A program made the translations under genes and the position numbers. The notes below the pieces were generated by a model. That model made no database searches and was not told the DNA's origin. It saw nothing but the letters and a program-made list of their open reading frames with translations. From a virus (lineage: Duplodnaviria; Caudoviricetes): DNA of 64,000 nt. This document shows, piece after piece, positions 1 through 64,000 of this stretch. The stretch lies in the IMG/VR virus record IMGVR_UViG_3300031965_000009, positions 1-64,000 of that record. The stretch is one strand, 5' to 3'. Numbering within the stretch: the first letter of the stretch is position 1; every line of letters begins with the position of its first letter.

Positions 1-2
1 GC

Positions 3-1190
3 CTGACTGCTACCGTTAAACCACCCTTGCTTTCAACAGCCTACTCCTTGTCCGCTCAATCCCTGCTTACCGGCGTGCTGTACGAGAACCTGTTTGATTA
101 CCAGACGGGCAGGTACAGCCAGACAAGCGGGGCTACAATCGGCTATGATTCCATGACCATGGAGGTGATCTTTTCCGATGCCGAGACAAGGGACTGGATG
201 GCCTTCGGCCTGGGCAGGCACATAGAAGTGTATGCCCCAAGCGGGCTGGTTTGGGAAGGGTTTGTCAACAGCATGAGCATAAGCATGGACTCGGTTGACT
301 TCTCCGTCGGCCCATTGATGGATATATCTAATAACATTAAAGTCACCTATGTTACCAGAAGCTATAACACCAACCCACCTATTGGCGGGGAGAACGAAGA
401 GACTAACTACGCAGCCCTTGCTGAATCGCAGCTACGCTGGGGGACATTCTCTGAAATAATTAGCGGTGGTGATGGGCAGACGGCCATAACCATGAACGCT
501 CTGAGAAATTCGAGGCTAAACGACTCGGCCTGGCCCAAGATTGACCAGAACCTGTCCTCGTCAGGCTCGGGAACAGGCAGCATTACGCTTGAATGCCTGG
601 GCTATTACCATTACCTTGACCGGTTCTATTTTGATGCTAATACGGCAGACACTGGCGAGGTAAACATTTCGGCAAAGCTTACCGACATATTAAACGATGA
701 CCCAGACGGCATGTTCTCGGCCAGCAATGCCAGCATAGAAGCAAATACCTTGCAGGTGCCAAGCTATGATGACGGTAGCAGGTCTGGCCTGGCCGTCATC
801 CAGGAACTGATTGGCTTGGGCTTTTCCAGTGGGCAAAGGGCCATGTTCATGGTCGAGGGCCAGAGAAAGGTTATATATAAGTCCCTTGAATTGGATAAGG
901 CGGCTAAGTATACATACAGCATCTATGACCAGTACCCATCCATTGCCACCGTTGACGGCACTGCCATAGAGCCATGGGATGTTAAGCCTGGGGAGTGGGT
1001 GCTGATAGAATCACTGTTGACAAGCAAGCCGTTTTCTGCTACACTCCCAAGACAGTCAGACCCTAAGTATATATTCATAGAGTCTGTCACATACGAATCC
1101 CCAAACAGCCTGAGCATCAAGGGTGGCATGGGGAATACATTGAAAGAGCGTGTGAGTCTCATGGGTTTGGGCTTCGCGTCAAGAGGGTAA
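3..1190 (+). CDS. Phage tail/baseplate-type structural protein (5' partial)
   Basis: Frame is open to the window edge (ORF-track start is a TTG at 27). S/G/D-rich, beta-strand-like sequence directly upstream of the lysin. Function inferred from position. Confidence 0.45.
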   Translation: MTATVKPPLLSTAYSLSAQSLLTGVLYENLFDYQTGRYSQTSGATIGYDSMTMEVIFSDAETRDWMAFGLGRHIEVYAPSGLVWEGFVNSMSISMDSVDFSVGPLMDISNNIKVTYVTRSYNTNPPIGGENEETNYAALAESQLRWGTFSEIISGGDGQTAITMNALRNSRLNDSAWPKIDQNLSSSGSGTGSITLECLGYYHYLDRFYFDANTADTGEVNISAKLTDILNDDPDGMFSASNASIEANTLQVPSYDDGSRSGLAVIQELIGLGFSSGQRAMFMVEGQRKVIYKSLELDKAAKYTYSIYDQYPSIATVDGTAIEPWDVKPGEWVLIESLLTSKPFSATLPRQSDPKYIFIESVTYESPNSLSIKGGMGNTLKERVSLMGLGFASRG

Positions 1191-1193
1191 GGC

Positions 1194-1460
1194 ATGCAAA
1201 AGAGAAATGAAAGGCTGGTGACTAATTTATCAGATGCGTTCATGCGCCGTGGCGATTCCATTATCCCAGACATTAGTCAGTCAAGCATAGCCGGGGCAGT
1301 TCCAACAGACGCCGAGCTTGACAGCGCCTTCGGAGCGCCATCACAGCTTCCAGACCCAATATTTGCCCTGCTTGACGCTGGCGGGGCTGGCACGGACGTG
1401 TTCCTTATAGTTGGAACAAATAGCGCATGGTTCCACCTTCGCATGGACAAGGCAACCTAA
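1194..1460 (+). CDS. Hypothetical protein (possibly virion-associated)
   Basis: 88-aa ORF tightly coupled between the tail-type gene and the lysin. Confidence 0.5.
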   Translation: MQKRNERLVTNLSDAFMRRGDSIIPDISQSSIAGAVPTDAELDSAFGAPSQLPDPIFALLDAGGAGTDVFLIVGTNSAWFHLRMDKAT

Positions 1461-1461
1461 C

Positions 1462-3705
1462 ATGGCATATTGCAAGATTGGTTTCTTAGCAAGTGGGTCT
1501 GGTGGAAATGCTGATGGCATTGGCGCTTACGTTCAGGCGCTTGCCGATGCCGATATCTCCCCGGTTGTTTTCTGTAACGATGGTGATGTTGGCATTTCTG
1601 ACGCGATTGCAACCGGCAAGCCTTTTGTAGCAATAGGTCGGATTGTGCGTGACGGTTCAGAACAATATGCCGTCCCTGATTACGACCTCTCTCCTAAAGA
1701 CGCCGCAGAAAAACATTGGGCTAAGATACGACCCTTTTTTCACCCAACTTGGCTGGCGCATAAAGACAAGGTATGGATACAAGTAGTCAATGAAGTAAAC
1801 AAGGAAAAAGCTGGGTGGTTGGGCATGTTCGGCGTGGAAATTGCCATGCTTGCAAATGCTCTTGGCTATAAAGTAGCCATGTTTGCCTGGGCCAGTGGCA
1901 CGCCAGAACCAGAAGCATGGCAGGAGCCAGGCATGCTTGCCTACCTGCGCTACTGCGAGCAGAATCATGACATGGCCGCCGTGGCCGTGCATGAATATGA
2001 TTATGGCATGGAGGGAATGAACAATGTTTACCCATATCATGTAGGCCGGTTCGAGGCATTGTTTGCGGCCTGTGATACTAATGGTATTAAAAGACCACAA
2101 GTATTTATCACAGAGTTTGGTTGGGCTTACACCTCTATCCCATCTCTGGCACAGTGCATGTCTGACATAGACTTTGCCGCAAGATTGTATGCTCAATACG
2201 ATGAAATAAAGGGGGCGGGGATATGGTACTTGGGGCCAGGCTTCTCAGACATAGCAAACAAAGTCAACACGCTTATTGAACCAGTCAAGAACTACACGCT
2301 TGAGACTGTCTTACCAGACCCACAACAAGGAAATGACAACATGCTAATGAACCCATCATTTGAAGAGGGCTTTTATCTCCCAGGCGGGGTGAAAGAATTG
2401 CAAATCCCCAATGACTGGGGGTTCTGGTACGCGGATGAGTCCATACCCAACCCATATGATTCCGAGCCATGGTCTGTGTTTGTCCGGCCAGAGGTAAGAA
2501 CATTGCACAGGGGCTTGTTACCCCCCGACGAGCAGCCCTTGTTTGTCCTTGATGGTGACTATACCTTGAAGATATTCAAGGGGTCAGGCTCTATTTATCA
2601 TGGGCTGGCCCAGGTCATGCCTCGTGGCAAGTGGGAAATGCATGTCAAAGTCTTTCCTGACTTGATTACAGGTTACGACGCAGATGGCGGCAAGATATTT
2701 GCCACACACCCAGACTCATGTATTGTGTGGGTAGAGGTTGACGGCGTGCGTGTTGGGCAAGAGCAAAGACCTGCGGCCGGCGCATGGCAAGAGCTTGTAT
2801 TCGAGCTTGATTTACCCGGTGACTCTGCCGTAGCTATCCTGTTCATGCAGCCCTTCGCCCTGAACAACAACGGCCTGTTTCTTGATGACTGGGAATTGCG
2901 TGAAGTAGTTGACACATGCAATGCACGCGAGCCATATAATCGCGAGGTATGGGTAGCTAACCCAGGCATGAGCCAGGCTGATTACACGGCCCTTGCTGCG
3001 TTGGCATACAGCATGCAGAAGCAGACCATAACCTTCTCGTATGACGATGCCGGCATTGGTTGTGGGTTGGGCATAAAGAAAGCCGTGCTGTTCAACATAG
3101 CAGAAGCCAGACATCAGGAGTTCGTTGACTGGTATGACACATACTACCCCGGCACTGTAGTAGAATTCATGTCTTTCCCACCATCTAATCCTTATTCTCC
3201 CCCGGTTGGTCAGGGTGAAGCTGGTGTATGGCCTGGAGAGTGGGTTGATGCCAACCCATACCTGAACAGGTACTTGCTTGCAGGATCATGGGCCATTCAT
3301 ACAGGCGCAGACCTTAACCTGAACTCGCCGGTATGGAACGCTGACAACAATGCCCCCGTCCATGCCATTGCAGACGGTATTGTAATCTATTCACAGTTAG
3401 TAATTAACAGCAATGGGCAGGTTAGTTCATGGGGCAGGCTCGTTGTCATAGAGCATGATGACGGCGTGTGTTCCCGGTACGGGCACATGCGCACGCTTAA
3501 TGTTTCTGCCGGTCAGAACGTTGTCATGGGGCAGGTGATAGGCACGATTGGGGGAACAGAGTATGGCCTACCAGACCACCTGCATTTTGACATCAGCCTG
3601 TCTGGCATATTGCTTTCTTCTCCCACATATTGGCCTGGAGACAACTTACCTGCCGTGCAAGAGCATTTCGTTGACCCGCATGCATTTATTGTATCAGGTC
3701 GATAA
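1462..3705 (+). CDS. Multidomain lysin: TIM-barrel glycoside hydrolase + CBM-like domain + cell-wall module + M23 peptidase
   Basis: GH-like motifs VVNE, VHEY and FITEFGW. C-terminal M23 motifs HTGAD and YGH...HLHF. ATG at 1462 follows the upstream stop. Confidence 0.75.
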   Translation: MAYCKIGFLASGSGGNADGIGAYVQALADADISPVVFCNDGDVGISDAIATGKPFVAIGRIVRDGSEQYAVPDYDLSPKDAAEKHWAKIRPFFHPTWLAHKDKVWIQVVNEVNKEKAGWLGMFGVEIAMLANALGYKVAMFAWASGTPEPEAWQEPGMLAYLRYCEQNHDMAAVAVHEYDYGMEGMNNVYPYHVGRFEALFAACDTNGIKRPQVFITEFGWAYTSIPSLAQCMSDIDFAARLYAQYDEIKGAGIWYLGPGFSDIANKVNTLIEPVKNYTLETVLPDPQQGNDNMLMNPSFEEGFYLPGGVKELQIPNDWGFWYADESIPNPYDSEPWSVFVRPEVRTLHRGLLPPDEQPLFVLDGDYTLKIFKGSGSIYHGLAQVMPRGKWEMHVKVFPDLITGYDADGGKIFATHPDSCIVWVEVDGVRVGQEQRPAAGAWQELVFELDLPGDSAVAILFMQPFALNNNGLFLDDWELREVVDTCNAREPYNREVWVANPGMSQADYTALAALAYSMQKQTITFSYDDAGIGCGLGIKKAVLFNIAEARHQEFVDWYDTYYPGTVVEFMSFPPSNPYSPPVGQGEAGVWPGEWVDANPYLNRYLLAGSWAIHTGADLNLNSPVWNADNNAPVHAIADGIVIYSQLVINSNGQVSSWGRLVVIEHDDGVCSRYGHMRTLNVSAGQNVVMGQVIGTIGGTEYGLPDHLHFDISLSGILLSSPTYWPGDNLPAVQEHFVDPHAFIVSGR

Positions 3706-4236
3706 GTGTGACCATGCCCTGCCAAGTACAATGCTATTAACGTATCTGTAATCTATACCAGTAACCTCCGCTATGTACCTTTGAGTATATTTCTTCTCTG
3801 AGTACATATCCAATACACGCCGCACTAGCTTCTCGCTATACTTGTTTGCCGGATTATCCTCGCCGGTCTGAGATTGTCCTAAGACCGTGTATCTGTGTTG
3901 TTGGTTCTCTGTCGGGGTCGCCCATTCCAAGTTGTCAATATGATTGTTGTGCTTATCTCCATCGATATGGTTGACCTGATGAGTGTATGTCGGGGGTGGG
4001 CCAAGGAATGTCATTATAACGGCTCTGTGAACATAGGCAACTTTGACTTTCCCAAACTCATCTGATAAGTTATAGGAAAGATACTTCCCCTGCCACCCGG
4101 CTTTAGATTGTTTTAGTATTTTATCTGGAAGTGGCCTTCCGTTTCTCCTTGGTGCTATTCTCTTGCACCGTCCATAGTTGCTAATAATATACAATCCCTC
4201 GTATCCCGGTATTTCTTTCCACGTTTCATTTTTCAT
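3694..4236 (-). CDS. NUMOD4-HNH homing endonuclease
   Basis: NUMOD4 motif WKEIPGYEGLYIISNYG; HNH core VHRAV...VNHIDGDKHNNHIDNLEW. Confidence 0.9.
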   Translation of the reverse strand: MKNETWKEIPGYEGLYIISNYGRCKRIAPRRNGRPLPDKILKQSKAGWQGKYLSYNLSDEFGKVKVAYVHRAVIMTFLGPPPTYTHQVNHIDGDKHNNHIDNLEWATPTENQQHRYTVLGQSQTGEDNPANKYSEKLVRRVLDMYSEKKYTQRYIAEVTGIDYRYVNSIVLGRAWSHLST

Positions 4237-4242
4237 TCTGTT

Positions 4243-4270
4243 ATTATATCACCAATGTAGATAATGTCAA
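4243..4270 (-). promoter_or_regulatory. Sigma70-type promoter, leaderless
   Basis: Minus strand reads TTGACA-16 nt-TATAAT (TG-extended), then 6 nt to the ATG at 4236. Confidence 0.7.
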
Positions 4271-4344
4271 CTCCATACATGAGTAACATTCCATGGCCTT
4301 GGCGGTTACGTAGTCCCAGATGTCATTGACCCGCAACCATATAT

Positions 4345-4740
4345 TTACTCGAACAATCCATAGCCAATATGTGGGATATGCTTTCCGTCCCTATAGCCAT
4401 AGAAAACAATGGATGGCGCTGGCGGCTCGAATTCTAGCTCCAACTCCTTGTCTGCTTTCTCGAGCATAAAGGCCCAAATGCGAGCCATTTCAGTTGGGGA
4501 CAAGTCGTCTCTAAATTCAAACCCATGCTCCACGAGTTTCTCCACGTAGTCTTGCGGTATCGACCTGTCTCCATAATCTGCTGCGAAGTCAGATACATCA
4601 AAACCAAAGACATCCCTTATTTTGTAATGAGCCTCTCGCACCTGTTCTACGGGCTTATTTGATTTATAAACGCATTCGACACAACGTCCATGACCGTCAT
4701 CAGACCAGTCACCGATTGGTAAAGTAATTTTGTATTTCAT
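4345..4740 (-). CDS. Hypothetical phage protein
   Basis: ATG at 4740 with an AAGGAG RBS. Confidence 0.6.
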   Translation of the reverse strand: MKYKITLPIGDWSDDGHGRCVECVYKSNKPVEQVREAHYKIRDVFGFDVSDFAADYGDRSIPQDYVEKLVEHGFEFRDDLSPTEMARIWAFMLEKADKELELEFEPPAPSIVFYGYRDGKHIPHIGYGLFE

Positions 4741-4769
4741 TTCATTCTCCTTTATAACTAATTTAATCA

Positions 4770-5141
4770 CTAATCCATCTGGCATGCCATGTCCAGGTAT
4801 ACGCGCTTCGGTCCCCACCACCCGGAAGAATACCCAGAGGGACTGACATGCCGCATGGGATCAAGGTTAAGCTGCCTGACGCTTCTTTCGTTTGCATAAC
4901 TGAATGGCACAACTACCTTGATATAGCCTAGCATGTCATCGGGATTAAGGCCATAGACCATGTACTGCGGGCCTGCCTGCAACATGCTGAAAAACCAAAC
5001 ACTGACATCTCTGTACCCATTCTCTACCAGATGCGCACGCAAGGATATCTTTACTAGCTCTATCTCGTAATTCAATCTATTCCTGTCGGCCATGTACGTG
5101 GCCTTTGTTACTTGCGCTTGATCATATAAATCTTTTAACAT
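4770..5141 (-). CDS. Hypothetical protein, C-terminal CxM (CQM)
   Basis: Ends ...MACQMD; coupled to the upstream gene. Confidence 0.55.
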   Translation of the reverse strand: MLKDLYDQAQVTKATYMADRNRLNYEIELVKISLRAHLVENGYRDVSVWFFSMLQAGPQYMVYGLNPDDMLGYIKVVVPFSYANERSVRQLNLDPMRHVSPSGYSSGWWGPKRVYLDMACQMD

Positions 5142-5326
5142 GTTCTCTTCTCCATCATTACTGGTACTGGCTTAAGATACCACCCGTTCGGCATGGTATA
5201 TGTCGTCTCGCCACTGTCGAACCGAATTTCTATCCAACCATCCCTATCCCTATGACCAGTTACAGTGCATGGCACTGGTGTGTGCCATGTATACATGTAC
5301 TTCTTACCAATCTCTATTTCTTTCAT
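5135..5326 (-). CDS. Small SH3/KOW-like protein (VMM variant)
   Basis: Starts MKEIEIGKKY and ends PVMMEKRTC; ATGA overlap with the upstream gene. Confidence 0.55.
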   Translation of the reverse strand: MKEIEIGKKYMYTWHTPVPCTVTGHRDRDGWIEIRFDSGETTYTMPNGWYLKPVPVMMEKRTC

Positions 5327-5529
5327 GCTTTTCTTGCCTCCATCCTGCATGTTGCAGCACTATCTAGCGAAGAGTCGAAGAAGCTATACTCGCTGTCATC
5401 GTCTAAGACAACATCGTATACTGCTCGATTTTCAAGGCTCCAAACTCTAACAATCTTTCCAGTTCGGCTGCACCACCACAACTTTTTTATTACCCTCACC
5501 CTATCTCCTTTCTTAAATCTTTGTTCCAT
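5323..5529 (-). CDS. Small KOW/SH3-like protein, CxM family (CRM)
   Basis: FKKGDRVRV KOW-like start; ends TCRMEARKA. Confidence 0.7.
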   Translation of the reverse strand: MEQRFKKGDRVRVIKKLWWCSRTGKIVRVWSLENRAVYDVVLDDDSEYSFFDSSLDSAATCRMEARKA

Positions 5530-5537
5530 GATATAAT
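5529..5537 (+). promoter_or_regulatory. Extended -10 promoter, leaderless
   Basis: TGaTATAAT followed by 6 nt and the ATG at 5544. Confidence 0.6.
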
Positions 5538-5543
5538 TCTCCT

Positions 5544-6644
5544 ATGTATAAAGTAACAGTCAACCTATTACCACAAGATGCCACCCTTGCAGAGAAACAG
5601 CAAGTCTTGTCTGCCGTTCATGCCGATAAAGAAACCATCCTGCAATCTGCCGACGATGCCGTCTTGCTTGTCAATAGCGGCAGTGCAGGCAGCAGAGTTA
5701 AAGTCTGGTGGCAGGAACGCTGGCAAGATAATATTACCGCTTTCTTGCTTGACAATGGTGTGCAAATTGTAGACCACTATCCTGTCCCACCGCCTATCCC
5801 CCCACCCAATCAACCCATGTTTGGCTTGCATGCCCGCTCCGACCCAGGCGATATTAGCCAGCAAGAAGTTAATGAATTTAGCATAGCCAGGATCGAGGTA
5901 GCTAAAGTCTTGTCAGCCCATAGCGGGTCAAGCGTATCTTCCCTTGCCTCCTTGCCAAGCGTCAAGACCCTGATTATCCGGGCCTTTCTTGACTTCGGCG
6001 GCAGGAATGTCACACCAGATGACTTCTTTAACTGGTGCAAAGATGATGTCATTCGTACCCTTGATAACGCCCAAGGAAAGGACGTTATCCTCGAACTTCA
6101 CAACGAGCCTAATTTGGCCCCAGAAGGCTGGGGAACGTCATGGATGGATGGATACACCTTTGGGGCATGGTTAGACGCTTTAAGAGGCCGTTTTGAAGCT
6201 CTCAGGCCAAGTCTCAGGCTCATGTACCCCGGCTTATCACCAGGTGGCTATATTCCTGGCTTGAGACAGGATCATGTGCAGTTTATCGAGCAGTCCAGGC
6301 AGGCTGTCATGGGCATGGATGCCCTGGGGGTGCATGTATACTGGTCAGACGTTTTTCCGATGTCTGCCGCCCTGTCTGTGCTTGATGATTACATCGCCCG
6401 CTTTCCAGGCAAGGAAATATGGGTGACTGAGGCCAGTCACAATCAGGCAGGCAAGACGCCGCAGGAGAAGGCCCAGCAGTACATACAGTTTTACAATGCT
6501 CTCAAGAACAAGCCAGGCGTCCGGGGCGTGACATACTACGTAGCCAGCGCCAGCAATCCTGCCTTTGGCTGGCAGGGCGGGTCATGCGAGACATGGTTGG
6601 CCGGGGAGAGCATGGGCATTGGTAAGGCTGTAGCTATACGCTAG
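5544..6644 (+). CDS. Cell-wall module + TIM-barrel glycoside hydrolase
   Basis: N-terminal LLPQDAT...SADDA module; GH-like motifs ELHNEPN, GVHVYW and IWVTEA. Confidence 0.7.
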   Translation: MYKVTVNLLPQDATLAEKQQVLSAVHADKETILQSADDAVLLVNSGSAGSRVKVWWQERWQDNITAFLLDNGVQIVDHYPVPPPIPPPNQPMFGLHARSDPGDISQQEVNEFSIARIEVAKVLSAHSGSSVSSLASLPSVKTLIIRAFLDFGGRNVTPDDFFNWCKDDVIRTLDNAQGKDVILELHNEPNLAPEGWGTSWMDGYTFGAWLDALRGRFEALRPSLRLMYPGLSPGGYIPGLRQDHVQFIEQSRQAVMGMDALGVHVYWSDVFPMSAALSVLDDYIARFPGKEIWVTEASHNQAGKTPQEKAQQYIQFYNALKNKPGVRGVTYYVASASNPAFGWQGGSCETWLAGESMGIGKAVAIR

Positions 6645-7059
6645 AATCGAATTGGCAGCGAGGTATGGTAAGGTTGATGTCAATTATGTCTGCCCCTGCT
6701 TCATAAATCGCCACCAAGTTCTCAATCTTCTCCCAACGTGACGGCCCGGCAAGCAGCGTGTCCAGGTCAAACCTGAGAATGAAGTTACCTTCTTCTTCCT
6801 CGCCATATGCATCTAAGTAACCAAAATATACCTCGAACGTGGCTTCATCGCAGTCTAGCAATGTCTCCGCCACCTCGCCGTTCTCTGTTTCGTTTCCGTA
6901 AACTGAACTCCATGGCACCCCGCAGCTAGTAAGATACCGCTTCACATCATCAGCTATTTCCAGTGGGTCAAAGTCGTATAGCAGGTTTTCGTACTTTTCC
7001 TTGACCCTGCTTAGTTCTTGATATGCTTCTATGATTTCTTTCAATGATTGTATGCTCAT
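6634..7059 (-). CDS. Hypothetical acidic protein
   Basis: ATGA overlap with the upstream gene. Confidence 0.55.
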   Translation of the reverse strand: MSIQSLKEIIEAYQELSRVKEKYENLLYDFDPLEIADDVKRYLTSCGVPWSSVYGNETENGEVAETLLDCDEATFEVYFGYLDAYGEEEEGNFILRFDLDTLLAGPSRWEKIENLVAIYEAGADIIDINLTIPRCQFDSSV

Positions 7060-7274
7060 GACATTAAACACTCCTTTCCATTATGTCTTGATACCTCTGT
7101 TTTGTAAACATATACATACTTCCCTGTCACATCTGCTATTCTCACAACTCTCCCAACATTCTCGGCCACGTACATCGGTGAAGAGATGTCAATGCCCCTG
7201 ACTCGCACATCATCTAGCGACTGTTCATCTGGCTTGGTCAGGTAAACCCTATCACCTACCCTGTAATCTATCAC
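7056..7274 (-). CDS. Small KOW/SH3-like protein, CxM family (CLM)
   Basis: GTG start overlaps the upstream stop; YRVGDRV; ends KECLMS. Confidence 0.65.
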   Translation of the reverse strand: MIDYRVGDRVYLTKPDEQSLDDVRVRGIDISSPMYVAENVGRVVRIADVTGKYVYVYKTEVSRHNGKECLMS

Positions 7275-7513
7275 GCCCTTTCTCCTTTGCTCATCATGCA
7301 CTTGTCGCTGTATAGTTCTAGCTCAGAGGCATATAAGCAGTGCCCATCATAGTCTGGCTCAAGTGCGTACAATGACTTCTTCACTGGCACGGCTTTGATA
7401 ACATGCCTAACAGTGTACGTTTTATTCATGCTTCTCTCTCTTAACCGCATCAATCTCTGTGTAGTCTTATCTGGGTTGACTATCCTTACCTTATCACCTA
7501 CTTTATATTTCAT
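7271..7513 (-). CDS. Small KOW/SH3-like protein, CxM family (CMM)
   Basis: MKYKVGDKVRIV...DKCMMSKGERA. Confidence 0.7.
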   Translation of the reverse strand: MKYKVGDKVRIVNPDKTTQRLMRLRERSMNKTYTVRHVIKAVPVKKSLYALEPDYDGHCLYASELELYSDKCMMSKGERA

Positions 7514-7563
7514 GTCTTTCTTTTCCTCTTTGTTTTCCTGTCAACATGTGCTAACATACATGT

Positions 7564-7965
7564 ATGAACATATTAACATTGCTATTACTAGGAATATCTT
7601 CTCTGCTCCCAGTACCCGTCTCGCCTGAAAATGTACAGACAGGCTGGTTGAGCCAGTATGACCAATCCCCAACGGATGGTACTATTGAGTACCGGCAATC
7701 CGTCATGCAACTACCACGCGACCTGTCCTACCTTGACGGCCTGATTGCTGTGCCTGACTGCGACAGGATGAGCGAGACGGCCTGGTTAAGCATCAACGAC
7801 CAGCCCTGGCTGCATGTCGCTGTCTTTGATTGCAGCGGGCATGAAAGCACGACGGCATGGATGCAAGAGAACAACATCATTGGCGAGGCGTCGTATTACC
7901 TAGCACAGGAGCAAGGCTTCCTGGGTCAGGGAGGGGTCGAGGCTGTGCTTGTTTTTCCAGAATAG
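7564..7965 (+). CDS. Secreted protein, possibly DPBB/3D-like
   Basis: Hydrophobic signal peptide; IAVPDC...VAVFDCSG motif. Fold is a guess. Confidence 0.45.
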   Translation: MNILTLLLLGISSLLPVPVSPENVQTGWLSQYDQSPTDGTIEYRQSVMQLPRDLSYLDGLIAVPDCDRMSETAWLSINDQPWLHVAVFDCSGHESTTAWMQENNIIGEASYYLAQEQGFLGQGGVEAVLVFPE

Positions 7966-8249
7966 TCACGCATCCTGCACGCCACTTGTATTGGGACAGG
8001 TGGCGTGCAATCCCGCTTTTGCACATATACGTACCCCCCGCTATTCACCCTCAGCCCCAATATAGCATCTAAATCACCCCTGCCCCAGCCCTGGTCAATA
8101 ATTATAATGTATGAGTCATCACATACGCCGCATATCACCCCGCTCATACCAGTCCTGCACCGGGCTGTCATGCTTGCCGTAAGCGTTACTTTATGCGTTC
8201 GCTCGACAATTCTGTATCGTTCATATTTTTGTCCAGTTTCCTTAAACAT
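7926..8249 (-). CDS. CxM-family protein (CRM), paralog of 8952-9278
   Basis: MFKETG...YRIVERTHKV...G.SGVI.GV matches the paralog. Confidence 0.6.
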   Translation of the reverse strand: MFKETGQKYERYRIVERTHKVTLTASMTARCRTGMSGVICGVCDDSYIIIIDQGWGRGDLDAILGLRVNSGGYVYVQKRDCTPPVPIQVACRMRDYSGKTSTASTPP

Positions 8250-8251
8250 CT

Positions 8252-8479
8252 TCACTCCTTTGCCATTAAGCATTTAACCTGCACCTTTTCAAGCCTGTGC
8301 CCAAATACCCACCACTTATCTCCATTAAAGTCAACACGGTATACCAAGCCATCAGGGGAATAATACTCCCTTTTAACCTCAATGACAGTGCCGACAGCGT
8401 TCCTCAGCCTTTCCCTTCTTTGTTTGCTATAACCAGCTACATTCTTTATCCTTACTCTTTCACCTACTTCATGCCTCAT
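8252..8479 (-). CDS. Small KOW/SH3-like protein, CxM family (CLM)
   Basis: HEVGERVRI...VKCLMAKE. Confidence 0.7.
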   Translation of the reverse strand: MRHEVGERVRIKNVAGYSKQRRERLRNAVGTVIEVKREYYSPDGLVYRVDFNGDKWWVFGHRLEKVQVKCLMAKE

Positions 8480-8721
8480 GTTTCCTCCTTACTCATCATG
8501 CACTTGCTACCTACTAGCATGAACCTGTCAGGCTGCATCCACCACTGCCTGCCAAGCCATAGACTAGGGTCAAGAGCATGATCATACACGGCAATCCAGA
8601 TACGTGTACCAAAGTTGGTTCGCTCAACTCTGTCAACCGTAAGCACCAGATCGCGTGTATATGGCATGTTTATTAACCCCCTCTCTGTAACTTTGACCTT
8701 ATCACCTGCCTTAAATGTCAT
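8476..8721 (-). CDS. Small KOW/SH3-like protein, CxM family (CMM)
   Basis: FKAGDKVKV...SKCMMSKEET. Confidence 0.7.
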   Translation of the reverse strand: MTFKAGDKVKVTERGLINMPYTRDLVLTVDRVERTNFGTRIWIAVYDHALDPSLWLGRQWWMQPDRFMLVGSKCMMSKEET

Positions 8722-8971
8722 TCCTTTCCTCCATCATGCACCTGCTATTTACTAGCTCAAAGCATTCCGTCTCCATCCACCATGTCGTGCCAAGGTAGCC
8801 AGTTTGTCCATGGGCATACACGTCTATCCATACCTGATATTTTCCAATTATACTTGCATTTCTTGTTGTAATGCTGTGAACCGTAAACACTTTGTCGCCG
8901 TATTTCTCGCCAAATGAACACGCTAATCCCAGCCCAGCAAGCTTGACTTTATCACCTGCTTTGAATATCAT
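8711..8971 (-). CDS. Small KOW/SH3-like protein, CxM family (CMM), paralog of 8476-8721
   Basis: FKAGDKVKL...WIDVYAH...LGTTWWM...SRCMMEERNDI. Confidence 0.7.
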   Translation of the reverse strand: MIFKAGDKVKLAGLGLACSFGEKYGDKVFTVHSITTRNASIIGKYQVWIDVYAHGQTGYLGTTWWMETECFELVNSRCMMEERNDI

Positions 8972-9278
8972 GACGCTTGTCCTCCATGAAGCATGTCTTA
9001 GCTGCATCAATAAATATCACCTCGCTTGCATACGCTACAACGAATTCACCATCAAGTTCATGCAGGTGTATACCTAGTCCTTGCCTATCCATAACAATGA
9101 GAAAGTCTAAATCATCGTCGTTGCGGCGCTTAACCCCTGCTATGACACCTGTCTCACCATCTCTGTTCCAATCATATGTCCAATCCTCTTCAAACTCCTC
9201 GTTATACGGCAGCAGTACCCTATGTTCTCGCTCAACTAACTTGTACCCAAGCGCCTTTCCACCTATTTCCTTAAACAT
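8952..9278 (-). CDS. CxM-family protein (CFM)
   Basis: MFKEIG...KTCFMEDK. Confidence 0.65.
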   Translation of the reverse strand: MFKEIGGKALGYKLVEREHRVLLPYNEEFEEDWTYDWNRDGETGVIAGVKRRNDDDLDFLIVMDRQGLGIHLHELDGEFVVAYASEVIFIDAAKTCFMEDKRHDIQSR

Positions 9279-9289
9279 GTTATTACTCC

Positions 9290-9318
9290 TTGACATTATG
9301 TAGACATTGGGTTACAAT
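9290..9318 (+). promoter_or_regulatory. Sigma70-type promoter, leaderless
   Basis: TTGACA-17 nt-TACAAT, then 6 nt to the ATG at 9325. Confidence 0.75.
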
Positions 9319-9324
9319 GTTCTA

Positions 9325-10125
9325 ATGACTACTACAATGATTATTGTCAGTGACCTTCATATCAACTCAACTATTGGCTTGCTTGCCCCAAGCGTCAGAC
9401 TTGCTGACGGCCAGCATATTTCACAATCACCTGCTCAGGCATGGAGTTGGCAGAAGTATCAAGACTTCCTTGCCCAACCCAAGAAAGGCAGGATTGTGAC
9501 TGTATTTAACGGGGAGATAGCGGACAAGAACTATCACCCCACGACTCAGATAATCACTGAGGATGTACCATCTATCATCGACATGTCCTTAGCAACCATA
9601 GAACCTTTGGTTTCAATTAGCGATAAAGTTATTGTCACCCGTGGCACGGAGGCCCATGCGGGGATTGGTGGATATATTGACGAGCTTATCGCAAGAGAGA
9701 TACGTGCCGAAAGGCTTGGCGGGAGTGACCATGCTCACATGTGGGCTGAGTTCATGGTAGAAAACGTCAGGTTTGACATAGCCCACCATCCCAGGTTTGG
9801 GGGCGGGAGCTATCATACCAGCCATAATACGGCAGGGAAGCTGGCCGCAGACATGGTTATGTACTGCGCCAAGTACAACCGCCCGTTGCCAGACATTCTT
9901 ATACGCAGCCATAACCACAGCTTCTCTGATTCAGGCTTGAACTACCCTGTTCGTGCCCTTGTCACACCACCGTGGCAATTGAGTACACATTTCTCGCACA
10001 GGCTTGGCTATGGCGGCAAGCTCATGCCCATCGGCGGGGTGCATGTTTACGTATCAGGCGGCAAGTACCACATAGCACCGTCGCTGTACATGCCCGATGA
10101 TTCAGGTGAGGTACAGGCGGTATGA
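9325..10125 (+). CDS. Calcineurin-like metallophosphoesterase
   Basis: Motifs SDLHI, NGEIAD, RGTEAH, IAHH and SHNH. Confidence 0.8.
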   Translation: MTTTMIIVSDLHINSTIGLLAPSVRLADGQHISQSPAQAWSWQKYQDFLAQPKKGRIVTVFNGEIADKNYHPTTQIITEDVPSIIDMSLATIEPLVSISDKVIVTRGTEAHAGIGGYIDELIAREIRAERLGGSDHAHMWAEFMVENVRFDIAHHPRFGGGSYHTSHNTAGKLAADMVMYCAKYNRPLPDILIRSHNHSFSDSGLNYPVRALVTPPWQLSTHFSHRLGYGGKLMPIGGVHVYVSGGKYHIAPSLYMPDDSGEVQAV

Positions 10126-10367
10126 CCGAGCAAGAACTACTTGAGGCCATCAGGCAGGCGCATGTCATAACCAGTGACGAGCAAGCCATGACCACAGAAG
10201 AGATATGTCAGGCTACAGGCATGGGGGTTAAGGCAGTGAGGGCAAGGTTAAAGAAGCTGGTTGGAGAGGGTAAGATGAGTGTGACGTGGGTCATGCGGGA
10301 TACATTGACCACGCCATTAACCGGTAGGCAGGCCCGCGTCCCTGGCTATAGGGCGCATGGGGCATGA
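10122..10367 (+). CDS. Winged-helix DNA-binding protein
   Basis: MTTEEICQATGMGVKAVRARLKKL HTH pattern; ATGA-type coupling. Confidence 0.65.
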   Translation: MTEQELLEAIRQAHVITSDEQAMTTEEICQATGMGVKAVRARLKKLVGEGKMSVTWVMRDTLTTPLTGRQARVPGYRAHGA

Positions 10368-10667
10368 TGGCTCTGCTCTCAGAGTAGCGACATCATTGCA
10401 CAGGTGATAGAACCTGCCACCCCGTAACCCATGCTTGTCGATATAGCTATACAATTCTTGGTCTTCAAACCCAAAGCGGCCGAACTCACCCCATAGCAGC
10501 CACGAGAGGCCGGCATCAATGCCAATGAGCCTGTATTCGCCGTGACTGATAAGACCCGCGGCCCCACCATTCAGGCATTGTTGACAACCTCCCTCGCTTG
10601 CTTGTAATTCCTGGCATGGCACGATCATGTCATACCCACATAGCTTTTCGTTGGTTCTTTCAATCAT
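10317..10667 (-). CDS. Cys-rich CxM-family protein (CPM)
   Basis: Paralog of 10660-11001 and 20137-20493 (YDMIVPC...GEYRLIGI...GGRFY). Confidence 0.65.
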   Translation of the reverse strand: MIERTNEKLCGYDMIVPCQELQASEGGCQQCLNGGAAGLISHGEYRLIGIDAGLSWLLWGEFGRFGFEDQELYSYIDKHGLRGGRFYHLCNDVATLRAEPSCPMRPIARDAGLPTG

Positions 10668-11001
10668 GTTTCACCTCCATCATGCACATGTCTTCCACGA
10701 CCTCGAACGTGCCATCGCAGGCATACAGGAACATGCCGTCCAGGCCATGTTGCAGGACATGTTCTCTTAATTCACAGTCAGGCCAACCACTTGCAAAGAA
10801 CCCGCCCAGCAATAACGATTGTCGTCGGCCGTTGTATTCCCCACCATCAACACCAATAATGTATATTTCACTATATCTTTCTACATCGCGGGCTTGCACG
10901 CAGCAGAAGCCATCTTCGTCATTACACTTCCTCACAAGCCTTCCTTTCTTTGGCATGATCATGTCAAAGCCATGCAACGTTTCTCCGGTTTTAACGAACA
11001 T
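10660..11001 (-). CDS. Cys-rich CxM-family protein (CMM)
   Basis: FVKTGETLHGFDMIMP...DMCMMEVKHD. Confidence 0.65.
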   Translation of the reverse strand: MFVKTGETLHGFDMIMPKKGRLVRKCNDEDGFCCVQARDVERYSEIYIIGVDGGEYNGRRQSLLLGGFFASGWPDCELREHVLQHGLDGMFLYACDGTFEVVEDMCMMEVKHD

Positions 11002-11446
11002 TATACCCCTCCCACCTGTCATATGCAGTCATCCAATAGTTACTGCTTGACCGCCTCGATGCAATATAAAACTCCACCCCAAACGCATCGACAAGTTCGC
11101 CTGGCATGTATAACGGGAATTCTATCTCAATTGTTTTCATGCCCTTGACCTTGTTCGTTACCAGCTTTTCTGCCATTTCCCATGTCTTTGGTCTTTCAAC
11201 TTCTTTTATGAATATACTAGGCATGTCACCACTCACTCCTTACTATAAACTGATTCTCTTGCCTGCCAATGTTCCACTTCTTTACCTTTAACTCATGACA
11301 TATGGCCTCGCACAGGTCTGGAGGCATTCCAGGCGCAAAGGTTATATGCTGTACATTCTTTGCGACAAAGTAATGATTGCCAGCTATCCTTGCAATTTCC
11401 GTATAAACTGTCTTTGTATCGCTAATGCTTATTGTACTAACCATTA

Positions 11447-11665
11447 TCACTCCTTGCTCATCATGCACTTGTGTTCATGCACTAGCTCTAAGGAAGAGCT
11501 AAAGAAGCTGCATCTATGATAGGGGCCGGTAAATAAGAGGCCGTGGTAGTATCCGCCGGAACAGTTGTGGGTGCTAATAACCACACCCTCCATGCCCTCC
11601 CACAGCGAGCCTTTTCTTGTCACCCTGACCTTATCACCCTTATTAAACCTTCTTTCGTTTATCAT
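11447..11665 (-). CDS. Small KOW/SH3-like protein, CxM family (CMM)
   Basis: FNKGDKVRVTRKG...HKCMMSKE. Confidence 0.7.
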   Translation of the reverse strand: MINERRFNKGDKVRVTRKGSLWEGMEGVVISTHNCSGGYYHGLLFTGPYHRCSFFSSSLELVHEHKCMMSKE

Positions 11666-12465
11666 GTCACCGGTATCCTTAACCCATGCTTCATGCGGGC
11701 GAACACGTACCCATCGCCGCCGGCATTTGCCAGGTTGCTTGTTGTTATCAGTATCGTGGCCTTGTCATCATGGTCGTATCTTGTGTTAATAGCGTCAATG
11801 ATATACTGTACATCATTACCAGTTATGCGGTCTATCTCGTCTATGACCAGTAATCGGGGGCGCAGGACGCTGTCGTTAAGGTAATCTATCTCACTGCTTT
11901 CCCTGTCCCCCCATGTCTTCTTGATTTCCATGACTAGCTGCCTGCTTGTCTTGTAGACAGCATGTACCCCATGCCTGCATGCGTTCATGACCACTATCTG
12001 AGCCGCAGTGGTCTTGCCCATGTCATGCGGCCCGAACAGGGTTATCATGCCCCTGCATTCCGGGAAGGAGAGCATGAATTCTTGTAATGTCTCGACCATC
12101 AATTCCCTGCCAGACATGCCATCATAGTAGTTGAATGACTTCGTCCTGTCACCCATGGGCACGCCGCATGAATCAAGGAGCATGTTCACCAGTTCCCCTC
12201 TATCCCCATTGCACATGATGCATGGGACAGTATGACTCTCCCCGATGTACCAGCCCCCATCCTGGTCAGGTATAGCCACCTTGCCACCGCCTGTCATGGG
12301 ACGATGGGTGGTCTTTTGTGAAAGGATAGAGGTTATCACTACTACTCCAGCCCCACCACAGTTACTGCACCTGTCTAGCTGCTTGCCTATGCCAAGCAAG
12401 CCAAGCTCATGCCCGGCCTCAAATGTCGGTATGTTAGCTAACCTGATATTGTTAATTGTTTTCAT
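11662..12465 (-). CDS. DnaC/IstB-like AAA+ ATPase (helicase loader)
   Basis: CxxC pairs (CSNC, CIMC), Walker A GPHDMGKT, Walker B LLVIDE, TINTRY and ITTSN. Confidence 0.85.
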   Translation of the reverse strand: MKTINNIRLANIPTFEAGHELGLLGIGKQLDRCSNCGGAGVVVITSILSQKTTHRPMTGGGKVAIPDQDGGWYIGESHTVPCIMCNGDRGELVNMLLDSCGVPMGDRTKSFNYYDGMSGRELMVETLQEFMLSFPECRGMITLFGPHDMGKTTAAQIVVMNACRHGVHAVYKTSRQLVMEIKKTWGDRESSEIDYLNDSVLRPRLLVIDEIDRITGNDVQYIIDAINTRYDHDDKATILITTSNLANAGGDGYVFARMKHGLRIPVT

Positions 12466-12739
12466 GCGCCCATGCCTTGAGGGCGTCGCTATCCCACTCG
12501 TTCTCGCTAACTTTCATGTTCATGCTTTCGATGTTACTGGCCACATAGCTGCATGACAGGTACTTGTCCTGCCAAAACTTGTCTTGTTTTATCTTCATGT
12601 AAGCCTGCACTATCTCCTCCTCGCTGTACCCACGGGTAAGCATGTTCTTCACGCCGCTGCATTCCCTGCCATAGTTTGGTACTATCGTAAGCCCCAATTC
12701 TTTCCCAATCCTGCCAACTATCTCACCTGGACTAGACAT
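12452..12739 (-). CDS. Small protein resembling a replication-initiator C-terminal domain
   Basis: GYSEEEIVQAY...DKFWQ motif, immediately upstream of the DnaC-like gene. Confidence 0.45.
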   Translation of the reverse strand: MSSPGEIVGRIGKELGLTIVPNYGRECSGVKNMLTRGYSEEEIVQAYMKIKQDKFWQDKYLSCSYVASNIESMNMKVSENEWDSDALKAWAHENN

Positions 12740-13616
12740 GCTCTTCCTCCTTGTTTCTCATGGCCTCAGCTATAGCATCGGCCACACTAATTCTTGTTAC
12801 CCTCTCGAATACTTGAAACGCAGGTGCCTCGTTAGCCTCTATAACATACACCTGTCTTGTGTCGCTATGCCTGACAAGGTCAACGCCACAGACACTTATG
12901 CCCAACGTCATGGCTGCCTGTTCTGCCATTCTTGCTACGTCAGAAGGGAAGCGACCGCTCTTGAACCGCTTACTCTTGCCATTAGAAGACGAGCAGACCA
13001 GCTTGTTCTTCTTGGGTCGGCGCTTGTACATGCCAATGCACCTGCCGTCAATGACCATAGCTCTATAGTCGCCGTTATTAGGTATGTACTCCTGCACCAG
13101 CCACTCCGTATCCACACCAGTAAACCCCTCTCCGTTCTCTTTACGATTCTCTAATGTTCCTCTAATCTGGTGTTCTATATCCTCTTCTCTAAGCAGGAAC
13201 GTGCCCATGCCTTTCCTGCCGTTCCGGTTGAACTTGAGTATGACAGGGTAAGAAGAGAGACTGGCAAGGGCCGTGTTAAGGGATGGGTAGATGGTTGTTT
13301 GCGGTTGATTAACCGCATCAAGCAGCTTTGTATAGTGCATGTGCTTGCTTCTTGCCCCAGGCCCATCTGTCAGCAGGTAGTTATCCATGATGATCTTACC
13401 ATGTTCCCTGCCCCATGCCACAAGCCTGTCTACAGTCCTGTACGCCCTGCCAACCGCCCTGAAATACCACAAGTTATCATTGGCTATGTCTACGGTTGCA
13501 TGTCTTGGTCTGCCAGACATGTCGAAGCTTATGTCGTGGTACATGACCACGTCCCAGCCGGCCTCGGCAAGCCGCATGTCGGTGTATTCGTTTTCAATAC
13601 GCTTGAACGCTATCAT
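12732..13616 (-). CDS. RimK-like ATP-grasp ligase
   Basis: Motifs LVQEYIP, DYRAMVIDG, CGVDLV and YVIEANEAP; TAATG coupling to the upstream gene. Confidence 0.88.
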   Translation of the reverse strand: MIAFKRIENEYTDMRLAEAGWDVVMYHDISFDMSGRPRHATVDIANDNLWYFRAVGRAYRTVDRLVAWGREHGKIIMDNYLLTDGPGARSKHMHYTKLLDAVNQPQTTIYPSLNTALASLSSYPVILKFNRNGRKGMGTFLLREEDIEHQIRGTLENRKENGEGFTGVDTEWLVQEYIPNNGDYRAMVIDGRCIGMYKRRPKKNKLVCSSSNGKSKRFKSGRFPSDVARMAEQAAMTLGISVCGVDLVRHSDTRQVYVIEANEAPAFQVFERVTRISVADAIAEAMRNKEEEHV

Positions 13617-13831
13617 TATCTCTTCTCCATGATACATATACTTTCTAATCTGTAACCATATAAACCATGCCTGCCCTCTTTGGGAACTTCAACATCATAA
13701 TACCAACCATCAGCAGAAAACTGATCCGGCCTGGCATCCATAATATCTACCACCAATCCATACCATCTTTTGGGCCAGCCACGAGTATGTATTATTCTTG
13801 CCTTATCACCTATTGCGAATCTTTGCTTCAT
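13616..13831 (-). CDS. Small KOW/SH3-like protein, CxM family (CIM)
   Basis: FAIGDKARI...ESICIMEKR. Confidence 0.7.
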   Translation of the reverse strand: MKQRFAIGDKARIIHTRGWPKRWYGLVVDIMDARPDQFSADGWYYDVEVPKEGRHGLYGYRLESICIMEKR

Positions 13832-14034
13832 GTCCCTTCCTCCATCATGCATCTACCTTTCTCGATGACCACTAGCTGATGTACGGGGTTGAAAGCCTGA
13901 TCATCCCACCGTTGTTGTGTACATGCTTCATCGTCACACCACCAGCCCCACACCTTTTCACCGTCTATATAGGTCACTATAGCATACCCATCTGTAATCA
14001 ACGACTGAACCTTATCACCCACTTCTATGTTCAC
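13828..14034 (-). CDS. Small KOW/SH3-like protein, CxM family (CMM)
   Basis: GTG start; IEVGDKV...GRCMMEEGT. Confidence 0.7.
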   Translation of the reverse strand: MNIEVGDKVQSLITDGYAIVTYIDGEKVWGWWCDDEACTQQRWDDQAFNPVHQLVVIEKGRCMMEEGT

Positions 14035-14264
14035 CCTTTTCCTCCCTGCATCATGCACCTGCCTTTCCCGATTATGGTTACGGTGTCTTCGTAGGCATAC
14101 ATCTCTTTGTTACCGTATGCTAGAACAGTGCGTTCCTTATCGTAGTACCACTCTCCCCATACTCGAGATTTCCCAAAATGTAGCGCGAAGTCAACCCGAG
14201 TCACAACCGTATAGATTCTTAGCCTACTACTGCAAACCAGATCACCTACTTCCACTGCCATCAT
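14031..14264 (-). CDS. Small KOW/SH3-like protein, CxM family (CMM)
   Basis: VEVGDLV...GRCMMQGGKG. Confidence 0.7.
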   Translation of the reverse strand: MMAVEVGDLVCSSRLRIYTVVTRVDFALHFGKSRVWGEWYYDKERTVLAYGNKEMYAYEDTVTIIGKGRCMMQGGKG

Positions 14265-14329
14265 TACCTCCTTGGGGCATGTAAGGGGCATGTAACATGC
14301 TCATTACATGCCCCAATACTTATAGCACG

Positions 14330-15184
14330 CTAGAACAATGGGGCCGGCGTTGTGACAAGCTCAAGACCAAACTGCTGGTTAAGCTCATTCACGATGTCTG
14401 CATGAACCATGCCACCATTAGCCAGGTCAATGTACTTGCCAACAATAATGCACAGGTTCCATTGCCCGTCCGGCGTCCCCAACCATTGACCTGATGTAAT
14501 ACCAGTTCTGGTCAGGATAGTCAGGATGTCATCTCTGTCTGATTCGTGCCAGATAGCTACTGCGTCAAGCCATGACTCAGCCACAGTCTCGATATTTTCT
14601 GGATTGATGAGGGTCAGGAAGGCTTGCTGGTCATCGTTGCTATCTGCATTGACATTTCCAGCAAGCTCTAACCCTGGCCGCCACCATGTCATGGCCCGTG
14701 ACATGATCAGGTTTGATATTGTCTGTTGTTGCTCTGCTGTATGTGATGGGAACTTTGTGGCTACAATCTGTGCTGTAGCCTGGTACATGCCCGCCATGTA
14801 CTCGGCTATATACTCCCATGCCTTCATGTTTCCAGGTGGCTGCGGCTGCATGAGCATGTTACGGCTATCACCAACAGGTGGTGGCAGTGAAGCAAGCTGC
14901 TTGTTAGTGTAGGCCGCAACCGATGGCTGTCTGGCCTCCTTGATAATTGTGTACCCGCCCCGGTCTGACATATAACCAAGCGTGATAGGGTCGCCTTTTG
15001 CAAGCCCACAGATGTAATCCACATCGTCATGCCCGACCTTGCGATAAAGCCTGACCACGCCCCCAGTACTCTTTGGGGCCGAGGGATCATCCATCATGAT
15101 GGCTATGTTATAAGACGGCCCAAATCCACCATCATGTGGTTCTGGGCCGGTAGGCCATTGTATTCTTCCTGTATATATTTCCAC
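14330..15184 (-). CDS. Hypothetical protein
   Basis: 284-aa ORF with an AAGGAG RBS; no family recognised. Confidence 0.6.
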   Translation of the reverse strand: MEIYTGRIQWPTGPEPHDGGFGPSYNIAIMMDDPSAPKSTGGVVRLYRKVGHDDVDYICGLAKGDPITLGYMSDRGGYTIIKEARQPSVAAYTNKQLASLPPPVGDSRNMLMQPQPPGNMKAWEYIAEYMAGMYQATAQIVATKFPSHTAEQQQTISNLIMSRAMTWWRPGLELAGNVNADSNDDQQAFLTLINPENIETVAESWLDAVAIWHESDRDDILTILTRTGITSGQWLGTPDGQWNLCIIVGKYIDLANGGMVHADIVNELNQQFGLELVTTPAPLF

Positions 15185-15198
15185 GTCTTTGTTTCTCC

Positions 15199-15960
15199 TT
15201 AATCTGGTAGGTTGTAAATTTCTTCTATCACCATGATTGGTAAGTGTGCTTTCATGGCAATGTAAGCCTGTAATGCTTGTCTGGTTGACTTGGCGTCAGT
15301 CATTTCCTGGCCGTTATTGTAGCCGTACACGAGCGAGCGGGACGTGCTCTCGATATTTGCGGGGACGATAAGGTTGCGCATGACATTGACGGCAGACGCC
15401 TTGCTGTCAATAGCCGCTCTGCTATCTCTGCCATCTTCCGTCGTGCTTGTGACATGACTGACATAGTAGTTTACTCTTCTTCGGGCGGCGGACAATTCTT
15501 CTAATCTTGCGTTAATGTCTATATCATTCTCATACACCACCCTGCCGTCATCATACACGCTCATCTCGTGCTCGTAGGGCCATTCGGTACCATCAGGTGA
15601 CTTGATCACCCAGTTGTTTATTGACCAGCCATCAGGCAACATGTACTTACCGATGGCCCATTCATGCCATGGCAGCATGTTCGTGGCGAACAGACGAACA
15701 AAGCCGTCTGCCTTGCCGCCAATGTATTCATTGGCAGAGAAGAACATGCGGCATTCGTCAGGCAGGCGACACCCGGTCTTGACCCAGGCCACGAACGGGT
15801 AGTCGGGCCCATGCGGGCAACCATGGCCAGGCTCTGGGGCAAGCAGGAATTCTACCACCTCGTCGTTCGGCACGCCAGACTTCATCTCGACTAATCTATG
15901 CCCTTCTTTCTGGCATAGCGTATCAGTTAATTCTTTCAGTGGGTTTGTGTTGTTAAACAT
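15199..15960 (-). CDS. Hypothetical protein
   Basis: Long ORF overlapping the end of the M28 gene; no family recognised. Confidence 0.6.
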   Translation of the reverse strand: MFNNTNPLKELTDTLCQKEGHRLVEMKSGVPNDEVVEFLLAPEPGHGCPHGPDYPFVAWVKTGCRLPDECRMFFSANEYIGGKADGFVRLFATNMLPWHEWAIGKYMLPDGWSINNWVIKSPDGTEWPYEHEMSVYDDGRVVYENDIDINARLEELSAARRRVNYYVSHVTSTTEDGRDSRAAIDSKASAVNVMRNLIVPANIESTSRSLVYGYNNGQEMTDAKSTRQALQAYIAMKAHLPIMVIEEIYNLPD

Positions 15961-17437
15961 GTGCATTATCTCCTTTACTAATAACATTTGTCAATATACT
16001 TGCGGGAACGACATAGAGTTCCTCGCTTCCACCCCTCTTTATACAAACCGTCTCCTTCTCTTTGCTGACGACCAGATACTCCGAGCGTGGCGTGCCCTGC
16101 GATACATGGGTCGGAAGAAGCATGACCACATCGCCCACCGCCAGGTTGCCTTCATACTCCTGCACATTGGTCAGGTCGTCAGGTGACATGTAAACAAACT
16201 CGCCTGATTCTATGAACGCCACCAATGCCCACCCTTCATCAATCATCTCGATGGTTGCAACCTGTCCGTCAATAGTGATGCGCGTGCTATCTACCAGTGA
16301 TTGTATAACTTCGGGCTGGTGATAGGAACACATTTCAGCACAGAAGGCGCAGAAGTAATAACCATTCAGCACCTCCCATTCACTGTTTATCTGATTCATG
16401 CAGTTCGGGCAGGACACACCATGGTCAATATCGCTCACCCATGCGGCAATGTCCACAGGTAAGCCATATTCGTCCGTCACCACCCACATGTCCCGGCGGG
16501 GGACAAAATCCAACATGCCAATGACAGCCATATTGTCTGGCCTGTCCTTGGCCGACATGACCACAAGATCGCCCTGTCGATACTTCTTGCTGATCTGATC
16601 CGGGTAATATATGGTTGTGGCCGATGTTTGCCAGGGGTCATCACGACGCTGGTAACTCCACGAAGAAGCAGCAGGGACGTGCTCGTAGCGCACATCTTTG
16701 TGCTCGGCATAGAAGTCCCTGAATAACTTCATGGCCCTGACCCATTCGCTAATGACGAACCATGCTTTTCTTGAGTGCCCGTTCTGGTAGCCGATGGCAA
16801 TGTTCATAGCTTTAACATTGGTCTGCTTCTGGAACTCAATGGCCGATATGTCAGTGAACGAGCCATGCCCTGGTTTCTTGAATCCTGCCTTGACGAGCGT
16901 TTCGTTCCATGTCTTGTCATTGCTACCGTAGGCATAGGTAACGACATCATTTTCTCCGCAATCGCTCGACCCGGCCCTGTCAAACTCCACGCACCAGCCA
17001 TACTCCTTGCCGTCGTTTACCCAGTCCTTTGCGGTGCTCTTACCTGTCTCCTCACCTTCGGTCAGCAGCCAATCAACATCAATGCCCCACTCTTCCTTGA
17101 GCAGGAACATGGTGATGAGGCCCAGCCTGTCGTCAACTGTCGGCATCTTGATGATTTGCCTTCCATGCTCGTCCAGGCCACTGTTCCAGTGGAACCCCTT
17201 GCGGGGGGAGAGAACCGTGTCAAGGTGGCAGACCATGAGCACCTTGCTTTCTGCCTTCCCTGGGATAAAGATATGCCTGCCATTCTTGCCTGTTCGGGTG
17301 TACTCCTTGAACATGTAATTAAAGAAGTAATTCTCGCCACGAGAGGCAAGCTTGATTATCTGCTTGTAATACTTGGCGAGGAGGTTCTTACCCGTCTCCT
17401 CACCTTCTTCGTCAATCTCGATTTTAAGTTTATTCAT
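15953..17437 (-). CDS. M28/M20-family Zn peptidase with C-terminal SH3-like modules and a Zn ribbon
   Basis: Metal motifs CHLDTV, DDRLG, EGEETG, EFDR and GHS. C-terminus has RQGDLVV and AVGDVVM modules plus CPNC...CAFC. Confidence 0.8.
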   Translation of the reverse strand: MNKLKIEIDEEGEETGKNLLAKYYKQIIKLASRGENYFFNYMFKEYTRTGKNGRHIFIPGKAESKVLMVCHLDTVLSPRKGFHWNSGLDEHGRQIIKMPTVDDRLGLITMFLLKEEWGIDVDWLLTEGEETGKSTAKDWVNDGKEYGWCVEFDRAGSSDCGENDVVTYAYGSNDKTWNETLVKAGFKKPGHGSFTDISAIEFQKQTNVKAMNIAIGYQNGHSRKAWFVISEWVRAMKLFRDFYAEHKDVRYEHVPAASSWSYQRRDDPWQTSATTIYYPDQISKKYRQGDLVVMSAKDRPDNMAVIGMLDFVPRRDMWVVTDEYGLPVDIAAWVSDIDHGVSCPNCMNQINSEWEVLNGYYFCAFCAEMCSYHQPEVIQSLVDSTRITIDGQVATIEMIDEGWALVAFIESGEFVYMSPDDLTNVQEYEGNLAVGDVVMLLPTHVSQGTPRSEYLVVSKEKETVCIKRGGSEELYVVPASILTNVISKGDNAHV

Positions 17438-18431
17438 TCCGGCACACCTCGCATTCACATTTCCATGCCCCCTCAGACAATCTACCACATTTGTGTGGCG
17501 TGGCGCTATTGCTAACGCATCTGTCACAGTACCACCTGTTGCTACCGTGGATATAGAACATCTTGTAGCTCTCGTTCCAGTTATCGCATGAAGAACATCT
17601 ATCCCCGCATTGAGGGCAAAGACTTCGCCCATCCTCCCCACTTTCGAGGATGAATTTCTTTTGACAGATAGAACAGGTATAATGCTTGACCTTATTGACC
17701 AGCTTAAGCGAAATGGACACCTTGTGCTTCTCTCCGGCTCTACCGATGGCCCAGGGCGTGGACTCGTTCAGGTACAGCAGGCTTGACTGGCTTATATTCT
17801 CAAGCTTGTATAGCTCAGTCCTTTCCCCCATGCGTGCAAACGCCTCAACCAGCACGGCCCCAAACTTCTCGCCATTACCACCAAGACCGTAGTAATTGAA
17901 CAGCATGATGTCCGTGCCTTTGTGGATGGGCAGGAGAAAGGCTCTGGCATCGCCCTTGAGCGTGCCATAGAAAGCATTGTTTGGCCCACCGCCAGGAGCA
18001 AACAGGCGCAACGTCTTACCACCCATTCTCCGCATGTTTTCGGGGTGGTGGAAGTAACTATTACGTAGGCAACTCCCCTTCTTGCGGAAGCTCCCTTCCG
18101 GCCACGTCATGATTTGGGAGGTGATGTCAAACCTGATAACATTGGCCGGAGTGCTATTTGCTTCGGCTAACAAACCGATCTTTTCCAGCTTGTCCCTGCC
18201 AACCTTTTCGCCAGTCCATGCCCCTGCCCAGTCTGCCAACCTGGTGGTAAACTTGCCATTTGGGGTGACAAGCCGCCGGTCAAAGCCTGTCGGCAGTTCA
18301 GATGGGGGCATGTTTAGCACCGCCGACACCTCGCTCATGCCCCGTTCCGTGACAAGTCTATCCCCATCGCTCTCGATAGTGACAAGCGTGTCCTCGCCAT
18401 AGTAACCTATAAGCTTTTCCAATAACATCAT
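17430..18431 (-). CDS. Hypothetical protein with C-terminal Zn ribbons
   Basis: Internal GSCLRNSY; several CxxC pairs at the C-terminus; coupled to the M28 gene. Confidence 0.6.
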   Translation of the reverse strand: MMLLEKLIGYYGEDTLVTIESDGDRLVTERGMSEVSAVLNMPPSELPTGFDRRLVTPNGKFTTRLADWAGAWTGEKVGRDKLEKIGLLAEANSTPANVIRFDITSQIMTWPEGSFRKKGSCLRNSYFHHPENMRRMGGKTLRLFAPGGGPNNAFYGTLKGDARAFLLPIHKGTDIMLFNYYGLGGNGEKFGAVLVEAFARMGERTELYKLENISQSSLLYLNESTPWAIGRAGEKHKVSISLKLVNKVKHYTCSICQKKFILESGEDGRSLCPQCGDRCSSCDNWNESYKMFYIHGSNRWYCDRCVSNSATPHKCGRLSEGAWKCECEVCRNE

Positions 18432-20136
18432 TCATTCTCCTCTGAACATGTATCACGTATAATGTTTCTTGCTTCCTGCCCCTTGCTGGAACAAGAAATG
18501 ATAAACGCCTGTGGCATGCGCACTACCTGCGCATGCTTCTTGACCATGTCTTCGTAAACATATGCTTTCAGAAGCATTTCTCTGACCGTCTTGTCCGTAC
18601 CTGGGCAAACAGTTTGTATGTTTACTACGTCAAGGGCGTATTGCAATCTTGCCCTCTCTAACTCTGCCGCCAGCAGTTCGCTGGCAGACAGAGGTGATAG
18701 CATCAAGCCTGTCTGCGATACCAGTAAATCATTTACAGCCTGACGCTGGTCATGATATGGCTTGATATAATTTGTATATATACTCATAATGTTTCCTCAT
18801 TCCCCGCATGGGGTTCTAGTAACGACAATAAGATACTGATTACTTGTTTCTCTCACCTCCTGGTTGCTACTGTTACATGCCACCAGCACAGCCAGCATGA
18901 CGATGAGCATGACCTTTATCTTCGCCATGTCAACCTCGCAAGCCATGCGCCGGCCAGTCCAGCGGCAACGATAACTGGTAGAAGGGACGGGGAGAGGACT
19001 AACGAATACCCCATAATTAGGGCAAGGATATACGTTGCCAGCACGGCCATGCCCTCACCGTCGTCATCCCAAAGCATGGTAAACATCATGATCAATGAAG
19101 CCAGCAACCACATGATGCCCCATGAATTGTTAAGCTCATACATGGCCGCTGTGCCGAAGGCCATGATAATCATTGGTTGAATGAACCATCTTGTATTCAT
19201 GCTTCCGGCCCTCCATTGCTAATACCACGGAATAACCTGGCATTGGTGCGCATGCTTGCTCGTGCTACCATGCCCATGACCTTGTAGAAAATTAACAAGG
19301 CTATGATCATGGCCACAAGGTTAATGCCTATCATGGCAAGCATGTATAGGATAACAGATAGTAAAGTAATTGTTACAGTCATTGTCTAACCTCCATAAAA
19401 GATATACTGGTTACCGGCTATGAGATACAGCAAGCCAATAACTCTTAGTTTGAATTCACGCTCCTTGTCTTTTTCTGCAATACTCCCAAGAGTATTCAGA
19501 AGAGACAAGACTAGCAGGGCAATACCAAGAACATCAAACACTGTTTCCATTCTACATTTCTCCTTTAACTAATGCCCATGCTCAATGCGCAGAGCATGCA
19601 AGGCAATCTCCAATAAGACAGGCAACCACGGCCACTCCTCTCCCATGTAATACCTGGCCTGCATGTACAGCAGGCTAAGATTAAACAGCATGTCACACCT
19701 CCATTCAACCGGTACAGGACGGGCACTTGCATGTACCCCATGCCGCGCCATTAAAATACATCTTATGCTTTTGACTCACGACAAACTCGAGGCTATTCAG
19801 TTTTGGCTGGTTCCAGAACTTAATGCCGAGTGGTAGTAATCTTGCTATAGCCCCGACCTCAATCATGATGTTGGCAGGTATAATTATTACAGATGTGACA
19901 TCTTCACCTGCTTGGAACCACCAATCTTCAACGCTCACCATCTCACTGGATAACAGTCTTAGCACCACACCAAGCAGGACTTGCTCCATGTCGCTGACAG
20001 GTACGCGACGCTTGCGTTCAAGGCCGTACAGTCTTTCAACCTGCTTCACGCTTTCTTGTTCCAGGTCAACTACACTCAAACCATCAAACGATACTTTCAT
20101 TTCAACCTCCGTTATGCTAAACATATTGTATGCACG

Positions 20137-20493
20137 TTAAACTCTTGGGGCATTTTCAAACATGCACTTATTGTTATTTAAGACCTGCACTACTTCTCTG
20201 CACACATTATAAAACCCACCTCCTTCTATGCCGAACTCGCTCATATACTGTCTTAAGACTTCTCGGCTCCACCCCTCGTTGCTATTAAACCACACGAGTA
20301 ATGATGAATGCTTAGCCGCTCCCCTTTCTGGTCTTATACCAACCAACCTGTATTCACCACTGTTCATTATCTCTTCAAGCATGTCCTTGCTGAAGCAATA
20401 TCCAGTTTCGCATGGCCCAAGAAAGCGCATGTCTTTGCATGGTACGATAAGCTCGTACTCGTCATACCTTTTGCCAGTCTTTATAATGCTCAT
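20137..20493 (-). CDS. Cys-rich CxM-like protein (CMF)
   Basis: Third paralog of the 10317/10660 pair; ends NKCMFENAPRV. Confidence 0.65.
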   Translation of the reverse strand: MSIIKTGKRYDEYELIVPCKDMRFLGPCETGYCFSKDMLEEIMNSGEYRLVGIRPERGAAKHSSLLVWFNSNEGWSREVLRQYMSEFGIEGGGFYNVCREVVQVLNNNKCMFENAPRV

Positions 20494-20743
20494 GTTTCAC
20501 CCCCTTGCTCGTACCAGCCTGTTTCCTTCAATGCCTGGAATAGGTCAGGGAATTCATGCTCTCCGGCTGCTTGCATGGCAAGCTCTTGGTCGCCCAGCGA
20601 CCCAGATTTTTGACGCAGATATGGCCCTATTTCTTCTGCCTCTAGCCAGCGATTATACTGCCTGGGCTTCATGCCGCATGTGTGCTTGATGATATTCCCC
20701 TTTGGTACACGCCGCTGATTTCTATTGAGCTTGATGTACTTCG

Positions 20744-21307
20744 TCATGCTTTTCCTCCATAGTACATTTCTTTATACAGGAAATGCGCCATTCCAAGCGC
20801 TAGCACTGGGTCGGCATGGACAAGCTCGGTGATGTCATACCTACTTGCGTCAGGTACAAGCACCTGGAACATGACATCCTGTTCAAGCCCGACGACTACT
20901 ATGGGCATACACTGTGGTATGGCAAACTTCACCACACCATCATTTGTCCATGTAATGCTATTCATGTACACGGCCAGATATGGCTCGGGTATCTTGCGCC
21001 ACAAAGCATGGCGCATGTCTTCCCGGCTAAGTTCTTTCTGCTTGTTCCTGGCACGGGCATACTCATGCGTCAGGTATATGCGCTCTGCTGTCGCCAGCGG
21101 CGAGGGGTCATGCTTGCTCGACATGACGCATGTGTCTGCGACAGGCTCAAGGAATCTCCCGGTCGTGATAGCGACGATTTCGCCGTTGTCAAACATAACC
21201 ATTGTTAATTTTCCACTCCCAAAGCCCACGCTGAGGACCGTGCATGTCATGCCATAGTATTTACTGCCTGGGTTTGTATACGTATATCTATCCCCAATCT
21301 TCATCAT
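20744..21307 (-). CDS. KOW/SH3-like domain with internal CVM fused to a second domain
   Basis: MKIGDRYTY...DTCVMSSK followed by about 120 more residues. Confidence 0.6.
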   Translation of the reverse strand: MMKIGDRYTYTNPGSKYYGMTCTVLSVGFGSGKLTMVMFDNGEIVAITTGRFLEPVADTCVMSSKHDPSPLATAERIYLTHEYARARNKQKELSREDMRHALWRKIPEPYLAVYMNSITWTNDGVVKFAIPQCMPIVVVGLEQDVMFQVLVPDASRYDITELVHADPVLALGMAHFLYKEMYYGGKA

Positions 21308-22090
21308 TCACCTCCTAAACAATCTAATGCCACGCCATCATGTGTATTGGCCACATAGCACACCACATCACCATCCGTAAACCTGTTGACATCAACACCG
21401 CCGTCGGGATTGTTTATGTGATATATTGGCGGCGTTGTATCAATGTCGCTACCCGATCCCCAACTATCAAGCCCAATGACCGCAAATGCCAACACAACGA
21501 AAGCCAACACAACTATGACCACTATTATCAAGACACCCACCAAATCCTCTGTATCCATGTCATTCTCCTTTCCTGTTTACCAGGTAAATATCGGCTAGTA
21601 GTTCAAGCACAGGCTCATGCACTAGCTCTCGCAATTCATCAAAGCTCACGCCAGGCGAGACATGTATCCTTGCCCGGCTAGGGTGGCCTGGCAGGTACAC
21701 GGTTACATGCCCCTGCTCCTCGTCAATGTCCCATGCAAATTCGCCTGACAGCAGGTCGTCGAGCATGTCTGTTATGCTACTTACCATGTTCCACCCCCAT
21801 AGTTAGCAGCCCGGCCACTACCATGATAATGACCAGTAGTGCCAATGATTCCCCTGCTCCAATGAATGCAAGAAACAGGGACAATATAAGAACAAAGAAC
21901 ATGAATATAATCCATGCTACATACGGGTTCTTTCTTTTGTTCATGTTTTTCTCCTTAAACTAAGACATGTTCATGACCAGTCAACAAACCCGAACATGAC
22001 GCCCAAAAACACGAAGAACATGAGCAGGACAAACAAGCCTGCGCATACAATTTGCCAATCATTCATCATTATTTCTCCTTACTAACATGT

Positions 22091-22146
22091 AAATAAAAAC
22101 ATGAGCCATGCCTGATTAGCGTCGGAAAGGGTAGGCATGGCTCATG
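22091..22146 (-). terminator. Intrinsic terminator
   Basis: 14-bp perfect inverted repeat CATGAGCCATGCCT/AGGCATGGCTCATG, followed by TTTTTATTT on the minus strand. Confidence 0.7.
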
Positions 22147-22209
22147 AATCACGACGCAGGCCCTTGAGTACCAGACATGTCAGCATGTTAAGGTACACCT
22201 GCGGCGCAT

Positions 22210-22253
22210 GGGGCATGGAGGGGATTTGAACCCCTCGCTATTCCTGTCGTGCC
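22210..22253 (-). ncRNA. tRNA-like minihelix/remnant (acceptor stem + T arm only)
   Basis: GGGCACG...GAGGG GTTCAAAT CCCTC CATGCCC; only about 12 nt lie where the D and anticodon arms should be. Confidence 0.3.
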
Positions 22254-22256
22254 CGT

Positions 22257-22646
22257 TTATAACTCTTCGCTAATGGTAAGCTGCTCCGATACTATCTTTA
22301 CTTCATGTCCGTAATACCCATTATGTGCATTGTATGCAGCAAACTGCAATACCCCAATGTTGGTTTCAATGTCTACGAATATCGTGTTAATAAACTCATC
22401 ATCATCCGGGACGATGGGAAGTTTTGAATAGTCAGCGGCAACTCTTTTGATGGCAAGTACCTTTGCCCCGACGAAATCATTGGTGTTGTCATTTGTTGTC
22501 ATGTAACCCCACTCCTCGCAACAAAGCTGGAAACTCTCCACCAGGAATTTTATTACTTGCTTACTCGTGGTTATTGCATACCCACTAAGCCCGTCAAAAC
22601 CACTGCCCTCCTCAATTTCTTCTATGCTCAATATGTGTTCTGTCAT
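22257..22646 (-). CDS. Hypothetical phage protein
   Basis: CCEEWGY...FAAYNAHNGYYGH resembles a widespread phage hypothetical family (from recall). Confidence 0.6.
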   Translation of the reverse strand: MTEHILSIEEIEEGSGFDGLSGYAITTSKQVIKFLVESFQLCCEEWGYMTTNDNTNDFVGAKVLAIKRVAADYSKLPIVPDDDEFINTIFVDIETNIGVLQFAAYNAHNGYYGHEVKIVSEQLTISEEL

Positions 22647-25600
22647 GTCATTTCTCCTTAAAGCTATTCCCTGTCTTAAAAGTAAAAGATGGACAGGATA
22701 AATAATAAAAGCATTAAGAGCATGAACATGCTCAGGTAAACATGCTCTTTCTTTTTCTTCTTTCTGTTAATCATGTTCACGCTCATGACGTTAAAGCATG
22801 TACGAAAGTAGCACGACAATGCCAATAGCCATGCCAACCAAAACTAACAATTCTAATCTCTTGTACTTCCACAGCCATGACATGAAATCATGAATAAAAA
22901 ACCATGCATCCAAGGCTGGATCAACGAGCGCAACAAGCAGCGCACCGATCACCACCACCCCAGCCGTTGCGAGGATTGGTGAGATCACTAACCACCATGA
23001 CCATTCAATGATCCCCAAAAGTTTGAATGCAATAAACATTAGTTGCAACCAATCTGTAAAGCCCATGCCCTTACCCCCGCCAATTGTTATTATTTTCTTG
23101 TCAGACATTTCATTTCTCCTTGTTCATGCTCATGCCAGGAAACAAGACATGAGCATGATATATAAAATAGATTCATGCCACCCCGTACTGCCCTTTGGGC
23201 ATGGGTACGACCTGGACATGCAGGATATCCTGCATGATGCCTTCCAACCAGGGGTCATGCTCGCCGACAAGCAAGACTGTGGCCTGCTTGTCTTGCCCTT
23301 CCTCGAACTTGGCCACATACCTATCGAGCATTTGCATGAAGGCAGTAATCCATGCCAGGGTTTGAGCCTCGGTCTTGGGCTTTGGGTCTGTGAAAACGAA
23401 TGCTTCATATGTGAATAGTTTCTTTGACTCAGTCATGTTCTTTCCTCCTTAATATCATCCCGCTCGGTAAATAACGCATCTGGAAATGACACAATCAATG
23501 ACCCATTCTCGTCTAGGGCCACCTGCGTTGGCTCCCCTATGCCATCTGTCAGTGCCGTTACCATGCGCCATGCCCCTTCGGGCATGTCAAGCTGATTGAC
23601 CTTTGTGCGTTTGCTGTTCATGTCCTTTCTCCATTCTCTTGTATATCTCGCACAGGAATTCCAAACTAATTACAAGGCTGGCATACTCGCCATCTGACGA
23701 ATCAAATATCAGGCATGGCCCATCATGACCGGTAATGTGACATGTGGCATTGTTGAATTCAAGGTGATACTTGTTGCCATATCCTCCACCATGACGCACG
23801 CCAGAAAGATACGAAGCTGTATCCATGCCCAATGTATATTTTATTCGCCTGTTCTTGACCCTACCTCTCTCGTTTTCGGGGAGGAGATAGCTGTCGCAAG
23901 CCATGAACTGTATGTTAATGCCAAAATAAAATCCTGGCCCCAGCTTGTTGCGTATTTCATCCTCTGTGGAACCATATGCCTCTTTTGCCTCGGCATAGGT
24001 TGTCTCTCCGGGCATTGTTGCATAGGCTTCGTGAGTATGGGCAATCTCCCCATCATACCAGTCTTCTTCTGTGATGTCTTTCCACTCCTCGGTAAAGCCT
24101 ACTAATTCCTTGACCATTTTCATGGCGTCGTTCCATGCCTTGTCTGTATTCATATATCTTTCAACATATTCGCTAATCATTGTCTTTCTCCTTATTAAAT
24201 GCCTGTGTCCAAGCCCTGGATTTTCTGCGATCTTCAAGCAATTCATCTAACACTGTCTTGTCGTCAAGCGTAAGTTCGGCTACTGTGTACCTCCAATAAT
24301 TCATCTCCTTTATGAACGATTGCGGTATGCTTTCGTCCGTGAATACACCAATAATCTCAGTCCCGTCACTCATGCCACCGCTTGGCGAACCATCCTCATA
24401 TAAGACATGTACTTTCATGATTCATTCTCCTTAATATCATAAACCTTATATAGAAACATCGGCACATGCTTCATGCACATGCCGCCGTCATGTCAACCGA
24501 TAAATGTTGCCCTAGCCGTCAGGTACTCGAATAACTCACTGACCTTGCCGTTCTTGACTATGAACGAGGTCTTTTCTTTCAAGCCTTGCGCCGTGCGCAT
24601 GATAATGCTCATGCCCATGCGCCCGTCATCAAGCTGGCACACGTAGAAGAACTTGTTAGGCGTGCGCCATGAATTGCTTTGCCATTTCTGCGTCGGGCCA
24701 TTGCTTTCCAGGCAATCATGTATGGCCTGAGCATCTGTTGTGTGCTTGACCACGCTATGCTCGCACCATGACACGGCCAGGCATTGCATTGCCCCGCTTG
24801 CTACCGGTAGGACGACAGCAAATATAAGAGCAAGCAGAATAATGACAACAACAACAGGGTTAAGAACAAGCCTAAACGGTGCAGACAGTATGTCAGTCAT
24901 GCCGTACACCTGTACCACCACTGTTCAAACATGCTGGCCTCTTCGACATGCTCTCCATCAATGCTGAACCCTTCGCCACGGCGCATGAACAGCATGTAGC
25001 ATGCCCATGCAATCACTAATACAATCAATAATACTTTAATCATTATCATTCTCCTTTATGCTAAACTATATCATGCCGCATGTACTTATTAGGCACATGA
25101 AGCGCCACTCATTATGTTCTCAATCTTCTCCCAGACCAATGGGTTATACTCGTCACGCTTGCTTCTTCCAAGCACACCCCATCGTAGCTGCGATGCAAGA
25201 CAGGGCTTATTGGATACGGTTTCAGAGGCTACGATAGCAGTCTCTTTACCAAGCATTGTCCCCACCGTTACGCTAAGAAATATGTCAACGACAGCACCAT
25301 GCTTAACCAATACGTCGTTCAGGTCACTAGCAAGTGCATCATAATCCCCCTGCCACCTAAACCGAGAACCAGAGCATATGGCATGTGCGACTTCATGTAC
25401 GTCATCAACTGTCATTGGCAGTGGTTGCAATTTGCCGGACGTTACGTCGAGCTTGTTTAGGTTTATGCCGTGCTGTTGCTTGCCGCTCCTAATGTCAATG
25501 GCTTGACCGGGAAAGAAAGTCAATGAGCATTCCTCTCGGTCTATGCTTGATACATAGCCCACACCCTTACATATGTTCCCCTCCCATGATACCTTGTCAC

Positions 25601-26199
25601 CTAATTTATATTTCATGTTCAACTCTCCTTTATACCTTGCTTGTTTATCTTGCCATGACTGCCTGCCCTGGCATTCTTGGCCTTGCGTGTACGCTTTCTT
25701 GTATCGTACACGTACACTCTGCCATCATGCGTCTCTAACGCTTTTCCCCTATTGTACACCAGCTTGCCCATGAGCCTGGCGCTGGTCGAATCCATGGGGA
25801 TAAGGACATTGGCTGACCTGTTGCCGCGTGATAGCTTTATGTATGCCTGACCTGTAACATGGTTGACCTTTTCTTCCTGCGTGTCGTTTGCGAAGCGACG
25901 ACTCATGCCTCATGCTCCTTGTAATTCTAAGAACTTGATAGCACAAAATACAAGCCATGTCATCATGATGCACATGAAAGCGAACATTGATAGACCAAAA
26001 CCAACTGATTTTGTGGTTGCGTCCACGGCCTCCGCTGCCATGAGAAACCAGGCCACGCACATAACCAACCAAAACCCCGAGACCATTATAAGAATAATCA
26101 TTTTACATTCTCCTTTAACTTTATTAACATGCTTCATGCTTCTTGCTTTTATTCTTTTTCTTTTAACATGTTTAACACGTTTAACATGCTACATGCTTT

Positions 26200-26928
26200 C
26201 TAGTCCTCCATGTACGCAGCCATAACCTGCCGGGCATGTTCACGAGCCAGATCAAGGCTAGTGTCTGGGAATACCATAGTCAACGAGCCATCAGACTCTA
26301 CGATTACCTGCGTTGGCTCATCATAAGCCGCTTCAAAGCCCCAAATTGTTCCTACCGAGCCATCCTGTCTCATGTTCACGCAATACTGCCTTGCCCCTTC
26401 GGGGACAGGGCCGACATGCTCTCGAGCAAGAGCATGTTGCGAGCATGTATTCCCTGATAATGTTGTTATGTTCTTGGTTTCGTTCAGGTGCTCAAGCATG
26501 GCGGCATGGCATAGCTTTACGTGCTTTTCTCGCTCTTTGTGTTTATCGTCGTAGAGCCACACTGCGTGGATCGCCGTATTTGAGACATTGTACGCGCCTC
26601 TGGCCACAACTATGGAATTCACATCAAGAGACGCCACCGCATTGGCCCTCTCGGTAGCGATGCGAACCCAGCCATCATAATCTTTTGATCGGTCTTGCCT
26701 TGCTATTCCCTTGGCTTGTTCAATAAACTTAAACGCCAACTCCACCACGGTGTCTCGTGGCAGGTAATTAAGCGCAAACCATATTAACCAATCATCTTCT
26801 TGACATGCAGACCATGCCTCTTCCCAATCCGCTCCGTCAGGGAAAGTACGCTTGAACCATTTCCTTGCAGGCTTACATGCTTTATCGCCTGACGGCATGT
26901 GCTTAAGTAACTTATTTGTTATTAACAT
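26200..26928 (-). CDS. Hypothetical phage protein
   Basis: N-terminal AC...WF motif; C-terminal EPTQV...DGSL motif shared with 23433-23621. Confidence 0.6.
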   Translation of the reverse strand: MLITNKLLKHMPSGDKACKPARKWFKRTFPDGADWEEAWSACQEDDWLIWFALNYLPRDTVVELAFKFIEQAKGIARQDRSKDYDGWVRIATERANAVASLDVNSIVVARGAYNVSNTAIHAVWLYDDKHKEREKHVKLCHAAMLEHLNETKNITTLSGNTCSQHALAREHVGPVPEGARQYCVNMRQDGSVGTIWGFEAAYDEPTQVIVESDGSLTMVFPDTSLDLAREHARQVMAAYMED

Positions 26929-26938
26929 TTCATTTCTC

Positions 26939-27382
26939 CTATGCTAATGTCCAGACATGCACATTGTCTGGTAATACGCTGATAATATTTTCCACATGCT
27001 CCATGCTCATGCCTCCATAGCCTATTCCAGGGTAGGGCATGTGAATGATTGAATATTTTTCGCAGTATGCTAGTAAAACATTAACCGAGAAACGTATGAT
27101 ATCCTCGCTTGACTTGTCTCTGTAATGCTTCTTGGTTTGGAATGCACCAACATTACCACTACCGATGATCACGCCATAGTTACCCTTGTATGTGCTTGGC
27201 TTGGCTATGATAACCTGTCCTATCTCTTTATCCAGACCTGGAAACATGTCCCTGGCCTGCTTGGCACTGCCTGCGCCCATAACCAGCCTGCCATCCTTGA
27301 CCACGTTATTAGCTGTGAACAAGAATAGCATGTCAGGGGCGGTCGTGTATTCATGCCACATGTTACCTACCTGTCTAAGCAT
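26939..27382 (-). CDS. Macrodomain (ADP-ribose binding/hydrolase)
   Basis: TANN...LVMGAGSAK and MPYPGIGYGG macrodomain loops. Confidence 0.8.
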   Translation of the reverse strand: MLRQVGNMWHEYTTAPDMLFLFTANNVVKDGRLVMGAGSAKQARDMFPGLDKEIGQVIIAKPSTYKGNYGVIIGSGNVGAFQTKKHYRDKSSEDIIRFSVNVLLAYCEKYSIIHMPYPGIGYGGMSMEHVENIISVLPDNVHVWTLA

Positions 27383-29965
27383 GTTCTTCTCCTCTGACGT
27401 ATTGTTTCATCTGTTCTAAGATTTCACGTGGTAATTGGTGCGAGCGTATGACTGGGTTATCCCAACCAAGCCTTAGAACCACCTCATCTTCCCCGGTTCC
27501 GCCTCCAATGCCAGAATTAATCTCTATGCCAGTTCCAGCCGGCAAGCCATGCGGAAGAAATCTGTCAAACACCGACCCCAACCAAATGTCCCCTTCCCAG
27601 CCCGCCAAGCCATGCAAGGCTACTATACCACCAATCAATATGTCATGAGCATCAAACTCTACTGGCTCATGATTGTCAAAAGTAAATGTCAGGTTCATTG
27701 TCTTACCTCCGTTATGATATTCATGCCATGCCTGTCAAGATCATGATGCCGATAAGCAAGAGCATGATAGCTGCAACTGCCATTACATAGCAACCAAATT
27801 GTTTCTCGTTCATTATGCTGGCTCCACCCATGCAAAGCATATCTCGCTAATACTGTAAAACCAATCCAACCAACCAACGGCATCCTTCCAGGTTGGCATT
27901 TCGTACAAGCATGTATCGCCACCATAATATATAACTTTAACTATAAACATGCTTCACCTCCTGTCATGTCCGGCATGGTTCCATGCTTCTTCATTTCACT
28001 CATTGCCATACCCCAGGCATCCATGACAGCATATTTGCTATCATGGTTTTTCCATGCCTCTTTCTTCTTGGGCATGACATGGCCAGGCATTCTCTTTTGA
28101 TTACGTTTAAGATATATTGCTTGCTTCATTTCATTTCTCCTTTATGTATAAAATCCATATTCTGTGATTGCATCAATAAGAAGGTCTATGATTTCCACGA
28201 TCTCCTCCTTGTCTTTGCCAACGAGCATATCTGCTACGGCATTCGTATCAAGTGGGTCTACTGCATCACCGTATTTTTTAATCCAATTATCGAACATGTC
28301 CATTCTCCTTATAACTAAGCAAACACATTACGAGCAACCCCATGCCGGTATAACACACCCGGCCCATCTAACATAGCCGTTACCGAACATGGCCCAACCA
28401 TCACCGCTATAATCTACGCTGTTGTGGTCGTCCACCCAACATGCAGCATAGCAAAAATCAATACGTACACTGCCATCATCGGCGAACATGTGCACGTTCA
28501 CCTGCCCTGCCAGAAGCGAGAGCATGATTATCAACAGGATAACAAGCTTCATGTTTCATTCTCCTTTGTACTAGCAAGCTAAAATAATTTTGCATGTAAA
28601 GCGTACTGTTCGGCCGCAGTTTTTTCTTTAGGCGTGAAGGCTTCGTCGGCCGATATGCTTGGGAGGATTACTGTGAAATCCTTATAATCCTCATTGTAAT
28701 ACACCATGATATTGCCGGTCGTGCACTCCATAAGCCCTCCGTCGCCCATGTACACTTGCAGTTCAACATTCCCATCTTGATTGACTGGAACTTCATAGTA
28801 CGTGCCATGATCTTTCGGCATGTCAATAACTGTTTTTCTGATCATGTGTGGTTGTTGATTGCGAAAACTAACTGCAAGCTCTCTTGCCTTTTGCGATGCT
28901 GTTTTTTCTAACATGTTCATTCTCCTTTATGCCTCCTGAAATATAAAAGCCCATGCCACATGGGAGACTTCATGCTGCATGGGCATGAAGCATGGTTATC
29001 GTACATGCACCGGGTCGAGACATGTCCCGGACGCCAGTCCTGTGATTCACCTGGTTCTCGTGAGGGGGTAGAGTTTACAGGTTACTCAGGACGAGGGCTT
29101 GTGCCCCTCACCTGCTCTCGGTAGCGTACATGCCTGACCGTTATGCTGGCTACTTAATAGCTTGCAGAAAAGTTTTTGCCATGTACGCCATACTCATGTT
29201 GTCACTTGTCATGTGACATACTACTAGACGTATTCTTTTGTGCGTTATATGCACACACCGTTATATCAAAAATGATAAAACGTGCATATTAATACCCCGC
29301 AATTTTTCATGCGTCATGCCCCGGCCTTGCTAGGGCCAGCGCATGAGCCATTCTGGATGGCGAAGGTGTATATTGGCAGCATGGTAAGGCATACCATGTC
29401 TTCAGCGCAGGGACGGCGTGCTCATGCACGACCGAGTGTTCGGGTTGTGTGCATGTCGGCCTCTGTGTGGGCGGAGTGAAGTCATGCAAGCATGACTCTG
29501 TAGCAGTGCGGCTACAATCCGTGTGCGCCTAGCTCTTTTGTCTCTACATGGGGTGTTCCTCACCGCCACGCCAGCTTATGATTTCGCCGACGTTCTCTAT
29601 GACTTAAACCACTCGCCTCATCCTGGTACGCCTCTTACGCCTGTTCGTTTTGTCGCTTGGTGAATTACGCTAGTTCGTTGTGTGCATTCTTATGCACCAT
29701 GCTTACAAACCCATGCACGCATTTGTCGTTTCCTAGCTACACAGTCACACGACAGAGTGTAGGCTGGCAATTTCTGTACCATTCAGCACATGATCTGAAA
29801 TCATGTTGCGCTCTGGTGTCATGCCTGTTACATGTGCATGTAAAGGTCATGCGTCTCAAGAGATTGAGTCAACTTTTGTCAAGTATGTGACGAGCAGTTG
29901 ACGCTCATTGTGTGTGCATATAACATGTAAAAAGGTCATGAAAAATGACCCAACCACGCGCCATC

Positions 29966-30015
29966 TATGCGTGTACATGTGCGCATGTGTACGCGCGTGC
30001 ATGTGTGCGTGCATG
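29966..30015. repeat. 50-nt perfect alternating purine/pyrimidine tract
   Basis: TATGCGTGTACATGTGCGCATGTGTACGCGCGTGCATGTGTGCGTGCATG. Confidence 0.85.
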
Positions 30016-30358
30016 AGAGAGGGCATGGTGTCATGTGTACACTATCTGTACTCGTGAGAGTACTGGCTGATAGTGTACATTTTCTGATTGGAGTCAATCA
30101 GGGGATAGGGGAAAGAAAAGGATTGGAGACAATCCCTACTCCCTTCCCCACCCAACATTTTAACAGGTTTTTTATCGGAGTCAACCCCCAAAAAGGAAAG
30201 GGAGGGAAAATGAAGGGAAAACAGCAACAGCCAGAACGGCCGATAATTTTTGCCCTTCCTATTAAATAGAAAAGGGGGAATTTAACCGGGGTTAACATTT
30301 TTTGAACCGACGTTCAGTTCTTCAGCCTCTTAAAATAGCAGAAAATTCTAGCCAATGC

Positions 30359-30397
30359 TGTAAAGTAGTTTACAAAAAAACTGTAAAATGCTTTACA
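30359..30397. promoter_or_regulatory. Two tandem palindromic operators, TGTAAA-N4-TTTACA
   Basis: Copies at 30359-30374 and 30382-30397, upstream of ORF 30548. Confidence 0.55.
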
Positions 30398-30547
30398 GCA
30401 ATGGGTATTGATTGGCTGTATTGTATTGGCAACTGACCGACAAACGGCCGATAGCTAGACAACCTTAACAACAGAATATGACCTATAGATTAATGGTTGG
30501 CATTATTATTTTAATGTTTTTGTGCGATAACACTATCGCTTATCCTT

Positions 30548-31402
30548 ATGGAGAAAAATAAAATGTCAACAATTAATTTACAAGATTTAATCGCTGTATT
30601 GCAAGGCATGGTACAACCAGAACAGGCACAATCCGTACCTACGCCAACATTGCCAACACCGACGCAACCAGCACGGCCGGCGGTCAAACCAGCGGCGCAA
30701 AAAAGCACGCACATTATCTACGCTTTACACCCCACCGGTTTAGTGCAAATTGGTGAAGTTGCCAATTATGGCAATGTTGCCTACGTTTCAAGCTCGCAGC
30801 AAAAGCATGAGCTTTGGCAAAACGCCAGCAATCTCACCGCTGGCTTAACACGTGAACAGCTTAACATCTTTGCAATCGCCAGAACGGCCGACGGACAGCC
30901 AATCATCTCAAGCAAGTCTGGTACCGTACGGACTTGGGCTTGTGGGTGCGGCCGCTTTGAACCGGGAAACACTTGCCGCTATGCCAAAAAGAACAAGCTA
31001 GCTTGTGCTGTTTCAAGCCAGCCAGGTGCAACCCAGGCGTCACCCCCAGCACGGCCAATCATTGCCGCTCCTGTACCTGTACCAGTAAACGTGCAAGTGG
31101 CAATGCCAAAGCCAAACAAACCGGCTACGCTTTCGGCGGCAAATTACACTTCTCAAGCATGGCCAAAACTCATCAACAAACAATGGCTTGACGCCGGTTA
31201 TAGTGCGGAATGGCAACGCTCACAAGCCGCCCGCGCCCGCTCTTACCTCATGACTGAGGGAGTAGGGATAAAGGATTTTTTCAATGATGTATATGGTGAA
31301 AAATTCACTGAGTTGTCTTACCCCCACATGATCGACGCGGCCGTACAAGTATCGTCCGAGTCTGAGCGGGCAAACAAATTCACTCCCGCTCCTATCAACT
31401 AG
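30548..31402 (+). CDS. Hypothetical protein with a Cys-rich (SWIM-like) motif and Pro-rich linkers
   Basis: WACGCGRFEPGNTCRY...LAC; followed by a strong terminator. Confidence 0.6.
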   Translation: MEKNKMSTINLQDLIAVLQGMVQPEQAQSVPTPTLPTPTQPARPAVKPAAQKSTHIIYALHPTGLVQIGEVANYGNVAYVSSSQQKHELWQNASNLTAGLTREQLNIFAIARTADGQPIISSKSGTVRTWACGCGRFEPGNTCRYAKKNKLACAVSSQPGATQASPPARPIIAAPVPVPVNVQVAMPKPNKPATLSAANYTSQAWPKLINKQWLDAGYSAEWQRSQAARARSYLMTEGVGIKDFFNDVYGEKFTELSYPHMIDAAVQVSSESERANKFTPAPIN

Positions 31403-31445
31403 CTAACAAGCTAGACTAGCCAATCATTAATCATAGGTCGAAAAC

Positions 31446-31483
31446 AAAAAAGCCAATCATGTAAAAGCATGATTGGCTTTTTT
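31446..31483 (+). terminator. Intrinsic terminator (bidirectional)
   Basis: AAAAAAGCCAATCATG-TAAAAG-CATGATTGGCTTTTTT. Confidence 0.85.
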
Positions 31484-32189
31484 GTTTTCTAGGCAATTTG
31501 AAAACTGCCTATTGACAAGTTAAAAAGTTTGTGCTACCCTACCAGCGGGGTGGGTTTGACCAGTTGAAAATTTTATAGTTTTTAAGAAGAGGTGAAAAGA
31601 TGTCAACAAAATACATACCAATGTTCCGTCAAGCAACGAGCGATAGCGAAATAGCTAGTGACTGGTATTACAGCCAGTCAGAATGCCACGCCAACAACCC
31701 ATATCACTGGTTTGTTGTTGAGCGTCAATTAGTTGAGCATTTTTCCATAGGCAATATTGCATACTGCACGGAAAAGATAGCCGAACAGGTTATCGGTTCT
31801 GATGGTAGAAGAAAATGACAATTCAGGAAATAAACGCACAATACGCAAGCAAGACGGCACAAGAAAAAGAGCAAGATTTCATGCTCTTGACGCAAGCATT
31901 GATCAAGATAGCAGGCATGTACAGCAGGGGACAATGGATCCCTGGCGGTAGAATTAGTTTATAGTTTTTTATAGTTTGAATGGAGAAATAAAATGTTTTT
32001 AGTAGCCTTGGTTTTTGTTCTTTTCTTCTTTGCCCTATGGTATGCCTTGAGCATTGGCTTAATCACACTGGGGACGCTTATTGTAGCATTTGCAATACTG
32101 GGGATAGCTGGCTTGATAGTCATGATGAGCTAGATCAGCCTGCTAGACAACTAAATAAGGTATCGGCCGGAACCGACAACACAAACCCT

Positions 32190-32218
32190 AGCCTATCTTA
32201 CCAGATAGGCTTTTTTTT
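32190..32218 (+). terminator. Intrinsic terminator
   Basis: AGCCTATCT-TACC-AGATAGGCT followed by a T run. Confidence 0.85.
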
Positions 32219-32404
32219 GCTTGCTTGTCACTCCCTCCCCTAGCTCATGCCTACCATGTCCCCTGAGCTATTCTTTGCCACCTAGAGGCGTTGATTATAC
32301 CTTAAACGATAATAAACGCCTTAGAACCAATCCTAGCCTACTCCTAGCCTGAATGACATGCTCTTGACTCATGCTCCTGTCTAGTCAATGCTTTAATGTT
32401 AAAG

Positions 32405-32831
32405 CATGTCAGCATGATACAAGTAACAGGTTAAACATGGTCTAGCATGGGGGACAAGCATGTCAGGCATGGCCTAGCAAGCATGAAAAGCATGGGTGCA
32501 TGGCATGTCATGCACCCATGCTTGCCATGCCATGCAAGCATGAACATGACATGGACAAAACATGGACAAAGCATGTGCATGTGGGTCCCATGCCATGCTT
32601 GCATGGAGGCATGGGACATGCGCCATGCCCCATGGTCATGCCCCAAAAACATGCCATTTTCATGCACTTACTTGACATAATCATGCTGGTAGTCATGCTA
32701 CATGCTACATGTTTCATGCTAGTATCATGATGTTTTTATTCTTTAATGAAGTACATGGAGGCATGCTAGGCATGTAAACATGCTCATGACATGCTCATGA
32801 GCATGTTCATGGACAGGCAAACATGCGCATG
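32405..32831. repeat. CATG-saturated non-coding tract
   Basis: About 47 CATG copies by hand count, with irregular short spacers. Confidence 0.9.
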
Positions 32832-32987
32832 CGAGTGTGTTATAAGAATTTTAGCTTGTTTTTTGTGATAAGGCAAGGGCATGGGGTGATAGCTGCCGCG
32901 AAAATTAGAAACATTCATGAAACTCTAATGTAATGTTCTAATATCACGGCATGGCAGGGAATGTTATGTAACATGCGGCATGTTAGA

Positions 32988-33413
32988 TCATGCGTGCTTG
33001 TTCATGCTCATGTCGAGCATTTTTGTTGTTGAATACACGCCGCTGGTGGAGGATGGCATTCGCCGGACTACATTGTCATCAAGGATCGCAATGATAGCTT
33101 CGTCGAATTCTGTGTGTTGGTCGTACCCCAAGACATAAAGGTCAAGGGCAGAATTGGCTATTTGCATTACATCATCGTCCCCGCACAGGAGAATAACCTC
33201 TGACACCGAGGGAACAAGTAACAAGTTTCTAGCCCTCGTCTCCTGGTTATAATATGGCCGCCTGCCCTTATTGTTCTCGACTGTAGCGTCTGACACAACA
33301 AACACAACCAATTCTTCTCCAAGAGAAGAACAGAACTCCAGCATGGAAATATGTCCTGGATGAAGGATGTAGTCGTATGTTCCACATGTCCCAACTCTTT
33401 TTATTTTATTCAT
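32988..33413 (-). CDS. Cytidylyltransferase (HxGH family, GCT/RibL-like)
   Basis: GTYDYILHPGHI; YNQETR; VLGYDQ. Confidence 0.85.
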   Translation of the reverse strand: MNKIKRVGTCGTYDYILHPGHISMLEFCSSLGEELVVFVVSDATVENNKGRRPYYNQETRARNLLLVPSVSEVILLCGDDDVMQIANSALDLYVLGYDQHTEFDEAIIAILDDNVVRRMPSSTSGVYSTTKMLDMSMNKHA

Positions 33414-35708
33414 ATCTTCATGCTCCTAGCTCCTTCCATGTTATAAAGTACTTGTCATGCTTTTCGTCTGTAAGCTCAATGCCATGCTCTTGAACGCTTA
33501 CACTAACCATGCCTTGCCCCTCCCATGTTGCATGGCTCATGCACCATGCAAAGAGCATGTTTGTCATCTCCTCCCACTTCAGCCATTCCTCTGGTTTGAA
33601 GCTATCTTTTGTTATCATTATCACCTCTCGGAACTAGAACTCATAACAAAGAGTTCGTCATGTATTTCCTTGTTGCTTTTCTTCCATTTGTTAGACCGGA
33701 GCTTGTCCAGGTACCTGCGATTGCCAATAAGTGCTGACGCCAAACCATTTCTAATCGAAGATTCGCTTGGTTCGTACCAGCCGTCTATGGCAAAGTATCT
33801 GCCGTACCTGGCGCTGTATGCATCATTGATTGTGCTCTTTACCCAGTAGTCTGTCCAGGCATGCTCAACGTTCTTGTACACATACCACATGGTTCTGTCG
33901 TCTACGGTGGCGATGTATTCCATGATAAACTTCATGTCTCCATGCCCAAAGTCTTCCGGCCATGCTTCAACCGGCCATGAACGCAAGGCCCATGGTTCTG
34001 CCTTGCGTTTTAATGACAGGAGGACATGATACCCATGCGGTAGTTTTATGTCTGTCTCTAGGTTTACTATCATGCTACCACCCATGCCGGCATGTCTCCA
34101 TGCTCCCATTCTCTAGCCCTGTCTACAACGTAATCAGGCGCAGGATCATGCGGGTCTATCTCGCAGATAGCATTGAATTCAGCTTCTTTCATCCAGTCTT
34201 CCCCATACAAGTCCCTGCACAGTGCCTGCCCCCAATCCCATGACTTACCATTGATGTCATGCACCGTACCGCCATGCGCCCTACTCATCCTTGATACCCA
34301 TTCTATCAGGTACGCCCATGTGTCATGTAAGTTGTTATTCATTTGTCTTCACTCCAGGTCACTCATTGGGTTCCAGTCAAATATAGCTCTCGTAAGCTCT
34401 TCTATCCTGGCGCGTTCAGAGGCAGTATACTGTCCATTACCCTTATCATTAAAATAGCAGCGGGCTGCATCTGCCATGTCTGCAAGCGACTTAAATTCGC
34501 TACCAGACAGACTTATTGTAATTTCCATTGCTGGTGCGGTTATCTTCATTATCATTCTCCTTCATGCTTTCATATCCTACTGTTTATCCATGGCCATACA
34601 TCTTTGCCGTACACAGCTTCAATCACTGCATCGAACAAGTAATGTTCAATATTTTGACGGTCAAGACCAGACCATGGGTGATCGGCATCGGCGATAGAGG
34701 CTTCTGCAATACCCATGACGCCGCTCCAGTCTATCTCTTCTAGCTTTTCTGGTTTCGCTACATGCTCTGGTTGCGCATGTTCAATATTATTACTCATGTT
34801 TCATTCTCCTCTAGTGTTCTCATAACCACCTTTTTAGAAACTCCAAGCCGCCCTCGTATCTGGCATACCTGTCTATCCACGATATGATAAAGGCAAGCAT
34901 TTCGACATCGCCAAGTTCAATTAGCTTCTCGGCAAGAGTATCGTAATCTTTGCTCTCGACAAGGAGCATGAGTTCAATCTTTGTTATTTCAGGCATGTCA
35001 TGCCTTGCCTCCCCAGCCCTTGCCCCGGTAAATGACCGCTGGCTTGCTGATAAGCTTCTTGCTTTCCTGCTTGCACTTAGGGCATGATGGCAAAGGCGAG
35101 ACATGCTCATGCTCGAATACATGCCCGCATGACATGCACCTGTAATCGTATTTCATTCTTCACCCTCCTCAAATTCACTCAGGTGGCAAAGTACCACCCC
35201 ACCTTCTTCTCTATCTGACGCGCCGCAGGCTGCATGGAATCCGAAACGAACCATGCCATTTTCCAGGTTCTTCCAGCCACCGACCTCGATGTAGTCTGGC
35301 GATGGTAGCGTTGATTTCTTTGCAGCAAGGCTAACCATTCTTTTGTGCACGTTTTTCCAATGCTCTATGCATATTCTTGCCTCTTCTTGATTCATTCTTC
35401 ATTCTCCTTTGTTAATCGCGTTGCGGGTCATGGATCAGTTCTCTGTACCTCGCCACCGCCTCCGATATTTTCATTGATTCATCGCCATTGGATAGTCCGT
35501 CGCTACCATAACTCCAACCCTCCGAGACGAAGTAATTTAGTATCAACCCGATCTCTACGGTTCTTACCTCTTCCTCGATCTGGTTCCACTCGTGCCACGG
35601 TGGAGACCAGAGCTTATACTCGTTCCCATCAACCGTAACAATAAACTCGCTCCCGGCAACACTAAATACATTTCCAGTCCTTTGTATATTTACTGACGTG
35701 CTCATGTT

Positions 35709-36281
35709 TCATTCTCCTTGTAATGGCGAGTAAGCATACCCGCCATTCCGTAGTTCAAAGTGCAGGTGACTATACCCCACACTAACATTACCTGTCTCCC
35801 CCACTTTACCTACCATGCTCCCCTGCCCAACGCTCTGGCCGCATGCAACATGCACTTCGGACAGGTGAAACAACAACGAGTACCACCCGCCCCCATGTGC
35901 TATGGCTACCGTCTCCCCGAACCCCCATGTTGACCACCCGGCCCATATTACCACGCCGCTTGCTGGTGCAAGAACAGCACTACCTGTAGGGGCGATGATG
36001 TCCACGCCGGTATGCTTGACAGAGAATGGTCGGCGCTCGTTTACCACCCCGCCTGGCACAGGGAAGAGCAGCCCTGGCCTTGCCCCACTCCCCTGGGGCA
36101 TGCCATAGCCTGGACAAACCCCCTCGTCATCTTCTGTCAGCCCAACCCATGGCTGGCCAATGCCCCAATAACCCTGTTCCTGTACCTGGGTATATGTTAC
36201 AACCTGTACAGGTTCAGGAACATGAACAGGCGCATAGCATGGGAAGAGCGTGAACAGGGAGCACATGATGTATAGTATCAC
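35709..36281 (-). CDS. Secreted M23 peptidase
   Basis: Signal-peptide-like N-terminus; HTGVDI, FHL and HLHFE motifs. Confidence 0.85.
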   Translation of the reverse strand: MILYIMCSLFTLFPCYAPVHVPEPVQVVTYTQVQEQGYWGIGQPWVGLTEDDEGVCPGYGMPQGSGARPGLLFPVPGGVVNERRPFSVKHTGVDIIAPTGSAVLAPASGVVIWAGWSTWGFGETVAIAHGGGWYSLLFHLSEVHVACGQSVGQGSMVGKVGETGNVSVGYSHLHFELRNGGYAYSPLQGE

Positions 36282-36566
36282 CGTGCCTCCATAGCCTGTC
36301 TCGCCAACCTAACACCATCTTCCATACTATTGGCCTCGCCATCACAGAACCACGTATCCCCATCTGTGGCATACCAGTAAAAGTTATTTCCAGGCGAGAC
36401 TATAGAGCTACGCAAGGGCGAAACACAGGCCACAACCTTGCCACCGTCATTTTCTTCTACCAATGTTATTTTATTCATTCTCTTTCATTCCTCCCAGCCA
36501 GGTATCCTAGCGCAAAGACACTACCGAATGTAAGCAGGATTACCACAGCCGCTACTATCTGTTCTA

Positions 36567-36788
36567 TCATTGCTTAACCTCCATAAGGCATGGTCTTTGT
36601 TCTCTGGCCATTCTTCTGATGTCTTCACCAATATGTGAAGCAAATATGTCATCCCATCTCCTCATGCTATCATATATCTCATAGGCGCTGCTGAAAGCAT
36701 CGGCGCATGCCTGCATGGTGATACCAAATCCATTGATAACTCTTACGGCCTCTGTTGCCATTCTCGTTAGCTTATCAAGATCGTCCAT
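36567..36788 (-). CDS. Small helical protein with C-terminal CLM
   Basis: Ends RPCLMEVKQ; no KOW motif. Confidence 0.55.
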   Translation of the reverse strand: MDDLDKLTRMATEAVRVINGFGITMQACADAFSSAYEIYDSMRRWDDIFASHIGEDIRRMAREQRPCLMEVKQ

Positions 36789-37293
36789 GTTTCACCTTAC
36801 TGCGTGCTTGGCACGATCTGCCAGTTGATAACATACACCCCGCTTCCTGGTTCAGGCAGCGATATGCCAACGGCCCCGAAGTCATCACCAAGCACCTGCG
36901 CCGTGGCATTCTCGCCCGGAGATAGGGAGCCTGTGGCCGAAGCAACGATTATGGCCTCCCCGGTGCAGACGGGTATGAACTCAATGCCTGCCCTGCCCCA
37001 TGTATCATTGTCCAACGGTATCTCCGCTTTTCCGGCCTGCACTGCGTTCGTGCACATGGTTCTTGCCTGCGCCTGCCCAGACATGGCAAGCAGCAATGGT
37101 AGTAACAGTAATATCATTTTCTTATTCATCTAGTAACTCCTTTGCTCTAATGTAAATACAATCATGTTCATGATTAACATTGTTCCTTCGTGACATAGAA
37201 CGACAGAAGAAACACATATAATCAACTACAGTATAATTAACTACAGGATCACCATCATCGGCGAACCACTCCTCCCACAATTCAAGCGCCCGT

Positions 37294-37704
37294 TCAGCAC
37301 GCCTGATATTCATTGGGCTTTTTATTTTCATCGTTCATAATCCTCTCTACTAATTCATACTTTGTTAATTTGTGCAGCCTTGAAAACCTGTTCACGTAAT
37401 CACGCCTGACCCACCACTTGCCATGCTGCTTGATACCAGGCAAGCGGCCGTCAAAGCACATCTTGCCAACGGTGCGGGCCGCTAACCCAAGCCTGTCAGA
37501 TGCTGCATTTATATCAAAATACAGCGTGCTGTCAAATACTGGCTTTTCTGCTTCCTCTACCGGCAAGGGGGCAAGGTTCAATGCCCGCCTGACGACAGGG
37601 ACGGCATGTCCCGGAACACCATATTTCTTCCAGTTCATGACCGTGGTGTACGGCTTTTCCAGCTTCTTGCTCAGGTAGTTCACCTGCCATGATTCAAGTC
37701 TCAT
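37294..37704 (-). CDS. Double-HTH DNA-binding protein (excisionase/MerR-like)
   Basis: INAASDRLGLAARTVGKMCFDGRLPGIKQHGKWWV. Confidence 0.7.
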   Translation of the reverse strand: MRLESWQVNYLSKKLEKPYTTVMNWKKYGVPGHAVPVVRRALNLAPLPVEEAEKPVFDSTLYFDINAASDRLGLAARTVGKMCFDGRLPGIKQHGKWWVRRDYVNRFSRLHKLTKYELVERIMNDENKKPNEYQAC

Positions 37705-37705
37705 G

Positions 37706-37924
37706 TTATCTTTTCTCCATGGGGCATGGTTTCTCTTCCACGAACCCGTCATTCCATCTCGGCCCCGGCTGATACCCCCAGATGTACCTTCCACCATCTG
37801 CCCACCAATCGCCTGTTTCATGATACGATATATAGTATTCGTTCAGACTCCTTGCCAACATACTACGAAAGTCCTCAGTCTTGACACCAACCCTTACTGT
37901 AATAAGTGTTTTATCGGACTTCAT
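37706..37924 (-). CDS. Small CxM-family protein (CPM)
   Basis: Ends KPCPMEKR. Confidence 0.55.
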   Translation of the reverse strand: MKSDKTLITVRVGVKTEDFRSMLARSLNEYYISYHETGDWWADGGRYIWGYQPGPRWNDGFVEEKPCPMEKR

Positions 37925-38222
37925 TCTTCACCTCCATCATACACCTATAATCTATGAACTCAAGCTTACTTCCAAACACAAAGTTAGCCCTAGTTTCATC
38001 TAGCATGATATGCTCTACTGGTACAGATAGGTCTTGCTTGTCAAATACAACGATGTAGTCATGTGCATCACTGTTTTGTTTTGGATTATGGTACATTGAA
38101 CGTCTTGCTACAGCCCAACATATCTGCCCGGCCTTCACCCCGCTAGGGTCATTACTAACAACCCTCACCTTCTGTACTTCAATGGCCCCAAACCCCCTGT
38201 AGTCATGTATTGCGTTCGGCAT
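37911..38222 (-). CDS. CxM-family protein (CMM)
   Basis: Tandem paralog of 38203-38535 (IHDY...DY.VVF...LEFI..CMMEVKN). Confidence 0.7.
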   Translation of the reverse strand: MPNAIHDYRGFGAIEVQKVRVVSNDPSGVKAGQICWAVARRSMYHNPKQNSDAHDYIVVFDKQDLSVPVEHIMLDETRANFVFGSKLEFIDYRCMMEVKNEVR

Positions 38223-38535
38223 TCTTAACCTCCATCATGCATTCTTCTGGTATAAACTCCAGGTGTCTTTCGTATACATACCCGGCCCTACCAATCCTCA
38301 TTAATTCATGCAAGGGCAAAGATAGGGCATCCTTTTTGAAAACCATTACGTAATCAACCTCGAGCCGCATCGCTTCGGTCCTGTCCCTCCCCCTTATCGA
38401 CTCTATAGCCTTGTGGTTACTCGATACTACCCACCCCATCTTCCCGGCCCCTAGACCCGGCTGCCCGACTGTCACCCTTACCATTCTTGGCTTGTCTAAT
38501 GCCTTGTACGAATAGTAGTCATGTATGTTGCTCAT
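38203..38535 (-). CDS. CxM-family protein (CMM)
   Basis: ATGA overlap with the DnaB stop; ends EECMMEVKNAERNT. Confidence 0.7.
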   Translation of the reverse strand: MSNIHDYYSYKALDKPRMVRVTVGQPGLGAGKMGWVVSSNHKAIESIRGRDRTEAMRLEVDYVMVFKKDALSLPLHELMRIGRAGYVYERHLEFIPEECMMEVKNAERNT

Positions 38536-39842
38536 TGTACAATACTCCTTGTTATATTCATGAAGCTTGCCGCCCGTGGGTTCCAAACAAGCTCAACCGT
38601 CCCCACTGAACCATCCCGGTTCTTGGCGACAATGTTTTCCGCCAACTGCTTTCTGCTACTTCCCATGGGGTCATAGTAATCATCCCTGTACAGGAATGTA
38701 ACAGAGTAAGCATCTTGTTCAATGGCTCCTGACCCACGCAGGTCAGCAAGTGTAGGCCGCTTGTCACTCCTGCTTTCCAGTGACCTGTTTAATTGCGCCG
38801 CAAGAATGGACGTTACATCGGCCTCCTTGCTTATCTGTGTCAATCTCTTTGTTATCTTGGCGATGTCGTAGACATCATTACCACTGCCCTTGTCAGGCTC
38901 CATGAGGTGCAGGTGATCATAGATGATCAGGTCTAATCCATGCACCGCCTTTATCCTGGCTACCTTGGCTCTGGCCTGTGACGGCGTTAGCCCCCCAGTC
39001 TCGTCAAGGAAAAGAGACGAGCTATTAATCTTGTCAACGACAGCATGCACCTTATACATGGCGGCATCACTTAGCTTGCCGCCCCGCAGCAAGTGCATGT
39101 CTATGCCTGTCTCGTGAGCCACAAGCCGCTGGGCCATCTGCTTGGCAGTCATCTCAAGGCTGAAAAACAGCACCCGCTTGTGCTCGATGAACAGGTTGTG
39201 GGCAATCACGCCTGTCAGCCAGGCCGACTTGCCCATGGCCGGCCGAGCGGCAAGGACATGCAGGAACGGGGACGCAAGTCCACCACCCATGAAGTTGTCA
39301 TACTCGCTATACCCAGTCCTTGAACCAACCAGTTCACCTTGATCAAAGTAATCAAGGTATTCACTTGCCACCGCCTTACCGGTCTTGACATCGCTGTTCA
39401 CCCTGGTTGTAGAAAGGTCTAGGATAGCGCTTTCGCTTGCGGCTATCTGCTCTTCTAAGTCCCCCCCCTCGTCATAAGCCAGATTGGCCGTCATGTTGGC
39501 CAGGGCAAGTAGCTTCCTTCTGCCGGAGGCATCCTTGATTATCCTGGCATAGTCTTTGGCATTCCATGATGTTGGAGAAGCGTTAATCAGACCAAGCAAA
39601 TACCCTTCCCCACCCATGTCTTCTAGCCTTCCACGTTTCCTTAAGTCATCCGTGACAGTGATAAGGTCTACACTCTTGTTATTATTGTCAAGACTAACAA
39701 GCGATTCATATACCCAGGCATTTACCTCCCGGTAAAAGTCTGTAGCCTCAATCTGTACATGCTTGATGGCATCAGGGTCAATGAGCAATGCCCCCAATAA
39801 TGCCTCTTCTGCTTCTATGTTATTTGGTGGGCTTTCGTTCAC
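38532..39842 (-). CDS. dnaB: Replicative DNA helicase
   Basis: PPNNIEAEEALLGALL; Walker A AARPAMGKS; FFSLEM; AQLNRSLE; LADLRGSGAIEQDA. Confidence 0.95.
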   Translation of the reverse strand: MNESPPNNIEAEEALLGALLIDPDAIKHVQIEATDFYREVNAWVYESLVSLDNNNKSVDLITVTDDLRKRGRLEDMGGEGYLLGLINASPTSWNAKDYARIIKDASGRRKLLALANMTANLAYDEGGDLEEQIAASESAILDLSTTRVNSDVKTGKAVASEYLDYFDQGELVGSRTGYSEYDNFMGGGLASPFLHVLAARPAMGKSAWLTGVIAHNLFIEHKRVLFFSLEMTAKQMAQRLVAHETGIDMHLLRGGKLSDAAMYKVHAVVDKINSSSLFLDETGGLTPSQARAKVARIKAVHGLDLIIYDHLHLMEPDKGSGNDVYDIAKITKRLTQISKEADVTSILAAQLNRSLESRSDKRPTLADLRGSGAIEQDAYSVTFLYRDDYYDPMGSSRKQLAENIVAKNRDGSVGTVELVWNPRAASFMNITRSIVQ

Positions 39843-40449
39843 AGTGTCACCGTATTAACCACCACCCCATTGCCCAACATGTTATCCATGTAGCTGAAAT
39901 CGCAGGCCAGCAGGTCAACAACGGCAAACAAATGCGTTGTCCTCCCTTTACCCAACTTGGCCTTCTTGTTCTTGAAGGCAAGTATCTCTGCGTATATTTC
40001 ACCAAACCCGTCCTTACCAAAGACAGTGAACTCTGCCTCCTTTATCTCTTCGTCAATGAATATATTCAGGTAGCCTGTGATGGTCTTGCCATCAGCCACG
40101 TCTGCGTCAACGATGTCTATCTCAAGTACAGGCGGCCTGTACTTAGCCTGCATGTGGCCGGAGCATGCTCCCCCCACCCTACCGTTCACTGACACCAAAC
40201 TAACCTCCCCCCAACATTCTTCTGATGATCTATAGCACTTCATTCTCTTTTCCTCTCTCTAAGACAAGACATTACCAGCCGAGCATTCAAGGACTATCTC
40301 GAACGGGCAGGCATGTTTTCCATTCACCTCGAATATCTCCAGCCTGCGCATGGCAAGGTCGGCTATAGTCTCGCGGTAGACGGGGTCAATGTCGTCGATG
40401 TACACATAACTAGTATCACCTTCTTTGTACACCGGGACGTTAATCCTCA

Positions 40450-41115
40450 TTAGTCACACTCCGGGCATGTAATCTCTTGATCCTCTTCGCATGTTGGCAT
40501 GTTTTCCCAGGCAGACATGTAGCCGCATTCCTCGCAGATGTACATGTCGTCCCAGCCTGGGAGAATGTACTCCCCACTAAGGATATTAAAAAGCTTGACG
40601 CTGTCAATGCGACCATGATAGTCGCGGACAAGCTTCTCCCATTTTTCTTCATAGAATATTCTCCTGTGCTTACTGCATAAGGGGATGGCTTGCGATGGGG
40701 AGATGGCGATACTGGTGTTAAAGTACAACCCAATATCGTTACTACCGCACACGCCACACCCCGTTGATATTAGGGCGTTCATTGAGTCGGGCATGAATAT
40801 ACATAGTTCTTGAAAGCAAGCTGTGCATATATTCCCAGCCTCCCTCTGGAACTCCCCCCACGTCTCTGGGACTACAGAGTAATCCTTTAGTAGTATGATG
40901 CCACAGACGGCACACTTGTCATTGGGGTCACTACCATCGTGACCGACAAGCCTGTATATCCGTATGTCAGCATCTCTGATGTCAACCTGTGTCCTGTTGA
41001 ACATAGAATAAAAATCGCCGTAGCTTATCCCGGTTTCCTCGATAATCTCGGCGCTTGTCAAACTGCTGTTTTTCAGTAGATCAGCCACTACGCTTCTTTG
41101 TGTGCTGGTACCCAT
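40450..41115 (-). CDS. HTH + multiple Zn-finger protein
   Basis: N-terminal HTH-like segment; several CxxC pairs. Confidence 0.55.
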   Translation of the reverse strand: MGTSTQRSVVADLLKNSSLTSAEIIEETGISYGDFYSMFNRTQVDIRDADIRIYRLVGHDGSDPNDKCAVCGIILLKDYSVVPETWGEFQREAGNICTACFQELCIFMPDSMNALISTGCGVCGSNDIGLYFNTSIAISPSQAIPLCSKHRRIFYEEKWEKLVRDYHGRIDSVKLFNILSGEYILPGWDDMYICEECGYMSAWENMPTCEEDQEITCPECD

Positions 41116-41359
41116 GTTATTCCTCGTATGGAATCGTTTGGGGGTGGAAGCTCAAAATAGAATAGAGGTAGCAGGAAATTATCATGGCCCAGGAACTCGT
41201 ACTGGCCACTGTGCTTCTTGAGTATTTCCTCTATATCTTTCGATGTCGGGGTAATCAATGCCCCGTTCAACCCACTTCGATCCAGTGTGTATATCATAAT
41301 ACCAGCAATTCTATCACAAAATACCTAAGTTGACCTTGTTTTAATTAAACGTTAATGTG

Positions 41360-41368
41360 TGATACAAT
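41360..41368 (+). promoter_or_regulatory. Extended -10 promoter, leaderless
   Basis: TGaTACAAT followed by 7 nt and the ATG at 41376. Confidence 0.55.
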
Positions 41369-41375
41369 TGATTCT

Positions 41376-42005
41376 ATGAGGGACACAGCACCAAAGCGAA
41401 ATGAGATTCAAATACTAAATGACCGCAGGCGAACTGCCCAGCTACTGCTTGAAGGGTACACCCATCAGCAAATACGTGATGTACTCGAACAAGAGACTGG
41501 AATTACATTGTCGCGTCGTACAATTACCAATGATGTCGGGGCTATCAAGAAAGACTGGGCCGAGCAGCAAAGGGCCAGCGTCCATGCTCTTGTCAATCAA
41601 GAGATTGACAGGCTGGACTTCAGCGAAGCTGAAGCATGGCGGGCATGGCGGGCCTCATGCGGCGACGAGGTTCAGGAAACTGTCGAGAAGATAGCCAGGT
41701 ACATGAAGCAAGAGGATGGCTACGTACCCGACGAGGATGAATACGAATTAAGGGTTCAGCGCGTGACCCAAATAATCAAGAAGAGCGGTGGCGTAGGCGA
41801 CCCAAGATTCTTTAATATCATCCTCGACCTACAGAAAGAAAGGCGGAAGCTGCTGGGATTGTATGCGCCAAGCAGGTTGGGCATTGATGTCACCACCAAG
41901 TCGGAAATCATTATCAAGGGCTATGCCGTCAAGGACGTGTCGCCTGACGCATGGCCGTCCCTGCCAAGCAATGACATCATCGAGGGAGAGATAGTTGAAC
42001 GGTAA
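41376..42005 (+). CDS. Terminase small subunit-like protein
   Basis: N-terminal HTH; RRKLLGL...SEIII tail; overlaps the large terminase start. Confidence 0.65.
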   Translation: MRDTAPKRNEIQILNDRRRTAQLLLEGYTHQQIRDVLEQETGITLSRRTITNDVGAIKKDWAEQQRASVHALVNQEIDRLDFSEAEAWRAWRASCGDEVQETVEKIARYMKQEDGYVPDEDEYELRVQRVTQIIKKSGGVGDPRFFNIILDLQKERRKLLGLYAPSRLGIDVTTKSEIIIKGYAVKDVSPDAWPSLPSNDIIEGEIVER

Positions 42006-45000
42006 AGCAGACCTGTATAATGGCCAGCGCATGTATCATCCTTCTGCGATGACTACGCACAATTCCACCTACAGGTACATCAACACATTCAACCCCCTGC
42101 CATGGCAGGCCAAGCCATGGGCAGACATCTCGCCTGTCATATTATTTTCGGGCTCGAGGGGAGGTGGAAAAGCGCTCTATATAGACACCGATATTGCCAC
42201 CACCAACGGATATGTTAAAATGAGGGACATATCGGTTGGTGACATAGTGTTTGACGAGCGTGGAAAACAAACAACGGTTACCGAGGTAACTGATGTGATG
42301 CTTGCTAGGCCATGCTATGAAATTAGCTTCTCGACTGGAGAGTCTGTCATCTGTGACGCTAACCACGAATGGGTTGTTGGTATAGCCGGGAACAGGTCGA
42401 AGAGAGTGATTGAGACCGCCGAGACGATGTTTCATAATCAAAAAACCGGGAGGGAGAATAGCTATTCGGTTTCAGTGTGTGGTTCGGTAGAGCACGACGA
42501 AAAGGAACTTCCGGTATCGGCATGGTTGGTTGGATTTCTTATCGGAGATGGGTACCTTAAAAACGTATCTTTCACAACGGCAGATACAGAGATAGCAGAC
42601 AGGGTAGCAAGTGAGCTAGAAGAGGGACACTCGGTCGAACACAGACCTAGCGCCAGCAATAACTATACGTACCAGATACTAACAAACAGAGCAAGGTCTA
42701 AGGATATAGAAGTAAATTCTGGCAGGGTATATCTACACTCCGATGGCAAAAAATACGTAGCCATGGCCAATGGAGATGGGACAGAGGATGGATATAAACG
42801 AGACTCGGAATATTTGGGGATGTTCGATACAGAAGAAGAGGCATGGAACGTTCTCATCGGCCATACCGGAGGAATGAAATTAACTCTGCACGGACATGGT
42901 CTTATATACAACCTGTCTAAACTAAGTCTAAGAGACAAGACATCGGCTACAAAATTTATCCCAGACATCTATAAATATTCCTCTGTGAACCAAAGACTAG
43001 AAGTACTCAGGGGCCTTATGGATGCGGACGGACATATACAACCGGGTCGCGGACGGGCGGAGATAACAGTTATAAGCGAGAGGCTTGCTAATGACATATT
43101 CGAGATAGCGTGCAGTCTAGGAATAAAGGCCCATATCGCTAAGAGAGATATGAAGTTTAACGGCGAGCCATATGATGCGTGGAGAGTACAGTTTACGTCT
43201 GATATTCAAGTATTCTGGTTGCCAAGAAAGGCTAATCTAGTGAAGTCTAAGCTGCGTAAAACTCAATACAGAAGGTATATAACATCAATCAAGAAGGTCG
43301 ATTCTGTTCCTGTAAAATGTATTGAAGTTGACAGTCCGCTTCACTCTTACTTAATCACGAAGTCTCATATTCCAACCCATAACTCCCGTCTTGCTGCCGA
43401 ACGTGCTCATGCCTTCTGCTTGAAATACCCGAACGCTGTTGTGCAGGTCGTGCGCAAGACCAAGTCAAGCTTGAAGAAGTCTGTCCTGCATAACCTGACA
43501 ACCAAGGTCATTGGCGATGATCCCAGGGTCTTGCATCACAAGAATGACAGCATGTTTGTCTACGACAACGGCAGCACGCTCATATACGATGGCATGTCTG
43601 ACCCGGCGGCAAGAGAAAGGATGAAGAGCCGGGAGCCGGACATGGTGTGGATGGAAGAGGCTAAGGACTTTACGGAAGAAGATTACAACGAGATCATAGC
43701 ATTGGTTCGTGGGACGGCCGCCCCATGGAGGCAGATTGTTCTTTCGACGAACCCTGACGGGCCATTGCATTGGATTAACAGAAGGCTTATCTTACAGGAC
43801 GAGGCTAAAGTATACTACAGCGGTGCTAAGGATAACCCGCACCTACCGATAGAGTACATAGAAAGCCTTGAATCATTGACTGGTGTTCAGTACCAGCGCG
43901 AGGTGCTTGGCCTGTGGGTTAGCGGTAGCGGTATTATATTCGACACCTGGAAAGACGATCAGAACGGTAAGAGTAGTAACGTTACGGCCGAAGCAGTCAT
44001 TGACCCGCATGGCGGGGACATTATCTGGGCCATAGACGATGGCTATTCCGGGACGTATGATAGGGAAAGCGGGTATTACACCGCCAATTCTCATCCACGA
44101 GCCATGCTCCTTGCGCAGCGTCGTCCCGACGGCGTGCTTGTCATTGCCGACGAAAGCTATGCCATTGAAACACTGGCAAGCAATCATATAGCCGAGAAGC
44201 TCAAGGACTGGCCCAGGCCGTACATGATCGTGCGGGACAGGGCCGCTGCGTCATTGGACGGGGCATGTCGGGAGAATGGGTTAAGAAATATTATCTACAA
44301 CACCATGCACGTTGACGAATCTATCAAAGAAATGCGCAAGTGGCTGGCCGAAGACCATAACGGCGTCAGGAAAGTGCTTGTCCACCCACGCTGCAAAATG
44401 CTCAGGAGCGAGATGGCCCAGTATTCCATGGATAATGATGGCCGGGTAATCAAGGAGCATGATAATGGCTGCCTTGTTGCCGGAACCATGGTGGCTACGC
44501 CAGACGGAGAAAAGAAAATAGAAGACATAGTGTCTGGTGACATGGTCATGACAAGACTTGGCCCAAGGCCCGTTGAAGTTTCGTCCATGACGGACTCAGA
44601 CGCAGAAATATGGCGATTAGAATTAAGTGACGGAAGATTTATAGAGGGTACAGGTAATCACCCAATATATGTGAAGGGTGCTGGATTCGTTGAATTGCAC
44701 TCCATGTCTCCTGGTGATACAATAGATTGCATATCTAATTACATCAGGAGAAACGAATGTCGAAATCAGAAGTTATCACTTACGGGGGAATCAGATTCCG
44801 GCGATACCCAAACTCTAAAAGATGGGCAAACAAATCGTATTATTCCCCAGGAATTGCTGACAGGCAACGGGGAATCGAGAGCCTTCACAGAGAGATTTAC
44901 AAGGACAATTTTGGGCCAATTCCAGATGGCGCACACATCCATCACGCGGATGGCAACCCGCTTAATAATGACCCAAGCAATCTTGTTTCCGTCTCTAGTA

Positions 45001-45549
45001 ACAGCGAACACCAGAAGCTTCATGCTGGCGAAAGAGTATACCATCCACCAACCAGGGCAGCCCTTTCGGCCGCTGCCGAATGGCACAGAAGCGACGAGGG
45101 ACGAGCATGGCACAGAGAACATGGTAAGAACTCCTGGATTGGAAGAGAACCAATTACCCTATCGTGCAACCAGTGCGGATCAAGCTACGAAACACTTGAC
45201 AGGAAGGGAACAAATAGATTCTGTTCAAACGCCTGCAAGTCCTCATTTAGAAGAGCCTCTGCCGTCGATGACGAAGAGAGGATATGCGAGTGGTGCGGAG
45301 CAGAGTTCTCAATCAATAAATACAGAAAAACAAGGACGTGCACAAGATCGTGTGCTGCGTACATACGCAACAGGGAAAAGAAAACCGGTATATAACCTGG
45401 CCGTCGCTGATAATCACGAATTCTTCGCTAATGGTATTTTAACCCATAACTGCGACGCACTTCGTTATCTCATATGGAACGAGTCATACGGCAGGGGTAG
45501 AAAGATTGATGTTGTATCATGGTCACAAATAGAGAGGGCACATGCCTAA
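41995..45549 (+). CDS. terL: Terminase large subunit with two inteins
   Basis: Spliced Walker A GSRGGGK|S; Walker B VWMEEA; STNPDGP; C-terminal nuclease ...C-DALRY. Confidence 0.92.
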   Translation: MNGKADLYNGQRMYHPSAMTTHNSTYRYINTFNPLPWQAKPWADISPVILFSGSRGGGKALYIDTDIATTNGYVKMRDISVGDIVFDERGKQTTVTEVTDVMLARPCYEISFSTGESVICDANHEWVVGIAGNRSKRVIETAETMFHNQKTGRENSYSVSVCGSVEHDEKELPVSAWLVGFLIGDGYLKNVSFTTADTEIADRVASELEEGHSVEHRPSASNNYTYQILTNRARSKDIEVNSGRVYLHSDGKKYVAMANGDGTEDGYKRDSEYLGMFDTEEEAWNVLIGHTGGMKLTLHGHGLIYNLSKLSLRDKTSATKFIPDIYKYSSVNQRLEVLRGLMDADGHIQPGRGRAEITVISERLANDIFEIACSLGIKAHIAKRDMKFNGEPYDAWRVQFTSDIQVFWLPRKANLVKSKLRKTQYRRYITSIKKVDSVPVKCIEVDSPLHSYLITKSHIPTHNSRLAAERAHAFCLKYPNAVVQVVRKTKSSLKKSVLHNLTTKVIGDDPRVLHHKNDSMFVYDNGSTLIYDGMSDPAARERMKSREPDMVWMEEAKDFTEEDYNEIIALVRGTAAPWRQIVLSTNPDGPLHWINRRLILQDEAKVYYSGAKDNPHLPIEYIESLESLTGVQYQREVLGLWVSGSGIIFDTWKDDQNGKSSNVTAEAVIDPHGGDIIWAIDDGYSGTYDRESGYYTANSHPRAMLLAQRRPDGVLVIADESYAIETLASNHIAEKLKDWPRPYMIVRDRAAASLDGACRENGLRNIIYNTMHVDESIKEMRKWLAEDHNGVRKVLVHPRCKMLRSEMAQYSMDNDGRVIKEHDNGCLVAGTMVATPDGEKKIEDIVSGDMVMTRLGPRPVEVSSMTDSDAEIWRLELSDGRFIEGTGNHPIYVKGAGFVELHSMSPGDTIDCISNYIRRNECRNQKLSLTGESDSGDTQTLKDGQTNRIIPQELLTGNGESRAFTERFTRTILGQFQMAHTSITRMATRLIMTQAILFPSLVTANTRSFMLAKEYTIHQPGQPFRPLPNGTEATRDEHGTENMVRTPGLEENQLPYRATSADQATKHLTGREQIDSVQTPASPHLEEPLPSMTKRGYASGAEQSSQSINTEKQGRAQDRVLRTYATGKRKPVYNLAVADNHEFFANGILTHNCDALRYLIWNESYGRGRKIDVVSWSQIERAHA
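42172..43383 (+). mobile_element. Intein 1 (Ala1, class 3-type) with LAGLIDADG endonuclease
   Basis: Starts ALYIDT; block B ANHEW; block F VKCIEV; ends IPTHN|S; motifs GFLIGDG and GLMDADG. Confidence 0.9.
44470..45450 (+). mobile_element. Intein 2 (Cys1, class 1)
   Basis: CLVAGT...TGNHP...VYNLAV...ILTHN|C. Confidence 0.9.
44757..45395 (+). CDS. HNH endonuclease overprinted out of frame within intein 2
   Basis: Own RBS AGGAG (44746-44750), ATG and TAA; LHREIY...IHHADGNPLNNDPSNL; C-terminal CxxC Zn fingers. Confidence 0.85.
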   Translation: MSKSEVITYGGIRFRRYPNSKRWANKSYYSPGIADRQRGIESLHREIYKDNFGPIPDGAHIHHADGNPLNNDPSNLVSVSSNSEHQKLHAGERVYHPPTRAALSAAAEWHRSDEGRAWHREHGKNSWIGREPITLSCNQCGSSYETLDRKGTNRFCSNACKSSFRRASAVDDEERICEWCGAEFSINKYRKTRTCTRSCAAYIRNREKKTGI

Positions 45550-47293
45550 TAGTCATTTATTAACACAAGTTTCAGAGACAAGGGAAGAAGCTACAGGCTT
45601 CGTGCCCCAAGACCCACTTGCTTCCACGAGCGTGCTGTCATGGCTTGTTCGGGCAGGCGAGCTCTTGCCACCATGGTGGTCACCTCGCCGCGATACAGCC
45701 CTTGCCAGCCTGTGGAAACAGTCCGGCCATCTAAGCTCCGCCGTCTATAACGCTCAGGCCAAGCTGGCAGGCATTCCATTCGAGATAGTGCCATCAGACC
45801 CAAGCAACATGGATCATGCCAAGCTAGCCGAAGAGATGACCGACTCGCTGCTGTTCATGTCTGAGTTTGGACAGGGTTGGCTGGTGGCATACGAGAAGTT
45901 CATAGAAGACCTTCTTACACAAGATAACGGAGCCTTTTTTGAAATCATTGGTAGGGGTGATGCTGATGGCCCTATTGTTGGCAGGCCGTTGGCCGTAAGA
46001 CATCTTGACAGCAGTAAATGCACCCGCACAGGCTCGCCTGAATTCCCTGTCGTTTATACCGGGGATGATAACAAGCGATACAAAATGCACTGGACAAGAG
46101 TCATAACCATGTCGCAGATGCCAAGCAGCATGGCTGAAATGAACGGCGTAGGTTTCAGCGCCGTCTCTCGTTCGGCTAACATAGCCCAAATCATGATCGA
46201 CGCCATGATCTACAAGCAAGAGAAGCTTGGTACCAGGCCGCAGAACCAGCTTATCCTGGGCAAGGGCATAACAGGCGAGCAGATCATGGATGCTTTCTGG
46301 TTAGGTGAAGAGAGCGCTAACAATGAATCCAGGAAGAGGTTTGCCAAGACCGTGGCCATTGGCTCTGAGAACCCTGACATCGGTATCGACGTTATCCCAT
46401 TGGGTCATAAAGACCCGTTCGATGAAGAGCAGACCATTAACATGGGCATGTTCGCCATTGCCGCCGCCTTCGGCCTTGATGCGTCTGAACTCTGGCCTAC
46501 TGGGTCAGGCAGCACGAACAAGGCTGACTCAGCCTTGCGTCGTCTGCGTTCTCGTGGCAAGTTACCGGCCCAGACAGCAGCCTCTCTCGAAGCCCAATTT
46601 AACATGAAGTTCATGCCCACTGACAGCAATGGGCAACCGTTATTGCGCATGCGCTTTGACTTCAAGGACGACGAAGAAGACCAGCAGCGGGCGCTTATCC
46701 GCGACATTCGTTCCCGTAACAGGGAGCGTGACCTGGCGTCAGGAGCCATGACCATCCGCATTGCCCGGCAACGCATGATGGATGACGGCGATGTTAATCG
46801 CAGCGAATTTAACATGATGGAGATTGACGAAGGTAGATTGCCTAATGGGCAGGAGGTCGGGGTCTTGTTCTTCTCTGACGAGCCTGTATTTGAAAGGCAC
46901 TTGTCAGGCGTTAGCGACCTGCTCATCATCAGGGATCATGAACGCGAAGACTCTATGATAGAGTTAGAGAAAGTAAAGAGCGGGGTGCTGCGCGAACTAG
47001 CCAAGACAACCAGCGACAAGAAAACGCAGCAGTTAAAGATGGCATGTTCTGCCCTCAACTGGCTGCATGACCAATACGAGGTTGTCGGTCAGAACGAATT
47101 CTTCGACAAGATTCCACCAGGAATGCGTCGGTTCACGACAGACTCTATCTACCAGCAGCGCACAGATTTAAGGGGGGACAGCAATGGCACAGCCAGCGGT
47201 GATACGGATCAAGCCGATACTTCCGGGCAAGATGAACAGCAAGCTACTGGACAAAGTAATACGACAAGCACTGTGGAAGGAAATTCAAACTGA
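45542..47293 (+). CDS. Portal protein
   Basis: 583 aa directly after terL; EDLLTQDNGAFFEI and LRHLDS...IAAAFG resemble portal segments. Confidence 0.8.
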   Translation: MPNSHLLTQVSETREEATGFVPQDPLASTSVLSWLVRAGELLPPWWSPRRDTALASLWKQSGHLSSAVYNAQAKLAGIPFEIVPSDPSNMDHAKLAEEMTDSLLFMSEFGQGWLVAYEKFIEDLLTQDNGAFFEIIGRGDADGPIVGRPLAVRHLDSSKCTRTGSPEFPVVYTGDDNKRYKMHWTRVITMSQMPSSMAEMNGVGFSAVSRSANIAQIMIDAMIYKQEKLGTRPQNQLILGKGITGEQIMDAFWLGEESANNESRKRFAKTVAIGSENPDIGIDVIPLGHKDPFDEEQTINMGMFAIAAAFGLDASELWPTGSGSTNKADSALRRLRSRGKLPAQTAASLEAQFNMKFMPTDSNGQPLLRMRFDFKDDEEDQQRALIRDIRSRNRERDLASGAMTIRIARQRMMDDGDVNRSEFNMMEIDEGRLPNGQEVGVLFFSDEPVFERHLSGVSDLLIIRDHEREDSMIELEKVKSGVLRELAKTTSDKKTQQLKMACSALNWLHDQYEVVGQNEFFDKIPPGMRRFTTDSIYQQRTDLRGDSNGTASGDTDQADTSGQDEQQATGQSNTTSTVEGNSN

Positions 47294-47660
47294 CGTTAAG
47301 ATCATGCGCGAGTACACGTCCACTTGGGAACACAAGCCCAGGTGGAACGTGCGCTCCAAGCGCATCGCCAGGGGCTACCAGGTAGGCATGTTCACAACGG
47401 ACAAGCGCTTTATCTGGGTCGAGAAGGGGACAAGCGTCAGGTGGCGAAGGATGTCGCAGGGCTGGCAAAGCAAGTCCAGGCGCGGTTCGCTTGCAGCCAG
47501 GCCCGGACAGGGCAAGGCACTGGGGTTCTACAAGACCCCACGCAAGGGCATAGAAGCCCGCGATAACCTTGAAACCATGGCTGACACAAGAAGGGTTTTG
47601 TTCGTGCTTGAGGTACAAGCGGCCATCAATGCCGCCTCGACTGCACTGTTCAGCAAGTAG
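47184..47660 (+). CDS. Basic head-morphogenesis/neck-type protein
   Basis: Own RBS; overlaps the portal end by 110 nt. Function inferred from position. Confidence 0.45.
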   Translation: MAQPAVIRIKPILPGKMNSKLLDKVIRQALWKEIQTDVKIMREYTSTWEHKPRWNVRSKRIARGYQVGMFTTDKRFIWVEKGTSVRWRRMSQGWQSKSRRGSLAARPGQGKALGFYKTPRKGIEARDNLETMADTRRVLFVLEVQAAINAASTALFSK

Positions 47661-47715
47661 TTAGCATTTTAATGAAACATTAAGTATAATAATGATAGAC
47701 GTAATTGGAGGTCTT

Positions 47716-49197
47716 ATGAGCAACAAGGGGGGTCTATATGGCCCAGTTTCCTTTGCGGAGCTCGAGGAACTCGTCGAAGCAAGAGAAGAAGCATCCCGCA
47801 TTATGTCTTTGGGGTCAGCCTTCAGTATGCTTTCGGATAACATCCTGATGGATGATGAGATTGAGGATAAGACAACGGCGTTGTCGTCCTTGCTTTCAGA
47901 ATACTCAGAGAGGTTAAGCAACGCAAACAAAAGTGCCGGGGTGGAAGCCACGGGGGAGCCATCAGGCTTTGAGGTATTGCTAAACATCTGGTCTGCCATG
48001 AAAGGCACGCCGATGAAATCCGAGGAAGACGAAGTATTCCCTGCGAGCCATTACCTAATCGTTGATAATCCGCAAGACCCGGAAACATGGTATATACGGG
48101 TCAAAGATAAAGCCGGTAATATTGATCCTGCCCTGCTTAACAAGGCATGGTTCGATGGAGAATACAGAGACGAGCTCAAGGAATTATATTCCAAGAGTGG
48201 TCTTCGCACGCCTGAAAACATGTCGATTGTCAAGGACAAGTCCGGCAAGTGGCTGTGGTTTGCACGCTATTCCAATAAATATTTAGATGACGATTACCCA
48301 CAAGAGATTATCAGTGAGCAGTCTCATCTTAATTTCGTCAAAGAAGTCAGGGAGGGGAGGGAAGACTACCCCGAACTATGGCTTCATCACATCAAGGGGA
48401 CTACATGGGGGAAGGCCACATGGGTCGGCTACGACAGCGGCTTTGCGCTTGCTGCAGGCTATATCTATCCTGAATACGAGGATATAGCTATCAGCCTGTC
48501 CAAGCAGACAAACATACTCCTGTCTCATGGCATGTCACCTGAATCAATTATTCGTGACCCGGATAACCCAAATATTATTTTGCAGCACGCCACGAAGGAG
48601 ATTTCACCTCTTCCTGCGCATCGGGCCGCAAACAAACTGACCGGGTTTATTGTACTCGAAGAGGAGGACAACATGTCAGAGAAAGGATTGTCTCGAGAAG
48701 ATCGGGAGACCTTAGTCAACATGGGTATTGCAGAAGCCTCTATCGAAAAGCTGGACAACGCAACGTCGAAAATTGCGGAGGTTGCTGAAAACAGTGACCT
48801 TCCTCGTAAAGAGGTCAGTGAACCCGATGTGGCTCAAGAGCAGACTCAGGTTGAACAAGAGGCTGTAGAAGAAGTAGTAGAACAAGTAGAAGACCGCAAT
48901 GATGAATTACTTGGCATCCTGGTTGAAAGCGTAAAAGCTATCAACGACCGGATGGTAGCGGTACAAGCACTGGCTCAGGCGAACGCCAACAGCATTGAAG
49001 CCATGGCTCAAGAACACAACAAAATTGTTGGCGAAAGCACCAAGGCTTCACGCATCAGTATTTTACAATCGGTTATTGGTAATGAGGACGCACGGGTTGA
49101 TGGACGAAAGTCATTAGCTCGCTCCGGGCCTGTAGAGTCAAAGCCGAACGGCGGTGGCCTTTTCTGGCGAGAGGAGGGCTGGACAAATGGAAACTAA
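47716..49197 (+). CDS. Prohead protease + scaffold fusion
   Basis: LWLHH and KEISPLP...AAN resemble HK97-type protease motifs; acidic coiled-coil C-terminus. Confidence 0.7.
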   Translation: MSNKGGLYGPVSFAELEELVEAREEASRIMSLGSAFSMLSDNILMDDEIEDKTTALSSLLSEYSERLSNANKSAGVEATGEPSGFEVLLNIWSAMKGTPMKSEEDEVFPASHYLIVDNPQDPETWYIRVKDKAGNIDPALLNKAWFDGEYRDELKELYSKSGLRTPENMSIVKDKSGKWLWFARYSNKYLDDDYPQEIISEQSHLNFVKEVREGREDYPELWLHHIKGTTWGKATWVGYDSGFALAAGYIYPEYEDIAISLSKQTNILLSHGMSPESIIRDPDNPNIILQHATKEISPLPAHRAANKLTGFIVLEEEDNMSEKGLSREDRETLVNMGIAEASIEKLDNATSKIAEVAENSDLPRKEVSEPDVAQEQTQVEQEAVEEVVEQVEDRNDELLGILVESVKAINDRMVAVQALAQANANSIEAMAQEHNKIVGESTKASRISILQSVIGNEDARVDGRKSLARSGPVESKPNGGGLFWREEGWTNGN

Positions 49198-50635
49198 AGA
49201 CATTGATCGTCTGTTCCAACTTGCTGAAAAACAGCAAGAAACAATCGAAAAAATGGCTTCCATGCATACCAAGACCCCGGCCTCGACAGGAACGTTTACC
49301 GAACTCCATGGAAATGGGAGTCTGTTCGGTAATCAGTCTGTTGAGCGCGATGTCATTACCGCACACGTTCGCCCGGTATCTGGGTTGTCAAGCGCATTGC
49401 CGCTTCTGCCCTCTGTGATTGAAGACCCACGATTCGCTTCTATCACCGGTTATACCGACACGAACGGTAGCGAAGCTGCTACACCGTGCGATGATGCTCC
49501 AGCGGGGTATGTTAAATCATGTAAGCTGACCGCCCAATTCGGGCGGCTGCAACGTGACACCCAAACGATTGAATGGGATAAAGTCATGCTGCAAAAGAAT
49601 CGCGGGGACTTCACCGACCTTGTATTACGGGGTCGTGTCCTGGGCGGAACTAATCTTTCCCCAATGGACATGGACGGGAATGACATTCTGAACGTCGTTA
49701 CCAAGAGCGAAATGGTTATCGCTGCCGTCAACATGGAACGACAGCTTTCCAAGCAAATGTGGCAGGGGTCTGTTGCCAATAACAATGCTGGTGGGGGTTA
49801 TAAAGAATTCCCAGGCTTAGACGCCCAAATTGCAACCGGACAGATTGATGCTGATAACGCCAGCGTTCTGTGCTCTGCCCTTGACTCTGATGTCAAGAAC
49901 TTCGGCTATGATTCAGTCGGTGGCACTGGCCGAGACATTGTAGAATATCTGGCCATGCTCGAGTTCTACCTGCGTTCCAATGCCGAGCGCATGGGCCTTG
50001 ACCCGGTAACATGGGGCATTTTCATGCGACCTGAACTCTGGTTTGAACTGTCCGCTGTCTGGCCATGCCGCTACCTGTCTAACCGCTGCGCGACTTCATC
50101 TGGTGCCAACCCCATTGTCATCAACGATAACGTGAACGTTAGTGAACGCGATAACATGCGGAACGGCCTGTACATTGACATCAATGGCAACCGCTATCCA
50201 GTCTACCTTGACACGGGCATTTTCGAGCATACCAACATAAACAACGCAAACGTTGGCTTGGGTCAGTATGCTAGCTCGATTTACTTCGTGCCCTTGACCA
50301 TTACTGGCGGCTTCCCTGTTACATACCGTGAATACCTGAACTACAAGGATTCCTTGGCCACTCAGAATACCACCTACCTGCGAGGGAAAGAAGTATTCTG
50401 GACTGACGACGGCATGTTCTCATGGGCCGTTGAAGACCAAAAATGGTGCTTCAAACTTTCGGTGAAGACGGAGCAGCGCATCGTCTTGCGCACCCCGCAG
50501 CTTGCTGGTCGTATTGACGCTGTCCTCTACGAGCCTCTGCAGCATCTGCGTGATAGCGACCCAACGTCGCCATACTGGCAAGACGGTGGGGTTTCTATAG
50601 TTGGTAACACTCCAAGCTATGCGGTTTGGAACTAA
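49187..50635 (+). CDS. Major capsid protein
   Basis: About 480 aa after the scaffold gene and before a strong terminator; MERQLSKQMWQG...EFPGLD segment. Confidence 0.75.
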   Translation: METKDIDRLFQLAEKQQETIEKMASMHTKTPASTGTFTELHGNGSLFGNQSVERDVITAHVRPVSGLSSALPLLPSVIEDPRFASITGYTDTNGSEAATPCDDAPAGYVKSCKLTAQFGRLQRDTQTIEWDKVMLQKNRGDFTDLVLRGRVLGGTNLSPMDMDGNDILNVVTKSEMVIAAVNMERQLSKQMWQGSVANNNAGGGYKEFPGLDAQIATGQIDADNASVLCSALDSDVKNFGYDSVGGTGRDIVEYLAMLEFYLRSNAERMGLDPVTWGIFMRPELWFELSAVWPCRYLSNRCATSSGANPIVINDNVNVSERDNMRNGLYIDINGNRYPVYLDTGIFEHTNINNANVGLGQYASSIYFVPLTITGGFPVTYREYLNYKDSLATQNTTYLRGKEVFWTDDGMFSWAVEDQKWCFKLSVKTEQRIVLRTPQLAGRIDAVLYEPLQHLRDSDPTSPYWQDGGVSIVGNTPSYAVWN

Positions 50636-50665
50636 CAACTCGCTGTAGTTGAGTCACTCTCCTGG

Positions 50666-50695
50666 AAAGGGGTACTTTAACCGGTACCCCTTTTT
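50666..50695. terminator. Bidirectional intrinsic terminator
   Basis: AAAGGGGTAC-TTTAACCG-GTACCCCTTT followed by Ts. Confidence 0.85.
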
Positions 50696-51423
50696 AGTTT
50701 CCTGTAATCTATGATCTTGTCATGCTTCTCGAAGTTACACTTTTGGCACAACGGTTGTAGATTATCTATGTTGCTAGTCCCGCCACTAGAGATGGGTATT
50801 ATGTGATCTACATTCACCCTAACCTCGTCGAACGACCTGCCACAGCACAAGCAGCGATTGTCATATTGCTCACACAGGGCTTTGAATTCAGCCGCCGTAT
50901 AGGAACCGCCCGCCTGGGTTTTACGGGTTCGCCGGCGGTGTTGATTGGCGACGTGCTTTTCGGGGTTATTCTTTTGCCACCGGGAAACAGCAGCGCGAGC
51001 CTTGTCTGGGTTGTTGACCCGCCACTTCTGACTATTCTCACGCACCTTATCGGGGTTATTGGCCCGCCAGCGAGTGCTGCGCCTGCGATTACCTTCGCGG
51101 GCCTTTTCTGGGTTGCTTGCTCTCCAACGACGCTTACCCTCTTTTATCTTTTCAGGATTAGTGTCTGCCCACCGACGACTGCGCTCTCGTTCCTTATCGG
51201 CGTTGTCGGCTCTCCATCTAGCGTCAGATATGGCCTTACACGATACACACGCTCCCCACTTGTTTCTATCAACTCCCCCACAATTCCTACACTCCCAATC
51301 TTTTCTTGCTGGCTTGCCATAACAAGCTTTGCAATCTGGGCGGTATCCGTCCTTGCTTTTGGCGTTTTTCCAGAATTCATTAAGCGGTTTGACAACCCTA
51401 CATTTACTACACTTCTTTGTCAT
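50677..51423 (-). CDS. HNH endonuclease with N-terminal Zn knuckles and RWxxxNP repeats
   Basis: CLCCG...VDHIIPISSGGTSNIDNLQPLCQKCN. Confidence 0.9.
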   Translation of the reverse strand: MTKKCSKCRVVKPLNEFWKNAKSKDGYRPDCKACYGKPARKDWECRNCGGVDRNKWGACVSCKAISDARWRADNADKERERSRRWADTNPEKIKEGKRRWRASNPEKAREGNRRRSTRWRANNPDKVRENSQKWRVNNPDKARAAVSRWQKNNPEKHVANQHRRRTRKTQAGGSYTAAEFKALCEQYDNRCLCCGRSFDEVRVNVDHIIPISSGGTSNIDNLQPLCQKCNFEKHDKIIDYRKLKRGTG

Positions 51424-51492
51424 AAAAAAACTCCTTGCCCGTTGCCATTAGTCATGCTTTGTCATCTCGCTCATTCTCGCAGTTATTATATA

Positions 51493-51711
51493 CTAACTTT
51501 TTCGCTGCATCATGCATGGCGGCATAGAAATCTCGTTCCTATTAACCCTGACCACACGCCCCTTTCCGGGGCCGTTTCGTATCACTGCATAAAACCAACC
51601 ATCACCAGATAGCCAATCCCGCTCTTCAATCTCGGCAATAATATCCCCGCCCCACGCTTCCGACACCAAACCATAGACTTTGTTAAAGCTAATACATACT
51701 ATCATTCTCAT
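51493..51711 (-). CDS. Small CxM-family protein (CMM)
   Basis: Ends PPCMMQRKS. Confidence 0.6.
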   Translation of the reverse strand: MRMIVCISFNKVYGLVSEAWGGDIIAEIEERDWLSGDGWFYAVIRNGPGKGRVVRVNRNEISMPPCMMQRKS

Positions 51712-51987
51712 ACTCCTCTAATGTAATGTTCTATACCATCATGCCTTGCCACCTGTAATGCTCCTGTGTGAAGGCAAATAATTCTCTCATCTTCCTCTAA
51801 TGTAATGTTCTACTCGCGGCGGAACATTAATACAACATGAGAAAACCGCTAAAATGAACATGAATTATTTGCATTTTTCTTGACTCCATGATAGCATGTT
51901 ACATGCTCCTGTCCTGGTATCATGCTCATGCTTTTATTTCTTTTATTATTTCTTTTACATGCTGCATGCTACTAGATCATGATCATG

Positions 51988-52176
51988 CTACATGCTCATG
52001 TAACATGGGCGTTCGACTTTTTTCAGCATGCTCTTGTGGACAATGCCAAGCTCTGTCTCACCGCAATTGACTTCAACAAACTGAGTCACGACACTCTCCC
52101 TGATAACTACTCCCGTCACTCCTTTGTGACACGGGCATGTAAGCTCCACCCTATCCCCAACGTTAAATTCATTCAT
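51988..52176 (-). CDS. Small KOW/SH3-like protein, CxM family (CYM)
   Basis: AAGGAG RBS; MNEFNVGDRVEL...RPCYMSM. Confidence 0.7.
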   Translation of the reverse strand: MNEFNVGDRVELTCPCHKGVTGVVIRESVVTQFVEVNCGETELGIVHKSMLKKVERPCYMSM

Positions 52177-52186
52177 GTTTTTCTCC

Positions 52187-52215
52187 TTGACATTAAAACA
52201 ATTGTGCTGTATACT
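52187..52215 (+). promoter_or_regulatory. Sigma70-type promoter, leaderless
   Basis: TTGACA-17 nt-TATACT, then 7 nt to the ATG at 52223. Confidence 0.8.
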
Positions 52216-52222
52216 ACTGCCT

Positions 52223-53167
52223 ATGAATAAAGTAATAGTGACCGGCGGGGCCGGGTTCGTCGGCTCCCATCTAGTAGAACGATTATTGGAAAACGGCGAT
52301 GATGTAACTGTCATCGACGACATGAGCAGTGGCAAAAACATTAACCCGGATGCCCGTCTCATTATAGCAGATGTTAGAGACGCAGATGCATGCGCCAAGC
52401 TCTTTGACGGCGCGGACATGGTATACAACCTTGCCGCCGCAGTGGGCGGTGTGGACTGGAACATGTCTCGCGGCCTGCGCATGTTTGAAAGCAATGTCAT
52501 CACGCTCGTTGCCCCTGTCATTGCAGCGCAGGAGGCTAAGGTTGGACATTTCTTACAGATGTCCTCGACCTGCATTGTCTCCCCTGCCATGCAGGGTGGC
52601 AAGAGCGAAGAGTGGGGTTACTTTGGCCACCCTCATGTAGCTAACTGGGGGTATGGCCAGTCCAAGCGTGACGGCGAGTATGCCGCCCTGTACTGGTCCA
52701 GCCTGCCGCATGTTGTAGCGGCCAGAAGCCAGAACATGTTTGGCCCCCGAGACCATTTCGAGCCCGACAGGGCGCATGTCATACCGGCATTGATTAACAG
52801 GATACATGCAGCAAGTGACGGTGACGAGTTTGAGGTATATGGTTCACCTGACACAGTACGAGAATTCCTGTACGTAGAAGATTGCGCTGATGCCATGGTT
52901 CACTTGATGAACAACACTCATGGCAAGGAAGCCTATAATATCGGGACAGGCGGTGAGACGGCTGTCAGCATTAGAGAGTTAGTCTTCATCCTGCTTGACC
53001 TGATGAACAAAGACCTGCAACCATACTGGAATGCCAGCAAGGGCGGGGGCGATGATGCCCGCCGCTCTAACGTTGCTAAGCTTCGGGCTACAGGCTGGGA
53101 GCATAAGACAGGTTTGATTGAGGGATTAGAGAAGACATTGGAATGGTATTATGAGGAGGTTGCATGA
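52223..53167 (+). CDS. GDP-L-fucose synthase/ColC-like NAD(P)-dependent epimerase-reductase
   Basis: TGGAGFVG; YGQSK (YxxxK); HVIPALI; REFLYVED. Confidence 0.85.
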   Translation: MNKVIVTGGAGFVGSHLVERLLENGDDVTVIDDMSSGKNINPDARLIIADVRDADACAKLFDGADMVYNLAAAVGGVDWNMSRGLRMFESNVITLVAPVIAAQEAKVGHFLQMSSTCIVSPAMQGGKSEEWGYFGHPHVANWGYGQSKRDGEYAALYWSSLPHVVAARSQNMFGPRDHFEPDRAHVIPALINRIHAASDGDEFEVYGSPDTVREFLYVEDCADAMVHLMNNTHGKEAYNIGTGGETAVSIRELVFILLDLMNKDLQPYWNASKGGGDDARRSNVAKLRATGWEHKTGLIEGLEKTLEWYYEEVA

Positions 53168-53304
53168 TAAAAGAGTACACTGTTGTGTGGCATGGAAGAG
53201 GTGTATTGGTTAGTGCCGATACTGTAAGGGTTGAAGCGCACCTAGAAGATGCGGGATACGAAGCATGCCTTACGTATGCTTCTGAATACGAAGAGGAATA
53301 GGGG

Positions 53305-54072
53305 GTGCCATCAAGGGCGTTCACGAACGAAGAAGAGATCGCTATTAATGCAATCTACCTTTCTGGTCGGTCAATCCAGAACATAGCAAAATCTTACAAT
53401 GTCAGCCGTGAATTGATATGGAAAAGATTGAATAAAATGGGCACTGAGATAAGAAACTCGAAGCCGAAGAAGCACGAGATATGGTCTCGCGCGTTTGATA
53501 ACCTGAATGATGAGATTGCATGCTATTGGCTCGGTTTTATTTACGCAGATGGATATTGTAGCAAGAGTCGGCCTGGACTAGAGATCAACCTTTCCGCGCG
53601 TGATCATGATCACCTATCTAAGATTTCCGAGTTTCTAAGAACAACATCTAGGGCAAGAATGGTGAGAGACAAAACTAGATTCACAGTATCGGACGCATAC
53701 CTATACGATAGATTAACTGATTTAGGAATTGTTCCTGGCCGACCGGATCACAAATGCTGCACCAACAGGATTCCGCATGACTACTATCGGCATTGGATCA
53801 GAGGGTTTTTCGATGGTGATGGCTCGTTCTTGCGGTCTAGTCCCAGGGTAACGTTCTGCGGAAGACTTGAACTAATGTCATGGGTAAGAGATTTGCTTTA
53901 TAGCGAGATCGGTCTAAAAAAGAACAAGATAGTCAGACATGGGTCTGGATTGAGATACATAAATTACACAATCCGGGATCAGGTAGATGCATTTGGTGAG
54001 TGGATTTATAGAGATTGCTCTATTTACCTGGAGAGAAAGAGGGAAATATTTGATGGCTACAAAACCGTATAG
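53305..54072 (+). CDS. Free-standing LAGLIDADG homing endonuclease with N-terminal HTH
   Basis: YWLGFIYADG and WIRGFFDGDG motifs. Confidence 0.88.
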   Translation: MPSRAFTNEEEIAINAIYLSGRSIQNIAKSYNVSRELIWKRLNKMGTEIRNSKPKKHEIWSRAFDNLNDEIACYWLGFIYADGYCSKSRPGLEINLSARDHDHLSKISEFLRTTSRARMVRDKTRFTVSDAYLYDRLTDLGIVPGRPDHKCCTNRIPHDYYRHWIRGFFDGDGSFLRSSPRVTFCGRLELMSWVRDLLYSEIGLKKNKIVRHGSGLRYINYTIRDQVDAFGEWIYRDCSIYLERKREIFDGYKTV

Positions 54073-54781
54073 GATTTTGCTCATCACGTCTGATCATTAT
54101 ATCAACGCCGTCCTGCCATACGCATGGTTGCTCAAGAAGTATTGGCCGTCCCACCCAGACGTTGTGGTCGGTGGGTTTACGGAACCAGACTTCGACATGC
54201 CTGAACGTTTCAGCTTTCACAGCATTGGCAAGGCCGAGGAATATCCGGTCAGCCGCTGGTCTGATGCTGTCATTAAGTTCTTGCACGACGTTCCTGATGA
54301 GGTGTTCATCTTCACCCTTGAAGACATGTGGATTGTCGAACCTGTCAAGGAAGACGTTATAACCATGTGCTACGACTATATGGAGCAGTTCAAATATGTC
54401 GCCCGCCTTGACTTGACTGGCGACCGCATGTGGGCTAATGGTGGCAATGTCAGCCTGTACGGCAAGCTGGGCTACGTTGACCTGGTATGGTCAGACCCGC
54501 ATAGTCAATATCATTTATCAACCATGGATGCTTTTTGGCGAAAGGAGCACTTACTTCGGGCGCTTATTCCAGGAGAAACACCATGGCAGGTTGAGCTACA
54601 GGGTACGCCCCGGTTGGCGGCGATGCACGGATATGTTATCGTCATCGGCACGAACGCTTGGCCCATCAGGGTTCACCTTGCATTTCGTGGAGGCGATCCA
54701 GGAAACATACTCCTTGATGGTATTAACCCGCTTGATGTCGAGGCAATGGTAAGGGATGGCGTGTTGGATCAGTGGACATGA
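54053..54781 (+). CDS. Putative GT-A glycosyltransferase
   Basis: FIFTLEDMW DxD-like motif; ETPWQVE; cluster context. Confidence 0.55.
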   Translation: MATKPYRILLITSDHYINAVLPYAWLLKKYWPSHPDVVVGGFTEPDFDMPERFSFHSIGKAEEYPVSRWSDAVIKFLHDVPDEVFIFTLEDMWIVEPVKEDVITMCYDYMEQFKYVARLDLTGDRMWANGGNVSLYGKLGYVDLVWSDPHSQYHLSTMDAFWRKEHLLRALIPGETPWQVELQGTPRLAAMHGYVIVIGTNAWPIRVHLAFRGGDPGNILLDGINPLDVEAMVRDGVLDQWT

Positions 54782-54986
54782 ATAAATTCATAGCAAATTT
54801 CATCGCCTATCCATTCCTACTGATTACCGCAGTGCTTATCTGTGGTATCGGCCTCTTGTTTTCTATGACTCTGATGGCCTTTACCCCAGACGACGAAATA
54901 GACTCCGTTGAACATATTGTATCCGTTGCGATGGTGTATATTATTGGTGTCGCTATCCAGTGGATTATTTATTTGGTGTTGACATC

Positions 54987-55583
54987 ATGAGAGAATCACA
55001 ACGATTGCGCGATGCGTTTAATTACTTGTTCCAGGAAGAGCTTGACTACCTGTACGAGATCACAGCTACCCTGCCCCCAAATCCTGAAATAATCAACATT
55101 GGTTCAGGGGCAGGCACTAGCGGATTGGCATTTCTTGAGGCTCGACCCGACAGTCATGTTTCCACCATTGACATTACAGCCGAGTCTTCACCGTTTGGCT
55201 GCTTGATAGCAGAAGAGCTATCTGCATTTGTAGCAGGCGTGCATGATCGCCTGACCCAGTACCATGGCGAAAGCATTGAGATCGGCAAGGCATGGGATAA
55301 AGGGCTGGTAGACCTTGTCTTTGTAGACGGCGACCATACCTACGAGGGTTGCATTGGAGACATGCAGGTCTTCGGCGACCTGCTCAAGCCCGGTGGATGG
55401 TTACTGGTGCATGATTACAACAAAGATATGGTATACACTAGGCTAGGGAACAGGTATAGCCCCAAGCTTTACCCACACCCTAAAAGCTACGATGGCGTTG
55501 ACAAGGCTGTCATGGAATGGGTGGATGGGCAGGTTATGGAGTTCGTGGAGTGCGTCGAAACCATAGCGGTGTTCAGGAAATAG
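54987..55583 (+). CDS. Class I SAM-dependent methyltransferase
   Basis: NIGSGAGTSG; VFVDGDHTYEG; LVHDY. Confidence 0.85.
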   Translation: MRESQRLRDAFNYLFQEELDYLYEITATLPPNPEIINIGSGAGTSGLAFLEARPDSHVSTIDITAESSPFGCLIAEELSAFVAGVHDRLTQYHGESIEIGKAWDKGLVDLVFVDGDHTYEGCIGDMQVFGDLLKPGGWLLVHDYNKDMVYTRLGNRYSPKLYPHPKSYDGVDKAVMEWVDGQVMEFVECVETIAVFRK

Positions 55584-55584
55584 C

Positions 55585-55944
55585 ATGCCTGTAGCACGAG
55601 CCAGAAGCATTTCTACCTCACCTGCCTTCCGGTCTAAGCTGGAAAAGCGGGCATGGGAAAGGCATTACGAATGGTTGCCAGATCATGAAGACATGCTTGC
55701 CATGTACTATGAGCCATTCGTCCTGCACCTGACGGGTGGGAATTACACGCCCGACTTCGTCGTTGTCTACAATGATGGCAGAATGATCATCATTGAAGTC
55801 AAGGGATCATGGGGCGCGTATAAGTCTGGCAGAAGCAGTAAAAGAAACTTGAAACAGGCTGCCGTGGAATTTGCATGGCTGGCCGAGTTCTATGCACTAC
55901 TACCTGGCGGGAGCGGGTGGGACATGCAGCAATTTGGAGAGTGA
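55585..55944 (+). CDS. PD-(D/E)XK nuclease (endonuclease I/resolvase-like)
   Basis: SKLE...YEP...YTPDF...IEVKG. Confidence 0.75.
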   Translation: MPVARARSISTSPAFRSKLEKRAWERHYEWLPDHEDMLAMYYEPFVLHLTGGNYTPDFVVVYNDGRMIIIEVKGSWGAYKSGRSSKRNLKQAAVEFAWLAEFYALLPGGSGWDMQQFGE

Positions 55945-56657
55945 CATGAAACAAAGATGGCATGACTTTTGGTATTGCAATGACGGAAGATTTAACAGGG
56001 CAAGCCTTGTTCAGTTTCCGTTACTGGTGTTAATTTCACCACTGTTCATAGTAGCCCTTGGCCCATCACTCGTTGCAGCGTGGCTTGTTGGAAAATTCAT
56101 TGGCGATGAGTATTGTCGTAGTGACAGGTGGTACGAAGCAGATGACAAAGAGAATGCACAGATAGCTGTTGGCGCTGTGGTGTTTTTCGTTTATGCAATC
56201 TTGTTATTATCTTTCATAGGATCACCACAATGACCGAGTGGATGCTAGATGAATTAATGGACGCATGGGATGCGGTTCAGCAAGGTAAAGTTACTGGAGA
56301 TGTTCGAGTTGTTATGGCCGCTCTGGATGCAGCCAACTTAAGAATCATTAACTTGATGCCTGATAAGCAAGGCACTCAAACCGCGAAACATTTTCTGGAA
56401 GTAGTGATTAACGCCGAAACCGGTGAGCCGATTGGCAAAATGTTGAGAGAGAAATGATGAAATTCTGGGTCTCCACTGCCGTATTTGAGGGAATATAATA
56501 TGCTTGGGATAGTCTTTTCAATTCTTATGGGAATTTTTGCCCTAGTTGACTTGTTTGGAGACGAGCGCGGACTAGAGTTTAAACATACATATTCTCAGAC
56601 TGCCGCACTGTGGTTTATCTTAGCAGTCCTTATAATTATAGCAAGGAGTATTGCACA

Positions 56658-57014
56658 ATGACTACAACCAGAGAATACATACTAGACGAGGCCAGGGAAT
56701 GCATCATGCGTGACCGCAACCTTGACTATGACGAGCCTGAAAGAAATTTCCAGGATATAGCAACATTTTGGAACGTATATCTTCAAGGTAAACAAGTTAT
56801 TGAACCGCATGACGTTGGGGTCATGTGCGCCTTGATCAAGGTGGCTAGAATCCGTACATCCCCAGGTAAGGCGGATCACTACATTGATGCAGCAGGTTAC
56901 ATGGCATGCGCCGCAGAATGCGCCATGGTTGACCAGGTTGAGCCTGGTCAGGAAAGGCATGCCTGGGACTGGTCGGAATTCCTCGGGGACATGGGAGAGC
57001 AGGCGCATGAGTGA
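56658..57014 (+). CDS. Conserved phage protein (DUF6378-like)
   Basis: R..DY.EPE.NF..IA..W...IKVARI...DAAGY. Confidence 0.7.
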   Translation: MTTTREYILDEARECIMRDRNLDYDEPERNFQDIATFWNVYLQGKQVIEPHDVGVMCALIKVARIRTSPGKADHYIDAAGYMACAAECAMVDQVEPGQERHAWDWSEFLGDMGEQAHE

Positions 57015-57654
57015 CATGCTTGATTTGCTGCAAGATTTCGTGGCATTGCAAAAGAAATATAAGGTGGTTGAACTTGATGACGAGCCAGCCTTTCCATCAC
57101 CGTCACCGTACTGGGTTTCTGGTGGCGTGTCAACCATGGGTATGTATCCACTAGAGCGACCACAATCTTTACCGCCCAAGATAACATATGGCTATGAACG
57201 ATACACATGGAAGGATAGTGTAGAAGATGATAATTAACCCTGTTGAAGAAAAGAAAGTTCTTGCTTTCCTGTCAGACCTTGTTGCTCTTTACGAGAAGCA
57301 TGGTGTCACAACTGAATACGACTACGACTACTGCGCGTTTATAATTGGTGATAGGTCTATTGGTTTCCCGGAATACCATGGCGAAGGGTTTGTCTCCCAT
57401 TCACCAAACCTGCTTCCTGATGGAAGGGAAAAGATTCAAGAGATTGGTGAAGAATTGTTTGGGAAGGACATTGTCAAGAGGGTTGACCTCCCCGATGCTG
57501 ATAAAATCTACCCCGCTGGTAACACGAACTACAGGCTTGTATGCTATGCCTACCCGGACAGTATTAAGTATGTCATTGCCGCTGGTGCATACAATGAAAA
57601 GAAAAAGCTATACGAGGAAAGAGAAAAGGTAATATCTGTATCGGAGTTACTACA

Positions 57655-58818
57655 ATGATCGGAGTAGGGTATTTCGAGACGACCCCACGTATGAAAGAAC
57701 TTATTGGAGAGGTGCTAGACTCTAATAGAATTTCATATGGAGATAAGTGCAGAGAGTTTGAATCGAGGCTATCTAGCATACACGGAAACAAGTTCGGAGT
57801 GTTGTCTAATAGCGGTACTTCCTCCCTACAGGTATCCCTACAGGCTATGAAAGAAGAGCACGGATGGGAATGGCATCATGAAGTTATATGCCCATCACTA
57901 ACGTTCGTGGCTGGCATGAATATAATTATTCTCAATAACATGACGCCGGTTCTTGTTGACGTTGATAGCCAGACTTACAACATGAACCCCGACTTACTTC
58001 TTGATGTTATCACGGAGAACACAAGAGTCATTCTAGCCACGTATTTATTTGGTCAGATGGCTGACATGAAAGCCATTACAGAAATCGTCAATTCCTGCAA
58101 CGAAACCAGGGAAGAGAACGACAAGATACGTGTGCTGGCGGATTCGTGCGAAGCGATGCTGGTAACACATCACAATGAACCAATCGGCCATTGGGCAGAT
58201 ATAACGTGTTTCTCTACGTACATGGCACACCTAATCGCAACGGGAGTTGGTGGAATGAGCGTAACGGATAACCCGGCATACGCCGCTAGAGTTAGATCGC
58301 TGGTCAACCACGGTAGGGATGGTGTGTATACAAACATTGATGAGGGTAAGAACACCGAGATCATGGACAGGCGGTTCAAGTTCGTGTCTGTCGGGCACAG
58401 TTTCAGGATTACAGAGCTTGAAGCTGCTCTTGGCTTGGCCCAGCTAGAAACATGGGAGGACATGATTGCCAAGCGGCAGGAGAATGCTCGCTACCTTAGT
58501 GTCTACCGTGACATCCTTTCCGATCACCTGCAATTCCCGTACACCATGCCCGGTAACACGCACAGTTTCATGATGTTCCCGCTAGTAGTAAAGCATGGGG
58601 ACAAGTGGGAGGTGTGCAAGTACCTGGAAGAGCATGGCATTGAAACTAGGGAGATGCTGCCGTTGACAAACCAACCGGTCTATGATATAAACCAGGCCGC
58701 TTACCCGGTTGCTAAGTGGGTGAACGAGAATGGCTTTTATGTTGGCTGTCATCAGGGGTTAAGCCTGAGTGACATGACTCATATCTATAGCACACTGAGG
58801 GATTACTATGTGCAGTGA
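57655..58818 (+). CDS. DegT/DnrJ-family PLP/PMP enzyme with His replacing the catalytic Lys (ColD/E1-like 3-dehydratase)
   Basis: NSGTSSL; ADSCEA; FSTYMAHLIATGVGG where aminotransferases read FSF..K.ITTGEGG. Confidence 0.85.
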   Translation: MIGVGYFETTPRMKELIGEVLDSNRISYGDKCREFESRLSSIHGNKFGVLSNSGTSSLQVSLQAMKEEHGWEWHHEVICPSLTFVAGMNIIILNNMTPVLVDVDSQTYNMNPDLLLDVITENTRVILATYLFGQMADMKAITEIVNSCNETREENDKIRVLADSCEAMLVTHHNEPIGHWADITCFSTYMAHLIATGVGGMSVTDNPAYAARVRSLVNHGRDGVYTNIDEGKNTEIMDRRFKFVSVGHSFRITELEAALGLAQLETWEDMIAKRQENARYLSVYRDILSDHLQFPYTMPGNTHSFMMFPLVVKHGDKWEVCKYLEEHGIETREMLPLTNQPVYDINQAAYPVAKWVNENGFYVGCHQGLSLSDMTHIYSTLRDYYVQ

Positions 58819-59221
58819 AACATGGAAAGACGGGGCCTGGGTATACAAGCGCCAGATTAAGACCCTGTGCGATAACGAGGTCTGGTGCCTGACTCGCATG
58901 AGCAAGCATGGCTATGCCCCCAAGGTCGAAAGGGTTGAGACAGATGTTATCAGGACTGAGTATATTCAACCAGAGAAGGTTACAAACTACTCTGAGTTTC
59001 TCTGGCATCTACCTATTGTCCTGCACCTGCTCGAGAAAGAAGGGATCAGGCATGGCGACCTGGACATGTACGGCGTCATACCGCATGGTAACAAGCCTTA
59101 CCTGGTAGACTTTGCCGAGTCACGCCTGACATGCGACCCAAGACCTGACAAGCGTGGCGAAGGGGATGCATACTGGTTGAAGCAGACCATGGAATGGATG
59201 GCATTGGGGAACTTGATATGA
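58808..59221 (+). CDS. Minimal kinase-like protein (RIO/Kdo/APH fold)
   Basis: RHGDL...LVDFAES. Confidence 0.65.
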   Translation: MCSETWKDGAWVYKRQIKTLCDNEVWCLTRMSKHGYAPKVERVETDVIRTEYIQPEKVTNYSEFLWHLPIVLHLLEKEGIRHGDLDMYGVIPHGNKPYLVDFAESRLTCDPRPDKRGEGDAYWLKQTMEWMALGNLI

Positions 59222-59772
59222 ACGTAGTTATTATAGGGGAGAAGCATGGCATCGCTGGAATCACTAGCAAAACTTGTTAGAATTGAACCACAATTATGGG
59301 ACGAACTGTTATCGTACCTGTCAACCATTACTGGCTATACAGACCAGGGCGAGACTACGATTATCATAACAAAGAAACTTGAAGTAGAGTGCATAATGGA
59401 AAGAAACAATGAACACTAAGAAACTTATTGATGATGAATATGGTACAGTTGAGTACAAAGTCCTACCTGTTCAGGATGGTGATGTTGTCGTGGTCAAGGC
59501 GGGTATATCCACCGATGCCATTGACCGCCTGTCAGACATGCTTGGTGCGACAGGCAGGGGCAGAAGTATCATTGTTGCCGTACAAAAGATGTCAGACATC
59601 AAGTCTCTTAACAGAGATGTCATGGCTAACTATGGCTGGTATCAGGCAGATAGAGTCAAGATAGTTAGCAAGTACCTGTCCTCCAAGATTAAAGAAGAAC
59701 AGGCTAGAGAAGATAGCCAGGCTGGTATTTACCAGGGGATATACTTCATGCTGACAGGAAAGTATCACGTCG

Positions 59773-60291
59773 ATGAATAAGCGTGCGCCAGACATGTGGC
59801 GTCAGATCAGGGAGTATGTTGACTTCACTGGTAAGACAGTCGTTGACCTTGGCTGCGGGCCAGGAGACTTCATGTCCCGTGCTTTGCAGGATGGGGCAAG
59901 CTGGGTGATTGGTGTGGACATTGACCCTGACACAGCCAGACAGGCAAAGGAAACATGCCTCGAGATCGGCAAGACAACCATTGTACTTGTTGACGATATA
60001 GTCAACATGCCGCATGATTCAGAGTATGACATAGGCATGTGTTTCAGCGTCCTGCCCTACACAAGCAACCCTGTCGCCGTACTGGATTGGATGAGTAAGT
60101 GTGTCGGCACTTCGTTGATAGAAATGCAGTATGCCAACGACGGGCCTGGGCCTGCACAGATAACAGATGACCTGGACATGCTCAAGTTCCTTGAAATGTT
60201 TTGGGACAAGCCCCAGGTTATTGGCAGGACAGAAATTAGCGTCGGAAAGGGTAGGAGAACAATATGGCTGTGCAATCGTTCAGAGAGCTAG
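59773..60291 (+). CDS. Class I SAM-dependent methyltransferase
   Basis: VVDLGCGPG; VIGVDID. Confidence 0.85.
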   Translation: MNKRAPDMWRQIREYVDFTGKTVVDLGCGPGDFMSRALQDGASWVIGVDIDPDTARQAKETCLEIGKTTIVLVDDIVNMPHDSEYDIGMCFSVLPYTSNPVAVLDWMSKCVGTSLIEMQYANDGPGPAQITDDLDMLKFLEMFWDKPQVIGRTEISVGKGRRTIWLCNRSES

Positions 60292-60476
60292 ACGCTCTGG
60301 CATATATCAAGAAATACATCAAGGAGACAGGCTACCCACCAACTGTCCGTGAAATAGCTAAAGGGTGCGGCATGTCTTCAACGAGCGTGGTAACGTATCA
60401 TTTAGCCAAGCTTGAAAGGCAGGGCAAGATTACCAGGACATCATATACAGCAAGAGGCATAGTGGTTAATGAATAG
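60264..60476 (+). CDS. LexA-type DNA-binding domain only (no protease domain)
   Basis: GYPPTVREIAKGCGMSSTSVVTYHLAKLERQGKI. Confidence 0.85.
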   Translation: MAVQSFRELDALAYIKKYIKETGYPPTVREIAKGCGMSSTSVVTYHLAKLERQGKITRTSYTARGIVVNE

Positions 60477-61386
60477 AGTGTTGATGTACCCTTCGTCCGC
60501 AAGCTTTGGTAAGTCAGAAAGCGGTATACGTCGTGTTGTCGAGGCATACGAGAAATATTTACCACGCTATGGTTGGGAAGTGACTGACGATAAGGACAAC
60601 TATGACATCTCTGCTATTCATGCCGGAACGGCCACGATTGCCCCCGATGTAGCCCACTGTCACGGGCTGTACTGGTCGAATGACTATGCCGTTGAACCAT
60701 GGGCATGGAAGGCAAATGAGCAGGTTCTTGACGGGGTAAAGAGGGCACGCTATACCACAGTCCCATCGCGCTGGGTACAGGAGGTCTTTCAGAGAGATAT
60801 GCGCTTCTCGCCAATAGTCATCCCGCATGGGATAGACTGGTGGAAGTACACACCTGTCTATGATGGTCAGTATGTTCTCTGGAACAAGAACCGTAACGCA
60901 GACGCATGTGACCCGACCCCTGTTGGGATACTGGCCAAGAATGCGCCTGACGTGCATTTCATGTCAACGTTCTCGCCTACGTCTTTACCAAATCTCAAGA
61001 CTACCGGCCCAATGCCGCATGCCGCCATGATGTCCTATCTTTCAGGCTGTTCAGTTTATCTAGCCACTGTTAAAGAAACATTCTGTATTGGGATACTGGA
61101 GGCCATGGCGCATGGCAAGCCAATCCTTAGCTTTGCTTATGGCGGGGCCTTAGACCTTGTTATTCATGGCGTGAATGGTTACCTGGCCCAGCCTGGGAAC
61201 ATGGAAGACCTGTTAAATGGGTTGAGGTTTTGTATTAAGAACAGAGAAGAGCTAGGAAGGAACAGCGCTGACATGGTTAAAGAGTTTACCTGGGATAAGG
61301 CTGTTAAGAAACTTGCTTCGGTCTATGACGCATGCCTTGTAGAAGAAAGGCCACTGCACATCAACGAAGGAGAGTATTTACATTGA
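60469..61386 (+). CDS. GT4 (GT-B) glycosyltransferase
   Basis: ETFCIGILEAMAHGKP (Ex7E motif). Confidence 0.88.
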   Translation: MNRVLMYPSSASFGKSESGIRRVVEAYEKYLPRYGWEVTDDKDNYDISAIHAGTATIAPDVAHCHGLYWSNDYAVEPWAWKANEQVLDGVKRARYTTVPSRWVQEVFQRDMRFSPIVIPHGIDWWKYTPVYDGQYVLWNKNRNADACDPTPVGILAKNAPDVHFMSTFSPTSLPNLKTTGPMPHAAMMSYLSGCSVYLATVKETFCIGILEAMAHGKPILSFAYGGALDLVIHGVNGYLAQPGNMEDLLNGLRFCIKNREELGRNSADMVKEFTWDKAVKKLASVYDACLVEERPLHINEGEYLH

Positions 61387-62039
61387 CTAGGTTGACCACT
61401 GATGAATTCGTGGACAGGGCAAAGAAAATTCATGGAGACAGATATGACTATTCTTACGTGCATTATAAAAACGCACATGAGGATGTTTTAATTATTTGTA
61501 GATTACACGGGGAGTTCACTATGGAAGCCACGAATCATATTCACATTCCTCGGGGCTGCCCCATATGCTCCAGGGGCGGTACAAATATCGAGAGATTTAT
61601 GTCAAAGATTCGCGAAGGTTCAAACGGGTGCTGGAACTGGATTGGGGGAACTAGGGGTGGAGAGTATGGCGGCTTTTGGGTTGATGGAAAGACCGTTAGG
61701 GCTCACCGTTACTCCTACGAGACATTTGTTGGCTCTATACCCGACGGTCTATCTATACTTCATAAGTGCGACAACCCTCCATGTGTTAACCCGAATCATT
61801 TATTTGCCGGAACCGCATCTGACAACGCAAGGGACATGGTAGACAAGGGAAGAGCACCAGACCAACGAGGGTCAAGCAACCCGTGTTCTAAACTAGACGA
61901 AGAGTCCGTCGTGAAGATTTCTAACATGATTGACTCTGGAGTGATACAGATTGACATAGCAAGACAGTTCGGCGTAAGCCCCCAGTTGATAACGGATATA
62001 AAAAAAGGAAGGAGATGGTCGTGGTTAACGAGAAGATAG
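61383..62039 (+). CDS. HNH homing endonuclease
   Basis: TTG start; CWNWIGG...RAHRYSY...LHKCDNPPCVNPNHL; C-terminal HTH. Confidence 0.9.
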   Translation: MTRLTTDEFVDRAKKIHGDRYDYSYVHYKNAHEDVLIICRLHGEFTMEATNHIHIPRGCPICSRGGTNIERFMSKIREGSNGCWNWIGGTRGGEYGGFWVDGKTVRAHRYSYETFVGSIPDGLSILHKCDNPPCVNPNHLFAGTASDNARDMVDKGRAPDQRGSSNPCSKLDEESVVKISNMIDSGVIQIDIARQFGVSPQLITDIKKGRRWSWLTRR

Positions 62040-63544
62040 AACCAATAGTCACGGTTATAATCCCGTGCCATAACAAATCGCTAACAATAGCTCGAGCAAT
62101 AGCTAGTGTGATGGCCCAAACCATCAACAACCTAGAGTGCTTCGTTATAAACGACCGAAGTTCTGATAATTCAGAAGAGATCATACTAGAAACCATAGGG
62201 CACGACAAGAGATTTTCTTATCATGTTGTGGATTACGGCAACGTTGCCACAGTAAGGAATTACGGAATATCCATAGCTAGCGGCCTATTCTACTGCTGCC
62301 TAGATGGAGACGACTGGATAGACCCGCTATTTCTTGAAGAATGCATTCCTCCGCTCCTAGAGGATAGATCGCTCGGAATCACATACACCGGACTAGCATA
62401 TCATAAGCCAGACGGATCGTCAGGACTGAGCAACTGGCCCGGAGAGTACGATTACAACAAACAGCTTGCAAGACAGAATCAGGTTCCAACGTGCCATGTC
62501 GGAAGAGTTGATATGTGGAAAAGACTTGGAGGGCAAAAGCAAAGATACACTGGTGCCGGAGGCGCTGGAGCAGAAGATGCTGAGTTTGTTCTAAGAGCAG
62601 GGGCATATGGGTACAATGCTAGAAAAGTCACAACCGCTGGTCTGTTTCATTACTCTTGGATGACTGGACTTGTGTCAGGCAACAAGGAATACCGCGAGAA
62701 AGATTGGCTGTACTGGCATCCATGGACGAAAGATAATGAACATCCAGTCGCCAGCATGGCAACAGCCCGGCGGCAATCGCACGCATGTCGTCAGTATGAT
62801 GAACCTGCAATATCTGTTATAATACCTGTTGGGCCTGGACATGCTGGCTACCTTGAAGACGCCCTTGACTCGCTTGAGGCCCAGACGTTTCGCAAGTGGG
62901 AAGCGGTGGTTGTCAATGACAGCGGAGAGGCGTTACCAGAAAGAATCATGAAAGCCTACCCCTACATGCGTCTCGTAGAGACGAAAGGAAGCATGGGGGC
63001 TGGTAAGGCAAGAAACATGGGGGTTAAACGTTCACGTGCGCCTATGATACTTTTCCTTGATTCAGACGACTTCTTGAACCCGGAGGCATTGTCTGAAATG
63101 CTTTATGCCTGGACTAAGAACGAGGCTATGATATACAGCGATTATTATGGGGTGTCGGTCATAGACGACCCAAGCAAGTTGGCTGGTGGGATAAAGATTG
63201 TCAGCAGAGATGCAAACGGTTTATCCGTCCTGTCATACAGGGCATCTGATTTTGACCAGAACAAGGCCATGCTTCAACCAACAGACCCGCCATACCTGTG
63301 GTGCAATGTGACAACATTAATGCCAAGAAGGTGGTTTGACGAGGTCGGTGGGTTTGACGAGGCAATGCCAAGCTATGAAGATTATGACCTGTTCGTCAGA
63401 CTTGCTAAGGCTGGTAAGTGTTTTTGCCGTATCCCTCAACCACTAATGACCTACAGGTTCATGTCTGGTTCAAGAAGAGATACAGGCTACAGGATGAAAG
63501 AAGAATTATTTCAGTACATGAAAGCAAAGTACAGGATGGAATAG
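62015..63544 (+). CDS. Tandem double GT2 glycosyltransferase
   Basis: Two GT2 domains: VIIPCHN...LDGDD and VIIPVG...LDSDD...EDYDL. Confidence 0.9.
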   Translation: MVVVNEKIEPIVTVIIPCHNKSLTIARAIASVMAQTINNLECFVINDRSSDNSEEIILETIGHDKRFSYHVVDYGNVATVRNYGISIASGLFYCCLDGDDWIDPLFLEECIPPLLEDRSLGITYTGLAYHKPDGSSGLSNWPGEYDYNKQLARQNQVPTCHVGRVDMWKRLGGQKQRYTGAGGAGAEDAEFVLRAGAYGYNARKVTTAGLFHYSWMTGLVSGNKEYREKDWLYWHPWTKDNEHPVASMATARRQSHACRQYDEPAISVIIPVGPGHAGYLEDALDSLEAQTFRKWEAVVVNDSGEALPERIMKAYPYMRLVETKGSMGAGKARNMGVKRSRAPMILFLDSDDFLNPEALSEMLYAWTKNEAMIYSDYYGVSVIDDPSKLAGGIKIVSRDANGLSVLSYRASDFDQNKAMLQPTDPPYLWCNVTTLMPRRWFDEVGGFDEAMPSYEDYDLFVRLAKAGKCFCRIPQPLMTYRFMSGSRRDTGYRMKEELFQYMKAKYRME

Positions 63545-63545
63545 A

Positions 63546-64000
63546 ATGTGTAATTGCGATAAGAAGAATGAAAAAGTAAGTGCGGCACAAGCCGTACAGA
63601 ATACATACAAGGAGACGAAACAAGCTATGAACATGCAAGCAGATCAAGACATGATCCTTATTCGATACAACCACGGCAATCGTGGGCAGCACGTGGTCAA
63701 AGGATATGCGACAGGGAAATACTATGGCTATCGCGGGGGCGGGGACACATTCCTAGTACACCGCGATGACATAAAGAACTCGCCCCACATATTCATCCCC
63801 ATAGAAACCCAGGCTCTTGCCACCAATGAGCCTGCCCCGCCACCTGTCCAGGAGTTCGATGCCGAAGCATATCTTGCCCGCATCAAGGACAAGTGGAATA
63901 AGGAATTGGATTTGCAGACCTTGCCTGGTGTGACGGCTATCATCGAGCAAAGCATGAAGGATTCAGGCTTCACGACCCGAGATGCCATCATGCGGGCTGG
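63546..64000 (+). CDS. Hypothetical protein with a helix-hairpin-helix-like end (3' partial)
   Basis: Hand-translated MCNCDKK...LQTLPGVT; open to the window end. Confidence 0.55.
   Translation, partial: MCNCDKKNEKVSAAQAVQNTYKETKQAMNMQADQDMILIRYNHGNRGQHVVKGYATGKYYGYRGGGDTFLVHRDDIKNSPHIFIPIETQALATNEPAPPPVQEFDAEAYLARIKDKWNKELDLQTLPGVTAIIEQSMKDSGFTTRDAIMRA

Follow-up and report, generated by a model that had tools for sequence, protein, structure and literature searches.

A Cys-x-Met signature on about one-seventh of the proteins, most of them tiny, early and SH3-like, of an uncultured 79-kb phage

An uncultured 79-kb phage bears the three-residue signature Cys-x-Met on about one-seventh (about 15%) of its proteins, mostly tiny SH3-like early proteins, and three related contigs, with DnaB proteins 50–55% identical, carry the same signature on fast-evolving small genes of their own. 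The copies amount to about 24 proteins in the studied phage and about 15 in the relatives, the clade being sampled by four contigs in all in the databases searched; its host is probably a member of the Chloroflexota. The signature is a short motif at the protein level, peculiar to this small clade of phages, and it points to a single shared step, be it recognition, modification or metal binding. As the best explanation of the whole, to which we assign a probability of roughly 40%, we propose a clade-specific protein-level motif that acts as a Cys-dependent handle for one shared partner.

Translation of every listed ORF end in the window, the 64,000-nucleotide stretch of the phage record that was analyzed, recovered all 23 sites of the original prediction, including the internal CVM at 20744, which occupies residues 60–62 of the 187-aa product of 20744–21307. 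One extra carrier was located beyond the range of that prediction, at 59246–59419 on the plus strand, with CIM as its motif (Table 1). The early and replication blocks house the carrier genes, which adjoin those for DnaB, a DnaC-like loader and a RimK-like ligase. One or two of the carriers, such as the CQM protein at 4770, could be chance occurrences. The tail after the Met is 1–17 residues long and consists of a single residue in only 3 of 37 carriers. At the other end of the proteins the anticipated (F/Y)x(V/A/I)GD(K/R)V-type start was recognized as x-G-D-(K/R)-V in 11–12 carriers.

Table 1. Carriers of the Cys-x-Met motif in the window (+n, residues after the motif).
Position	Strand	Length (aa)	Type	Motif and tail	Remarks
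4770..5141	-	123	Without similarity to SH3-like families	CQM+1	Possibly chance
5323..5529	-	68	SH3-like, family A	CRM+5	
7056..7274	-	72	SH3-like, family A	CLM+1	GTG start
7271..7513	-	80	SH3-like, family A	CMM+6	
7926..8249	-	107	Family B	CRM, then 14 residues	Downstream coupled gene absent
8252..8479	-	75	SH3-like, family A	CLM+3	
8476..8721	-	81	SH3-like, family A	CMM+5	Modelled member
8711..8971	-	86	SH3-like, family A	CMM+6	
8952..9278	-	108	Family B	CFM+10	Array-first gene; own start without upstream motif
10317..10667	-	116	Family B	CPM+12	
10660..11001	-	113	Family B	CMM+5	
11447..11665	-	72	SH3-like, family A	CMM+3	Non-family genes on both sides
13616..13831	-	71	SH3-like, family A	CIM+3	Last of trio; RimK-like ATP-grasp gene next
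13828..14034	-	68	SH3-like, family A	CMM+4	
14031..14261	-	76	SH3-like, family A	CMM+5	Only carrier with a BLAST-detectable counterpart in a related phage (counterpart ends CPM)
20137..20493	-	118	Family B	CMF+6	Variant motif
20744..21307	-	187	Fusion with N-terminal SH3-like module	Internal CVM (codons ~21122–21130)	125-residue extension after the motif
36567..36788	-	73		P-CLM+4	8-residue motif is all it shares with the SH3-like profile
37706..37924	-	72		P-CPM+3	9-residue motif is all it shares with the SH3-like profile
37911..38222	-	103	Family C	CMM+7	Low-confidence Atlas model resembles SH3 domains
38203..38535	-	110	Family C	CMM+9	First gene after DnaB; start without upstream motif
51493..51705	-	70	Family-A-like	P-CMM+4	Next gene 69 nt off; tail not acidic
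51988..52176	-	62	SH3-like N-terminal motif	P-CYM+2	Downstream coupled gene absent
59246..59419	+	57		CIM+6	Inside sugar-gene cluster

All 400 gapped dipeptides were counted in the last 20 residues of the proteins, with the expectation derived from the internal rate, and C.M emerged as the most enriched of them in the studied phage (23 genes against 1.14 expected, P = 2.5e-22). Shuffling of residues within each protein yielded 1.8 such genes on average and never more than 8 in 2000 trials, and C.M also ranked first at the gene ends of the related phage with 11 cases (1.12 expected). At the nucleotide level, TGYNNNATG was found 22 times in frame at the gene ends of the studied phage and 9 times in all internal codons, while the other two frames at gene ends showed no excess (3 and 5, about what the internal rate predicts); the related phage gave 11 in frame against 3 and 4 in the other frames. 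The frequency of C-x-M is therefore beyond local CATG and ribosome-binding-site composition, and the frame lock, the enrichment and the retention in relatives together support the conservation at protein level that had been proposed.

The codon counts agree with the earlier description of a Cys encoded by both TGC and TGT and followed by a variable middle residue: the Cys codons of the studied phage are TGC in 18 and TGT in 4 cases, and those of all 37 carriers, relatives included, are TGC in 28 and TGT in 9, never TGG. Several codons are likewise in use for the flanking Pro and Leu. The cases in the relatives (11 in L019/L022, two in L020 and two in L059) mostly read P-C-P-M or P-C-L-M, and several of these carriers exhibited no similarity to SH3-like proteins beyond the motif. 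A single pair of carriers was detectable by BLAST between phages, and an alignment of 20 proteins from the four phages had just two invariant positions, the N-terminal Gly and the motif Cys. The Met is replaced naturally by Val (twice), Ile and, in a family-B carrier, Phe, with one doubtful Asp case in L020. In the three related phages both Cys and Met persist across synonymous changes of their codons, which indicates that the proteins themselves need Cys-x-Met.

The motif might instead be a nucleotide-level signal read in frame by accident, namely the translation-initiation region of the next gene, a CATG site in DNA or RNA, or a cassette recombination junction. Such a signal would account for the position of the Cys codon, which lies 19–26 nt (11 nt at 7056) before the next start and beside its Shine-Dalgarno in 16 of the 22 C-terminal C-x-M carriers, for the one or two CATG present in most motif copies of a genome in which CATG is 3.4-fold over-represented, and for the word TGCATGATG, nine of whose ten occurrences fall at carrier/next-gene junctions. 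It would not account for the lack of excess in the other two frames of the studied and the related phage, nor for the varying middle codon and the absence of TGG at the Cys. Ten family or array-first genes lack the motif 19–26 nt upstream of their start, carriers that are last or uncoupled, with no coupled gene downstream, still have it, and the fusion at 20744–21307 has it internally. In the relatives C-x-M is kept with other codons, the exact word TGCATGATG is absent, and one carrier is encoded without any CATG (CCG TGC CCT ATG). Moreover, the general ribosome-binding context of the genome is AAGGAGG and not ATGGAGG, RNA structure was looked for at the junctions and none was found (mean z −0.26), and the codon choices (CCA before Cys, CCC before Met) follow the genome-wide CATG codon-pair bias. 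The nucleotide-level reading of C-x-M is largely refuted, and we regard it as highly improbable. Because array-first genes lack an upstream copy while uncoupled carriers and the fusion keep theirs, the motif belongs to the gene it ends and not to the next start.

The matter is different for the few charged residues behind the motif, which had been taken as part of the tag. These residues are real, but they result from translation of the Shine-Dalgarno and spacer that serve the overlapping next gene: Glu makes up 13.5–18.6% of coupled tails, 2.8–6.9% of uncoupled tails and 6.3% of the background. The residues after the Met are unconstrained, and they are acidic or basic only where the same stretch also provides the overlapping next gene with its Shine-Dalgarno and spacer, so that an origin as a ribosome-binding-site by-product applies to the charged tail only and is rejected for C-x-M.

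The AlphaFold model of the product of 8476–8721 (pLDDT 75) is a five-strand barrel whose best Foldseek matches are PsaE, NusG, PetP and NdhS (TM 0.5–0.68, E about 0.03). For family B the model was too poor to use (pLDDT 44), and the Atlas TM for families B and C was 0.45–0.49. Of the KOW/SH3-like domain proposed originally, the SH3-like part stands, through AlphaFold and Foldseek on this family A member, and the KOW part does not. The KOW profile is a 27-residue motif with a conserved Gly; Pfam PF00467 gave no match in ten carriers at E up to 1 or in nine more proteins at E up to 0.1, and the Pfam rows obtained in that search were weak SH3_12 and Dcp1, both below threshold. The expectation that most carrier bodies are beta-barrels of otherwise very divergent sequence is supported in the form of an SH3-like barrel.

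In the small SH3-like proteins the motif is located 2–5 residues beyond the last beta-strand, and in the 8476–8721 model it falls (residues 74–76) in the tail after that strand with pLDDT <50. The model thus suggests a flexible tail, although the modelling alignments are shallow and the flexibility may be an artefact. The motif ends the SH3-like module, yet the C-terminal position is not required, since the copy in 20744–21307 is internal. It also occurs on a few small proteins without detectable similarity to the SH3-like set, and the products of 36567 and 37706 align to the SH3-like profile over the motif only.

Lineage-specific families of small SH3-like proteins (PsaE/PetP/NdhS/NusG-KOW-like) in phages and bacteria have the N-terminal x-G-D-(K/R)-V strand and the five-strand barrel in common with the carriers. 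A family A HMM search retrieved hundreds of tandem-repeat relatives with weak DUF1918/NHase_beta_C matches, and C.M after the last strand was found in none of 140 distant homologues and 656 repeat ends. In the tandem-repeat proteins the repeat stops after the last strand, without Cys-x-Met, whereas in the studied phage every repeat forms a gene of its own and bears the motif. As far as these sequences indicate, Cys-x-Met is not an ancestral part of the SH3-like fold.

A purely structural origin would dispense with tag and partner: one SH3-like ancestor would have gained a C-terminal extension whose Cys and Met pack on the barrel, the non-SH3 carriers being chance cases or unrecognised members. 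The SH3-like nature is clear for at least 12 carriers, families B and C have both the last strand and the motif in common with family A, and the distance from that strand to the motif is always short and fairly constant, the motif closing the module even inside the fusion 20744–21307; the mostly hydrophobic replacements of the Met would suit packing as well, and about 1–2 chance cases are expected. The products of 36567 and 37706 and several carriers in the relatives, which are similar over the motif only, exceed that number, however, and distant SH3-like homologues fold without the motif. The AlphaFold model also leaves it unpacked, at pLDDT <50 in residues 74–76, and an absolutely invariant Cys is unusual for a packing residue when all else has drifted. 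Common descent with a structural role could explain most cases, most carriers being SH3-like, but as the whole account we find it doubtful.

The invariant Cys also raises the possibility of a soft-metal or thiol site, in which Cys and Met (with the second Met in CMM) would bind a Cu(I)-like ion, or the Cys would link a target covalently or by redox chemistry. In the CXM motif of NosL the conserved Cys and Met have been proposed as two sulfur ligands of Cu(I), bound with attomolar affinity (PMC6530538), and a literature search turned up no use of a "CXM" or "Cys-X-Met" motif other than as a Cu(I) site. NosL and the CTR copper transporters (PMC6530538, PMC6531763) show this three-residue pattern too, its Cys and Met strictly conserved, and in the CTR proteins it likewise lies in a flexible region; the Cu(I) CXM spacing, with Cys and Met two residues apart, is present in 37 of 37 carriers, as a pattern only. 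The copper proteins, however, have other folds, are extracytoplasmic or membrane-bound and have had their copper binding measured, whereas the phage carriers are small cytoplasmic proteins, known here from sequence, in which the Met is sometimes Val, Ile or Phe. These natural replacements argue mildly against a Cu(I) site, a conserved third ligand (e.g., His) is absent, and why about 20 early proteins should bind copper is not obvious. In favor of such a site, the Cys is the one invariant residue, and in the relatives extra Cys residues are concentrated around the motif, at 4.4% of the positions up to 10 residues away compared with 1.3% in the remainder of these proteins (P = 0.002), although this is not seen in the studied phage (0.6%). 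On balance we judge a metal or thiol site unlikely.

Three further signatures resemble Cys-x-Met in part and were rejected. The internal proteins of T-even phages, many, small and dissimilar, also have a short terminal signature in common, the capsid targeting sequence, and such sharing suggests one reader; this sequence is N-terminal, about 10 residues long, borne by virion proteins and cleaved by the prohead protease, while the present motif has three residues, lies at the C-terminal end of a domain in early-region genes and is only optionally terminal. The eukaryotic CaaX prenylation box and the Cys-Pro heme regulatory motif share with the carriers a Cys followed by hydrophobic residues near the C-terminus, and the C-P-M of the relatives resembles the Cys-Pro-hydrophobic of heme regulatory motifs. 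A CaaX box places its Cys exactly four residues from the C-terminus, which the tails of 1–17 residues and the internal copy do not allow; a heme regulatory motif has an invariant Pro directly after the Cys, which is present in 13 of 37 carriers and in 2 of 22 in the studied phage.

In the Cys-dependent handle that we favor, the invariant Cys and the mostly hydrophobic residues in a flexible tail would form a common feature recognized by a single shared phage or host partner, with which the motif thiol may react, and many different SH3-like binding modules would thereby feed one process during early infection. The hydrophobic replacements of the Met (Val, Ile, Phe) fit a contact residue better than a metal ligand. 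Counting against docking, invariance of a cytosolic Cys more usually goes with chemistry (metal, redox or covalent link) than with simple docking. More tentative is the further proposal that one dedicated factor of phage or host reads Cys-x-Met as an address or point of attachment, so that ~15% of the proteins, differing in their SH3-like binding surfaces, would be linked to (covalently or through a metal), modified by or delivered to one common machine early in infection.

Three residues, among them an invariant Cys, have survived as a signature while the remaining sequence of its carriers diverged beyond recognition. Batteries of small early proteins are, to our knowledge, the least understood part of phage genomes, and we know of almost no studied phages of Chloroflexota; the signature offers a simple experimental handle on such proteins, and its analysis a worked example of how a protein-level motif can be separated from overlapping ribosome-binding-site and CATG-enrichment signals. 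If true, the proposed handle read by one dedicated factor would represent a way of tagging proteins not described before, in phages whose hosts are probably Chloroflexota.

Translation of the window bore out all 23 sites at which the original prediction had placed a Cys-x-Met motif (C-x-M, or C.M as a gapped dipeptide) mostly near the C-termini of small phage proteins, and an additional carrier was found at 59246-59419 (+). Within the last 20 residues, C.M ranked first among all gapped dipeptides, being present in 23 genes against 1.14 expected from its internal rate (P 2.5e-22), and shuffling of residues within each protein gave a mean of 1.8 and a maximum of 8. This excess is far above chance. 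TGYNNNATG occurred in frame 22 times in the genes' last 20 codons versus 9 times across all internal codons, and its 3 and 5 copies in the two other frames at gene ends matched the internal-rate prediction. A general enrichment in C-terminal Cys was rejected, the approximately 16 non-motif genes with Cys in their last ten residues (a rough tally) being roughly what is expected. Separately, a 63-aa protein (window 5135-5326) ends in V-M-M-E-K-R-T-C, resembling CMM-E-K-R with Val replacing Cys and with Cys as its final residue; it could be a carrier that has decayed, or a variant of one.

The window covers the first 64 kb of a phage genome assembled as one contig of 79,278 bp. Because nt 1-196 of that contig recur at 79083-79278, the assembly either is circular or has redundant ends, and its unit length is ~79,082 bp (~79.1 kb). 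Heuristic gene calling yielded 144 genes, tightly packed, with the early and replication genes in a long leftward block at about 4.3-41 kb. The RimK-like domain expected near the carriers is confirmed here and syntenic in a relative, but the M28 peptidase label proposed for 15953-17437 was not upheld, Pfam being unsupportive and a PHROG 'peptidase' match (E 1e-11) the only one obtained. The large terminase (window 41995-45549) has 1184 aa here versus 453-458 aa in two relatives. A short ORF at 36478-36567 (under 33 aa, skipped by the gene call), whose ATG overlaps the stop of the carrier 36567-36788 and is preceded by a ribosome-binding site (RBS) embedded in the tail of that gene, may encode an unannotated miniprotein. 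Additionally, in the trio of C-x-M genes that starts with 14031-14261, the RBS of that first gene is directly preceded by an inverted repeat (window 14274-14314) of the form GGGGCATGTAA-N8-TTACATGCCCC, with a third TTACATGCCCC behind it; the half-sites contain CATG, and the repeat could serve as an operator or a regulatory hairpin.

Replication and ligase genes of the leftward block
Feature	Window coordinates	Location	Remark
DnaC-like loader	11662-12465	leftward block	
RimK-like ATP-grasp	12732-13616	leftward block	domain confirmed
DnaB-like helicase	38532-39842	leftward block	

The small carriers had no close relatives in a set of 5.8 billion proteins, and profile searches of that set with A1 and A4 matched only the four contigs' own proteins. 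The DnaB-like helicase matched three metagenomic phage contigs at 50-55% identity, the only related ones in the collection, followed by chromosomal DnaB proteins of Chloroflexota/Anaerolineae at 42-45% identity; as these are its closest cellular relatives, a host in the Chloroflexota is suggested. No further relatives emerged when viral contigs were scanned for protein patterns, with 8476-8721 and the 493-aa protein of 47716-49197 as queries, or when JGI metagenome contigs were scanned with a RimK-like alignment. Viral-contig scans with nucleotide words gave no more than one match in any contig, close to the estimated chance level.

The relatives were read over 38.7 kb of a 78-kb phage (contigs L019, L021 and L022), the 14.6-kb contig L020 and the 3-kb contig L059. 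Their gene order is that found here, with large unnamed proteins, a RimK-like ligase and a DnaC-like loader surrounded by small genes. In the 78-kb relative, in-frame C-x-M was the top-ranked pattern (last 20 codons of 11 of the 90 genes; P 3e-8), and the other two frames held 3 and 4 copies. Ten of these 11 carriers have C-P-M, usually with Pro before it, L020 has C-P-M and C-I-M, and L059 has two copies of P-C-L-M. The dominant word of the present phage, TGCATGATG, is absent from the related contigs, and alternative codons are used across the phages for the Cys, Pro and Leu of the motif. Only one between-phage pair of carriers was detectable by BLAST, at 30% identity, and an alignment of 20 SH3-like carriers from the four contigs has only two invariant columns, the N-terminal Gly and the motif Cys. 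Two orthologous SH3-like proteins, L019:12656-12871 and L059:1754-1954, end in P-C-L-V-(A/S)-R-L-E-K, with Val for Met and a conserved tail of their own.

CATG is over-represented 3.4-fold in this phage (1056 observed versus 309 expected from base composition), and C directly precedes the Met codon in 53% of all cases, or 65% without each gene's last 25 codons. CATG occurs once or twice in most copies of the motif, through codons such as CCA-TGC and CCC-ATG. The same codon-pair bias is found genome-wide, with CCA before Cys or Trp in 28 of 38 and NNC before the Met codon in 65-74% of cases, and it therefore sets the motif's codons, not its existence. A pure CATG requirement would, in this frame, permit TGG (Trp) equally with TGC or TGT, yet Trp occupies the Cys position in 0 of 37 carriers, and one carrier in a relative, reading CCG TGC CCT ATG, has no CATG at all. 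A double-CATG DNA site was also rejected, as the whole genome is rich in CATG pairs spaced by 5-8 nt, only a few of which come from the motif. The spacing of neighboring CATG peaks at 5-8 nt, and GATC and CGCG are depleted. Among the relatives, over-representation of CATG is 4.1-4.9-fold in the 78-kb phage, ~2.4-fold in L059 and only ~1.3-fold in L020, where, unlike in other clade members, CATG is near normal and an MT-A70-type adenine methyltransferase (11774-12352) lies among the early genes.

In 16 of the 22 C-terminal carriers, the next start lies 19-26 nt past the Cys codon (11 nt at 7056), and the Shine-Dalgarno sequence begins directly past the Met codon or 5-6 nt further. Because of this adjacency, the charged residues that had been counted as part of the tag are instead the translated GGAGG/AAGGAG and spacer of the next gene; across all translationally coupled genes, carriers and non-carriers alike, 13.5-18.6% of the final six residues are Glu, against a background of 6.3% and 2.8-6.9% in uncoupled tails. 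That C-x-M is itself a nucleotide signal is highly improbable: no C-x-M word stands upstream of the starts of ten family or array-first genes, and the motif is retained in carriers preceding a gap or an unrelated gene. The motif need not be terminal: in the 187-aa product of 20744-21307, CVM is internal, directly following the SH3-like module at the N-terminus, and an extension of 125 residues comes after it. The general RBS context of the phage is AAGGAGG, which rules out ATGGAGG in that role. An RNA hairpin displaying the Shine-Dalgarno sequence between the motif CATG and the start-codon CATG was ruled out by junction folding, in which the stability of C-x-M junctions was not above shuffles (mean z -0.26) nor above other junctions. 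C-x-M itself is not accounted for by RBS overlap.

Since the motif exceeds the expectation from CATG/RBS composition and the relatives keep its Cys and Met, C-x-M is under selection at the protein level, as had been proposed; it is frame-restricted and kept in the relatives through other codons.

Regarding the KOW/SH3-like body assigned to the carriers, the SH3-like part stood and the KOW part did not. Family A, the small SH3-like carriers (11-12 members with an N-terminal x-G-D-(K/R)-V), was modelled on 8476-8721 as a five-strand SH3-like barrel (pLDDT 75), with PsaE, NusG-KOW, PetP and NdhS as its closest structural matches. Neither Pfam nor PHROGs had a family for any carrier tested, and Pfam gave no KOW match. 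Families B and C (~105-118 aa) are SH3-like only in a low-confidence model, a separate AlphaFold model of family B being unusable, and in profile comparison their resemblance to family A is confined to the last strand and the motif. Likewise, alignment of 36567-36788 and 37706-37924 to the SH3-like profile is limited to 8-9 motif residues, and a structure search of the Atlas returned nothing for 36567. No similarity was found for 4770-5141, which may be a chance case. That C-x-M is a purely structural extension of a single diverged family seems doubtful.

In the family A model the motif occupies residues 74-76 of 81, in a low-confidence tail just past the last strand. Its Cys is invariant. Pro and Met predominate at the middle position, where the remaining residues are largely hydrophobic; the Met is sometimes replaced by Val, Ile or Phe, and the residue before Cys is Pro or Lys/Arg. 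The literature searched held no description of C-x-M on phage proteins, and published CXM motifs were found only as copper sites, those of NosL and the CTR transporters (PMC6530538, PMC6531763). A site of Cu(I) type or of thiol chemistry is unlikely here. The relatives have a clustering of extra Cys around the motif that this phage does not show.

Searched against 1.84 billion representatives, the family A profile retrieved hundreds of distant homologues, tandem-repeat SH3-like proteins, and none of the 140 examined (656 repeat ends) has C-x-M after a repeat end or at its C-terminus. In these homologues (e.g., P0001, P0006 and P0010), 3-17 SH3-like repeats are joined by short Pro/Glu/Lys linkers, whereas in this phage the comparable unit is encoded by separate back-to-back genes. 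Because the distant homologues are without the motif, C-x-M is an innovation of the phage clade, not ancestral to the fold.

Together, these results confirm the observation and widen it to the clade, and they partly support the original interpretation, of which two parts stand, conservation at the protein level and an SH3-like body. Our leading, still tentative reading (probability of about 0.4) is that C-x-M serves as a short linear handle closing a variable binding module: its thiol would be essential, it would offer a hydrophobic contact, and a single common partner would recognize it.

Follow-up and report, generated by a model that had tools for sequence, protein, structure and literature searches.

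A dense, irregular array of CATG sites at the peak of a genome-wide CATG signal in a phage of the class Caudoviricetes

Results

The array and its genomic setting

The window considered in our study comprises the first 64 kb of a viral contig of 79,278 bp from IMG/VR (IMGVR_UViG_3300031965_000009). Nucleotides 1-196 of this contig recur at 79083-79278 with one mismatch (A/G at position 69). The contig is thus self-closing, and about 79,082 bp probably represent the complete genome, although the record is labelled as linear and 64% complete. Given this closure, the late operon of the plus strand starts at 41.3 kb, crosses the junction and extends to about 3.7 kb. Pfam and domain searches identify a terS-like gene at 41355-42005 and a terL gene with two inteins at 41995-45549.

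At positions 32405-32831 lies a non-coding DNA element crowded with the tetranucleotide CATG. To its left is a three-gene island of the plus strand (30100-32330), which contains 6-7 CATG per kb and is closed by its own intrinsic terminator (32190-32211, plus strand), a 9-bp stem followed by a run of seven T residues. A weaker terminator-like hairpin is predicted on the minus strand at 32178-32161. To the right, a cytidylyltransferase-like gene recognised by Pfam (32988-33413, minus strand) is the last of a leftward operon that also encodes an M23 peptidase, an HTH protein (37294-37821) and, further upstream, DnaB (38532-39842, minus strand, Pfam). A DnaC/IstB-like loader is encoded at 11662-12465, 26 kb from DnaB. 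A preliminary description of this DNA had placed the tract between a terminator at 32190 and the end of a leftward operon, with AT-rich patches nearby, and these three elements of the setting are as described.

Several features bear on the transcription of the tract. No minus-strand terminator was detected between the gene at 32988-33413 and the hairpins at 32160-32211. A weak sigma-70-like promoter match at 32848-32876 (minus strand; 9/12, a match to the consensus only) is directed leftward into the array. In addition, an exact 18-mer (CTCTAATGTAATGTTCTA on the plus strand) occurs in three copies in the genome, at 32923-32940, 51716-51733 and 51795-51812; each copy is located 3-8 nt upstream of a minus-strand ATG, and two of them have a GAGG-like box. 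From these positions, the 18-mer is probably a shared leftward expression signal, and its copy at 32923 points into the array, upstream of a possible open reading frame of 44 codons (32784-32918, minus strand) whose reality is uncertain. The copies at 51716 and 51795 adjoin a cluster that ranks second in the genome for CATG density, with 12 sites in 120 nt (51887-52007). Considering the lack of a minus-strand terminator, the weak promoter match and the 18-mer together, leftward transcription of the tract is probable.

A direct count gives 47 CATG starting within 32405-32831, a tract of about 430 nt (427 nt), which corresponds to 110 CATG per kb, or one site per 9 bp. The number expected per 430 nt is about 1.7 from the base composition and about 6 from the average of this CATG-rich genome, so that the earlier estimate of about 47 sites, against about 2 by chance, is confirmed by the exact count. 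The enrichment extends beyond the core: 57 CATG start in the wider zone of 32340-33010, and this extended zone (32340-33012) reaches the final codons of the gene at 32988-33413. No other 430-nt window of the genome has more than 18 CATG, the next densest ones of the 64-kb window holding 16-18. For comparison, 80 unrelated loci from bacteria, each about 20 kb long, have a maximum of 9 CATG per 430 nt, and the ratio of observed to expected CATG ranges from 0.38 to 1.83, with a median of 0.96.

The sites of the array are irregularly spaced, at distances of 5-28 nt (mainly 5-9), with no abutting pairs. Tandem Repeats Finder reports only micro-arrays with 2-6 copies of units of 6, 7, 11 and 22 nt, and the repeat search across the array gives no array-wide unit or period. 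The statement that the spacers are irregular and that the tract is not a tandem repeat thus holds.

Regarding the form of the sites, 44 of the 57 (77%) are part of the asymmetric word GCATG, counting either strand, and the preferred form in the array is R-GCATG-D; the symmetric GCATGC is under-represented in the zone, with 2 occurrences versus about 9 expected. The orientation of GCATG is organised in blocks. The nine words of the block at 32404-32508 are all on the plus strand, while the ten words of the block at 32617-32719 are all on the minus strand (CATGC on the plus strand), and between both blocks there is a centre of mixed orientation. A near-perfect palindrome of 50 bp (32481-32530), with loopless arms of 25 nt that are 88% complementary, is located at the first switch between plus and minus GCATG. 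A third block (32754-32831) has 11 sites of mixed orientation, equivalent to 14 per 100 nt, and contains a perfect inverted repeat of 13+13 nt (32777-32807). Inside the array, an AT-rich gap (32713-32753) ranks among the least stable 0.5% of the 40-mers of the window and could be a site of unwinding.

CATG across the genome

CATG is the most over-represented tetranucleotide of the genome, at 3.26 times the expectation from base composition, while the runner-up reaches 1.84 times. This excess is also present within genes. The 66 genes with at least 120 codons contain 671 CATG, versus 396 +/- 12 after shuffling synonymous codons within each gene, and the choice of codons depends on the context in the way that completes the word. 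Histidine is encoded by CAT in 83% of the cases before a codon starting with G, versus 46% otherwise; the codon preceding methionine ends in C in 74% of the cases, versus 34% otherwise; and serine, proline, threonine and alanine use NCA in 64% of the cases before TGN, versus 25% otherwise. At four-fold sites, the base that completes CATG has a frequency of 66-68%, versus 27-28% elsewhere, and the other three bases are all depleted. Between 64% and 89% of the synonymous opportunities are already CATG. The enrichment is symmetric, being present in the three codon phases and in both gene orientations. CATG is, in consequence of these observations, under genome-wide selection at the DNA level. A mutational drive along one path, such as VSP-like T-to-C repair or CpG decay, was considered and discarded, since the three alternative bases are depleted while the TATG-type neighbours are not. 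The data from four-fold sites and neighbouring words argue for selection, or for a repair process favouring the whole word.

Phages are expected to lose short palindromes, which are cut by restriction enzymes. This phage shows such classical restriction-site avoidance for GATC, CTAG, CGCG, TCGA and ACGT, which are depleted to 0.27-0.57 of expectation, whereas CATG behaves in the opposite way; with five other palindromes depleted, the CATG excess is a specific exception. Two longer words that contain or overlap CATG are scarce: GCATGC has 34 sites outside the tract, versus about 84 expected with independent flanks, and ATGCAT has 18 sites versus 33 expected.

Not all regions share the signal. 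There is no CATG excess over codon shuffles in the HNH/NUMOD4 gene at 3694-4236, in the gene of 284 amino acids at 30.5-31.4 kb or in the tail-region gene at 66298-68328, which suggests that the CATG-poor islands and genes are recent acquisitions. Other apparently non-coding DNA contains 25-28 CATG per kb (28.9-30.1 kb), and the remaining intergenic DNA contains about 13 per kb. The tract is the peak of the genome-wide CATG signal. As a separate observation, a CATG-rich and apparently non-coding region of about 1.6 kb to the left of the CATG-poor island (28920-30550) includes a 50-nt run of strictly alternating pyrimidines and purines (29966-30015), which is Z-DNA-prone, contains 4 CATG and is the only such run of at least 18 nt in the genome.

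Spacing, folding and phasing

The distances between neighbouring sites were compared with a null model that preserves the local CATG density. Neighbours at 6-8 bp are found 120 times versus 56 expected, with a maximum at 7 bp (49 versus 18.5), and runs of at least four sites in a 6-8 bp register are found 6 times versus 0.6 expected. Conversely, abutting sites (CATGCATG) occur once versus 21 expected, a scarcity that is partly due to the two-fold depletion of ATGCAT. As 7 is not a multiple of three, the close pairs do not come from repeated amino-acid motifs. Hairpins formed by close CATG pairs were also considered and ruled out, with flank complementarity at the level of chance and no extension of the stems. 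We infer that the spacing rules could be the footprint of something that covers about 7 bp of duplex DNA at each site.

The predicted folding of the two strands of the tract is alike, with energies of -186.9 and -190.8 kcal/mol and z-scores of -7.5 and -8.0 relative to dinucleotide shuffles. When the order of the CATG units is shuffled, the native sequence folds no better (z = -0.97); therefore, the tract has no specific higher-order structure, and a fold of this kind is ruled out. Helical phasing was likewise rejected, its signal at 11.2 bp not being significant (family-wise p = 0.09). Rfam and tRNA searches of the tract gave no match.

Genes for replication, packaging and methylation

We found neither a DNA polymerase nor a primase domain, and the phage probably replicates with the host replisome. 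With DnaB and a DnaC-like loader encoded and no polymerase found, a cis-acting origin is probably needed. The cumulative GC skew changes course at about 41 kb, in step with gene direction, and shows no turn at the tract. The distance from the tract to terS and terL is 8.5-9 kb, and the tract belongs to a different transcription unit.

A six-frame search of the whole contig for D12, N6/N4 and C5 DNA methyltransferases (PF02086, PF01555, PF00145) found none. In the Pfam analysis of the 98 phage open reading frames, among the families listed (25 of 27), methyltransferases are restricted to the sugar cluster and there is no SeqA- or MutH-like reader; besides the sugar cluster, the listed matches relevant to methylases or readers are an HNH/NUMOD4 endonuclease, HTH_17, a RimK-like ligase and AAA/IstB. 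The open reading frames neighbouring the tract are orphans in both Pfam and PHROGs, and no reader was recognised among them.

Small genes of the minus strand at 7056-14291 and 36567-38586 encode proteins that end in C-x-M, with the cysteine and the methionine invariant among the 10 that were aligned. These proteins have no Pfam or PHROG match and are candidate DNA-binding proteins. A link between the CATG tract and the C-x-M tags was considered and rejected, as the tag is a motif at the protein level and 5 of the 10 tags are encoded without CATG.

Relatives, look-alike sequences and host

Among GenBank phages, nothing matched the DNA of 30000-36000 or the portal protein, and neither the two flanking genes nor the nearest DnaB had a relative in IMG/VR. 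The closest relatives, with DnaB 50-55% and portal 65-71% identical, were found only in Logan assemblies. Among them are a contig of 78,425 bp, whose DnaB is 55% and whose portal is 71% identical, and a contig of 14.6 kb. The portal family is large, and one substantial relative was compared, the 80.5-kb contig IMGVR_UViG_3300049995_000120 (hereafter G001), whose portal is 43% identical and whose capsid-region protein is 62% identical. In this distant relative, CATG is at 1.08 times the expectation, there is no tract, and the early genes are unrelated. A non-coding gap among its early leftward genes (64765-64915) contains 12 tandem units of 12 nt (GCAAGCccacag), a regular, iteron-like arrangement. 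GCAAGC, evaluated as a motif common to this tandem array and the tract, was discarded as too weak, with 5 copies in the tract. The most over-represented tetranucleotide of G001 is GCGC (2.29 times the expectation), and AGCT is nearly absent (0.17 times).

Look-alike sequences were defined as 5 CATG within 42 nt. The scan of IMG/VR with this pattern gave 38 loci, of which the six densest, with 23-25 sites per 430 nt, are all regular tandem repeats. In the scan of JGI metagenomes, the matches listed, at least 120, are mostly (CATGN)n microsatellites, and none of those listed is accompanied by a gene related to the structural or replication genes of the phage.

The DnaB of the phage is best matched by DnaB of Chloroflexota (Anaerolineae), with 42-45% identity, a similarity that hints at Chloroflexota as the host phylum. 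In 401 sampled Chloroflexota genomes there is no relative of the portal, and the pattern CATG-N3-CATG-N3-CATG is absent beyond 7-nt microsatellites, while the phage has 76 per Mb. In the literature searched, neither such an array nor a phage genome enriched in CATG is described.

Discussion

The tract compared with known systems

Among the closest parallels of the tract are the clustered GATC sites of E. coli oriC, controlled by Dam and SeqA, and of the P1 pac site. Both are cis-acting sets of irregularly spaced 4-bp palindromes; at oriC there is one GATC per 22 bp, and the pac sites form two groups on either side of a central region. The tract resembles them in having a 4-bp palindrome clustered far above chance with irregular spacing, and it resembles pac in particular in that opposed GCATG blocks flank a mixed centre. 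It differs from them in that its word is CATG, in being about 2.5 times denser than oriC and in that the searches of the phage recovered neither a cognate methylase nor a SeqA-like protein. Unlike pac, it is not located beside the terminase genes (terS, 41355-42005). Unlike GATC, which to our knowledge is not enriched genome-wide in E. coli, CATG is enriched about 3.3-fold across the phage genome.

Arrays bound by ribbon-helix-helix proteins, such as the omega heptads on pSM19035 and the metboxes of MetJ, consist of 2-10 contiguous sub-sites of 7-8 bp in direct or inverted orientation. The phage sites similarly favour a 6-8 bp register, with runs of 4-7 sites, whereas the array has about 50 units with variable spacing, and spacings of 5, 9, 11 and more are common. 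Among the Pfam and PHROG matches listed for the neighbouring open reading frames, there is no ribbon-helix-helix protein or ParA-type ATPase, although small proteins of the former type are easily missed. The iterons of phage and plasmid origins, in turn, are few, regularly spaced and 12-22 bp long. The tract shares with them, and with the array of G001, the position of a non-coding array in the early leftward block of a DnaB-carrying phage, with AT-rich DNA adjoining. In contrast to iterons, its units of 4-5 bp are irregularly spaced, and their word recurs across the whole genome; instead of regular direct repeats of 12-22 bp, there are only micro-arrays of 2-6 copies.

The genome-wide component finds its nearest counterpart in the highly iterated palindromes of cyanobacteria, HIP1 (GCGATCGC) and the alternate HIPs, which are present far above expectation throughout the genome and also within genes (PMC4390886, PMC6105098). 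HIPs accompany a cognate methylase (PMC4390886), and the model of Elhai explains them by a methylase-linked, repair-type drive or by selection (PMC4390886, PMC6105098). The CATG of the phage is comparable in its over-representation across the genome, including genes, where its codon choice depends on the context. The differences are that HIPs are 8-mers of cellular chromosomes while the phage word is a 4-mer with no phage methylase found, and that the phage has a single hyper-dense non-coding array. We know of no hyper-dense array described for HIPs.

Each of these nearest parallels has at least one defining feature that the tract lacks; the tract is therefore a member of none of these families, and we file it in kind as a clustered short palindrome read on DNA.

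A proposed docking array for a putative reader of CATG

In this genome, CATG is used wherever the genes permit, with its highest density in the tract, and so some factor probably reads this word on the DNA of the phage. We tentatively favour the explanation that the tract is a high-avidity array on which this putative factor docks or nucleates. The array would comprise a very dense, unordered set of about 50 short recognition sites with CATG as the core and R-GCATG-D as the form, and it would act as the high-avidity node of a genome-wide CATG mark kept by selection in the phage lineage. The reader, acting on double-stranded DNA, would most likely be a small dimeric protein covering about 7 bp per site. 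The array would be its main point of docking or nucleation and not a passive by-product, and from there the reader could organise, coat, replicate or mark the phage chromosome. The array holds only about 5% of the CATG sites of the genome, yet its density is about nine times the genome average, which suggests that local density counts. Coating or compaction of the genome and titration of the reader are possible alternatives for the role of the array. Against the docking array, no reader was recognised, G001 lacks both the excess and the tract, folding does not depend on the order of the units, helical phasing is not significant, and the GC skew makes no origin-like turn there. That the tract is a replication origin seems to us unlikely; the context relevant to this role is that it lies where the DnaB operon ends, that it contains an easily melted AT-rich gap and that no polymerase was found.

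The preliminary description had proposed for the tract a function as an array of sites read on DNA, for example by a binding protein, or as a methylation-gated origin or pac site. The first part of this proposal stands, in view of the genome-wide selection of CATG at synonymous sites, the excess of spacings of 6-8 bp, the near absence of abutting sites and the lack of any hairpin logic; the second part finds no positive support, as detailed below.

Alternative explanations

The main rival of the docking array is that the tract is a functionless spacer, either a gene that has decayed or untranslated sequence at a 3' end, that has been saturated by the genome-wide force with the contribution of replication slippage. 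With about two-thirds of the free sites already CATG, unconstrained DNA might reach this density without any function, and the 64-89% occupancy of the synonymous opportunities implies that the force is very strong. The micro-duplications with units of 6, 7, 11 and 22 nt are typical of slippage or "cryptic simplicity", the folding energy is indifferent to the order of the units, and the phasing is not significant. Moreover, the tract adjoins the CATG-poor island, apparently acquired recently, so that the region is evolutionarily fluid. Against this explanation, the other apparently non-coding DNA has 13-28 sites per kb, versus 110 per kb in the array, useless DNA of 0.4-0.65 kb is rarely kept by phage genomes, and the arrangement of orientations in blocks, like the avoidance of GCATGC, is suggestive of constraint. 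We consider a passive origin of the tract possible but somewhat unlikely.

A second explanation is the one proposed at the outset, in which CATG sites are the targets of a CATG-specific adenine or cytosine methylase, and the cluster gates the initiation of replication or the packaging cleavage through its methylation state. The irregular clustering of a 4-bp palindrome is the pattern of oriC and P1 pac, the left and right GCATG blocks flank a central region in opposite orientations, there is an AT-rich gap within the tract, and the iterated palindromes of cyanobacteria accompany cognate methylases (PMC4390886). Nevertheless, the six-frame searches of this apparently complete genome found no D12, N6/N4 or C5 DNA methyltransferase, and no SeqA or MutH family is listed among the Pfam matches, although a CATG methylase could be supplied by the host and a reader could be of a novel type. 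The mapping of the GC skew places its turn at about 41 kb, following gene direction, and none at the tract, which lies 8.5-9 kb away from terS and terL. In addition, gating alone would leave unexplained the selection of CATG at about 1000 places across the genome. Because nothing testable supports this explanation and several of its expectations fail, we regard it as improbable.

A function at the RNA level appears about equally improbable. According to this explanation, a leftward transcript, coming from the 3' end of the DnaB operon or starting from 32923-32940, would act as a CAUG-rich sponge for an RNA-binding factor or as a multivalent self-pairing RNA. No minus-strand terminator was detected from 32988-33413 to the hairpins at 32160-32211, a promoter-like site and the thrice-repeated 18-mer point leftward into the tract, and the sequence folds far better than its dinucleotide shuffles (z = -7.5). 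However, both strands fold equally well and do so independently of the order of the units, the tract matches no Rfam family, and the symmetric enrichment of the palindrome in three phases and both gene orientations points to duplex DNA.

The two remaining explanations are very improbable. Small peptides rich in His, Met and Cys could be encoded by the reading frames of 69-78 codons that are open on both strands (for example, the 77-78-codon frames at 32431-32667, minus strand, and 32447-32680, plus strand), but the six frames are all partly open because stop-poor, CATG-rich DNA gives such openness by itself, the spacing of the sites follows no 3-nt reading frame, and no homologue or family was found. 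An assembly artefact of low-complexity reads, conceivable for a contig from a metagenome assembly, is opposed by spacers that are unique and irregular, so that the tract is not a collapsed repeat, by the enrichment of CATG across 79 kb and within conserved genes, and by the closure of the contig on itself through an overlap of 196 bp with a single mismatch.

Implications for the biology of the phage

The presence of CATG at about two-thirds of the free positions, together with an array of 430 nt, points to a strong sequence-specific force acting on the DNA of this phage. For the docking array that we favour, the 430-bp fragment is a ready-made bait for capturing the putative reader. A bolder form of this explanation, which we consider doubtful, is that CATG constitutes a DNA "identity code" read by density, written at most of the positions that the proteins permit, in which a phage-encoded reader would nucleate on the array of 47 sites and then spread along, or bridge, the approximately 1000 dispersed sites. 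If true, this would represent a form of phage chromatin or a self-marking system for which no counterpart has been described, and whose reader could compact, protect or replicate the phage DNA and distinguish it from the DNA of the host.

Follow-up and report, generated by a model that had tools for sequence, protein, structure and literature searches.

Architecture of terL and its second intein

The window analyzed here is a 64,000-nucleotide stretch of a Caudoviricetes virus (IMG/VR record IMGVR_UViG_3300031965_000009, positions 1 to 64,000). On its plus strand it carries a gene for the large terminase, terL, whose precursor is encoded by one open frame (41995..45549, 1184 aa) that contains two inteins. 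The terL product matches the Pfam families Terminase_3 (E 5.9e-18) and Terminase_6N (E 6.8e-9), and without both inteins the extein comprises 453 aa. Intein 1 (42172..43383, plus strand; aa 60-463 of terL) interrupts the P-loop (GGGK|S), has Ala as its first residue and encodes an in-frame LAGLIDADG endonuclease (Pfam LAGLIDADG_3, E 2.8e-10; Hom_end, E 1.4e-5). It provides context for intein 2 and lies outside the main finding.

Intein 2 (44470..45450, plus strand; aa 826-1152 of TerL, 327 aa) is of the class 1 type and is inserted in the nuclease-domain motif of terL (...EHDNG | CDALRY...). A first-pass annotation made from the sequence alone had described intact class 1 splicing blocks around a center resembling unstructured filler, and both parts of this description hold. 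The class 1 residues are all present, namely Cys1 (CLVAGTMV), TGNH in block B (GTGNHP), the C-terminal ...GILTHN and then Cys+1. The intein also matches the Pfam families Hint_2 (30-38 bits against a cut-off of 28.4), Intein_splicing and PT-HINT, and it aligns with 19 homologous inteins from the same terL site.

AlphaFold modeling assigns high confidence to the two ends of intein 2: an N-terminal splicing domain with blocks A and B (44470..44751, plus strand; residues 1-94; pLDDT 80-96) and a C-terminal splicing domain with blocks F and G, ending in ...VYNLAVADNHEFFANGILTHN (45340..45450, plus strand; residues 291-327; pLDDT 85-95). Together these parts are predicted to form a Hint fold, which resembles the solved splicing domains of the gp41-1, DnaB and RecA inteins (Foldseek E 2e-6 to 1e-4, probability 1.0). 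Between them, the terL frame continues without a stop through a spacer of ~196 residues (44752..45339, plus strand; residues 95-290) that has pLDDT values of 27-45 and no predicted fold. This spacer occupies the position in which inteins usually hold an in-frame endonuclease domain.

A complete HNH endonuclease gene at +2

The DNA of the spacer also contains an HNH endonuclease gene (44757..45395, plus strand; 212 aa plus TAA) at an offset of +2 to terL. The zinc fingers, AGGAG ribosome-binding site, ATG and TAA attributed to it in the first-pass annotation were all located. The ORF matches Pfam HNH_3 (PF13392; E 4.6e-12, 45.8 bits against a cut-off of 24.8) and PHROG 15471 'HNH endonuclease' (E 1.7e-40), and the AlphaFold model of its product has a mean pLDDT of 92.9. 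The top structural match of this model is I-HmuI (1U3E; Z 7.0, rmsd 3.1 over 77 residues by VIA-align, with the next row at 4.4), to which the HNH family profile also points (E 0.0015 against 1U3E). The model is elongated and multi-domain, and a Foldseek search of the PDB returned no match for it at E <= 0.001.

In the protein, the N-terminal part is I-HmuI-like and bears the HNH motif, and two Cys4 zinc modules come after it. Its catalytic core, the Pfam stretch, spans residues 43-82 (44883..45002, plus strand), and H62, H63, N70, N71, N75 and H85 are invariant in 23 homologues (alignment A1). This alignment and the structural match to I-HmuI place a His...Asn...His motif on a beta-beta-alpha-metal fold. 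The two zinc-ribbon/FCS-like modules (45165..45353, plus strand; C137, C140, C156, C160 and C177, C180, C195, C199) probably bind DNA. Their eight cysteine columns are invariant or nearly so in alignment A1; matches to zf-FCS are weak, and a structural match to an FCS zinc finger reaches Z 3.8.

The HNH has a gene of its own and is not encoded as an in-frame domain of the intein. A Shine-Dalgarno (SD)-like AGGAGA (44746..44751, plus strand) lies 5 nt upstream of its ATG (AGGAGA-anti-SD duplex, -7.4 kcal/mol), and a TAA in the HNH frame (44736..44738, plus strand), six sense codons upstream of the ATG, shuts this frame toward the N-terminal splicing domain. Nearly all relatives likewise have an HNH-frame stop just upstream of the start codon, 0-12 codons away in most. 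The start codon itself is found in every relative and is preceded in many by a purine-rich, SD-like run, although the motif is weak in some (L026, L033 and L046). The combination of upstream stop, retained start codon and frequent SD-like run fits separate translation of the HNH. A consensus scan of the plus strand over 44200-45700 found no sigma-70-like promoter or terminator.

RNA folding of the region predicts a hairpin (44707..44751, plus strand), present in both the MFE and centroid structures, in which the SD pairs with an upstream UCUCCUGGUG. The SD is unpaired with a probability of 0.09, against 0.49 in shuffles, and none of the 30 shuffles reached so low a value. A strong hairpin is predicted for the window and some relatives but not family-wide, and the predicted sequestration of the SD accordingly applies to the window alone.

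Sequence accuracy was assessed by comparing contigs. A separate Logan assembly of the likely source soil run yields a 79-kb contig (k-mer depth 38) that agrees with 44000-45800 at every base and shows no indel. A 151-nt contig from another study likewise agrees at every base within the overlap. The dual-coding layout is not an assembly error; at contig level, the compensating indels that were to be checked for are absent from an independent assembly of depth 38.

Conservation of the layout and selection by frame

Frame-by-frame stop counts confirm the earlier observation that the terL and HNH frames are both free of stops across the whole overlap, over 213 codons, while the third same-strand frame contains 13 stops in the window. 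When synonymous HNH codons were permuted, the terL frame remained stop-free in 0.96% of 5000 trials, a null that is conservative because the HNH gene is already depleted of stop-prone codons.

Of 54 related loci examined from IMG/VR and GenBank, 40 (26 distinct) have the same layout, including four from GenBank: Acinetobacter phage Highwayman, Tetrasphaera phage TJE1, Clostridium phage phiCDHM19 and a Rhodobacteraceae phage. All carriers share the terL site; in each, the splicing blocks flank an HNH at +2, and none has it fused in frame. The search for homologous inteins with the same overlap, suggested in the first-pass annotation, thus returned 26 distinct sequences with identical offset and site, and the window belongs to a large family and is not a one-off. 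The HNH ORF is intact in 26/26 distinct contiguous forms, at 35-45% identity. A search for an in-frame homologue of the HNH found none. An in-frame HNH intein in the terL of Gordonia phage Clown was considered as a relative and rejected, being unrelated and inserted at another site. In deposited phage genomes the layout falls within the annotated terL; gene callers mark only the long terL ORF in such phages, and the nuclease gene is missed.

Homologues of the HNH gene are found at or beside one terL site in three settings: as free-standing genes, between the halves of split inteins, and overprinted within contiguous inteins. Free-standing homologues adjoin intein-less terL genes at locus L007 (between terL and portal) and in Acinetobacter phage BP10 (before terS), and another (L018) lies in a tail-gene region. 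Those between split-intein halves belong to fractured terL genes (L010, L012/13, L017, L019, L021/22 and L023-25/44). Loci were at first grouped as 'embedded' or 'free' by the openness of the frame, which is circular as a test on its own; regrouped by their flanking intein halves, most of the 'free' loci are fractured terL genes. Contiguous, split and free-standing states interleave in the HNH tree, which is unrooted and has many long branches; for the window, the drawing and the nearest-neighbour list conflict, and its placement was not used.

Counts of stops in the terL frame follow these settings. They are 0 in 26/26 contiguous forms, 3-8 in HNH homologues between split-intein halves and 6-12 in free-standing homologues; the other same-strand frame contains 15-20 stops on average. 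Methionine followed by I, M, T, N or K in the HNH would force a TGA in the terL frame, and such dipeptides number 0 in the 26 contiguous forms versus 11 in 10 others. Stop avoidance in the terL frame measurably shapes the amino-acid sequence of the HNH, suggesting that stop purging extends to barring certain dipeptides in the nuclease.

Substitutions in the overlap concentrate at the third position of HNH codons, equivalent to the second position in terL. The per-frame dN/dS comparison, also proposed at the outset, gives values among relatives (pairs up to saturation) of 0.1-0.15 in the HNH frame versus 1.15-2.4 in the terL frame, and terL-frame dN/dS is ~0.1 in the flanking splicing domains. 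These substitution patterns place the HNH frame of the overlap under purifying selection, with the terL frame a spacer that is kept only stop-free. The locus is a clear natural case of overprinting with selection on one frame solely against stops.

Comparison of the window with its relatives by BLASTP yields E values of 1e-22 to 1e-52 for the HNH and mostly 1e-5 to 1e-39 for the splicing domains (3 of 19 weaker or undetected), while most comparisons detect no similarity in the 300 aa of terL extein that precede the site. The intein and HNH are thus far better conserved than the host terL, which points to a mobile unit. The element resembles homing elements in being more conserved than its host gene and in occupying one conserved site across unrelated terL lineages. 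A classic sign of homing is intein presence/absence polymorphism among close relatives. An IMG/VR scan with the window's terL extein found no relative, hence no close intein-less relative, and blastn of 44300-45600 against GenBank phages gave no match.

Interpretation and comparison with known systems

Based on these results, the locus is likely a contiguous, splicing-competent intein whose endonuclease is a separate, internally initiated gene at +2 that homes with the intein as a unit. Ribosomes translating terL would read the overlap as an unstructured spacer of ~196 residues, whose sole requirement would be the absence of a stop codon. Protein splicing would then remove the 327-residue intein together with the spacer and restore the nuclease motif of the terminase; because terL is essential, the intein should have to splice if the phages are viable. 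The late mRNA that encodes terL would also yield the HNH, with ribosomes initiating internally at the gene's own SD and ATG (44746-44759). Initiation within a translated ORF is expected to be inefficient, and pairing of the SD in the predicted hairpin, together with elongating ribosomes crossing the site, probably keeps the HNH level low. We infer that terL alleles lacking the intein are the most likely target of the nuclease, cleaved close to the insertion site, and that repair of the cut allele would copy the intein and HNH gene jointly, as one mobile unit.

Four other explanations were weighed. Homing endonuclease genes commonly decay after fixation, a point also discussed by Gosselin et al. 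(10.1101/2025.01.02.630785), and with SD-like motifs weak in some relatives, the HNH ORF could be a silent, unexpressed and no longer needed relic of a free-standing or once in-frame endonuclease gene, decaying in what is effectively a mini-intein with a junk spacer. This is improbable given how the ORF has stayed open and conserved: with pairs up to saturation included, dN/dS in the HNH frame is 0.1-0.15, and the 23 aligned homologues show little or no change at the catalytic residues and zinc ligands. Start codons are retained, and all 26 contiguous forms are intact at 35-45% identity, a divergence over which an unexpressed ORF would not persist.

We also consider it unlikely that an expressed HNH has no homing role and instead benefits the phage, say as a terminase-associated nuclease that aids genome cutting and packaging and simply resides in the intein. 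HNH proteins beside terminase genes are packaging cofactors in many phages (PMC3592412), and the free-standing homologues of BP10 and L007 lie in the packaging module; however, that of L018 lies among tail genes, the HNH fills the exact endonuclease slot of the intein, and homologues also sit between split-intein halves, as in fractured genes. Its top structural and profile match is, moreover, the homing endonuclease I-HmuI, and conservation far above that of the terL hosts, in unrelated terL lineages, fits a selfish mobile unit.

Production of the HNH by -1 ribosomal frameshifting from terL, as a TerL-N/intein-N/HNH fusion, is highly improbable. Programmed frameshifts in phages usually go in the -1 direction, to which an offset of +2 is equivalent, but 44690-44765 contains no slippery heptamer of the form X XXY YYZ, the HNH frame is closed 0-12 codons ahead of the start in most relatives (six sense codons in the window), and every relative has a start codon, many with an SD-like run. 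Lastly, displacement of an in-frame HNH domain by two compensating indels, conceivable for a metagenome-assembled contig, can be dismissed in view of the identical independent assembly (depth 38) and the second study's piece, identical inside the overlap, the same offset in 26 distinct sequences (GenBank phages included) and the stops that bound the HNH frame at both ends.

How inteins acquire homing endonucleases is a long-standing question, for which a 'splicing first' model exists. The family bears on this acquisition by offering one nuclease gene in three homologous states at a single site of an essential gene, and because named deposited phages (TJE1, phiCDHM19 and Highwayman) carry the overprinted form, the proposed pathway could be tested at the bench. 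The first-pass annotation had proposed that a free-standing endonuclease invaded a mini-intein. The free-standing homologues that such an invasion would need do exist beside intein-less terL (L007 and BP10).

A broader reading, which we offer tentatively and regard as somewhat doubtful, is that the overprinted form, instead of being a short-lived intermediate, represents one of two stable end states under selection in a single ancient terL intein/HNH element, that the three settings have interconverted repeatedly, and that HNH translation may be gated by terL translation. The bimodal host-frame stop counts (0, or 3 and more) suggest that stops are purged for cis-splicing, with trans-splicing otherwise. 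Gating could arise if elongating terL ribosomes melt the hairpin that hides the SD; nuclease dosage would then be tied to late gene expression.

Among known systems, canonical in-frame HNH inteins and I-HmuI-type HNH enzymes share with the window the nuclease superfamily and presumed role, but in contrast to these, the window's HNH resides neither in the intein polypeptide nor in an intron. In the case of the ShiLan domain (Arsenault et al. 2025, PMC11855218), an HNH gene hidden within that of a phage DNA methylase is likewise overprinted in another frame of a stop-free host ORF. However, the ShiLan insert has no intein and is thought to be retained in the host protein, whereas the insert in the window is flanked by splicing domains and should be removed. 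In fractured genes (Dassa et al. 2009, PMC2677866), a free-standing endonuclease gene lies between the halves of a split intein. As in the window, it has its own translation signals at the endonuclease slot of the intein, and its 3' end overlaps the downstream intein C-part. That study found GIY-YIG and Vsr-like nucleases and only predicted fracturing with HNH, an arrangement seen here in homologous loci L010, L012, L017, L019, L021 and L023. The window itself is not fractured: terL is open over 41995-45549 and gives one precursor, with splicing expected in cis.

The closest precedent runs counter to the first-pass view that the dual-coding arrangement was undescribed. Gosselin, Arsenault and Gogarten (bioRxiv 10.1101/2025.01.02.630785) report inteins, TerL included, with a homing endonuclease 'in reading frame 3 relative to the intein', and propose an origin by invasion of a free-standing endonuclease gene. 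Their example in Gordonia phage Affeca (gene 2; terL 514-2901, nuclease ORF 1386-1841, +2, as checked here) shares with the window a contiguous terL intein with a same-strand nuclease ORF at +2 between the splicing blocks, and the intein frame over such ORFs is described there as stop-free and unstructured. The nucleases differ: that of Affeca is an Endonuclease_7 (E 1.5e-19; IPR004211 / PF02945), and the window's HNH_3 protein has no Endonuclease_7 match even at E 10 and no BLASTP similarity to the Affeca ORF. Insertion sites also differ, being the ATPase motif TRWHEDD in Affeca (by our own reading of the translation) and the nuclease-domain motif in the window. The cases in the preprint come from PhagesDB actinophages, and we found no per-frame selection analysis in the sections consulted; the family described here is found in phages of Acinetobacter, Clostridium, Tetrasphaera and Rhodobacteraceae, as well as in many metagenomic contigs. 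Overall, the window shares the architecture of these inteins without belonging to their Endonuclease VII-like family. This kind of layout has been known since 2025, and the window's family is a new, widespread variant of it with an unrelated nuclease at another terL site.

Two inteins and an overprinted nuclease gene in terL

The window comes from a 79-kb IMG/VR virus record, in which the large terminase precursor gene terL (41995-45549, + strand) is a single open frame of 1184 aa with Pfam matches to Terminase_3, Terminase_6N, LAGLIDADG endonuclease and Hint/intein splicing domains. Intein 1 (42172-43383, + strand) lies in the Walker A P-loop of terL (GGGK|S) and encodes a LAGLIDADG endonuclease in frame (Pfam LAGLIDADG_3, E 2.8e-10). 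Its first residue is Ala rather than Cys or Ser, block B reads NHEW, block F has Cys and the intein ends in THN, a class-3-like set of features. Intein 2 (44470-45450, + strand; 327 aa) interrupts a nuclease-domain motif between ...EHDNG and CDALRY... and has Cys1, TGNH as block B, THN at its C-terminus and Cys+1. Within it lies an HNH open reading frame (44757-45395, + strand; 212 codons) at offset +2 to terL, with matches to Pfam HNH_3 (E 4.6e-12; 45.8 bits, cut-off 24.8) and PHROG 15471 'HNH endonuclease' (E 1.7e-40). Its ATG is preceded by AGGAGA with a gap of five bases, its frame is closed upstream by a TAA six sense codons 5' of the ATG, and its stop codon coincides with the beginning of the C-terminal splicing block. 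One terL thus holds both a canonical and an out-of-frame endonuclease intein. The presence of an out-of-frame HNH gene in a terL intein is confirmed, and the first-pass annotation had every detail of the layout correct.

Compensating indels, a concern raised in that annotation, are absent at the contig level: the probable source soil run, assembled separately in Logan, yields a 79-kb contig (depth 38) that is identical over 44000-45800 with zero indels. A contig from a second study is also identical where it lies inside the HNH/terL overlap. When synonymous codons of the HNH gene were permuted, the terL frame was still open in 0.96% of trials, and the third same-strand frame contains 13 stops over the overlap. 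Soil metagenome runs from other studies (X2 and X3, 2025) yielded 151-nt contigs identical or nearly identical to window terL at 44332-44482, 45142-45292 and 45437-45587, so the window phage, or a very close relative, is present in other soil samples.

The two frames differ in predicted fold. The HNH-frame protein, modeled by AlphaFold with a homologue alignment, reached a mean pLDDT of 92.9. Its N-terminal 95 residues had the homing endonuclease I-HmuI as their best structural match (Z 7.0, rmsd 3.1 over 77 residues of 1U3E; runner-up Z 4.4), the HNH family profile also matched the 1U3E chain (E 0.0015), and two Cys4 zinc modules lie C-terminal to the I-HmuI-like part. Read in the terL frame, intein 2 is predicted to fold at its ends only (residues 1-94 and 291-327; pLDDT >90), which match intein splicing domains of known structure (E about 2e-6); residues 95-290, a spacer corresponding almost exactly to the HNH overlap, have a pLDDT of 27-45. 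Separately, HNH zinc-module residues 133-208 gave a weak tblastn match (E 0.05) to the C1 mycobacteriophage Lukilu (KX831080, 50599-50817). The thymidylate synthase of Lukilu is listed with an in-frame HNH intein in a table of Gosselin et al. (bioRxiv 10.1101/2025.01.02.630785), and a zinc-ribbon module may therefore be common to the two nucleases.

Relatives and selection on the two frames

Searching GenBank phages with the window HNH (tblastn) returned 63 records. The match lies within an annotated terL at offset +2, with both frames open, in all four of Acinetobacter phage Highwayman, Tetrasphaera phage TJE1, Clostridium phage phiCDHM19 and one Rhodobacteraceae phage. A scan of IMG/VR gave 59 further loci, of which only those with substantial HNH matches were examined; these, five GenBank loci and the window form a set of 54. 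The HNH gene lies within a long terL-frame ORF at offset +2 in 40 of the 54 (26 distinct), and the longest complete ORF among them measures about 870 aa. In all such contiguous loci the intein measures 270-343 aa and interrupts a single shared terL motif; it begins with Cys1, contains the block B histidine and ends in (H/S)N or Q, after which comes Cys, Thr or Ser. No in-frame HNH-intein fusion was found among them. The HNH start codon, mostly ATG, is in each case closely 3' of an HNH-frame stop, and many of the loci, though not all, have a purine-rich Shine-Dalgarno (SD)-like run 5' of it. Homologous inteins with the same overlap, proposed as a check on the original observation, are therefore numerous (26 distinct forms), and the arrangement is not a one-off. 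One sub-group of contiguous inteins (L035-L043 and L052) ends in ...AAQ, not HN, ahead of Cys+1; ten contigs, which come from different samples, share one identical HNH ORF, suggesting a lineage that is abundant or has spread recently.

The terL frame is free of stops in 26 of 26 distinct contiguous forms, compared with 3-12 stops in the equivalent frame of HNH homologues outside contiguous inteins; the remaining same-strand frame has 15-20 stops in contiguous and other forms alike. Met-(I/M/T/N/K) dipeptides, whose codons would create a TGA when read in the terL frame, number 0 in the 26 contiguous forms versus 11 in 10 others, indicating that the host frame constrains the protein sequence of the nuclease. 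Substitutions cluster at the third position of HNH codons, equivalent to the second position of terL codons (close pairs differ 31, 19 and 53 times at HNH positions 1, 2 and 3; distant pairs, 26471, 26187 and 37956 times). Over the overlap, Nei-Gojobori dN/dS was 0.1-0.15 in the HNH frame and 1.15-2.4 in the terL frame; the flanking splicing domains gave about 0.1 in the terL frame. The catalytic His/Asn/His and eight Cys of the HNH protein are invariant or nearly so. This per-frame comparison, also proposed at first pass, argues that the HNH gene is functional and that the terL-frame spacer is selected merely to stay stop-free. That offset +2 alone is seen, both in this family and in the unrelated nuclease of Gordonia phage Affeca (L066), may be explained by stop content: of the alternative frames, this one requires the loss of fewest stops (about 6 versus about 20, as counted in non-contiguous HNH homologues).

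Free-standing and fractured states, and mobility

Loci outside the contiguous forms were re-examined. The closest HNH relative of the window by sequence (L007, 48-50% identity) is flanked by the portal gene and by a terL that has no intein and retains the ...HHVDALRY... motif intact. Other homologues are found 5' of terS in Acinetobacter phage BP10 and among tail genes in L018. Unlike its intein-less terL, a downstream head-morphogenesis-like gene of L007 (3335-4324) has an apparent Hint-type intein start (…DECDL|CVVPGTLIEG…). A further group (L010, L012/L013, L017, L019, L021/L022 and L023-L025/L044) has a fractured terL, in which terL-N with the intein N-half ends at a stop and is followed by the HNH gene and then by a short ORF comprising the intein C-half and terL C-extein. 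This arrangement corresponds to the 'fractured genes' of Dassa et al. 2009 (PMC2677866), here with an HNH nuclease. The short ORF overlaps the HNH 3' end, and from its candidate starts the C-half would measure about 35-65 aa. The two intein halves are in different frames in L019 and L010. On an unrooted HNH tree, the fractured forms group in one supported clade that falls within the contiguous forms, and at least two state switches are needed (four by parsimony). Free-standing, fractured and overprinted HNH genes thus appear to form a continuum of states.

Similarity to relatives is greatest within the insert. By BLASTP, HNH proteins matched at E 1e-22 to 1e-52 and splicing domains mostly at E 1e-5 to 1e-39 (weaker or undetected in 3 of 19), and similarity over the 300 terL extein residues 5' of the insertion site was mostly undetectable. 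Because this selfish insert shows stronger conservation than the essential gene that surrounds it, and occupies a single conserved catalytic motif in very different terminases, these comparisons indicate horizontal spread of intein and HNH gene as a unit.

Proposed mechanism and comparison with known systems

From the sequence, selection, fold and mobility findings we infer HNH expression, splicing and cleavage, most likely as follows. Ribosomes would translate terL mRNA through the spacer, and intein 2 would splice itself out together with it. Internal initiation at 44757 would supply small amounts of the HNH protein; neither a promoter-like site on the + strand near the HNH start nor a slippery site for frameshifting was found. 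The SD sequence of the window HNH gene is paired in a predicted hairpin (44707-44751), which is absent from some relatives and which elongating ribosomes would open. The nuclease would then cut intein-less terL alleles, with repair copying the entire element.

The first-pass interpretation was largely right. Its belief that such an element was undescribed does not stand: Gosselin, Arsenault and Gogarten 2025 (bioRxiv 10.1101/2025.01.02.630785) report actinophage inteins, many in TerL, with an endonuclease VII-like nuclease 'in reading frame 3 relative to the intein', and propose that a free-standing endonuclease gene invaded the intein. We checked their example, Affeca (terL 514-2901), and found an ORF (1386-1841) at offset +2 that matches Pfam Endonuclease_7 (E 1.5e-19). 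As in the window, a nuclease ORF sits at offset +2 within a terL intein; however, the Affeca nuclease has no similarity to the window HNH, and its intein is at another terL site. Full-text literature searches found no report of this HNH_3 family in terL inteins. Arsenault et al. 2025 (PMC11855218) describe an HNH that is likewise out of frame, but in a methylase with no intein. The window layout is a widespread new form of an architecture first reported in 2025, the new elements being the nuclease family, the insertion site and the host range.
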